A stretch of 32,906 nucleotides of DNA from a virus (Duplodnaviria; Caudoviricetes). The notes under the pieces are model-generated. The model was not told where the DNA came from and made no database searches. It saw nothing but the letters and a program-made list of their open reading frames with translations. The position numbers and the translations under genes are program-made. Within the stretch, counting starts at the first letter, position 1; each line of letters begins with the position of its first letter. This document shows, piece by piece, positions 1-32,906 of the stretch. Location of the stretch: positions 1-32,906 of IMG/VR virus record IMGVR_UViG_3300047669_002090. One strand, written 5' to 3'.

Positions 1-146
1 CTCCTAATTAAATATATATTTTTATATAATAAAATCATTATTCCAATTAGGAAAATAAACTAATAAAGTATTTGACATCCCAGTTTAATTCCTCTATTCT
101 ATTATCATACAAAATCAAGAAAGCCAAACTCAACAACAATCATAAT

Positions 147-437
147 ATGAATATCACAATTGGAAACTATCGCATTAAACGAGCAGACGATTTAAATTTA
201 GTCGTTGAAAATTTAAGGAAGCCAGCTTTAAGCAAGAATCCGAAGATCGCCGAAAGACAATCGCATGAAAAAAAGTGGCATTTTATGGGGTATTGCGATA
301 AGCCAGAATTGGCATTTAATAAAATAGTAACACATTCTTTAGTGAATGAAGAAATAGAGGGCGCATCTAATTTTATGGAAAAAATTGTTGAGTTGCGCCG
401 TGAAATAAAGGATGCCGTATCCCAAATCCAGACGTAA
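147..437 (+). CDS. hypothetical phage protein
   Basis: ORF 72..437 starts at a TTG that is really the -35 box (TTGACA 72-77, TATTCT 95-100). The first ATG downstream of the promoter is 147. Confidence 0.7.
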   Translation: MNITIGNYRIKRADDLNLVVENLRKPALSKNPKIAERQSHEKKWHFMGYCDKPELAFNKIVTHSLVNEEIEGASNFMEKIVELRREIKDAVSQIQT

Positions 438-801
438 TAAGAGAGTTGGTCAAAAATCGGGCGGGGGCGGGTGCGATACCGCCTCCGCTCCTCCAACCCC
501 TCCTCCATGTGCGAAGAATCTATTCTTAACTGTAATACTAGCCAGCTTACCTTTAATATGCGCCTTGTTCTATCAGCACATACAAATAAGTAAAACAAAT
601 AAAGAATTAGCAACTTACTCTCAATTACTAGAGCAACTTAATAAGAAAGAAAATCTTACAAAGGAAGAAAAGCAAATAAAAGAAGATTTAGAGGAAAAGC
701 TAGAAGAAAAGCAACCAAATAATAACAAAACAAATTTTATAGAGCGAAAGTGGCATAATAATAAGTTCGGCGGTTCAAATAGCAGAAGAAAGACTCGTTA
801 A
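412..801 (+). CDS. hypothetical membrane-anchored protein (start uncertain)
   Basis: Hydrophobic segment followed by a K/E-rich coiled coil. The 5' part overlaps a GC-rich hairpin. Confidence 0.45.
   Translation: MPYPKSRRNKRVGQKSGGGGCDTASAPPTPPPCAKNLFLTVILASLPLICALFYQHIQISKTNKELATYSQLLEQLNKKENLTKEEKQIKEDLEEKLEEKQPNNNKTNFIERKWHNNKFGGSNSRRKTR
459..490 (+). terminator. GC-rich 12-bp stem-loop after the first gene (no U-tract)
   Basis: GGGCGGGGGCGG-gtgcgata-CCGCCTCCGCTC pairs with two G-U. Confidence 0.35.
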
Positions 802-863
802 TAATAAAGAATTTTCAATGAATTTGCGCCGTTTTAATAAGTTTAGACTAAATAAGAGATAAT

Positions 864-1088
864 ATGAAGAAATGTGGAATACAATGTTGGGCGATAGTTT
901 TTGTTGCTTTTTTTATTTTTATGATGATTACATTTTCGGGATGCGCTCATCACTCTTACCCTAGCGAAATTTATCTAGGCGAATATATTGCAAGCCGAAT
1001 GGAATACAACGCAAATAATAATAAAGAATCTTTAGTAGAGGCAAATAAGAACTGGGACTTGTATATGAAAGCAAGGATTAGTGAGTAA
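864..1088 (+). CDS. small putative lipoprotein
   Basis: MKK + hydrophobic stretch + FSGC lipobox-like motif. Confidence 0.6.
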   Translation: MKKCGIQCWAIVFVAFFIFMMITFSGCAHHSYPSEIYLGEYIASRMEYNANNNKESLVEANKNWDLYMKARISE

Positions 1089-1245
1089 ATTAATTTTACT
1101 TTTTTCTTTATGTAGTTCACTTGGTGCAATTTCGGGCTTGACAAAAGATGGTTTAGAGGTCATTCTTGTTTACATAACAATGGCAATAGTCTGCGCCTCA
1201 ATGTGGTTCGGGCTATACAAAACAATCCAAATATTATTAAAATGA
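1081..1245 (+). CDS. small membrane protein (54 aa)
   Basis: GTG start, fills the gap, two hydrophobic segments, stop overlaps the next ATG (ATGA). Confidence 0.5.
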   Translation: MSKLILLFSLCSSLGAISGLTKDGLEVILVYITMAIVCASMWFGLYKTIQILLK

Positions 1246-2111
1246 AATACACCTACTTAATTCTACTACTTTTTCTATCTGGTTGCGTGACCAACAAAGC
1301 TGATTGGGGCAAATACCGAGGGACTAGCAATACGACATCAGTATTGATTGATAATAAAGTAATTTCACACGAAGAATTGGATAAAAACACAAAGAAGGAA
1401 GCAAAGTATGTAGACCTACCTGTTATTAATTACCTCCATCAAGTTAATACAAATAAGATTGAGAGGGTAACTGCCATTGATACCAGTAGCATTATTCCTC
1501 TCATGATTGATGAAAAGATCAAGGTGGGGCCTTTCCTTTTCCAGATTGTCGGGTTGCGCCGACCAGAGTTTGGCGGAGATGCTCTGGAACTAACCCTAGT
1601 ACCGAGCCAATTTACCAAGGAGAACAGAGATGATATTCTACATATTAATTTCTTCGACCCGACTGGTAAAAGAATCCGCACGAAGACAAAGGGATCAGTT
1701 GGCACTAAAAAGTTTGAGAAGGTAATCTACTCCCTAAATATCAATCCAAAAAAAATCGTTGCTGAGATCACCTACCTCAAGGACAAATCCGTTAAAATGA
1801 TACATGATTTATTGCCTGATCCTTTTTTAATTGAAACCCCTGCGAAGATAATCCCTAGGCGAACTGCACAAGATAAATCGTTTGATTGGCAGGGTGGAGT
1901 TTCCGATATACCTAACGCCAAATATCAAGTGCGTTTACAGAATGGCGATAATAATGAAGTACTTTATCTTTCTCCTACTTTAGAAGAAGCCCAGCAATAC
2001 GTTAAGAAATATATGCCTTTCCATGATGACCTATATGTATATGATATTACTGGTCATTTGTTATACGCACCAATAAATGGATTAAACTCAACCTTATCGA
2101 AATTCGAATAA
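1242..2111 (+). CDS. putative lipoprotein
   Basis: MKYTYLILLLFLSGC signal peptide with lipobox. ATG 1242 preferred over the GTG at 1203. Confidence 0.7.
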   Translation: MKYTYLILLLFLSGCVTNKADWGKYRGTSNTTSVLIDNKVISHEELDKNTKKEAKYVDLPVINYLHQVNTNKIERVTAIDTSSIIPLMIDEKIKVGPFLFQIVGLRRPEFGGDALELTLVPSQFTKENRDDILHINFFDPTGKRIRTKTKGSVGTKKFEKVIYSLNINPKKIVAEITYLKDKSVKMIHDLLPDPFLIETPAKIIPRRTAQDKSFDWQGGVSDIPNAKYQVRLQNGDNNEVLYLSPTLEEAQQYVKKYMPFHDDLYVYDITGHLLYAPINGLNSTLSKFE

Positions 2112-2215
2112 TGTTTAAAGAAATAACAATTGCTATAATATTAGCTCTAGTCTTTGCTGTAATAGGTGGAATAGCAGAATACAGATATGACTTAATACTC
2201 AATTACTTGAAATAA
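2111..2215 (+). CDS. micro membrane peptide (34 aa)
   Basis: MFKEITIAIILALVFAVIGGIAEYRYDLILNYLK, TAATG coupling to the upstream gene. Confidence 0.55.
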   Translation: MFKEITIAIILALVFAVIGGIAEYRYDLILNYLK

Positions 2216-2254
2216 GTCCTTGACAGATAGCCGAATTTAAGGTATACTATACGT

Positions 2255-2548
2255 ATAATAATTGAGAAAGGCAACTCAACCAAATAAAACAGCCTTGTTC
2301 TTTTTGACAGATTTTTAAACTTTTAGCTGGTGACGGCTGGCTAATCGAGGGTGATCGAATAATGGGTTGATACTCCCCATAAGATGTACTAGGCTTGACC
2401 AATGTCCAAATGGATTAGGAAAGAGATAGTGGCTCGAAGTAGGTAACTGAAACTTTAGTTTATCCCGAAAAGTTAGAGGTATATAAGTAGTCCTCTCCCT
2501 CACATCTTTATCTAAAACCGCTCCTGAGTATTCGGGGGCGGTTTTTTT
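2255..2548 (+). ncRNA. putative structured non-coding RNA (~290 nt)
   Basis: Own promoter (TTGACA 2220, N17, TATACT 2243), no credible ORF, several hairpins and long-range complementary segments, ends in an intrinsic terminator. Confidence 0.55.
2514..2548 (+). terminator. rho-independent terminator
   Basis: AAAACCGCTCCTGA-gtat-TCGGGGGCGGTTTTTTT. Confidence 0.85.
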
Positions 2549-2583
2549 AGTTGACAAATAACTTTAATATAACAATATAATAA

Positions 2584-2802
2584 ATGGAGTATAGAGCGTA
2601 TCTATTTGAAGAGGTTGAGCCAGTAGGTATAATATGCAATAGGGGAAGGTTAATAGATACTGCACAAATAAAGGGAGATGGTAGACGAAATACAGAGAGG
2701 TGGAGACAGGTAGCTGAACGAATTTTCTTTGAAGAGCGTGATTGGACTAATAAAGAAGAATATTTTATTGAACTAGAACAGGTTAAAAATGAAAAAATAT
2801 AA
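2584..2802 (+). CDS. hypothetical protein, paralog of 2789..2977
   Basis: Shared pattern Y(R/K)AxLF...AExxFxxxRxW...E.(Y/F).IE.E. Confidence 0.7.
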   Translation: MEYRAYLFEEVEPVGIICNRGRLIDTAQIKGDGRRNTERWRQVAERIFFEERDWTNKEEYFIELEQVKNEKI

Positions 2803-2977
2803 AGCGACATTATTCAAGCAGGAATACATTGACGAACCTTCCAAGCCAATTGATACTATTTTGTTAGATAAGAGATGCTTTACAAGTGCAGAGAAATTCT
2901 TTTACGATAAACGTGGATGGAAGAGAGCGGAACACTTTCACATCGAAATTGAAGAAATGCCCAGATTTCTAGCTTGA
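2789..2977 (+). CDS. hypothetical protein, paralog of 2584..2802
   Basis: Same shared pattern, overlaps the upstream stop. Confidence 0.7.
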   Translation: MKKYKATLFKQEYIDEPSKPIDTILLDKRCFTSAEKFFYDKRGWKRAEHFHIEIEEMPRFLA

Positions 2978-3008
2978 CAATTTATAAAACCATGCCATAA
3001 TTAAAGGC

Positions 3009-3509
3009 ATGAAATTGATAAAAGCTCAACTCTTATGTGTTCGCCTCATGGTTAAGTGGGGCGTTTTTGGTGATGGCAACCTCAAGTGGAAGTGGGGTGG
3101 ATTTAACAAGAGACGCAGGAATTGCGGTGAATGCTACGTAGACGAAGGTAATCGTAAGATTTGCTTGAGCAGGTATTACGTTGACCAAAATGATGAGGCA
3201 ACAGTAACGAATACAATTTTACATGAAATTGCCCATGCCCTAGATGTAGAAGAGCGTGGAGATAGTCAGCACGACAAGCATTGGAGAAAGTGGTGCAGGG
3301 TAGTAGGGTGTACAGAAGAGCGTACAAATTCTCAGGCTAAAGTCAGCTATTTATATAATGACAAATGTTGCGGACATACTCATGGTAAACATCGCCTATA
3401 TAGTGAGAACAGCTATCATTGCAGGAAATGTGATAGAGAATTATTTGTTAAGCAGAGAGTAGCAATACAATACAAACTAGATCAATCCAACATTATATCA
3501 GTACGATGA
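3009..3509 (+). CDS. SprT-like zinc metalloprotease with C-terminal Zn ribbon
   Basis: TILHEIAH (HExxH), downstream H..W..C, then CC-G...YHCRKC Zn ribbon. Confidence 0.85.
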   Translation: MKLIKAQLLCVRLMVKWGVFGDGNLKWKWGGFNKRRRNCGECYVDEGNRKICLSRYYVDQNDEATVTNTILHEIAHALDVEERGDSQHDKHWRKWCRVVGCTEERTNSQAKVSYLYNDKCCGHTHGKHRLYSENSYHCRKCDRELFVKQRVAIQYKLDQSNIISVR

Positions 3510-3772
3510 AATATATTATAATTACATTATTATTCCTGTTAACTACATTAATATTCTTATCAGGTTGCGTTTCAAATACAATCGAACTTTCTAAACTAGA
3601 TACCCTTCCACCTGTTAGTGCGGAGAGTGTAAATAGTGGTCAGGACGAATTACAGAGGCAGAAAGCTCAAGACCTTGGCATTGCTTATGTTGACTATCTT
3701 CATATGGTAAATAACAGCAAGACTAGGACAACTAAATCTTTTATAAAATTGCGCCACACTAATAATGAATGA
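3506..3772 (+). CDS. small putative lipoprotein
   Basis: MKY + hydrophobic stretch + LSGC. Confidence 0.65.
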   Translation: MKYIIITLLFLLTTLIFLSGCVSNTIELSKLDTLPPVSAESVNSGQDELQRQKAQDLGIAYVDYLHMVNNSKTRTTKSFIKLRHTNNE

Positions 3773-3992
3773 TGTTTATATAATACAGACACAAGAAGAA
3801 TACGATGCCATTTTAACAAGATTATCAGTAATAGAGGATAGGATAAATAAGGCAGGTATAAAAGAAATTAATTTTACCGAAATATGGAAGTTAGTGCTAT
3901 CAGTACAAGAATGGAAAATGAGAGAGTATAATAAAAAATGTGATGAATTAGAAAAGAAGGCAAAAGGTAATTATGGTTTTATGGATGATTAA
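3765..3992 (+). CDS. hypothetical protein
   Basis: Coupled ORF ending just before the first dyad. Confidence 0.6.
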   Translation: MNDVYIIQTQEEYDAILTRLSVIEDRINKAGIKEINFTEIWKLVLSVQEWKMREYNKKCDELEKKAKGNYGFMDD

Positions 3993-3999
3993 GTAAAAG

Positions 4000-4032
4000 T
4001 TGGCATGGAAAATGCTGCACCCCCCGTGCCAA
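4000..4032. repeat. 33-bp dyad copy 1 (double sigma54-like site)
   Basis: TTGGCATGGAAAATGCTGCACCCCCCGTGCCAA. Confidence 0.9.
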
Positions 4033-4096
4033 AAATTAAAGATAACTTTATTCATTTTACCCTTGACTTTACCTGAAAAATCTATTTAATTAAGGT

Positions 4097-4507
4097 ATGA
4101 AAAGTAGAAAACCGCACGACCCACGTTACGCTCTCGACACGAACCGCAAGGTATTCATTTACAAAAACCTGCACAAAAATTGCTGGTCTATTAAACAGGA
4201 CGGATTGGTGAAGGCTCATTCGGATAAAGACCCGATTGATTTATACCAAGCAACTATGTATGTCAACAGCAAGGGCAGACAGAGAGTTTTAAGAGAAAAG
4301 AGAAAAAATGTTCATGCAGGAATCAAGGGGTATCTTTCCCATCCTGATCCATCCTTTGAATGTTGGGATGACATAGGATGGTGGGAAATGGCTCCCATTA
4401 CCTATAACCCCTATAAGTATAAATCTTTTGTAGATAAACGAACGGAAAAACCAAGATGGTTCGCCTCATTCGTAAAACTGTATCCAAACGAAGCAAGAGC
4501 AATATAA
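4097..4507 (+). CDS. conserved phage hypothetical protein
   Basis: Motifs VFIYKNLHKNCWSI, RQRVLREKRKNVHA and YNPYK recalled from phage hypotheticals. Leaderless behind promoter 4063. Confidence 0.8.
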   Translation: MKSRKPHDPRYALDTNRKVFIYKNLHKNCWSIKQDGLVKAHSDKDPIDLYQATMYVNSKGRQRVLREKRKNVHAGIKGYLSHPDPSFECWDDIGWWEMAPITYNPYKYKSFVDKRTEKPRWFASFVKLYPNEARAI

Positions 4508-4546
4508 TCGACAAGTTCCAAAAAGGAACATACCACAAAAATAAAA

Positions 4547-4774
4547 ATGTTTGACGAACAAGAACGTATGAACGAAATGTGGGATGACTATTTCGCAAAA
4601 GGAGACGCCATTCGTGAGCGTTACGCAAGCGACATAGCCAGCATGGAGGGCGCAGATGAAGAGCGTGGTGAATATATGCAGGTAGTTTATGATGCAGGTT
4701 ATGGAGATGATGACCGAGCATATGAAGCAAATTGGAAAAGAACTAAAGAACACGCAGAACTCAACCTTAATTGA
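4547..4774 (+). CDS. acidic hypothetical protein
   Basis: ATG after an A-rich leader, D/E-rich. Confidence 0.65.
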   Translation: MFDEQERMNEMWDDYFAKGDAIRERYASDIASMEGADEERGEYMQVVYDAGYGDDDRAYEANWKRTKEHAELNLN

Positions 4775-4781
4775 TAAAAAA

Positions 4782-5057
4782 ATGGATATACCTAACTACG
4801 ACTACTTACAACTGCATCAAGATGAATACGGATTTACTGTTAAGGGGTATCTTAATGATGGTTACTCAAAGCATTCCGTTTGTGCTGGGATGACAAGGAT
4901 TGATTACCTTGACACCTTTGACGCGGAAGAGGATGCTCTTTCTGCCTTCCCTTCTTTGAAAGGAGAGGATGGAGAGATTTCTTATGGACATAAACTCTTT
5001 GATGACGAACTCAAGGATGTTTCCCACATTCCAGACACACCTGACCTATATATGTAA
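4782..5057 (+). CDS. acidic hypothetical protein
   Basis: ATG 4782 avoids overlap with the upstream gene. Confidence 0.65.
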   Translation: MDIPNYDYLQLHQDEYGFTVKGYLNDGYSKHSVCAGMTRIDYLDTFDAEEDALSAFPSLKGEDGEISYGHKLFDDELKDVSHIPDTPDLYM

Positions 5058-5058
5058 A

Positions 5059-5211
5059 ATGAATTACAGCGAACTATTTTTTGAAAAAAACAACGGCAAT
5101 GACATGGATTTCTTTGTGGATCTAATCTCTCGCTTCCAGCAACAGGGCGTAGACTTTGAGATAGAAGATAGCCCACACACAGGGTGCATAAGGCTTATGA
5201 TTAAAAAGTAA
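5059..5211 (+). CDS. hypothetical protein (50 aa)
   Basis: ATG 5059 directly after the previous stop. Its stop abuts tRNA-Cys. Confidence 0.55.
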   Translation: MNYSELFFEKNNGNDMDFFVDLISRFQQQGVDFEIEDSPHTGCIRLMIKK

Positions 5212-5285
5212 GTACCGATGGCCGAGCGGCTAGGCGAGGGTCTGCAAAACCCTTTACGTGGGTTCGAATCCCACTCGGTACTCCA
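5212..5285 (+). tRNA. tRNA-Cys (GCA)
   Basis: Acceptor GTACCGA/TCGGTAC, anticodon loop CT-GCA-AA, TTCGAAT T-loop, U73 discriminator, encoded CCA. Confidence 0.95.
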
Positions 5286-5287
5286 TT

Positions 5288-5309
5288 TTGGCACGGCTAT
5301 CCGTGCCAA
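5288..5309. repeat. shortened (22-bp) dyad
   Basis: TTGGCACGG-CTAT-CCGTGCCAA, outer arms only. Confidence 0.85.
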
Positions 5310-5315
5310 TTTATG

Positions 5316-5348
5316 TTGGCACGCAACGTGCAGCACGGCCCGTGCCAA
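5316..5348. repeat. 33-bp dyad copy 2
   Basis: TTGGCACGCAACGTGCAGCACGGCCCGTGCCAA. Confidence 0.9.
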
Positions 5349-5423
5349 TCTGTCCATAAAAAAAATTATGTTTTTTGTGCGATTACCCTTGACTTAATCG
5401 TAAAAAATGTCATACTTAATGTT

Positions 5424-5537
5424 ATGAAAGTTAAGGTAAGAAAGACAGGAATATTCAGTAAGGCTCGCCCTCACCAGCGGGTCAACAAAGTCCTGCCTCG
5501 GAAACAAAAGCACAAGAAAAAGCTTGACCTTTCCTAA
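5424..5537 (+). CDS. small basic protein (37 aa), RKxKH motif reminiscent of ArfA
   Basis: MKVKVRKTGIFSKARPHQRVNKVLPRKQKHKKKLDLS, leaderless behind promoter 5389. Confidence 0.6.
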   Translation: MKVKVRKTGIFSKARPHQRVNKVLPRKQKHKKKLDLS

Positions 5538-5587
5538 AAAATCTATTTAATTAAACATAACAATTAACCTCAAAAAGCTACAAAATT

Positions 5588-6343
5588 ATGAAACAACTCA
5601 ACTTATCCATCTGCGGTTCTGATCGCACAAAAGCATCCTTTGAAGAAGTTCTGGCAGTCCAGACTCCTCAAAAGACCGAAACTTGGACTCCTGTCAGTCA
5701 TGGATTCCTTATTGACCAAACCAAGAAAAAGCTCGATGAAAATGGTTTCGACGTTGTCGATGAAAACCACAACCTCGCTCGCTTTGGTCAGCGTTACTTT
5801 GGTCTGATGCAAGTGCAAGACCGCTCGGCTCCCGAAAATCCAGATCGGGCAACTGTCGTTGGTCTTCGCAATGGTCACGACAAGTGCTTTCCTGCTGGCA
5901 TTATGGCTGGTGACGCACCTTTTGTTTGCTCTAATCTTATTTTTAACAATGAGATTGTGATCGCTCGCCGACACACCAAGAACATCGACAACCTAGATGT
6001 GGCTGGCAATATCTTTCAGAAGATTGCTAATGCCATTGGCAAATTGCGTGAGTCTTGGGTTGGTCAAGAAAAACGTGTCAACTCCTACAAGGAATATGAC
6101 CTTTCCTCAACCTCGGAGGCTAATGACCTTATTATCCGTGCGTTCCAAAATGGTTCTTGCTCCAAAACTCAAATTGCTGATATTGTCGGGCAATGGAACA
6201 AACCAAACCATAACGAGTTTTCAGATCGGAATCTGTACTCTCTTTACAATTCATTCAGCGAGGTCTGGAAGGGTAATCTCGGATTGCTTCCTAATCGCTC
6301 AACTCAACTGCACGCCCTATTCGATTCGGTTGCGGAGGCTTAA
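5588..6343 (+). CDS. DUF932-family protein
   Basis: GLRNGHDK..PAG...FVCSNL and RRHTKN motifs, C-terminal LYSLYNSFSE. Confidence 0.8.
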   Translation: MKQLNLSICGSDRTKASFEEVLAVQTPQKTETWTPVSHGFLIDQTKKKLDENGFDVVDENHNLARFGQRYFGLMQVQDRSAPENPDRATVVGLRNGHDKCFPAGIMAGDAPFVCSNLIFNNEIVIARRHTKNIDNLDVAGNIFQKIANAIGKLRESWVGQEKRVNSYKEYDLSSTSEANDLIIRAFQNGSCSKTQIADIVGQWNKPNHNEFSDRNLYSLYNSFSEVWKGNLGLLPNRSTQLHALFDSVAEA

Positions 6344-6390
6344 TCCTTCCAACCATTAACCTAAAACAAAAATCATTAATTATAATTATT

Positions 6391-6630
6391 ATGAATAACA
6401 CCGCACAAAACATCAATCAAGTAGTAACAGGCGCACAAGGGAAATTTGTTTCCCTTCTAGTCTCCAAGGGTCTTCAGCGTAAGGCTCATTCGGGAAAGGT
6501 GGCGAAGGTCACCCCAACTCACGTTTATTTCACCGACACCAACAATGGTCGTCCTAATAGGCGGGTCGCTCGGACGAGCATTCTGCGTACCGCTTGTGGC
6601 AAGGCGGTATTCGCCCGCTCTGTACTTTAA
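6391..6630 (+). CDS. small basic hypothetical protein
   Basis: ORF with AT-rich leader, followed by a hairpin and a dyad. Confidence 0.7.
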   Translation: MNNTAQNINQVVTGAQGKFVSLLVSKGLQRKAHSGKVAKVTPTHVYFTDTNNGRPNRRVARTSILRTACGKAVFARSVL

Positions 6631-6645
6631 TTAAAAGTGCATACA

Positions 6646-6676
6646 TCCCTTGGGTCGCGGTGGACGGCCCGAGGGA
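6646..6676 (+). terminator. GC-rich stem-loop immediately before dyad copy 3
   Basis: TCCCTTGGGTCG-cggtgga-CGGCCCGAGGGA, weak U-tract. Confidence 0.5.
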
Positions 6677-6677
6677 A

Positions 6678-6710
6678 TTGGCACGCCGCGTGCTGCACGG
6701 CCCATGCCAA
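6678..6710. repeat. 33-bp dyad copy 3
   Basis: TTGGCACGCCGCGTGCTGCACGGCCCATGCCAA. Confidence 0.9.
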
Positions 6711-6774
6711 AAGTTTTCTCTAATTCTATGCATTTTTTGCTTGCGTTTTCCTAAAAAATCTATTTAATTAAGGT

Positions 6775-7371
6775 ATGAAAATTAATCCTCAAGAAATCAC
6801 CGATTACAATCGCACCGATGCAGAACTGGAATTCTTTCTTTTGTTCTGTATCGTAGTTGCTGGGAAGAAGTCCGACATTCAAGCACGCAAGTTAGAGGAA
6901 TGGTACGATAACCGAGTCTACCATAAGGATACTCCTTTTGAGTATATCGAAAGATTAGATGCAGATGGAGAGTTGCGTTCATCATTGGAGAAGGTAAGGA
7001 TGGGGCAGTATAATCGCCTTGTCAATTCTTTTCAAGATGTCATTGGCATGGGAGGCAGAGGGATACTGAACTTACAGAAGTGTTCGCTTCAAGACCTTTG
7101 TTTCATTCGTGGAGTAAAGTTAAAGACATCAAATTTCTTCTTGACTCATTCAAGGGAAGACTATAATGTACCTGTATTAGATACTCACGTTCTTAAATTC
7201 TTAAAAGCCGAAGGAATTAAAAACGTACCAAAGTCAACTCCCCAAGATGAAAAGCTTTACAATTCTCTTGCTAAACAATTCACAACCATTGCCAAACGCA
7301 GAAGGATGTCAGTTGCTGACCTCGACCTTCAAGTCTGGAAACAATACTCAACATCAACCATAAAAGCATAA
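6775..7371 (+). CDS. HhH-GPD superfamily DNA glycosylase/AP lyase, Ogg2-like
   Basis: HhH IRGVKLKTSNFFL (catalytic K), VLDTHVL (catalytic D), C-terminal DLDLQVW. Confidence 0.75.
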   Translation: MKINPQEITDYNRTDAELEFFLLFCIVVAGKKSDIQARKLEEWYDNRVYHKDTPFEYIERLDADGELRSSLEKVRMGQYNRLVNSFQDVIGMGGRGILNLQKCSLQDLCFIRGVKLKTSNFFLTHSREDYNVPVLDTHVLKFLKAEGIKNVPKSTPQDEKLYNSLAKQFTTIAKRRRMSVADLDLQVWKQYSTSTIKA

Positions 7372-7605
7372 ATGACCGAAACCATACCACATCCAGTAAT
7401 GGAACCAAAACTCTATGAGCTTAAGATGGCATCTCAAGTTTATGACCCGCAGTACAATGTAGATTGGTGCGACAAAGTAGATGCATGGATTACAACATTC
7501 GTGGATCACTATAACAAGGACGATACATTAGAGTATATGTTTAACTCTAAAGAAAAACTAGAAGAAATTCTTCTTGAATTAATGGAGGCACAAGAAAATG
7601 GATAA
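7372..7605 (+). CDS. hypothetical protein
   Basis: Abuts the upstream stop. Confidence 0.65.
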   Translation: MTETIPHPVMEPKLYELKMASQVYDPQYNVDWCDKVDAWITTFVDHYNKDDTLEYMFNSKEKLEEILLELMEAQENG

Positions 7606-7798
7606 ATTGAGTAATGGAGACCTAAAGGTTATTCTGGATATACTTAACGTCTATGATCCTAATGACATCAAACACGTTTACTCGGCAATGGGTTCGCAGG
7701 AATTCTTGGTTGAAGTAAATGAGACATTCCAAAAGGTATTATCTTTTGTAAAGAAAGGTGTTGACCTCATTGAAAAACCTGTCATACTAGAAGAATGA
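7598..7798 (+). CDS. hypothetical protein
   Basis: Coupled ORF with GGAGG upstream. Its 3' end embeds promoter 7761. Confidence 0.65.
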   Translation: MDKLSNGDLKVILDILNVYDPNDIKHVYSAMGSQEFLVEVNETFQKVLSFVKKGVDLIEKPVILEE

Positions 7799-8016
7799 AA
7801 GATATAAAACAATTAGTTGGAATCGAATCGACAGCAGTCGCAGACCTCATTCAAAATCATCAAGACATTCTACAAGAAGATGAGAAGATTGTTGAAGACA
7901 TCACAAACGCTCGATTGAGCTTGCAGTTCTTCATGTCAATAGAAGAGGATAATCGTGCTTATTATGAAGCAAAGAACATTAAACATAAAATCATGCAACA
8001 CTTGGGATTAGTATAA
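7795..8016 (+). CDS. hypothetical protein
   Basis: Leaderless behind promoter 7761. Confidence 0.7.
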   Translation: MKDIKQLVGIESTAVADLIQNHQDILQEDEKIVEDITNARLSLQFFMSIEEDNRAYYEAKNIKHKIMQHLGLV

Positions 8017-8225
8017 TGAATGAAACAATAGTATTAGACACACCGCAAGCAATCGATGGGTTTCGCACTCGTATGTTGAGGAGTGCCCTCAAGCTGGAAG
8101 TTTTGGGTATGAGTCGCAAGGGGCAATCGGTATACTCGATTGTCAAGCAGGAGTTTGGATTTAAGGGAAACAAGCAACAGGTTCTCGACCAACTACTTGC
8201 TTACATAAAAGAGCATAACATATAA
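8016..8225 (+). CDS. conserved phage hypothetical protein
   Basis: TAATG coupling. ALKLEVLGM...KQEFGFKG pattern recalled from phage hypotheticals. Confidence 0.7.
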   Translation: MNETIVLDTPQAIDGFRTRMLRSALKLEVLGMSRKGQSVYSIVKQEFGFKGNKQQVLDQLLAYIKEHNI

Positions 8226-8232
8226 TCATTTT

Positions 8233-8318
8233 GCCGAAGTGGTGGAATGGTAGACACTACGGACTTAAAATCCGTTGCCTGAAAAGGCGTGAGGGTTCGA
8301 CTCCCTCCTTCGGCACCA
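8233..8318 (+). tRNA. tRNA-Leu (TAA)
   Basis: Acceptor GCCGAAG/CTTCGGC, anticodon arm ACGGA-CTTAAAA-TCCGT, long variable arm, A73, CCA. Confidence 0.95.
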
Positions 8319-8320
8319 AT

Positions 8321-8353
8321 TTGGCACGGGCCGTGCTGCCCGCCCCGTGCCAG
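8321..8353. repeat. 33-bp dyad copy 4
   Basis: TTGGCACGGGCCGTGCTGCCCGCCCCGTGCCAG. Confidence 0.9.
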
Positions 8354-8419
8354 AAGTCAAGCGCAAAAAAGATTATTTTTTCTGTTGACATTGGCTCCGA
8401 TTATGTCATGATTATATGT

Positions 8420-9214
8420 ATGAAAACTGAAAAAACCATTCCAAACCTATTGTCCACACCTTCGAAAATGCCTTGCTTTAGCTTTAACATTCCTGCGTTG
8501 AAGTTTTGTCCTGCGGCTAAAATTGTAATGAACCTGGCCAAGAAAGCAAAAGAGGCAATGGACAAAATTATTTGCTCAAGTTGCTATGCTTGCAAAGGTT
8601 TTTACATGATGCCAAACGTGGCGGAGGCTTTACAGAACAAAGGGAATTTCATCACCAAGTCCATTCGAGAAAACGGCGGGGATTCTTTTGTGAAAGAAAT
8701 GGTTGGACAAATTACAAGGAAGTATTACAAGGCAAGCGGTGAAAAGAAAAGCCTTAAGAATTGCAACACGGATCTTTTTCGTGTTCACGATGCGGGCGAC
8801 CTATTTTCTGCCAAGTACATTAACTGCTGGATTCGAATTTGTGAGGCATTGCCTGATATTAGATTTTGGTTTCCTACTCGTGAATATGTGAGGCCCGACC
8901 AAATGCCACACTTGCAACAATTGGCTTTATTGCCGAACACTTCCGTAAAACCTTCTGCTTTGCGATTGGATGAACCTGCTCCACAAATTAAAGGAATTGA
9001 TGCGGGGACGGCAGTATATACTTCTGAGGAAAAAGCTTTAGAAGACAACCATTACATTTGCCCCGCCACAATCCACGCTTTCCGCATGGGCAGAAAAGAA
9101 TGGAGAAAGGTTGACAAGAAAGAACGGGCGACCCTTTCGTCTTGTGCTGGCAATGGTTGCAAACTATGCTTTATAAAAGGATGCAAAAAAGGTATTGCAT
9201 ACATGGCCCATTAG
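8420..9214 (+). CDS. GP88-like Cys-rich phage protein (radical-SAM-like Fe-S motif)
   Basis: FCPAA..ICSSCYACKG.Y, FRVHDAGDLFS..YINCW, FWFPTRE, C-terminal CxxxxCxxC. True start 8420 (leaderless); the longer ORF runs through tRNA-Leu. Confidence 0.75.
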   Translation: MKTEKTIPNLLSTPSKMPCFSFNIPALKFCPAAKIVMNLAKKAKEAMDKIICSSCYACKGFYMMPNVAEALQNKGNFITKSIRENGGDSFVKEMVGQITRKYYKASGEKKSLKNCNTDLFRVHDAGDLFSAKYINCWIRICEALPDIRFWFPTREYVRPDQMPHLQQLALLPNTSVKPSALRLDEPAPQIKGIDAGTAVYTSEEKALEDNHYICPATIHAFRMGRKEWRKVDKKERATLSSCAGNGCKLCFIKGCKKGIAYMAH

Positions 9215-9306
9215 TGCTATACTATAAACAATAAACGTTAACATATAGAAAAAATGAATGATACTGACTATTATTATGAGCTTAATTGTAATGTATATTA
9301 TATTAG

Positions 9307-9468
9307 ATGATTAACTACAAGTACTATGTAGAAGTTATTAGAAACTACGAAGAGCTCCTGGATACGGGTTACAGTGAATTCGAGGCGGCCTATCTATTGG
9401 CAACAGTGTTGCCTGCGGAGACGACAGTACTTATAAGACAGGGTTATTTTCAGGTTCTTAATAATTAG
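9307..9468 (+). CDS. hypothetical protein (53 aa)
   Basis: MINYKYYVEVIRNYEELLDTGYSEFEAAYLL..., below the ORF-track cutoff. Confidence 0.5.
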   Translation: MINYKYYVEVIRNYEELLDTGYSEFEAAYLLATVLPAETTVLIRQGYFQVLNN

Positions 9469-9536
9469 CCAAATAGGCTAAATATGGCGCCGCATGCCAC
9501 CTCCCCATACCCCTCAGGGTACGGTATGGCTGAGAG

Positions 9537-9569
9537 TTGGCACGGCGCGTGCTGCTCGTCCCGTGCCAG
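9537..9569. repeat. 33-bp dyad copy 5
   Basis: TTGGCACGGCGCGTGCTGCTCGTCCCGTGCCAG, followed by the same AAGTCAAGCGCAAAAAAGATTATTTTT as copy 4. Confidence 0.9.
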
Positions 9570-9668
9570 AAGTCAAGCGCAAAAAAGATTATTTTTCTCA
9601 AGAAAAGCCTTGACTTGCGCCCCCTATAGTCTATTATTGGTTATAGTTAATTGAAAGACTTTTATTGT

Positions 9669-9780
9669 GGCCCTGTAGTTTATATCAGGTTTAAAACGCT
9701 CTCGTCCCGATCCTAGGTAAAAGGGAAGCGGACTGATCATTTGTGAGAGAGAACAGGGGGTTCGAATCCCCTCAGGGCCT
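9669..9780 (+). ncRNA. tRNA-like RNA with ~41-43-nt insert in place of the anticodon loop
   Basis: Acceptor GGCCCTG/CAGGGCC, D arm GTTT..AAAC, CTCTC/GAGAG stem, T arm GGGGG-TTCGAAT-CCCCT, no encoded CCA. Confidence 0.75.
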
Positions 9781-9781
9781 G

Positions 9782-9856
9782 CTTTTTCTGTAGATCGAAA
9801 GATTGAACAACGAGGCGTCAGGACACGCCTACAACCCGAAGGGGAGAGAGAAAAAG
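9782..9856 (+). ncRNA. putative multibranch structured RNA
   Basis: Closing helix CTTTTTCT/AGAAAAAG enclosing GATC-GAAA-GATT, AGGCGT..ACGCCT and CCC-GAA-GGG hairpins. Confidence 0.45.
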
Positions 9857-9879
9857 GTACAACACACAATTTCACTTTG

Positions 9880-9975
9880 CTAGGTCAGCATGGAGCATGG
9901 AACGTGGGAGGTGCATCTCCCAAGGCGTTGGATGTCCCGTTCGCTGAGTACTCGGAGAACCTCCACCTGACCTAG
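9880..9975 (+). ncRNA. putative structured RNA
   Basis: Closing helix CTAGGTCAG/CTGACCTAG, inner TGGAG/CTCCA, GGGAG..CTCCC hairpin, AACG/CGTT. Confidence 0.5.
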
Positions 9976-10031
9976 TATTAATTTCGCAAAAAAGCATTGA
10001 CAAAAACCCAAAAACCTACATAATTAAAGTT

Positions 10032-10265
10032 ATGAAAAAAATCATAAAAAGAATCATCAACTTCTTCCGTAAGCCATTTACGCTTACTTATCAAAAGCTC
10101 AACGGAGACATTGAGACGTATAAGTTGCGGAACTTCAATTACTACAATTACTTTGGGAACAAGCGAGAGAACTGGGAAAATGTAGGCATTCGAGCTTATT
10201 GCTACGAACGCAAAGGTATTCGCTCATTTCGTTACGAAGGTATCATCTCTATTACAAACACATGA
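10032..10265 (+). CDS. hypothetical protein, possible WYL/Sm-like small domain
   Basis: LTYQKLNG...AYCYERKGIRSFRYEGI resembles the WYL AxC..R...RxFR motif. Leaderless. Confidence 0.6.
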   Translation: MKKIIKRIINFFRKPFTLTYQKLNGDIETYKLRNFNYYNYFGNKRENWENVGIRAYCYERKGIRSFRYEGIISITNT

Positions 10266-10609
10266 AAAAGTTTATATTATTAGCCCTATTGATTGCTACG
10301 CCTCTCGCGGGCCAACGTGATCGCCATGTCCAAGAAGAATGGAACACCGATGCTGTAAACTTAGAGCAGAATGTATTTTCTGCAACGGATGCGTGGCACG
10401 TATCACCTTGGCTTGGTGGGTATTACCAAACAGGAGATTGGTGGATTTACCATTGTAACAAGGGGTGGATGTACCCAGAGTCCGATGGATCGGGTGGGGT
10501 CTGGCTTTATTGGCCAATAGAAAACGGCTGGATCTGGACAAACCGAGATGTTTATCCGTTAGCTTGGAATACAGAAACCCAACAATGGTTTAATTCTTGC
10601 GAACTCTAG
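10262..10609 (+). CDS. secreted Trp-rich protein
   Basis: Signal peptide MKKFILLALLIA, then SPWLG.YY...WIYH...GW.Y...VW.Y...GWIWT..VYP. Confidence 0.75.
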   Translation: MKKFILLALLIATPLAGQRDRHVQEEWNTDAVNLEQNVFSATDAWHVSPWLGGYYQTGDWWIYHCNKGWMYPESDGSGGVWLYWPIENGWIWTNRDVYPLAWNTETQQWFNSCEL

Positions 10610-10611
10610 AC

Positions 10612-10644
10612 TTGGCACGGAGGGTGCAGCCCGCGCCGTGCCAA
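10612..10644. repeat. 33-bp dyad copy 6
   Basis: TTGGCACGGAGGGTGCAGCCCGCGCCGTGCCAA. Confidence 0.9.
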
Positions 10645-10733
10645 CTTAGCCTCAAAACTTTTTTCATTCTTTTTGCGATTACCCTTGACTTTATTTATTT
10701 TTTTGTCATACTAGAAGCATAGAAAGTTAAAAA

Positions 10734-10895
10734 ATGAGTAAGAAAATTAGAGAAAGTAGCAAATCCACCAAGTATGGCAAGAAGTCTTCCCATACAGGTA
10801 ACTTGTCATTGGTGGAATCATTAACCGACCCAAACGTCATGGTGCGCCCGAAGGTTCGGCTTGCACAAGAAAACAAGCGTAATTCAAAAAAGTAA
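10734..10895 (+). CDS. small basic protein (53 aa)
   Basis: First ATG after promoter 10685, MSKKIRESSKSTKYGKK... Confidence 0.55.
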   Translation: MSKKIRESSKSTKYGKKSSHTGNLSLVESLTDPNVMVRPKVRLAQENKRNSKK

Positions 10896-10896
10896 C

Positions 10897-11049
10897 ATGG
10901 AGACAATAGACATCACGCCAACGTGGGAGGCTATTATGCCAGCAATGGTTCAAGTCCTCAGAAACCCAAAAGCTAACAAGCAGTCAGTCCAAGGTATTAC
11001 TGAAGAGCTTATTCGCCTTGCAAAAATCGTAGATAGTAAAAACTCATGA
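10897..11049 (+). CDS. hypothetical protein (50 aa)
   Basis: METIDITPTWEAIMP...ELIRLAKIVD. ATG follows the previous stop. Confidence 0.65.
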   Translation: METIDITPTWEAIMPAMVQVLRNPKANKQSVQGITEELIRLAKIVDSKNS

Positions 11050-11303
11050 AAAAATTAGCACCACAACCCATCCTCGATTTGCTGGATGATTTCAGCCGTG
11101 CCCGTGAAGCATTAGTGCAGGGACTTAAAGAGCTTGGATTCTCTGATGAACAGGCCTATGCAAAGATAATGCGTCATCAAACAGAGACGCAACAGATGTA
11201 TCGTTCATTCAAAGAAGATCCTGATTTCCGTGAGGCAACCTATGATTGGAAAGGCCGTAAAAAGGTAACGATTACGCATAAAGACCTTGACACCGAAGCA
11301 TAA
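11046..11303 (+). CDS. hypothetical protein
   Basis: ATGA coupling. Confidence 0.65.
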   Translation: MKKLAPQPILDLLDDFSRAREALVQGLKELGFSDEQAYAKIMRHQTETQQMYRSFKEDPDFREATYDWKGRKKVTITHKDLDTEA

Positions 11304-11321
11304 ATCCCTATACTTAATTAC

Positions 11322-11570
11322 ATGAATAAATTAGAAAAGGCACTCGCAGAACTTGGAATTGACCGATCTTTCTTTGATGAACTCAAGGCAGATCTTGAAG
11401 CTGAGAGGATTGTTACAGAAAATGGCTTATTGCCAACAACTAAAGAAGATGTCAAGGATGAGCTTAAACAACTAGATACAGAAGTGGATGCTGATCCTAT
11501 TGACGAAGATGATGAAAATCAAATCGACATGGATGCCATCTCCCCTCGCATGAGAGAGCTTTATAAATGA
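11322..11570 (+). CDS. acidic protein, paralog of 18456..18692
   Basis: Shared KED..DE...L.TEVD.DP.DEDDE.QIDM.A.SP.M. Confidence 0.8.
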   Translation: MNKLEKALAELGIDRSFFDELKADLEAERIVTENGLLPTTKEDVKDELKQLDTEVDADPIDEDDENQIDMDAISPRMRELYK

Positions 11571-11638
11571 TGATACCAATTGTAGTATTAGGGCTTTGTT
11601 TAATTGTGCTTATTGGAATATTAACAGGACAGATATGA
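11567..11638 (+). CDS. micro membrane peptide (23 aa)
   Basis: MMIPIVVLGLCLIVLIGILTGQI, ATGA-coupled at both ends. Confidence 0.55.
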   Translation: MMIPIVVLGLCLIVLIGILTGQI

Positions 11639-11859
11639 AATTCACTTACCCACGAGAACTCTCATTTGCACATCCAGATTATCAAGGGGGCTGTGCAGAA
11701 ACAGAAACCCCTTTCATTGGGGCGAACGGCAAGACATTCCTTTATGTTTGGCACAAGGTTAAAAAGATTCATTTTTATTATTGTTTTGAAGAAGACCTAT
11801 TTTGGTCAGAGAAAGATTATGAACTTGTAGAAGAAATGAGAAAATACCCCGTTGACTAA
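11635..11859 (+). CDS. hypothetical phage protein
   Basis: ETPF...GKTFLYVW...H.YY pattern, ATG 11635. Confidence 0.65.
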   Translation: MKFTYPRELSFAHPDYQGGCAETETPFIGANGKTFLYVWHKVKKIHFYYCFEEDLFWSEKDYELVEEMRKYPVD

Positions 11860-11894
11860 GGATAAATTAACAACAACACTAAAGAAAGAAAAAA

Positions 11895-11981
11895 ATGAGT
11901 CTTATTATCGCAATATTAGCATCAATCGCATCAGTCATTATTTTGGTTGGATCAAGTGTATGGTTAGGTAAGATAAACTAA
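11895..11981 (+). CDS. micro membrane peptide (28 aa)
   Basis: MSLIIAILASIASVIILVGSSVWLGKIN. Confidence 0.45.
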   Translation: MSLIIAILASIASVIILVGSSVWLGKIN

Positions 11982-12209
11982 TTATGCATACAATAGATAC
12001 AATAGAAACAGATTCCGCCATTAAGGACATGAATATGTCAAGGATTCAATTGATTGATTACCTTCTTGACCTTATGGTGCATGGGGATGCCGAAGAAAGA
12101 AAAGAAGCGCAAGAAAAATTATATGTCCTCTGCCCAAATAGGGGTTAAATAGGGAAGCTCCAAATATTACCCCTAAGGGGCAACCTGCGGGGATTTGGCA
12201 ATCTCCAGA

Positions 12210-12242
12210 TTGGCACGGAACGTGCAGCCCGCGCCGTGCCAA
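12210..12242. repeat. 33-bp dyad copy 7
   Basis: TTGGCACGGAACGTGCAGCCCGCGCCGTGCCAA. Confidence 0.9.
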
Positions 12243-12377
12243 CTTAATTTGTAGGCATTTTGCATACATCCTATAGCGGGCGAAAAAACTCTATCTTTTT
12301 TGCGATTAAGGGTTGACTTCACTAAATTTTCTGTCATACTATTATTAGAATTAAGATTAACCTATAGTTAAAAAACC

Positions 12378-12704
12378 ATGTCCGATCCAACCAAAACTTA
12401 CATCACCGACCCAAACATTATCGCCCGTCACGCATTTGATGCGGGCTTTGAGGGTCTTGACTCCCTCGGCAAGCCTATAGGCAATCGGGACGGGGCTTGC
12501 ATGAATCCCTCCATCTACGCTGACGTAGGCGACAACTGGCGGATCTGGGCCGACCAGTATCAGGCTGGAGAGCGTGACGCTCGGTCTGACGCTCAGGATT
12601 TTCTGGCGGATGCTCAGTCTCCCGATGCTACTGGCCAAAACCAGTGGAGGCAGGACGAGGCCGTGGATCTCGATTATGGTTATCATTCGTTCCACGATAT
12701 GTAA
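12378..12704 (+). CDS. acidic hypothetical protein
   Basis: Sole gene between dyads 7 and 8, AAAAAACC-ATG leader. Confidence 0.7.
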   Translation: MSDPTKTYITDPNIIARHAFDAGFEGLDSLGKPIGNRDGACMNPSIYADVGDNWRIWADQYQAGERDARSDAQDFLADAQSPDATGQNQWRQDEAVDLDYGYHSFHDM

Positions 12705-12756
12705 TCATTTTGCATAAAAAGCCCATCACCCCGCTCTGCTACCATGCCATGTGAGA

Positions 12757-12789
12757 TTGGCACGGGGCGGGCTGCACGCCCCGTGCCAA
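12757..12789. repeat. 33-bp dyad copy 8 (inverted relative to 6, 7, 9-12)
   Basis: TTGGCACGGGGCGGGCTGCACGCCCCGTGCCAA. Confidence 0.9.
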
Positions 12790-12921
12790 GTGCATTTGTA
12801 TGCATTTTGCATATATCTTAAGGCAGGCAAAAAAACTTTATCTTTTTTCAATTATTGCTTGACTTCATGTAAAATTCTGTCATACTAAAAGGTACAAAAT
12901 TAAACGAACCACAAAAAAATT

Positions 12922-13185
12922 ATGACACAAGAAAACGAATACAACGGCTGGAGCAATCACGCAACCTGGAACGTCGCCCTTCATATTGGCAACGATGAGG
13001 GAATTTATAATTTCGCAAAGTATTTTTCAAACTATCTCGATTTTGTCGCTGGCATGAAGGAAGTCAACGAAACTACCAGTCTGGCTTTCGAGACTCCTGA
13101 CGGAGTAAGCTGGACAGACTCGGCTCTCGACCATGACGAGCTTAACGAGGTTTTTTCTGACATGGAAGACGAAAATTCTCTATGA
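12922..13185 (+). CDS. conserved phage protein (YNGWxNxxTWxVxL type)
   Basis: YNGWSNHATWNVALHIGNDEG...TPDGVSW, recalled from phage early proteins. Confidence 0.75.
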   Translation: MTQENEYNGWSNHATWNVALHIGNDEGIYNFAKYFSNYLDFVAGMKEVNETTSLAFETPDGVSWTDSALDHDELNEVFSDMEDENSL

Positions 13186-13265
13186 AAGACCAAGCTTGGA
13201 AACCTTACTCGGAAGAATTAAAATTCTACTTGACAAAAACCTAAAATTACTACATTATTATTACC

Positions 13266-13595
13266 ATGAAATCATTCAAAGACTTAGAATTTAAACCTCA
13301 CGCCAACAACCCTAAAAGCGTTCAAGCTAGTTGCAAGCTTGGCAACAGCATCTCAATTTCTGTCGTAGCTGGCGAAGGTCTTTACGGAAGCGTTGAGTCT
13401 GGCCTTTATGAAGTTGGAGCGTTTCAAGGCAAGGAGTGGATTCCGCTTTCTTGCGCTGATGATGTTATTGGCTGGCAAAGTCCAGAACAGATCAGCTATT
13501 TAATGGCAAAGCTCCAAGCGGATGATGTCCAAGAGTGGATCAAGCAAAAGATTGGACAAAAACTTGATTGGCAAGAAGAGCTTGATACTGCATAA
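13266..13595 (+). CDS. conserved phage hypothetical protein
   Basis: ISVV.G.GLYG....GLYEV...DDVIGW pattern, leaderless. Confidence 0.75.
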   Translation: MKSFKDLEFKPHANNPKSVQASCKLGNSISISVVAGEGLYGSVESGLYEVGAFQGKEWIPLSCADDVIGWQSPEQISYLMAKLQADDVQEWIKQKIGQKLDWQEELDTA

Positions 13596-13632
13596 GTATT
13601 AAAAAGTATTAACTTTTGTATATGCATGGTGT

Positions 13633-13674
13633 GCCCTGTCGAGGTTGGTGGTTCTCCTCGGCAGGGCTTTTTTT
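13633..13674 (+). terminator. rho-independent terminator fused to dyad copy 9
   Basis: GCCCTGTCGAGG-ttggtggttct-CCTCGGCAGGGC-TTTTTTT. Confidence 0.8.
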
Positions 13675-13705
13675 GGCACGGGACGTGCAGCCCGCCCCGT
13701 GCCAA
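13673..13705. repeat. 33-bp dyad copy 9
   Basis: TTGGCACGGGACGTGCAGCCCGCCCCGTGCCAA. Confidence 0.9.
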
Positions 13706-13830
13706 TTGGCTCTATCACTGGGCTGACGGCCGACAAGTGCATACAAGTGCATACAAACACTAGCTTAAATTATTTTACTTTTTTTGCGATTAACCCTTGA
13801 CTTTACGTAAAATGTTGTCATACTAAGGTT

Positions 13831-13986
13831 ATGAAAAGTTGGAAAAGAAAAGTAGTTTGGTTGTCCTTGCCTGAGCCTCGGCTGGACTGGGAAACCTTCA
13901 AAAGAGTTTGCAGTCACTTGAGCGTAGAAGACGCAAAGGAGCGGGCAACTGTAGTTATGGAAAGAATCCAAAAGAAAAAATCATGA
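13831..13986 (+). CDS. hypothetical protein (51 aa)
   Basis: Leaderless behind promoter 13797. Confidence 0.6.
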   Translation: MKSWKRKVVWLSLPEPRLDWETFKRVCSHLSVEDAKERATVVMERIQKKKS

Positions 13987-14078
13987 AAGATCAAAATTTT
14001 AACAACTGGAAGAAACGCCTTAAAGCCTACATACTTAAAGACATAGAAAATCGTAAAACACATAGAAAATTATAAAAC

Positions 14079-14252
14079 ATGACAAAAGAAACACTAGCAA
14101 TGATCCTCGCCGACAATTTTGAAAAAGCAAAGTATGGAGATGCCTTTGCGGTTTCTGCCATCCTTGGGGCGCAAGAAGAATTAAAAAAGATTAAAGAGCT
14201 TGAAAGCTTAATCGCACAAGGAAATCCGTTACCATCAAACCCATTAGTATAG
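14079..14252 (+). CDS. hypothetical protein (57 aa)
   Basis: MTKETLAMILADNFEKAKYGDAF..., below the ORF cutoff. Confidence 0.55.
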   Translation: MTKETLAMILADNFEKAKYGDAFAVSAILGAQEELKKIKELESLIAQGNPLPSNPLV

Positions 14253-14295
14253 AAAAAAGAGTTGACAAAAAGCCAGAACCTGTCAAACTAGAAGC

Positions 14296-14490
14296 ATGAT
14301 AAGATTAAAAGTTATAAAACCACTTCGTATAAATGAACACCTTCTTAAAGTGGGAGATGAATTTGAAGTTGCCGAGGTCAAAGAGGATCTCATGACCAAG
14401 GCGACCTTTTTTCGTCCTGCAAATGTTAAGGGAATGCCCAAAGGCACTTTTTGGCTGTTCACCAATAAAACCTTTAAAGTTATAGCATAA
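14296..14490 (+). CDS. hypothetical protein
   Basis: Leaderless behind promoter 14262. Confidence 0.7.
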   Translation: MIRLKVIKPLRINEHLLKVGDEFEVAEVKEDLMTKATFFRPANVKGMPKGTFWLFTNKTFKVIA

Positions 14491-14684
14491 TGATTAAAAT
14501 TGAAAGACACGTAAACCTAAACAACTGGATTAATGTTAGCATCTACAACAAGCTCGTGGATCAATTTAGCTCTCGCATCGAGGCGGTTCGTTTCGCTAAA
14601 AGGATTGCCAAAGAGCGAAGGATGAAAGTGCTAGACCTAGACGATAACGAAAAAAGCCATAAGGATCTTCTAAATGATAGTTGA
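14490..14684 (+). CDS. hypothetical protein
   Basis: TAATG coupling. Confidence 0.65.
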   Translation: MIKIERHVNLNNWINVSIYNKLVDQFSSRIEAVRFAKRIAKERRMKVLDLDDNEKSHKDLLNDS

Positions 14685-14739
14685 GCTTGTGTTGATTTTT
14701 ATTATGGCGACTATTGTCTTTGCTTATATTACCCGATAG
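14674..14739 (+). CDS. micro membrane peptide (21 aa)
   Basis: MIVELVLIFIMATIVFAYITR. Confidence 0.4.
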   Translation: MIVELVLIFIMATIVFAYITR

Positions 14740-14781
14740 GGTAGGGCGAGGCAGGAGCCACTCACAGACATACGTTCAGGA

Positions 14782-14814
14782 TTGGCACGGGACGTGCAGC
14801 CCGCGCCGTGCCAA
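14782..14814. repeat. 33-bp dyad copy 10
   Basis: TTGGCACGGGACGTGCAGCCCGCGCCGTGCCAA. Confidence 0.9.
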
Positions 14815-14939
14815 CTTAATGTGTATGCATTTTGCATACATTTGTATGTCACAAAAAAACTTTCACAAAACACTTGACTTTATACAATTTTCTGTCAGAC
14901 TATAAGAATAGTTTAATTAAAACCACAAAATCAAAAATC

Positions 14940-15248
14940 ATGGGATCTCAACCAGTACTTTTCAATCGTCAAAATTTATCTGCCTCAGAAATGCGCGAAG
15001 TAAATTCGTTGCATCGCCAGCACCAAGCCTTGCTTGCGCAACCTCGGTTTGCTTTGTTGCTCCAGAGCAACAGCAACCCCAAGCACTCCTTTAGGGCTTC
15101 AGCCTGGGGGCAGAATGCTCAAGAGGCAGTTAACTCTTTTTTTGGGGAAGGCGCAGAAGGCGAGCATTCCCGCAGATGCGTTCGAGTTGTTTCCGTTCAC
15201 TCATGCGAGCATCCGCATCAAGCCAACGAAAGCAACAGGGTCAATTAA
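14940..15248 (+). CDS. hypothetical protein
   Basis: First ATG after promoter 14874. Confidence 0.65.
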   Translation: MGSQPVLFNRQNLSASEMREVNSLHRQHQALLAQPRFALLLQSNSNPKHSFRASAWGQNAQEAVNSFFGEGAEGEHSRRCVRVVSVHSCEHPHQANESNRVN

Positions 15249-15307
15249 AAAAACCCTTGACTTTACAGAAAATTCTGTCATACTAAAATCATAGAAAATT
15301 AAAAACC

Positions 15308-15478
15308 ATGCAAAAACAAATCATCATCGGCAACCTTACAAAGTTAATCGGCAAAGCAAATGCCCCAAGCGATTTTGCCATCGCAACCACAATGGTGCGT
15401 TTTGCGGATCTTGACAATTCAAACAAGATAAAACTGCATACATTTTTAGCACAAAAAAAGATTCAAAAAGGTCATTGA
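15308..15478 (+). CDS. hypothetical protein (56 aa)
   Basis: AAAAACC-ATG leader after promoter 15257. Confidence 0.55.
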   Translation: MQKQIIIGNLTKLIGKANAPSDFAIATTMVRFADLDNSNKIKLHTFLAQKKIQKGH

Positions 15479-15541
15479 CAAAAGCCTTTTATTATGAGAT
15501 AATTCTTTAAACTTAAGATTAACCACACAAAAAAAACCATT

Positions 15542-15739
15542 ATGACAATCGCAGCACTCGCCCACCAAGATTCAACCGAACGCGCTTTAACTGTTCACGG
15601 CTTCGGTGCTTGGCTCGATTCCCAGCAACCCACACCTGAGGAGCAGGACAGGATCCTGACGGACATGGAGGAACAAGATTTACAGCGCAAGGCCGATCTC
15701 CATTGGGATCTATGCCTTGAGGATCTGCTCTCGCACTAG
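15542..15739 (+). CDS. hypothetical protein
   Basis: AAAAACCATT-ATG leader. Confidence 0.7.
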   Translation: MTIAALAHQDSTERALTVHGFGAWLDSQQPTPEEQDRILTDMEEQDLQRKADLHWDLCLEDLLSH

Positions 15740-15777
15740 GCCAAGCAACTTTTTATTAACCACCAATATTAATTATT

Positions 15778-16014
15778 ATGCATATGTTCAAAGCCACTCA
15801 CTTCATCATCACCCCTAAGGCTGGGAGTTCCGCCTACGGGTTCGGCTTCTCCAAGTCACCTAAGCAAGCCGTCGAGCTTGCCAAGGCTAACGCTTGGGAC
15901 GGCCTCGCCCGCTGGGATCATTACAATGGCCAATGCTCCTCAGTTGGTGGGGAATGCACCCATTTGCTGGACGCTCGCAATGAGCGAGTCCTGCACCAAG
16001 ACCTAGACCTCTAG
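15778..16014 (+). CDS. hypothetical protein
   Basis: Stop lies 2 nt before dyad copy 11. Confidence 0.65.
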   Translation: MHMFKATHFIITPKAGSSAYGFGFSKSPKQAVELAKANAWDGLARWDHYNGQCSSVGGECTHLLDARNERVLHQDLDL

Positions 16015-16016
16015 GA

Positions 16017-16049
16017 TTGGCACGGGACGTGCAGCCCGCGCCGTGCCAA
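16017..16049. repeat. 33-bp dyad copy 11
   Basis: TTGGCACGGGACGTGCAGCCCGCGCCGTGCCAA (identical to copy 10). Confidence 0.9.
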
Positions 16050-16142
16050 CTTGATTTGTAGGTATTTTGCATACATTTGTTCACCGCAAAAAAACTTTGA
16101 CAAAACACTTGACTTTATAAAAAATTCTGTCATACTAGAGTC

Positions 16143-16331
16143 ATGATTAAATTAAAAACCACATTAAAGCAGGGCGACATTGTTACCGCCAGCACAGGAG
16201 AAATTTACGAAATCGAGGAGATTGTCATTCACCCAACTTGGGGCGAAGTTGCCAACTGCCGTTTGTATCGCTCACAAGTTAGGCATGGCATCCGTTGCAA
16301 AGGATTAAAAAAACATCCATTTTTTTCCTAA
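16143..16331 (+). CDS. hypothetical protein (small beta-barrel-like)
   Basis: Leaderless behind promoter 16109. Confidence 0.7.
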   Translation: MIKLKTTLKQGDIVTASTGEIYEIEEIVIHPTWGEVANCRLYRSQVRHGIRCKGLKKHPFFS

Positions 16332-16403
16332 AAGCCTTGACATTACAGGGAATTCTGTCAGACTATTAAAAGATTAAGATTAAAACCACAAAACAAAAAC
16401 CAT

Positions 16404-16628
16404 ATGAAAAAATTCATCACAAAAAAGTCCAAGATTCAAACCCTTATTAATGCAATTAACCTTGAGGTTAAATGCCCAAACCTTCCGTTACCCTTCCACA
16501 ATGAAAGCCACAAGAAGGTTGCTCACGATGCGATTTCCTCCGTTGTGTTTGAGGTTGAACAATTCCTCAAAGAATTTGGTAGCGAAGATCTTGCCAAGGG
16601 TTTTGCCTCTAAGTGCTTAAAAAGGTAA
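16404..16628 (+). CDS. hypothetical protein
   Basis: AAAAACCAT-ATG leader after promoter 16337. Confidence 0.7.
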   Translation: MKKFITKKSKIQTLINAINLEVKCPNLPLPFHNESHKKVAHDAISSVVFEVEQFLKEFGSEDLAKGFASKCLKR

Positions 16629-16632
16629 GGTC

Positions 16633-16755
16633 ATGTCAGACATCACTTCAAACCCTCTTTATTGGTTATCCTACAATTTAGTCGAGATCACCATTGCCAT
16701 GACGGCATTGACCTTTATTGGATTGACCATTATTGCATTAACCGAAAAACATTAA
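16633..16755 (+). CDS. micro membrane peptide (40 aa)
   Basis: MSDITSNPLYWLSYNLVEITIAMTALTFIGLTIIALTEKH, fills the gap. Confidence 0.5.
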   Translation: MSDITSNPLYWLSYNLVEITIAMTALTFIGLTIIALTEKH

Positions 16756-16760
16756 AAACC

Positions 16761-16931
16761 ATGACAAAGAAACATTTTGAACTTATCGCTCAAACCCTTA
16801 ACAAGGCGCACCAGCACGACCACAACAAAAACGTGGTTGAAGCTATCGCCTTTGATCTATCAGTAAAATTTCAGGATCTCAATCCAAACTTTGACCAAGC
16901 ACGATTTGTCGAAGCTGTTACAAAAGATTAA
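16761..16931 (+). CDS. conserved phage protein (MTKKHFELIA...NPNFD.ARF.EA type)
   Basis: Motif recalled from phage early proteins, AAAAACC-ATG leader. Confidence 0.75.
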   Translation: MTKKHFELIAQTLNKAHQHDHNKNVVEAIAFDLSVKFQDLNPNFDQARFVEAVTKD

Positions 16932-16953
16932 CTTTGATTACAATGACATGGTA

Positions 16954-16997
16954 GCCCGTCGGGGTTGGTGGTTCTCCTCGGCGGGCAATTCTTTTTT
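16954..16997 (+). terminator. terminator hairpin homologous to 13633
   Basis: GCCCGTCGGGG-ttggtggttct-CCTCGGCGGGC-AATTCTTTTTT. Confidence 0.7.
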
Positions 16998-17028
16998 GGC
17001 ACGGGACGTGCAGGCCGCGCCGTGCCAT
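16996..17028. repeat. 33-bp dyad copy 12
   Basis: TTGGCACGGGACGTGCAGGCCGCGCCGTGCCAT (minus-strand half degenerate). Confidence 0.85.
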
Positions 17029-17147
17029 TTGGCTCTATCACTGGGCTGGCGGCCGATGCCTTTATGCATATAAATGCATACAAGTAGTATTTATTCCGAA
17101 TTAAATTCAATTAAATGATTTCTCGCTGATTTTCCCGCAACTTAAAC

Positions 17148-17272
17148 AGCTTTAAGCGATTTTTTATGAGATTATTTTGCTGTTTGGCTCTATGACTAGC
17201 CTCAGAGCTGAAGATTGTCGTTGTATTTTTCACAAATTCGTTTATAATGGTAACATACAAAATTAAGAAAGA
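17148..17272 (+). repeat. ~125-bp intergenic repeat, copy A
   Basis: AGCTTTAAGCG...TTATTTTGCTGTTTGGCTCTAT...CTCAG.GCTGA...TTTATAATG...AAAATTAAGAAAGA shared with 18300-18425. Confidence 0.8.
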
Positions 17273-17283
17273 TAAAAACCATT

Positions 17284-17466
17284 ATGACAAAACAAGAACT
17301 TATTAACGCAACAAAAACGCAAGAAATTGCTCGCCTTGAAAAGCAGATCCAAGAATGGACTGCCAAGCTTAACCGCTCACGCAAAAACTCATTGATTGCC
17401 ATGCGTGCAATGCATAGGAATATGCTCGTTGCCAAGCTTAACAGGCTACAGCGAGAAAACGCTTGA
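17284..17466 (+). CDS. basic hypothetical protein
   Basis: AAAAACCATT-ATG leader. Confidence 0.65.
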   Translation: MTKQELINATKTQEIARLEKQIQEWTAKLNRSRKNSLIAMRAMHRNMLVAKLNRLQRENA

Positions 17467-17510
17467 CTTTAAACATTATTCTGTCAAACTATATAAAGAA
17501 TCAAAAAACC

Positions 17511-17774
17511 ATGTATCAAGTAACATTAGAAATCATCCAAGCAACACCATCAACCTGGCTGGAAGTTGGACACCGCAAGTCAATCAAAACTAAGGAAGCT
17601 TTGAAGGTTGGGGACGAGTGGACAGACTTTGGTCACATTGCCAAAGTTATTGATGTTCAAGAAATCGAGGAAACTCCTTGGACTGATGAACAAGAAAAGG
17701 CTTTACAGAAACACCAGCACGAAGAGATTAACAAATCCTTTGACCGCATCACAAAAAACATATTAAACAATTAA
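17511..17774 (+). CDS. hypothetical protein
   Basis: ATG 17511. The track's TTG at 17463 is the -35 box. Confidence 0.7.
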   Translation: MYQVTLEIIQATPSTWLEVGHRKSIKTKEALKVGDEWTDFGHIAKVIDVQEIEETPWTDEQEKALQKHQHEEINKSFDRITKNILNN

Positions 17775-17862
17775 GAAAGAAAATGATTACAATCGGAGAA
17801 AAGTACCAAGTTATTAAAGACAAGAAAAACAACAATTACGTTTTAGTATTCAAAAAAGTAAA

Positions 17863-18075
17863 ATGAAAGATTTGACAGAAGCCCCTTTTGTTCTCACCTC
17901 ATTAAACCAGCACAACATTATTTTACGCAAGGATAATCCATTTTATAAAGATACTGGTCGAGATTTACCAATGAGCATTGACTGCGTTCTGGCCAATCAA
18001 GACAGGCTTGAAGAAGTCACCGACCAGTTAGAGTTGCCAAGCGACCAAGCGGTTTGGGTATTGCATGACGAATAA
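17863..18075 (+). CDS. hypothetical protein
   Basis: ORF track, consistent strand. Confidence 0.6.
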   Translation: MKDLTEAPFVLTSLNQHNIILRKDNPFYKDTGRDLPMSIDCVLANQDRLEEVTDQLELPSDQAVWVLHDE

Positions 18076-18087
18076 TTTATATTAAAA

Positions 18088-18171
18088 ATGATTACAATTA
18101 TTATATGTGCAGGGTTTGCGATTGGGTCGGTTGGTCTTTGCTTCTTGTGCCTGTCGGCCGTCGAGCGCTAG
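18088..18171 (+). CDS. micro membrane peptide (27 aa)
   Basis: MITIIICAGFAIGSVGLCFLCLSAVER. Leader TTATATTAAAAATGATTA is shared with 18714. Confidence 0.5.
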   Translation: MITIIICAGFAIGSVGLCFLCLSAVER

Positions 18172-18204
18172 CCCGCTCTATGACTGGGCTGGGAGCCGAT
18201 GGTT

Positions 18205-18237
18205 TTGGCACGCGGCGGGCTGCCTGCGCCGTGCCAG
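18205..18237. repeat. 33-bp dyad copy 13
   Basis: TTGGCACGCGGCGGGCTGCCTGCGCCGTGCCAG. Confidence 0.9.
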
Positions 18238-18299
18238 TTTATTTTTGGGTATTTTATTTTATTTAATTCTTTTTTTTATTTTTCCTGCGAGCATTTGAA

Positions 18300-18425
18300 A
18301 GCTTTAAGCGTTTTTTTGTGCATTTATTTTGCTGTTTGGCTCTATTAGTGGTCTCAGGGCTGATCTTTTCTCTCGTATTTTTCGAGAAATGCTTTATAAT
18401 GTATTACATAGAAAATTAAGAAAGA
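18300..18425 (+). repeat. ~125-bp intergenic repeat, copy B
   Basis: Homologous to 17148-17272. Confidence 0.8.
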
Positions 18426-18455
18426 CCTTTTAAAACCACAAAACAAAAAACCATT

Positions 18456-18692
18456 ATGAAAAGTATATCAAAACTCCCTCTCGCCTTTCAAGCCCTCTTT
18501 GCCGAACTTAAGGCAGAGCAAGATGTCCAAGAAGGCATTGACGGAACACAAGCCAAAGCCTCAAAGGAGGACATTCTTGACGAAGTCGTTTTGCTCAAGA
18601 CCGAGGTTGACGTTGATCCTGTTGACGAAGACGACGAAGAACAGATCGACATGAATGCAGTAAGTCCTGCAATGCTCGCCATGTTCCAGTAA
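18456..18692 (+). CDS. acidic protein, paralog of 11322..11570
   Basis: TEVDVDPVDEDDEEQIDMNAVSPAM. Confidence 0.8.
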   Translation: MKSISKLPLAFQALFAELKAEQDVQEGIDGTQAKASKEDILDEVVLLKTEVDVDPVDEDDEEQIDMNAVSPAMLAMFQ

Positions 18693-18713
18693 ACATATTA
18701 ACTTATATTAAAA

Positions 18714-18806
18714 ATGATTAATTTACTTTTAGTTGTCGCCGTTGGGTTGATTTGGTTTGCGTGGGGCTTGCAGTTGCTCTGCATCCACGCATCCAAAAGA
18801 GATTAA
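18714..18806 (+). CDS. micro membrane peptide (30 aa)
   Basis: MINLLLVVAVGLIWFAWGLQLLCIHASKRD. Confidence 0.5.
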   Translation: MINLLLVVAVGLIWFAWGLQLLCIHASKRD

Positions 18807-18991
18807 GCAGTTCAAGCACTCCCCCCTTTTTTCAAAAGAAAAGGGGCTTCAAAAAAATGTTTTAGCGGGGGGGGTGGTTATTTTCACAATCAAAACTCAT
18901 TTTTAAAAAAAGGGAATTACAAGGCTACCTATAGTGGACGATAGACAGCACTACATAGCACTATTGCTTAAAAAAAAAGAAAAACCCAATT

Positions 18992-19309
18992 TTATTGAGA
19001 GGGCGGCGTGGGAACCTGCGGAACTTGAGCTGCGCCTTGTTGAACGGCGGCCCCACCAAGCATCTGGTTTTCGGCGCGAATACGAGTTAAGTCTTCACGA
19101 ATTTTTCCAATAGTTTCTGAATCAGCATCTTCGACAACTTGCTGCGCTTGTCCGCGACATTGATTTTCAATCGTCAACAATACTTGATTAAATTGCAAAT
19201 TCGAAAACATCTGCGAAGCAACAAACTCGGTGAGTTCGGCTTTTTCCTGTTCTGAAAGGACCAGCGTCTCAGACGCCGTGTCTACTGTTTCTTCTGCTGT
19301 ATCTGCCAT
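18992..19309 (-). CDS. acidic Q-rich hypothetical protein
   Basis: ORF track, last gene of the minus-strand run. Confidence 0.75.
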   Translation of the reverse strand: MADTAEETVDTASETLVLSEQEKAELTEFVASQMFSNLQFNQVLLTIENQCRGQAQQVVEDADSETIGKIREDLTRIRAENQMLGGAAVQQGAAQVPQVPTPPSQ

Positions 19310-19330
19310 AATACAGTATTATAAGAACAA

Positions 19331-19549
19331 TCAACTATAAATCCATTCAAAAGGATAGGTTTTTTCAAAATTGATAATATAATGAGTTTTTGATTCCCTC
19401 ACACTAGTCTTGGGTCGGTAGTCCATGTCAAAAAGCTCATCTATTAATAAGCCCATAGAATCTCTCTCGATACGAACTACGATATTAGATCTATCGGTAT
19501 TATGAAATACCTCCTTACAGAACTTCTCACAAATATCAACTGCCTCCAT
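19331..19549 (-). CDS. hypothetical protein
   Basis: Overlaps the upstream minus-strand gene. Confidence 0.65.
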   Translation of the reverse strand: MEAVDICEKFCKEVFHNTDRSNIVVRIERDSMGLLIDELFDMDYRPKTSVRESKTHYIINFEKTYPFEWIYS

Positions 19550-19721
19550 CCTTTTTCGTATCCTTCCTCAAGAGAGAATGGACATCCTGTATTTTATTTT
19601 CCCTAATATATTGGGCGGGAGTTTGGTTGTTTAGTTCTGTTCTATTTTTACTAAGCCATTTGGCGGCCCCGTAAAGCGAGAAACTAGAAGTGATTTGTCT
19701 CATGAGATCAATCTTGTCCAT
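19536..19721 (-). CDS. Xre/MbcA/ParS antitoxin C-terminal (DUF2384-like) domain protein
   Basis: F....AAKWL.....L.NQTP...I......V..LL pattern. Confidence 0.6.
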   Translation of the reverse strand: MDKIDLMRQITSSFSLYGAAKWLSKNRTELNNQTPAQYIRENKIQDVHSLLRKDTKKDGGS

Positions 19722-19986
19722 ATACTGCTCGTTTATTTAAACTATCTTTATAGTAAAGTTCTTTTTGGTATTTTTTAATTATAATTTCGTAATCGTAAAT
19801 TATTTGTCGCTGTTGTCGTGAGATATTAATTAATTCCTTAATAGAAGAGTCTCTCTTTTGAAGTGTCTCTTGTTGGTGTTTGATATATATTCTAACCAAG
19901 TCAAGTTCTTTTTGATGTTTATCGGTTAAGATTTTATATTCTAGCGCTCCAAATAATAAAAAAAATATTAAAAATTTAGCCCACAC
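19708..19986 (-). CDS. membrane-anchored coiled-coil protein
   Basis: N-terminal hydrophobic segment plus coiled coil, GTG start. Confidence 0.6.
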   Translation of the reverse strand: MWAKFLIFFLLFGALEYKILTDKHQKELDLVRIYIKHQQETLQKRDSSIKELINISRQQRQIIYDYEIIIKKYQKELYYKDSLNKRAVYGQD

Positions 19987-19995
19987 ATCTTAATA

Positions 19996-20012
19996 TACAC
20001 ACAGGGAGTGTA
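19996..20012. promoter_or_regulatory. divergent pair of GTGTA putative late-promoter motifs
   Basis: TACAC 19996-20000 (minus) and GTGTA 20008-20012 (plus), each 9-10 nt from a start codon. Also at 20754, 27445 and 29483. Confidence 0.55.
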
Positions 20013-20022
20013 TTATATATCA

Positions 20023-20748
20023 ATGGCAAGAAAAAAGGTTTCTCAACTAGATGGAGAAGATTTGAAATTACAGGGCTTTAATGGTCTGACTTCTCATTTT
20101 CATATACAATCCAAAAGGTTAACAGAAAAACAAAAACAGTTTCTGGAGCTCGCTCTAGACGAAAAGACAAATATCATTTACTGCGCAGGCCCAGCTGGGA
20201 CGACCAAAACTTATGTTGCGGTGTACTCGGCCCTTAGGTATTTAAGCGTAAACGTAGATCTTGATTTACTTTACGTTCGAACGGTCGTGGAGAGTGGCGA
20301 GAGGAATCTTGGCTCACTACCTGGAGACATAGATGAAAAATTCAACCCCTACATGGCTCCGCTTGACGATAAATTACGAGAAATGATTAAGCCGTCAATT
20401 ATTCCAGAGCTGATATCTAAATCAAGGATTCAAGCAATGCCTATCAACTACTTAAGGGGGGCAAGCTGGAATAATAAGATTGTTATAGCGGACGAAGCTC
20501 AAAATTTTACCTTTAAAGAATTAACCACTTTAATCACGAGACTGGGTGAGAGCAGCAAGCTTATCGTTTGTGGTGACTTCCTTCAATCAGATATTAATGG
20601 AAAGACAGGATTTAAAACGATGTTTGATCTATTTAATGATGAAGACAGCAGAAGGAAAGGGATTCATACTTTCGAGTTTACGAAAAAAGATATAAAACGA
20701 AATAAAATTTTAAGTTTTATTATTGGCAAACTTGAAAGCGTGCATTAA
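20023..20748 (+). CDS. phoH: PhoH-family ATPase
   Basis: Q motif, GPAGTTKT, LGSLPGD..EK..PY, YLRG, IADEAQN, ITRLG..SK....GD..QSD. Confidence 0.93.
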   Translation: MARKKVSQLDGEDLKLQGFNGLTSHFHIQSKRLTEKQKQFLELALDEKTNIIYCAGPAGTTKTYVAVYSALRYLSVNVDLDLLYVRTVVESGERNLGSLPGDIDEKFNPYMAPLDDKLREMIKPSIIPELISKSRIQAMPINYLRGASWNNKIVIADEAQNFTFKELTTLITRLGESSKLIVCGDFLQSDINGKTGFKTMFDLFNDEDSRRKGIHTFEFTKKDIKRNKILSFIIGKLESVH

Positions 20749-20770
20749 GGTTGGTGTATTACAATATAAC

Positions 20771-21349
20771 ATGGATAGTTATATTATCGCTGCAATTATA
20801 GGCGCTGCCGCAACAATTTGCGGGGTCGTTCTAAAAACATATCTTTCGGGCCATTGGCAAAAAGGAAAACTTAAAGAGCATACCGTTCAAAACGAAAATG
20901 TTTATAGGGCGCTAGAATACGCTAGGGGCAAAATTGATTGTGATAGAGTGGTCGTTTATGAATTTCATAATGGCGATGTTTATTATTCAGGAAGCTCACA
21001 ACAGAAATTCAGCAACACTTATGAGGTCTTATCGGACGGAGTAAGCTCTGAGCTAAAAAACCAACAAAACTTGAGGGTATCTTCTTTTAATAGATTTATA
21101 AAGCCCTTAATTGACGAAGAGGAATATGGGTTCTGGGATATAGATCAAGTAAGTGATATAGTAACTAAAACTTTTTTCGAAGACCAGGGCACAAAGAGTA
21201 CGTATTGTGTACCCATTGAATTATTAACTGGTAAAATCATTGGGATACTAGGCATAGACTATGTTAAAGGGGGGAAGAAGCTTACCCCTTCGCAAAAGAA
21301 TTTTATTAAAAATCAGTCGTGTATTATCGCTGGTTATTTAAAAGCTTAA
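20771..21349 (+). CDS. N-terminal TM + GAF-domain protein (possible T4 T-like holin)
   Basis: TM IIAAIIGAAATICGVVL, DRVVVYEFHNG, S.YCVPI....GKIIGILGIDY GAF-like strands. Confidence 0.65.
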   Translation: MDSYIIAAIIGAAATICGVVLKTYLSGHWQKGKLKEHTVQNENVYRALEYARGKIDCDRVVVYEFHNGDVYYSGSSQQKFSNTYEVLSDGVSSELKNQQNLRVSSFNRFIKPLIDEEEYGFWDIDQVSDIVTKTFFEDQGTKSTYCVPIELLTGKIIGILGIDYVKGGKKLTPSQKNFIKNQSCIIAGYLKA

Positions 21350-21370
21350 AAAAATATTTAATATACTAGT

Positions 21371-21793
21371 ATGAATGCTGAATATTGTCCCCATTGTGGT
21401 TTCAAAAACGTTTATGCGGCAGTTGCTCCTAATTTTTGTGGAGGGTGCGGTTCCCCCCTCAATAAGTCTACCGCTTCGGCCAGAGCAGCTCCTAAAGCCT
21501 CCCCCAGGGCACAGGTAAAACGGTCACCCGTTGCCCCTAGGCCTACGGCTCCTCAGGAGCCAGAAGAGCGTGTGCCATTTATTAGTAAATTAGAATATGA
21601 AATTCAGGGAATAGAACCCAACAAAATGACTGTTGGGCAGCTAATGCAAGAAGAGCCTAGCGATGGCCCTTCTATGCTGCGTCCTCAAGCCAAAGGCAAA
21701 AAAGCCAAGGCCCTTACCTCTAAAGAGATATTGAAGGAAAGTATGGATGTATGCAAAAGCGCTAGAACTAAACCTCCTGAAGAAGTTGAATAA
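21371..21793 (+). CDS. zinc-ribbon protein
   Basis: YCPHCG...PNFCGGCG, then a Pro/Ala-rich linker. Confidence 0.75.
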   Translation: MNAEYCPHCGFKNVYAAVAPNFCGGCGSPLNKSTASARAAPKASPRAQVKRSPVAPRPTAPQEPEERVPFISKLEYEIQGIEPNKMTVGQLMQEEPSDGPSMLRPQAKGKKAKALTSKEILKESMDVCKSARTKPPEEVE

Positions 21794-22529
21794 AAACGAA
21801 AAAAAGCTACCTTTTATTTATGCAGATAAAGCAGGGGTAATAGACAAGGAGCTTAGTAAACGACGCCATAAATGGTTTCTTTATTCTGTAGCCTGGATTG
21901 ACTTCGATGACGTATGCCAAATTATTCGCGCACATATTCATAAAAAATGGCACCAATGGGATCAAGAGCGAGCGCTAGAGCCATGGCTTAATAAAATTAT
22001 ATCCAATCAGCTAAAAAACATTCTTCGAAATAATTACGGGAACTTTGTGCGACCCTGCTTAAATTGCCCTTTTAACCAAAGCGGTCCTCCTGATGGTGAC
22101 AGAGAGGGGCTTTGCGCTTTTACCTCTAGCGGGATGCAATGTAATGAATGTCCTTTATATGCCAAATGGGAGTCTACAAAGAAAGACGCATATAATACTA
22201 AAATGGCGGTTACCATGGAAAATCATTCTCATGAAATGGCCATGATGCCCGAGCAGGCTTTTGATACTTTGGACGAATCTATTGAGCGCGTCCACCTTAA
22301 GATGGAAGAGGTCTTGCCCCCGAAAAAATTTAAAATTTATAAAATGCTATACATAGATTATCTTTCAGAGGCCGACGTGGCAGAAGCGATGGGGTATAAA
22401 ACTTCAGAGACGGGGAGAACTGCGGGCTATAAGCAACTCCGTAATTTAAAAAAGTTTTTTAAACAAACCGTAGAAGACTTAATGGAAAAACACGATATAA
22501 TTATAACAGGTGGATCAATCTCTTACTGA
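21786..22529 (+). CDS. phage sigma70/ECF-like sigma factor with Cys-rich insertion (start uncertain; track 21747)
   Basis: Region-2-like DFDDVCQ..WDQER.LEPWLNKIISNQLKN.LR, region-4 HTH SEADVAEAMGY, CxxC...C...CxxC between. Confidence 0.7.
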   Translation: MNKNEKKLPFIYADKAGVIDKELSKRRHKWFLYSVAWIDFDDVCQIIRAHIHKKWHQWDQERALEPWLNKIISNQLKNILRNNYGNFVRPCLNCPFNQSGPPDGDREGLCAFTSSGMQCNECPLYAKWESTKKDAYNTKMAVTMENHSHEMAMMPEQAFDTLDESIERVHLKMEEVLPPKKFKIYKMLYIDYLSEADVAEAMGYKTSETGRTAGYKQLRNLKKFFKQTVEDLMEKHDIIITGGSISY

Positions 22530-23565
22530 ACAGCAAAAAGCATATATAGATGCTAACCATAAGGCCACTCCTGACTTAATAGAGTTAACGAGGAAGGTCT
22601 TTAATGATGATTCTTTGGACGGACGAACCAAAGAGGGAAAGGCGGTGCGTAGCTATCTGGTGGAATGCGGCCTTAAATATAATACTACCAAAAGCAAAAA
22701 GGCAAAAAGAATAATTTTAACTGGCGAAGAAAAAGAATTCATAGAGCGATCTGCTCAAGACGAAATGAATGCGTTTCAAATCGCCTGCATTATTTGGCCA
22801 CAAGCACACATCACTCCTTTAAGTAAGGAAACCCTAGTGGTTGCCGAACACATTAAGAGTCAAAAGCCTAATTTGTTACAACTAACAGATTCAGCCTTAG
22901 GTGATGATTACGCACCTCCTCAGACGCTTTCTGCGACGATTAAATTAATCAACACTTACGCTCTTGAGGAAATCCGCATAGACAAACTAGCGCTTAGGGA
23001 AAAGAATTGCGCAGAATCATTATTAAAGTTTCTCTCTAGTCCCAGGCTTTTACAGGTTATTAACACTTATGGAGACATAACTGACAGACAATTGTTTGAA
23101 GCAGAGTTTATTCGTACTACTTGGGAGAAATTCGACTTAACAGCAGATGAAATAAATCTATATATCAATGTATGCATAGACTATGTTAATCTAAAGAACA
23201 TAACCAAAGCAATGGAAAAACTAAATAGAATGTTCCATGAAGCAGAGGATCAAAGGGATATGACAGTAAGACTTGCTGAGTTATTAAAAACTAAAAGCGA
23301 CGAATACAATCAATGCGAAAAGAGAATGGAGTCGCTCGTCAACCGTTTAAACGGTGACAGGGCGCGTAGAATACAAGGCAGACAAGAGGAGAATGCATCT
23401 GTTCTATCTTTAGTACAATTATTCCAGGATGAGAATGAGCGTCAAATTATGTTAAGGATGGCTGAAATGCAAAAAGAAGTCGTTGAGGATAAGGCTCTAG
23501 AATTAGAATCTATGCCTGCATGGAAAGCGAGAGTCCTGGGAATCAGTAAAGGTGATGCGATATGA
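22510..23565 (+). CDS. hypothetical helical/coiled-coil protein upstream of terminase
   Basis: 351-aa coupled ORF, function not recognised. Confidence 0.75.
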   Translation: MDQSLTEQQKAYIDANHKATPDLIELTRKVFNDDSLDGRTKEGKAVRSYLVECGLKYNTTKSKKAKRIILTGEEKEFIERSAQDEMNAFQIACIIWPQAHITPLSKETLVVAEHIKSQKPNLLQLTDSALGDDYAPPQTLSATIKLINTYALEEIRIDKLALREKNCAESLLKFLSSPRLLQVINTYGDITDRQLFEAEFIRTTWEKFDLTADEINLYINVCIDYVNLKNITKAMEKLNRMFHEAEDQRDMTVRLAELLKTKSDEYNQCEKRMESLVNRLNGDRARRIQGRQEENASVLSLVQLFQDENERQIMLRMAEMQKEVVEDKALELESMPAWKARVLGISKGDAI

Positions 23566-24515
23566 TAGATCCTTTAAAACCGAACTTATACTGCAAGATA
23601 TGTAGCGAGTCGTTTAAGTCTGAACGCTCTTTACATTCTCATTTTAAAAAACATAAGCTTACATTGGCAGAATACTATTGTCAAGAGTATCCGCGAATCA
23701 ATAAGTTCAGCGGTGACCCGCTGCCCTTTAAGAATAAGTTTGATTATTTCACTAAGGATTTTACTTCAAGGGTTCAAATGAATAAATGGATTGGTAAATC
23801 ACCCGCAGACGAAGTCAAGGAATACATTCTTGATCAGCTAAGGTATCGTATTCAGAATAAAAATTTGAGATTTGCTCCCTTTCACCTTGAAATTGAAACA
23901 TTGAAATTACCATCGCTTAATGTTTTTATTGAGCATTTTGGATCGTATTCTAGTGTGTGTAAATTACTTGAAATTGAGCCACTTTTTAAAAGGGGGCTTG
24001 CTGCTCCCGAGCAATTTTTTGAAGATAACAAAAAATTTGAAGACGTCAAGATATTCGTAGATACCCGAGAGCAAAAACCATTAGACTTTAAGGAATCCTC
24101 TTCAATGAAGCTAGACTTTGGGGACTATACCACGGGGGGCGAAAATTACACCTATACCTACGTTGACCGTAAAAGCGAGTCAGACTTTAAGTCTACATTA
24201 AGCACGGGGCTTGAGCGCTTTAAAAAAGAACTAGATCGAGCCAGAGAGTTCAATAGCTATCTATATATAGTGGTGGAGAGCAGCATTGAGAAGGTAAAGA
24301 AGAACAATATATTCGGCGCGCACAAATCTAACCTGGAATATATCTTTCATAATCTGCGTAATCTCACTCATGACTATCATGATGTATGTCAATTTATATT
24401 TAGCGGAAATCGACGAAACTCAGAAATCCTTATTCCTAAACTACTTCTTGGAGGAGAAAAGTTGTGGAATATAGATTTTCAGTATCATGTAGACAAATAT
24501 GCAGCTAGTACTTAA
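23562..24515 (+). CDS. C2H2 zinc finger + ERCC4 (XPF/Mus81-type) nuclease
   Basis: CKIC..F.S..SLHSH..KH, VDTREQ, LDFGDY, VDRKS..DF, YIVVE. Confidence 0.8.
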   Translation: MIDPLKPNLYCKICSESFKSERSLHSHFKKHKLTLAEYYCQEYPRINKFSGDPLPFKNKFDYFTKDFTSRVQMNKWIGKSPADEVKEYILDQLRYRIQNKNLRFAPFHLEIETLKLPSLNVFIEHFGSYSSVCKLLEIEPLFKRGLAAPEQFFEDNKKFEDVKIFVDTREQKPLDFKESSSMKLDFGDYTTGGENYTYTYVDRKSESDFKSTLSTGLERFKKELDRAREFNSYLYIVVESSIEKVKKNNIFGAHKSNLEYIFHNLRNLTHDYHDVCQFIFSGNRRNSEILIPKLLLGGEKLWNIDFQYHVDKYAAST

Positions 24516-24729
24516 ACGAAAGAAATTTGGAGGGATCTATACCTGTATCCCTGGGTTTGTGAATATTAACCTAGATGGTAGAGTTATGGTAGATGAAGGG
24601 GACGCAGAACGGGCGAGAGAAATGATTGAATATGATGTTTATATTAATCCTTATGACAAATGGATGGATTTAACATACGCCTATAACGAGGGGTTCTTGG
24701 ACTCCAATCAACTTAAAAACTGGAAATGA
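24499..24729 (+). CDS. hypothetical protein
   Basis: Coupled ORF between the nuclease and terminase. Confidence 0.55.
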   Translation: MQLVLKRKKFGGIYTCIPGFVNINLDGRVMVDEGDAERAREMIEYDVYINPYDKWMDLTYAYNEGFLDSNQLKNWK

Positions 24730-26609
24730 GCTGGGAAAACGGAAAGCAAGAATATGAGAAAAACGATGTCAATGAGCGAGTCGCTAATGCCAAAGGCCTT
24801 CTTGAGGAGAAACAGGCCAAGCTATTGTTATATGAATTTTTAAGGGAAAATACTACATTTACTGTCGACCTACTGAGCGGAGTAAAGTTATTTCCTTTTC
24901 AGCATATGGCTATCAAGTCTATGTTTAAAACTGATTATTTTATGGGCGTGTGGTCACGAGGTATGTCTAAATCTTTTACTACTGCTATCTTTGCATACTT
25001 GGATGCTATTTTAAATCAGGGCGTAGAAATTGGCATCTTATCTAAATCGTTTAGGCAGGCCAAAATGATCTTTAGAAAAATAGAAGATATTGCCGCAAAG
25101 CCTGAGGCGAAGTACCTGTCTCAATGTATTACCCGAAAATCAAAACAAAACGACCAATGGACCTTGGAGTTTGGGGATAGCAAAATCCATGCGCTGCCCT
25201 TAGGCGACGGGGAGAAATTGCGTGGGTTTCGTTTCCACAGGATTATTATTGACGAGTTTCTTTTGATGCCTGAAAGAATTTATAACGAAGTTATCGTACC
25301 CTTTTTATCCGTAGTGCAAAACCCTACCCAAAGAGAAGACCTGTATGTTCTTGAGACAAAGTTAATTGAACAGGGAAAGATGAAAGAAGAGGACAGGCAT
25401 CAATGGCCCAACAATAAACTCATTGCTTTATCTTCTGCTTCTTATAAATTTGAGTACATGTACAAACTTTATCAGGAATTTGAGAATCTTATTCATGGGC
25501 GTGTTAAGGAAGAGGAAAATCCTTATGGAGCTAATGCTCGACGAGTCATTATGCACTTTTCTTATGATTCTGCTCCGCAAGCCCTCTATGACCAAAACCT
25601 CATAAATCAAGCTCGTTCGTCAATGAGCCAGAGCCAGTTTGATCGAGAGTTTGGAGCTATCTTTACGGATGACAGTAGCGGCTATTTTAAAACGTCTACC
25701 ATGGCCAAATGCACAGTGCCAGACGGGGACACTCCGTCCCTAGAGATTGGCGGGGACCCGAGCTCTAAGTATATCTTAGCTTTTGACCCAAGCTGGGCAG
25801 AGACGGAAAGTAGTGATGATTTTGCTATGCAAGTCTTAAAACTTAATGAATCTAACAATACATCAGTACTTGTTCATAGCTATGCATTGCCTGGGGCCAA
25901 ACTAAAAGACCACATTAATTATTTTCATTATCTTTTAAAGAACTTTAATATTGTATCTATCGTTGGAGACTATAATGGAGGAGTGCAGTTTATTAACTCT
26001 GTAAACGAAAGCAAGCTATTTAAAGACGATAAAATACAAATTGGGATTATTGAGGCCAAGTTTGATGACTTAACTAAATATGATGAATCTCTCATAGATG
26101 CAAAAAGGCAATACCAAGATGGCAAAATATGTTATTTAAGAACCCCTACTTCTGGCTGGATCAGGCAAGGAAATGAAATGTTGCAAAAAAACTTCGATCA
26201 TAAAAAAATCTGGTTCGCAGCTAGAGCAATTAATGATGAATACCATACTCAAAGAAAAAAACGAATCCCCATTAAGGATATTAAGTATATCTCCGAAAAG
26301 GCTGACGCGGCCTCTTTGTCTATGACTGGCGGCGCCAAGATGATTGACTTTCTTGAACACCAGCATGATATGATAAGTTTAACCAAGGCTGAATGCGCCC
26401 TTATCCAAATCAAGACTTCTCCTCAAGGAACACAGACTTTTGATTTGCCTGATAATCTTAAACGACAAACAGGCCCTCATAAGGCGCGCAAAGACTCCTA
26501 TTCCGCATTAGTTCTTGGAAATTGGATGGTACAAATATATTATGACATGATGAGTGCGCAAGCTAAGCCCCCGCCGCTCCAGGGCTTTACTCCTATGTTT
26601 ATAAGATAA
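24726..26609 (+). CDS. terL: terminase large subunit
   Basis: LFPFQ adenine motif, SRGMSKS Walker A, LRGFR..IIIDE Walker B, LSSA motif III, RNase H-like AFDPS..DD and KDSYSAL. Confidence 0.9.
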   Translation: MSWENGKQEYEKNDVNERVANAKGLLEEKQAKLLLYEFLRENTTFTVDLLSGVKLFPFQHMAIKSMFKTDYFMGVWSRGMSKSFTTAIFAYLDAILNQGVEIGILSKSFRQAKMIFRKIEDIAAKPEAKYLSQCITRKSKQNDQWTLEFGDSKIHALPLGDGEKLRGFRFHRIIIDEFLLMPERIYNEVIVPFLSVVQNPTQREDLYVLETKLIEQGKMKEEDRHQWPNNKLIALSSASYKFEYMYKLYQEFENLIHGRVKEEENPYGANARRVIMHFSYDSAPQALYDQNLINQARSSMSQSQFDREFGAIFTDDSSGYFKTSTMAKCTVPDGDTPSLEIGGDPSSKYILAFDPSWAETESSDDFAMQVLKLNESNNTSVLVHSYALPGAKLKDHINYFHYLLKNFNIVSIVGDYNGGVQFINSVNESKLFKDDKIQIGIIEAKFDDLTKYDESLIDAKRQYQDGKICYLRTPTSGWIRQGNEMLQKNFDHKKIWFAARAINDEYHTQRKKRIPIKDIKYISEKADAASLSMTGGAKMIDFLEHQHDMISLTKAECALIQIKTSPQGTQTFDLPDNLKRQTGPHKARKDSYSALVLGNWMVQIYYDMMSAQAKPPPLQGFTPMFIR

Positions 26610-27277
26610 TGGGTCTATTTAAGCCGTATAGGTCCGACTTTTTAAAACTTAGCTGGCAGAACGTATATTACGGCAAAGACATTATTCTTTGTGGTACAGG
26701 TCCATCATTGTGGGATGTAGACCCCCAGCAACTCCGAAATAAAAACAAATCTATTTTTGGGCTTAATAATTCTTTTAATTTAATAGAGCCCGATTTCTGG
26801 ATGGGTGTAGATGAACCTTCAGCCTTTAAGTCTTCTTTGGCACAGTCTGAATGTATTAAGTTTTTTAGCTGGAACCACCGCAAAAACAAGAAAATTAAAA
26901 AGGCACAGAATGTTTATTTTTATAAACTTTATGGGGTCGAAAAGGTAAGCAATGGAGAATTTAGTTCAGACGTATGTTTTTCTGGCCCCTATATTTCTTT
27001 CCTTTTTGAGGGCTATACTTTTTCTATGGCCTTGCAAATGATATATTGGCTAGGATTCAGAAGAGTCTTCCTGGTGGGTTGCGATTTTGGAGGGGATAGC
27101 CAGCTTTCTAAATTATCGACAAAAGTCTATAAAGAAGGAGGGCAACAAGAGAATCTAACTAAAGCATTAGATTTTTTAAAAGTTACTAGCAATTCAGGTG
27201 GCTTAGATATAATATCATGTACGGAGAATTCTCCTATTAATGAATTTTTAGCTTATAAACCCTTATCCGAAATCTAA
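26609..27277 (+). CDS. Maf/DUF115 (MptE-like, glycosyltransferase-like) protein
   Basis: IILCGTGPSL, FGLNN, ALQMIYWLGFRRVFLVGCDF, IISCT. Confidence 0.7.
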   Translation: MGLFKPYRSDFLKLSWQNVYYGKDIILCGTGPSLWDVDPQQLRNKNKSIFGLNNSFNLIEPDFWMGVDEPSAFKSSLAQSECIKFFSWNHRKNKKIKKAQNVYFYKLYGVEKVSNGEFSSDVCFSGPYISFLFEGYTFSMALQMIYWLGFRRVFLVGCDFGGDSQLSKLSTKVYKEGGQQENLTKALDFLKVTSNSGGLDIISCTENSPINEFLAYKPLSEI

Positions 27278-27414
27278 TGTCCTTAGAAGTTATCTATCAC
27301 TTACGCCAGGAAATAAAAGCCAAAGACCAAGAGCTTTGCCAACTTAAGAAGGCAAACCAAAGCTTACTGAAGGAAGTAGCAGAGCTAAAAAAAGACCTTA
27401 TTCCTAAAAGTTAG
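27277..27414 (+). CDS. small coiled-coil protein (45 aa)
   Basis: TAATG coupling, heptad pattern. Confidence 0.5.
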   Translation: MSLEVIYHLRQEIKAKDQELCQLKKANQSLLKEVAELKKDLIPKS

Positions 27415-27458
27415 AAAGTTAACTTTTAACTTTGGGGGACTTTCGTGTATAATACTTT

Positions 27459-29465
27459 ATGCCGAGACCATATAAGAAAAGATCTGATTACTGGAAGAAG
27501 TTTGACGCCGACGGAAACAAGAAGCCGTTAGAGAGCCTATATGAGATGCACGGCTCCAAAGAGTGGAGTCCTTCATTTGAAGGGGAACCTTATTATTTCG
27601 CACAAGCAGGCTATAGTCGCAGCTCGGGATCGGGCGGTAGTACGAGTTATCGACAGAACGCTGCCGCCTCCCAGCCTATACTTAATAGATTTGCGAATAT
27701 TGCGGAGGGTATGTTGCCTTATAATTATCGCGATCAAGGATATGTAGATATTCAAGACGCCATTCAATTGTGCCAGAAAGCATATGCAAATATAGCGATC
27801 TTTAGAAATACTATTGATGTTATGTCTGAGTTCTCTAACTCTAATATATATCTCCAGGGAGGTAATGACAAGGTCCGTAAATTTATCTATAAATGGTTAG
27901 AAAAAATTAAATGCTGGGAAATTAAAGATCAGTACTTTAGAGAATATTATCGTAGTGGTAATGTATTTATTTATAGAATTGATGGTAAGTATTCAACGGC
28001 CGACATCCAAAAAATGCAGACTGTTTATGGTGCCACTGGGGAGTATATTGAAAGCGGTAAGATCCCTATTATGTATACTTTTTTAAATCCTTTTGATATT
28101 ATCGCTAAGCGAGCATTGACTTTTAGTAAGAAAGGGGGAAGATATGGTAATTACGCTAAGCTCCTATCGGAATATGAACTAGAATCATTGAGAGACCCCA
28201 AGACTGATTACGACAAGGAAGTCTTTGACGCGCTAGATGAGATCACAAAAAAAAGAATTAGGGATGGGAGCTTTACGTCCCAAGGCGTAACAGTCCTTTT
28301 GGACGCTAAGAGATTAATATATTCTTTTTATAAAAAGCAGGATTATGAGCCCTTTGCGATGCCTTTCGGTTTCCCTGTATTAGATGACCTTAACTGGAAG
28401 ATTGAGTTGAAGAAAATAGACCAAGCTATCGTTCAAACTGTAGAAAATGTTATTCTCCTTATTACGATGGGCTCCGAACCTGAGAAGGGTGGCATTAATC
28501 CTCATAACCTCACGGCTATGCAGAATTTATTCCGCAATGAGAGCGTGGGTCGAGTATTAGTCTCTGACTATACAACTAAAGCTGATTTCGTAATGCCCGA
28601 TTTAAATAAGGTATTAGGCTCCGAAAAATATAAAGTAGTTAATGAAGATATTAGAGAAGGTCTCCAGAATATTATTGTGGGGAATGAGAAGTATAAAAAT
28701 ACAGAAGTTAAGGCTCGCATATTTTTGGAAAGACTAAAAGAGTCTCGACAAGCATTTTTAAATGATTTTTTACAGCCACAAATTAAATTAGTATGTCAAT
28801 CCTTGGGCTTTCGCGATTATCCCATTGCTTCCTTTGAGGATATAGACCTTAAAGATGAAACACAATTCCAGCGTGTGACCACTAGATTAATGGAACTTGG
28901 CATTCTTACTCCTGATCAGGGAATTAGAGCTATCGAAAGTGGAGTGTTCCCCAATAAAGATGACTTGGCAGCTGCTCAAAAGACTTATGTGGATGATCGC
29001 GAAAAGGGTTATTACAATCCTTTAGTGGGTGGCGTCCCTATGGTATCTCCCGCAATAGATGAGGCTGGGCCTCCCCTCCTCAATCAAACACCCGAGTCGC
29101 CAGGTCGACCAGGAGGCACAAAAGAAATAGAGCAAACTGAGGCTTCAACAAAGACCTACAGTAGAAAGGGCGTACAAGGCATTGTTTATAAAATAGAAGA
29201 GTTAAGAAAGTTTTTAAGCAAAGAGGCCAAGGCTCACTTGAATATTAAAAGAATGAGCCAACAGAAAAAACAGCTCGTGGATTCTCTGTGTGAGAATGTC
29301 GTTATCGCGTCTGAAACCAAAGACTGGGAAAAGAAAGGTAAGGAGTGCATTATAGATTTTAGTAATATAGAATCTTTAAGCGTATTACCAGAAATTAATC
29401 AAATCGCCGCTGAGCATCAGATCAAGCTATACGAGGCTTCCCTTTTGTACCACAGCAATAAATAG
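27459..29465 (+). CDS. portal protein
   Basis: 668 aa between terminase and protease, IFRNTID.M..F and EYYRSGNVFIY portal-like segments. Mostly synteny. Confidence 0.78.
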   Translation: MPRPYKKRSDYWKKFDADGNKKPLESLYEMHGSKEWSPSFEGEPYYFAQAGYSRSSGSGGSTSYRQNAAASQPILNRFANIAEGMLPYNYRDQGYVDIQDAIQLCQKAYANIAIFRNTIDVMSEFSNSNIYLQGGNDKVRKFIYKWLEKIKCWEIKDQYFREYYRSGNVFIYRIDGKYSTADIQKMQTVYGATGEYIESGKIPIMYTFLNPFDIIAKRALTFSKKGGRYGNYAKLLSEYELESLRDPKTDYDKEVFDALDEITKKRIRDGSFTSQGVTVLLDAKRLIYSFYKKQDYEPFAMPFGFPVLDDLNWKIELKKIDQAIVQTVENVILLITMGSEPEKGGINPHNLTAMQNLFRNESVGRVLVSDYTTKADFVMPDLNKVLGSEKYKVVNEDIREGLQNIIVGNEKYKNTEVKARIFLERLKESRQAFLNDFLQPQIKLVCQSLGFRDYPIASFEDIDLKDETQFQRVTTRLMELGILTPDQGIRAIESGVFPNKDDLAAAQKTYVDDREKGYYNPLVGGVPMVSPAIDEAGPPLLNQTPESPGRPGGTKEIEQTEASTKTYSRKGVQGIVYKIEELRKFLSKEAKAHLNIKRMSQQKKQLVDSLCENVVIASETKDWEKKGKECIIDFSNIESLSVLPEINQIAAEHQIKLYEASLLYHSNK

Positions 29466-29500
29466 ACTTTTGTATTTTTCTTGTGTAACCCTTTAAGGCG

Positions 29501-31051
29501 ATGCAGGAGTTTAAATATAAAACGAGTTTTTCGAGCAAGATATTAAGTTGTTCTAGTCTGGAATCAAATGAATGGGTTCCGTGGAATATAAGCCAAGCCT
29601 CGCTAGATTCACTAGAAGGCCTAATGCCTTCATCGGTAGACTTAAATAAAAACATTGACCTTTTGGGCGTGGCATTTAATGCTGCCGTTGTTAATCGTTT
29701 TAATCGTAATGGTGATGGAATTAGCACCCAAACCGCGCTAGCCATTAAAGATTACTTTGTAAATAAGCCTACAAATATTGAACACGAAAGACACAAGGTC
29801 GTGGGCCATATCGTTGGCAGTTCCTTTAGCGACTTTAATACTAATAAACTTTTAAGCGATGAAGAGGTTACTGAAAACAATGGAGCTTTTAATATAGCTC
29901 TGGCGGCTGTAGTATATAAAACTGTTAATAAGCAATTTGCTGTAGCCTTAGAGAACGCGCAAACAGAAGGGCTCGATGAAGTGATATCTGCCAGTTGGGA
30001 AATAGGCTTTAATGATTACGCTATTGCTTTAGGAAGTAAGGATGTTCACGAAGCCCAGCTAATTACTGAACCCGATCAGATAAAAGAATTTGAAGGTTAT
30101 CTTCTTGCTAATGGCGGAAAAGGTAAAACTAAGGACGGCGTTGAAGTTTATCGTTTGGTAGTGGGAGAGGTTTATCCTTTAGGGATTGGCTTTACCACGA
30201 ATCCTGCGGCTGACGTTAACGGGCTGCACATAATAGAGCCTTTAAAAGATGAAAATTTAGATCTTAAATCTGAAGAAAACATTTCACATTTAAATAAAAC
30301 AACTGTAAACACTGAAAAAACTAACCCTAGACAATTAACTATGGAAAACAAAGAACTTATTCAACAACTAGAAGAAATTCTAGACGATAAGCTTTCCAAG
30401 AAGGAGTATGCGAAGGAAACTGTTGCCAGCATGGCGCAGCTGATTTCGGATGCAATCAAGGATAAAAGCGATCATTACGTCGAAGAAAAGAAACTTCTGG
30501 AAGAAGAAAAACAGCGTATTTCTCAGGCTGAAGAGCAATTCAAAACCTCCGTAAAGGAGATGGAAGAAAAGCTTACGTCAACCGAGGAAAAGCTCGATCT
30601 GCTCGAAGCTGAAAAGCAAGAGCGTGAAGCTAAGGCGCGTTTCAACTCCAGGATGACTGAAATTGACGAGCACTATGAGCTCGACGACGCAGACCGAAAG
30701 ATCGTAGCCTCCGAGATTACCTCTCTTGAAGAAGGCGATGAAAGCTTTAATACATTTAAAGAAAAACTGGAAGTCATGTGGAAAACTAAGTCCAAAGCTT
30801 ATGTTGAAGAACATCAGCAGGCAATAGAAGACCACATAGCCGAGGAAGTTGCTAAGCGACTTGCTGAAGCTGAAGTGGCCCCAGTAACCCAAGAAAGTGA
30901 ATCTACCGAGCAGATTTTTGAAAATGCAGAAGTAGAGGATGAAGAAGCAGCATTAACCAATAATAGCGCGGAAATTTCCAAGCAAGCGGCTACCCTGCAA
31001 GATCAATTTAAGTCGGTTTTTAACCGCGACAATGTTAACATCAAATACTAA
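29501..31051 (+). CDS. prohead protease fused to coiled-coil scaffold
   Basis: NRNGD, KPTNIEH, SASWE, GIGFTTNPAA protease-like motifs, then a long acidic coiled coil. Confidence 0.78.
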   Translation: MQEFKYKTSFSSKILSCSSLESNEWVPWNISQASLDSLEGLMPSSVDLNKNIDLLGVAFNAAVVNRFNRNGDGISTQTALAIKDYFVNKPTNIEHERHKVVGHIVGSSFSDFNTNKLLSDEEVTENNGAFNIALAAVVYKTVNKQFAVALENAQTEGLDEVISASWEIGFNDYAIALGSKDVHEAQLITEPDQIKEFEGYLLANGGKGKTKDGVEVYRLVVGEVYPLGIGFTTNPAADVNGLHIIEPLKDENLDLKSEENISHLNKTTVNTEKTNPRQLTMENKELIQQLEEILDDKLSKKEYAKETVASMAQLISDAIKDKSDHYVEEKKLLEEEKQRISQAEEQFKTSVKEMEEKLTSTEEKLDLLEAEKQEREAKARFNSRMTEIDEHYELDDADRKIVASEITSLEEGDESFNTFKEKLEVMWKTKSKAYVEEHQQAIEDHIAEEVAKRLAEAEVAPVTQESESTEQIFENAEVEDEEAALTNNSAEISKQAATLQDQFKSVFNRDNVNIKY

Positions 31052-31057
31052 TTAGTT

Positions 31058-31783
31058 ATGGCACTTAGAATATTACCATTCAGACAATATGCCGAACAAG
31101 ACGTGGTTAACCTGTATGCCCTACGTGGAACTGACGTGAATAGTCAGCTCAATACCAAGGGAGCGGGTGACGCTGGCGTTTTTGTTTCGGTAGAAATCGG
31201 GAAACTGGACGGAGGCCCTGTTACGTACGCTTCAAGTACGTATTTAGGCAAGACAGATTACCCTTATGTGGGAAAGAATCAATATCCTTCCACACAAATG
31301 CGAGTCAAGGTCGCGCTCACGGGAGACTCAATCCTGGGCATGACCCTTAATCAAACCGCCTTAAAGGACGAAAATGAAGAGAAGCTTCTTTATTACCCTC
31401 AAAAGGCTTTAGAAAACCAGGCCGTCCTTTCGGGGCAAACCGTTCCTGTATTAACTCGTGGCATTGTCACGCTTAATGGGAGCGCAGGTGGAGCTTTTGG
31501 AAATAATGCATATGTAGATGACGCTAATTGGGCGGTTGGCAATGCATGCATCCTCGGCGCGAACGAAGATGGACGACTTACGGGAGTACCCATTACATCG
31601 TCCCATCTACGGACGGTGAACATCTGGGGCAACGGCACAGATGAACTGGGCCGTATCCTGGCTACGGGATCAAGAGTTGCGGGAGTTACTGAGGACCAGT
31701 TCGCTGGCGCAGGAGGAACGCTTACCAATGCAGGCGCAACAGGCGCTTACTCAATAGTTCGAATTAATTGCGGACACGGATGA
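31058..31783 (+). CDS. head decoration/cement protein
   Basis: Gly-rich beta protein between scaffold and capsid, LGMTL...VPVLTRG pattern. Confidence 0.6.
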   Translation: MALRILPFRQYAEQDVVNLYALRGTDVNSQLNTKGAGDAGVFVSVEIGKLDGGPVTYASSTYLGKTDYPYVGKNQYPSTQMRVKVALTGDSILGMTLNQTALKDENEEKLLYYPQKALENQAVLSGQTVPVLTRGIVTLNGSAGGAFGNNAYVDDANWAVGNACILGANEDGRLTGVPITSSHLRTVNIWGNGTDELGRILATGSRVAGVTEDQFAGAGGTLTNAGATGAYSIVRINCGHG

Positions 31784-31802
31784 TTAGGAAGAGCTTAAAA
31801 CA

Positions 31803-32906
31803 ATGACAATTACATTAAAAAGAACTGAAGAACAATTAGAACTCCTCAAGGCGATGGGTTCCAAGAATCGGGATGTTGCTTATGAAGCCCAAGCTGCGCT
31901 TGGCTCCTTTATGGGTCCTATCCTGGCGGAAGTCATCAATAATGCTCCTGCGCTTAGTAATTTATTTACTACGCTGAGTTTTAATCCTGACGATAACCCA
32001 AGTATCCCTCTCGATCTGTATTACGATATTACAGCTGAGGATTATATTACGGTTTACTCGCAGTCGATGCCTGGAGGCCTTCCAACCAATCATGTTGCAC
32101 CAACAGCCAGTGAAATGAAATTCACTACCTATAACCTAGATAGTGCTGTTAGTTTCGATAAGAAGTATGCCGCTAAGAGTCGCTTAGACGTAGTCGGTAA
32201 GACTTTTACTAGAGTCGCCCAAGAAATTCTCCTCAAGCAGGAGAGAACTTCGGCCAACTTAATTCTGGGTACCCTTGCTGACACTCAATCGTCAGGAATC
32301 GACCAGACCCTAACCTCTAAATCAGCTGGTAGATTTCTGCTTGCTGACTTAAATGCTCTAATTACTCAATCCAAGAGAGTGAATGAGTCGTGGTCCCGTG
32401 GTACTCCTCTCACAAAGAGGAGTGGCGTAACGGACCTACTGGTTAGCCCTGAGGTTATTGAGGATATTCGCGGAATGGCGTATAATCCAATCAATACGAA
32501 GACAGCCTCAGGATCGACCCCTGTCAGTCAAGGCGCTGCGTGGGTAACGGCTCCTGATGACATTCGTCGGGGACTGTTTAACGATTCGGGCGCAATGAGC
32601 TCCTTCTTTGGAGTTAACCTGATGGAAATCTATCAATTAGGACCTTTAACTAATCCTGGTAATTCATTTACCAAGATTTTTAATGGACTAGGTACTTTTG
32701 CCGCAGGCAGAAATGATCTGGTTCTGGGTCTTGACTTAAGCAGGGATTCCTTGTTTAGGGCGGTAGTCCTCGATTCGGACAGTGGTTCAGAGTTTACTCT
32801 GGCTGCCGACGATCAGTACAGCGTACGACAACAGAAAATTGGTTACTACGGCGCAGTTGAAGAAGGAAGAATGGTTCTCGATAAGAGGGCAATCTTTGGC
32901 GTTATG
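31803..32906 (+). CDS. major capsid protein (no stop within window, absent from ORF track)
   Basis: Frame MTITLKRTEEQLELLKAMGSKNRDVAYEAQ...SRLDVVGK...QEILLKQE...LLVSPE...KIGYYGAVEEGRMVLD, 368 codons to the window end. Size and synteny fit an HK97-fold MCP. Confidence 0.85.
   Translation, partial: MTITLKRTEEQLELLKAMGSKNRDVAYEAQAALGSFMGPILAEVINNAPALSNLFTTLSFNPDDNPSIPLDLYYDITAEDYITVYSQSMPGGLPTNHVAPTASEMKFTTYNLDSAVSFDKKYAAKSRLDVVGKTFTRVAQEILLKQERTSANLILGTLADTQSSGIDQTLTSKSAGRFLLADLNALITQSKRVNESWSRGTPLTKRSGVTDLLVSPEVIEDIRGMAYNPINTKTASGSTPVSQGAAWVTAPDDIRRGLFNDSGAMSSFFGVNLMEIYQLGPLTNPGNSFTKIFNGLGTFAAGRNDLVLGLDLSRDSLFRAVVLDSDSGSEFTLAADDQYSVRQQKIGYYGAVEEGRMVLDKRAIFGVM

Follow-up and report, generated by a model that had tools for sequence, protein, structure and literature searches.

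Head-to-head sigma54-like dyads in the early region of an uncultured marine phage, with related pairs in other phages

The window, i.e. the whole stretch of DNA analysed (32,906 nucleotides; IMG/VR record IMGVR_UViG_3300047669_002090, positions 1 to 32,906), comes from an uncultured marine phage (Duplodnaviria; Caudoviricetes) and carries 13 copies of a 33-bp palindrome, each half having the shape of a sigma54 (RpoN) site. What binds these dyads, and to what effect? All 13 were found at the starts given by an earlier sequence-only reading with none beyond 18237; as a chance control, shuffling the window 300 times gave 1 arm pair, at any spacing. The dyads and a 14th arm pair are as follows (promoter, predicted sigma70-like promoter; distances in brackets from dyad start):

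4000..4032, unstranded: dyad 1; -12 element ATGC (sense), GTGC (antisense); promoter 4063-4090 (63 bp)
5288..5309, unstranded: 22-bp arm pair, the 14th, without GG-N10-GC; directly after tRNA-Cys (5212-5285)
5316..5348, unstranded: dyad 2; promoter 5389-5416 (73 bp)
6678..6710, unstranded: dyad 3; variant promoter 6741-6768 (63 bp)
8321..8353, unstranded: dyad 4, immediately 3' of tRNA-Leu (8233-8318); promoter 8385-8412 (64 bp)
9537..9569, unstranded: dyad 5; promoter 9610-9637 (73 bp)
10612..10644, unstranded: dyad 6; promoter 10685-10712 (73 bp)
12210..12242, unstranded: dyad 7; promoter 12313-12340 (103 bp)
12757..12789, unstranded: dyad 8, better half on the minus strand; promoter 12859-12886 (102 bp)
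13673..13705, unstranded: dyad 9; promoter 13797-13824 (124 bp)
14782..14814, unstranded: dyad 10; promoter 14874-14901 (92 bp)
16017..16049, unstranded: dyad 11; promoter 16109-16136 (92 bp)
16996..17028, unstranded: dyad 12, antisense half broken (GGCC); no promoter within 130 bp
18205..18237, unstranded: dyad 13, TGC absent from both halves; no promoter within 130 bp

Geometry of the dyad

GG at -25/-24 is followed after exactly 10 bases by GC at -13/-12 in 25/26 window halves, the exception being the minus-strand half of copy 12 (16996), as had been claimed. The arrangement had been called back-to-back; the sites are instead head-to-head, facing each other and sharing the central W at -11. 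Twelve copies are intergenic, as was proposed for all; copy 13 overlaps short unannotated ORFs, which are taken as spurious. The end CCAA of the proposed pattern was found in 9/13 copies, and 4/13 end in CCAG or CCAT. The 22-bp arm pair at 5288-5309 folds as a hairpin ahead of T-rich bases and may be a terminator that arose from a dyad.

The sequence-only reading preferred a double-stranded protein site, of RpoN-type geometry, to an RNA hairpin, and the comparison of related phage contigs agrees: the GC offset is fixed, and the inner bases do not covary and pair no better than in shuffles (window dyads, 42/78 vs 45.3; 69 family dyads, 184/414 vs 187.5; the textbook set of unrelated pairs described below, 233/670 vs 242). 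In 7 orthologous dyad pairs the inner bases differ by 14%, the flanks by 4% and the four GC positions in 0/28 cases; 62/63 family arm pairs are 33 bp long, with GCWGC in 58/62 (centre unconstrained). A PeSL-type stem-loop (terminator or RNA processing), or a recombination site shuffling early gene cassettes, is accordingly largely refuted and very improbable. The 8-bp arms do fold (z -1.4 to -3.2), the dyads stand in repeated promoter cassettes like PeSLs, and some population contigs diverge exactly at the end of dyad 9; however, the unpaired GC positions are fixed, no U run follows any window dyad, and most joints, which lie between repeats and may be assembly effects, are at promoters or leaders. 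Separate hairpins of terminator type precede two copies:

13636..13672, plus strand: terminator-like hairpin with U run, its end directly ahead of dyad 9; z -3.1
16955..16995, plus strand: terminator-like hairpin with U run, its end directly ahead of dyad 12; z -3.6

The -12 element and the binder

At position -14, the 124 halves of 62 family dyads (centre unconstrained) have G in 75 and T in 38; T stands at -15 in 2. At least one TGC half is present in only 33/62 of these dyads and in none of the 15 of one relative (G004). In the window, T at -14 was counted in 15/26 halves (sense, 11/13; antisense, 4/13) and textbook TTGC in none, so the caveat entered earlier on the -12 element was real. 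In E. coli ChIP data for sigma54, 122 of the 129 motifs shown out of 135 have T at -14 and 0 have G there (PMC4591121, Tables 1-2; counted here). By this comparison the window family mostly lacks the T at -14 of E. coli-type sites, which the pairs of unrelated phages have. The degenerate -12 element is the main evidence against sigma54.

A Sigma54_DBD (PF04552) gene was sought in two sets of phage records at E<=1 (0/3 and 0/5; 3 of the 8 records at least 90% complete), and a Pfam scan of 185/190 called ORFs of G001 gave no such domain. No bEBP gene was found in the 8 phage records searched, the AAA+ matches in G001 and G013 being RuvB-like. Since the dyad is common to unrelated cultured phages, a host binder is likelier than a phage one and, judged from the sequence, is probably host sigma54.

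Predicted sigma70-type promoters and helical phasing

Eleven of the 13 window dyads lie 63-124 bp upstream of predicted sigma70-type promoters, which the sequence-only reading had missed; 2/13 have none within 130 bp. The region holds 21 such promoters, repeated and strong, with AT-rich upstream tracts and variable small genes; a dyad precedes 11 of them and is absent at 10. A matching promoter was found in 57/91 family contexts, at distances of 44, 53, 62-66, 72-76, 84, 92-96, 102-104, 123-124 and 152 bp. These distances best fit a period of 9.9-10.2 bp, with R 0.76 for 43 collapsed values (0/2000 null sets) and R 0.71 for 20 unique ones (P 0.0005). The A-tracts between dyad and promoter show weak phasing as well (R 0.35, n=325), and duplication of 10-bp A-tract units could be a partial source of the phasing. 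One further element lies in this interval:

14822..14840, unstranded: second palindrome, TGTATGCA-N3-TGCATACA, between dyad 10 and its promoter

A near copy (12797-12815) and partial copies (12250-12268; 16057-16075) go, like it, with the longer dyad-promoter spacings of 92-103 bp, making 4 copies in all.

The reading preferred here, possible though somewhat doubtful, is that host sigma54 sits on the dyad without firing and takes part in regulating the sigma70 promoter in phase with it. The dyad would act as a head-to-head pair of sites, spaced -24/-12 as in sigma54 promoters, on which host sigma54 RNA polymerase, facing one way or the other, would dock and form a closed complex that stays silent; one complex at a time would be held per dyad, and the GC-rich centre would block opening. 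The docked complex may then boost the predicted sigma70 early promoter in helical phase downstream, either by touching or recruiting sigma70 polymerase across bent A-tract DNA or by shielding from silencing proteins. The dyads would thereby mark operon heads, after terminators or tRNAs, ahead of 11/21 sigma70-like promoters. Against this, sigma54 holoenzyme in the closed state is not known to activate any sigma70 promoter. What has been published for a sigma70 promoter next to it is repression through overlap (PMC8743547).

It is rather improbable that the sense half is instead an activator-dependent sigma54 promoter, a backup to the sigma70 promoter of each early operon in starved or stressed cells, with the antisense half giving antisense RNA or competing as a switch. 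The gene-facing half is nearer consensus (T at -14 in 20/40 vs 7/40), an activator could bind at the second palindrome downstream, Pseudomonas phage YuA has a sigma54-like promoter (PMC10914365), and action on sigma54 polymerase has been proposed for a phage AAA+ protein (bioRxiv 10.64898/2026.10.06.757011). However, the start would land within the opposite arm, past a GC-rich stretch; the better half changes orientation in some copies; bacterial chromosomes have essentially no symmetric pairs; and strict IHF motifs within 60 bp occur in only 1/95 family contexts. The signal-dependent bidirectional promoter offered by the sequence-only reading is likewise not well supported, given the GC-rich melting region and the lack of a bEBP gene in the 8 records. 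Its roadblocks or insulators are weakly supported too, roadblock repression by silent sigma54 having been ruled out at intragenic E. coli sites (PMC4591121).

Another phage or host protein, a dimeric class I activator or a loop-forming regulator, may bind in the window lineage, the sigma54 likeness being ancestral and drifted; this is improbable. The fixed family length of 33 bp beside a lost sigma54-critical T at -14 would fit it, as would dyad centres near -62, -71, -81, -91 and -102 of sigma70 promoters, which we take to be close to class I activator positions. A 315-aa RuvB-like AAA+ gene with a winged-helix end adjoins the dyad region in several distant relatives; it is without a GAFTGA loop and was not found in the window or in the DNA examined of the closest relatives. 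Also against such a binder, GC is retained at exactly GG-N10, G013 and G016 of the same clade have textbook or widely spaced halves, and the window early proteins, bar one SprT-like match, are not shared with cultured phage stretches.

The early region and pairs in other phages

Two further features of the window are:

3800..18900, plus strand: early region; small, mostly uncharacterised genes; inferred long direct terminal repeat
21747..22529, plus strand: phage-encoded sigma70-family factor (region 2 match); context only, no sigma54 relative

Contig depth over the dyad region is raised ~1.7-2.1x in 3/4 runs, these three from seawater (dyad region vs rest: X1, 11.9-15.1 vs 6.8-8.9; X2, 17.6-25.6 vs 10.5-12.2; X3, 12.1-16.5 vs 7.6-8.3), and run X4 has no clean 2x step; the figures are per contig and, by the tool's own warning, give no copy number. 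The depth step suggests, at contig level, that the dyad region is a likely long terminal repeat, i.e. a duplicated genome end that would enter the cell first; its right boundary would lie at ~18-19 kb and its left at or left of 3800. The earlier reading had missed it. Searches through the terminase (best matches 22-28% identity) and PhoH relatives found no host.

Arm pairs at any spacing were collected from 7/64 parts of IMG/VR (117 distinct pairs). Among pairs of other than 33 bp, GC stands at GG-N10-GC in 53/156 halves (6-18 at 12 other offsets) and in both halves of 21/78 pairs (Fisher p 1.6e-9): in unrelated phages the 16-bp half-site is fixed and the centre varies. Textbook pairs, with TGC on both halves: 134 distinct in the 16/64 parts scanned, ~490 stretches estimated overall; centre gap 3-12, a 1-bp gap being absent among the 134; T at -15 in 188/268 halves, though the search pattern left -15 free; a sigma70 promoter within 150 bp of 2/21 pairs. 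One of 401 bacterial genomes had a textbook pair, and one had the control pattern.

Cultured phages gave the following textbook pairs, at termini or in early DNA. Pakpunavirus vB_Pae_Kat has a 36-bp pair with TTGACA 28.5 bp from the pair centre; in 5/8 Otagovirus records TTGACA lies 27-28 bp from it, matching the shortest spacing of the window family (28), and in 3/8 it is absent after the pair. The Otagovirus pair is at nt 107-141 of a 522-bp DTR; PaP1 has 8/8 matches within the last 13 kb, 4 of them inside the 1190-bp terminal redundancy; Vibrio phage D419 (T5-like) has 5/5 in the pre-early region and VpV262 6/6 at nt 173-346. The hosts of these parallel phages have rpoN. No dyad cluster was found in T5, SPO1, phiCbK or Felix O1 (scattered pattern matches: SPO1, 1; T5, 2), whose hosts carry rpoN as well.

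Such positions could mean that sigma54 is bound for DNA handling: entry, shielding of ends from nucleases, marking of concatemer junctions for repeat formation or packaging, or, as the sponge of the sequence-only reading, titration off host stress genes. This we consider unlikely. In cultured phages the sites do gather in non-coding DNA, at known termini or close to them, and in two complete uncultured genomes they lie near the record ends (G010, 42.6-43.1 of 43.6 kb; G013, 0.4-3 of 211 kb); they occur in both orientations, many clusters being without a nearby sigma70 promoter, and the window region has its depth step. However, ~10-bp phasing to promoters and the presence of a single dyad at each operon head across 14 kb would go unexplained, the Pakpunavirus pair lies ~12.7 kb inside the end, and contig ends are biased towards repeats. 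The sponge in particular needs no helical phasing, and 13-26 weak dyads are few beside the >250 sigma54 sites estimated for E. coli (PMC4591121).

Known systems and meaning

Bacterial sigma54 -24/-12 promoters (E. coli ChIP-seq, PMC4591121) share with the dyad the TTGGCAYG arm, the exact GG-N10-GC and W at -11, and silent holoenzyme binding is established for them. Unlike these, the phage sites are fused head-to-head, carry, in this lineage, G in place of T at -15/-14, have a GC-rich melting region, and stand upstream of sigma70 promoters on phage DNA. The RpoN "repressive promoters" of E. coli (PMC8743547) are likewise sites from which sigma54 holoenzyme, without an enhancer, acts on a sigma70 promoter nearby, but they overlap it and repress, whereas the dyads end 11-91 bp before the -35 element and are symmetric and helically phased. 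T4-like PeSL cassettes (PMC2839356, PMC4122927) are also repeated and intergenic, combining a GC-rich palindrome with a strong promoter of sigma70 type and an AT-rich tract upstream, among small variable genes, and the dyad cassettes may, like them, be shuffling substrates; the PeSL palindrome is a working terminator stem-loop at variable positions, unlike the dyad with its fixed length, fixed unpaired bases, lack of covariation and RpoN spacing. The SPO1 host-takeover module (PMC3652863) and T5 first-step-transfer DNA likewise have small early genes behind strong host-type promoters, in a long repeated end such as the depth step suggests for the window; they are without the dyad cluster. The sigma54-like promoter of YuA is a single active one, not a convergent pair or array. 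A literature search gave no description of head-to-head sigma54-like phage dyads.

Fixed GG-N10-GC, absence of inner pairing, ~10-bp phasing, confinement to one region and a shared architecture in unrelated cultured phages are the observations at hand. Beyond them, many unrelated tailed phages including Pakpunaviruses may have converged on head-to-head sigma54 docks in first-entering DNA, using the silent host holoenzyme as a structural co-factor (phased sigma70 activator and genome-end mark) with no transcription from its own site; we give this a real chance, if somewhat short of even.

Why silent sigma54 sites stay conserved is an open question in bacteria; at least 4 cultured phage genera and hundreds of uncultured contigs keep, in first-read DNA, a paired form that bacteria almost never use. 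In clinical Pseudomonas, changes in the rpoN state are frequent. Should sigma54 act as a co-factor in early phage transcription or in DNA entry, the rpoN state could alter phage efficacy; Pakpunaviruses are therapy-relevant, and PaP1 and PAK_P1, with their laboratory host strains, make the idea testable with standard genetics. For uncultured phages, the dyad could serve as a marker of both host and genome end.

Dyads and half-sites in the window

Dyad copies: Thirteen copies of the 33-bp palindrome TTGGCAYG-N6-GCWGC-N6-CRTGCCAA were found at 4000–18237, each where the sequence-only reading had placed it, and none in the right-hand 14.6 kb, the structural half; shuffling the window 300 times produced a single arm pair, at any spacing. 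The GG-N10-GC spacing was confirmed in 25 of the 26 halves (one half being one sigma54-like site); the two sites of a dyad, earlier described as back-to-back, are instead oriented towards one another, with the central W serving both as the −11 base. The reservation about the −12 element was borne out: TTGC, 0 window halves; T at −14, 11/13 (sense), 4/13 (antisense). GCWGC as an avoided restriction site was ruled out (26 copies outside the dyads). The window, 32.9 kb from an uncultured tailed phage, carries terminase, PhoH, ERCC4 nuclease and sigma70-family factor genes; at least half of its sampled words were present in 19 of the 21 seawater metagenome runs listed, and RNA run X20 contained 0.06 of its words, with no transcript starts visible.

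Protein site or hairpin: Pairing among the inner bases does not exceed that obtained with shuffled partners (window, 42/78 vs 45.3; 69 dyads of the family, that is, relatives with 33-bp dyads, 184/414 vs 187.5). Comparison of 7 orthologous dyad pairs showed differences at 14% of inner positions, 4% of flank positions and 0/28 GC positions. With the GC positions fixed and no covariation in relatives, the earlier preference for a double-stranded protein site over an RNA hairpin holds; the hairpin reading was rejected, and a stem-loop or recombination site is very improbable.

Half-site as unit: An arms-only search at any distance (7/64 parts of IMG/VR) gave 117 distinct pairs; in the non-33-bp pairs GC stood at GG-N10-GC in 53/156 halves vs 6–18 at other offsets, and on both strands in 21/78 pairs, 30 to 44 bp long. 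A scan of 16/64 parts of IMG/VR for textbook pairs (TGC on both halves) recovered 134 distinct pairs, for an estimated ~490 stretches in the whole database; centre gap 3–12 (mode 4–5), T at −15 in 188/268 halves, no inner covariation. In bacteria the same pattern was found in 1/401 genomes of one phylum, the reversed control likewise giving 1. Such halves, constant over 16 bp while the centre varies, are a better fit to separate RpoN-type sites than to a single rigid dimer. A 35–37 bp variant, in which one half or both have TGA at −12 where TGC would stand, was seen in L133, L136, L142, L151, L160, L182, L202, L216, L219 and L220; 11–12 kb records with inverted terminal repeats (L128/L129, L143/L144) carry 30–31 bp sigma54-like pairs about 100 bp or less from both ends.

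Promoters, relatives and helical phasing

Early promoters: Eleven of the 13 dyads are each followed downstream by a promoter of the sigma70 type (usually TTGACT-16 nt-CATACT plus an extended TG); dyad start to −35 start: 63, 73, 63, 64, 73, 73, 103, 102, 124, 92 and 92 bp. Ten more promoters of this type within 3.9–18.7 kb have no dyad within 130 bp. The dyad reads as an operon head, because copies 2 and 4 directly follow tRNA genes and copies 9 and 12 are preceded by hairpin-U terminator-like elements. The sigma70-like promoters at 4063–17463 mostly have a 16-nt spacer and extended TG, and the early leaders are A-rich with no obvious Shine-Dalgarno by eye; promoter form and leader type may aid in placing the host. 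Further elements of the region:

12250–12268, 12797–12815, 14822–14840, 16057–16075: second palindrome, TGTATGCA-N3-TGCATACA, between dyad and promoter in four longer-spacing copies; half-sites also at 6638, 13738, 13748 and 17065–17075
9670–9778: tRNA-like element (acceptor stem, D-arm, GTTCGAATCC T-loop, ~45 additional bases in the anticodon arm); it is the first transcript downstream of dyad 5, has an identical counterpart in one relative and was not called by ARAGORN or Rfam
9878–9978: non-coding multibranch structure after the tRNA-like element (z −3.3, 0/200 shuffles); no Rfam match at gathering threshold
13709–13740, 17032–17063, 17187–17218, 18175–18206, 18339–18370: further repeat family (GCTCTAT...CTGGGCTG)
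17148–17249/18300–18401: 102-bp cassette present twice towards the right end of the early region, with another promoter-like form

Rfam gave two tRNAs and no further RNA family in the window.

Relatives: The strict dyad pattern was found in IMG/VR at 110 loci on 26 contigs. All 7 dyads of G001, a distant relative (162 kb, 96%, near-complete), lie at 6.3–15.1 kb, with just 2 lone halves elsewhere. In a set unselected on centre (PhoH-selected loci, G001, the relatives G004 and G007, and the window) the length was 33 bp in 62/63 arm pairs and the centre GCWGC in 58/62. Among 80 PhoH-related loci, leaving aside the self-match, just the 12 best-ranked were near enough for 33-bp dyads to be seen, and 11 have them; in most others the stretch ends short of an early region. 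Of the 5 loci with the strict dyad in GTDB, 3 sit on a single phage-like contig that was binned in a MAG; the other two are isolated matches, near chance. The dyad is a real, conserved, phage-specific cis-element made of sigma54-type half-sites. In the clade of the window, G013 has textbook halves and G016 has halves ~135 bp apart; convergent sigma54-like halves ~135 bp apart, upstream of early genes, were seen in clade relatives L290 (3300–5700) and L291 (1300–3500), where they enclose paired IHF-like motifs and a GC-rich centre. G001 (L245, L249–L252) encodes a DnaE-type polymerase, RecA, a tubulin/TubZ-like protein, three sigma70-family factors and a block of >20 sugar-modifying enzymes.

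Phasing: The promoter pattern was matched in 57/91 family contexts, the 34 non-matching being left out of the spacing analysis. Dyad–promoter spacings cluster at 44, 53, 62–66, 72–76, 84, 92–96, 102–104 and 123–124 bp, with one at 152; the best period is 9.9–10.2 bp. R reaches 0.76 for the 43 collapsed values and 0.71 for the 20 unique ones (null P 0.0005); 48 values from 8 contig sets with some redundancy give R 0.87 at 10 bp. The spacings are not independent draws, because the dyad copies are related, and duplication of a 10-bp A-tract unit could contribute to the phasing. The helical phasing links whatever binds the dyad to the sigma70 polymerase downstream.

The binder and its action

Candidate binders: A Sigma54_DBD gene was sought without result in 8 phage records and among 185/190 called G001 ORFs, as was a phage-encoded bEBP in the phage records searched; of the early proteins of the window, a single one matched anything in the cultured phage stretches examined. 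Since no phage sigma54 or bEBP gene was found and a single early protein is in common, a host factor common to these phages likely binds the dyad. Sigma54, whose consensus fits the sites, is probably this binder. The degenerate −12 element is the weak point of the sigma54 reading: −14 is G in 75/124 family halves vs 0/129 displayed E. coli ChIP motifs (two motif columns counted by hand; most rows of Tables 1–2 of PMC4591121), and one relative lacks TGC halves altogether. The rival reading in which another protein binds is unlikely. IHF as a general partner was rejected (strict consensus motif: 1/95 family contexts; 2/21 textbook pairs vs 5/90 controls), IHF-like palindromes occurring only in L290 and L291.

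AAA+ genes were rejected as bEBPs, the hits read being RuvB-like and lacking GAFTGA:

L239:1402–2349 (G001 4723–5670): RuvB-like AAA+ gene with a winged-helix end and no GAFTGA loop

Such genes were also seen in L023, L052, L002, L341, L240–L243 and L349. In several distant relatives they lie ~1–8 kb from dyads, and in G013 far away; none was found in the window or in the DNA examined of its closest relatives. That the sites are real activator-dependent promoters is doubtful, more so than another binder.

Host: Look-ups via terminase, PhoH and clusters returned no organism. CCGG is absent from the window and from four 20-kb close-relative stretches (L339, L340, L255, L260), unlike the common GGCC (65), GCGC (71) and CGCG (35), and is not avoided in the distant relatives G001 and G013; the avoidance suggests that the host restricts DNA at CCGG, which might help to identify it.

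Action: A silent closed sigma54 complex on the dyad would help the phased sigma70 promoter, the positive direction being our inference. This reading is preferred, tentatively and as a possibility short of even odds, because the phasing fits it, whereas sponge, roadblock and overlap repression fit poorly. A decoy sponge, proposed earlier, needs no phase, and E. coli already has an estimated >250 sigma54 sites (PMC4591121); as to the roadblock suggestion, repression of this kind by silent intragenic sites was ruled out in E. coli (PMC4591121). Known RpoN repression (PMC8743547) requires a site that overlaps the promoter, whereas the window dyads do not overlap theirs. A role in DNA handling or titration is unlikely. 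The silent complex is ranked first, followed by DNA handling or titration, another binder, an activator-dependent promoter and, last, a stem-loop or recombination site.

A probable terminal repeat, and cultured phages

Depth step: Long near-identical contigs in three DNA runs showed a ~2x step between 12.9–18.4 kb and 19–32.9 kb; depth: 11.9–15.1 vs 6.8–8.9 (X1), 17.6–25.6 vs 10.5–12.2 (X2), 12.1–16.5 vs 7.6–8.3 (X3); X1 pieces had depth 11.7–19.1 throughout 4.6–18.4 kb, and run X4 covered the right part only patchily. The simplest reading is a long direct terminal repeat, which would give 26 dyads per virion; strains that share only the dyad region are the alternative. At the likely right boundary lies:

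18820–18900: C-run, A/T-run, G-run element, candidate genome end or packaging signal

Similar G-run elements also follow dyads in L146 and L133/G013.

Cultured parallels: These were weak BLAST hits (E 0.2–9), then read, and are therefore examples, not a census. Otagovirus has a 35-bp pair in 8 records (one half broken in one), at nt 107–141 of the 510–529-bp terminal repeat in records with annotated termini, with TTGACA 27–28 bp from the pair centre in 5/8. In Pakpunavirus vB_Pae_Kat the pair is 36 bp long, and TTGACA stands 28.5 bp from the pair centre; the surrounding region is matched in 135 Pseudomonas phage records (pair checked in Kat and PaP1 only). Matches: PaP1, 8/8 within the last 13 kb, 4 inside the 1190-bp terminal redundancy; T5-like Vibrio phage, 5/5 in the pre-early region; VpV262, 6/6 beside the terminal repeat. 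Chi-like phages, of which YSD1 had 0 pattern matches, and SPLA5a, with 3 scattered ones, were dropped, and BLAST queries from L153, L342 and L412 gave nothing relevant. The element is not universal, since T5, SPO1, phiCbK, Felix O1, K, P-SSM2, S-PM2 and Bxz1 have 0–3 scattered matches and no cluster. The hosts of the first four carry rpoN and those of the last four are not known to; clusters being absent in both cases, these eight genomes are no test of a link to rpoN.

In searches of the open PMC and bioRxiv literature no title or abstract returned dealt with pairs of sigma54 sites in the early or terminal DNA of phages. The cis-element puts known parts together in a new form, possibly with a new function, which is directly testable in cultured Pseudomonas phages.
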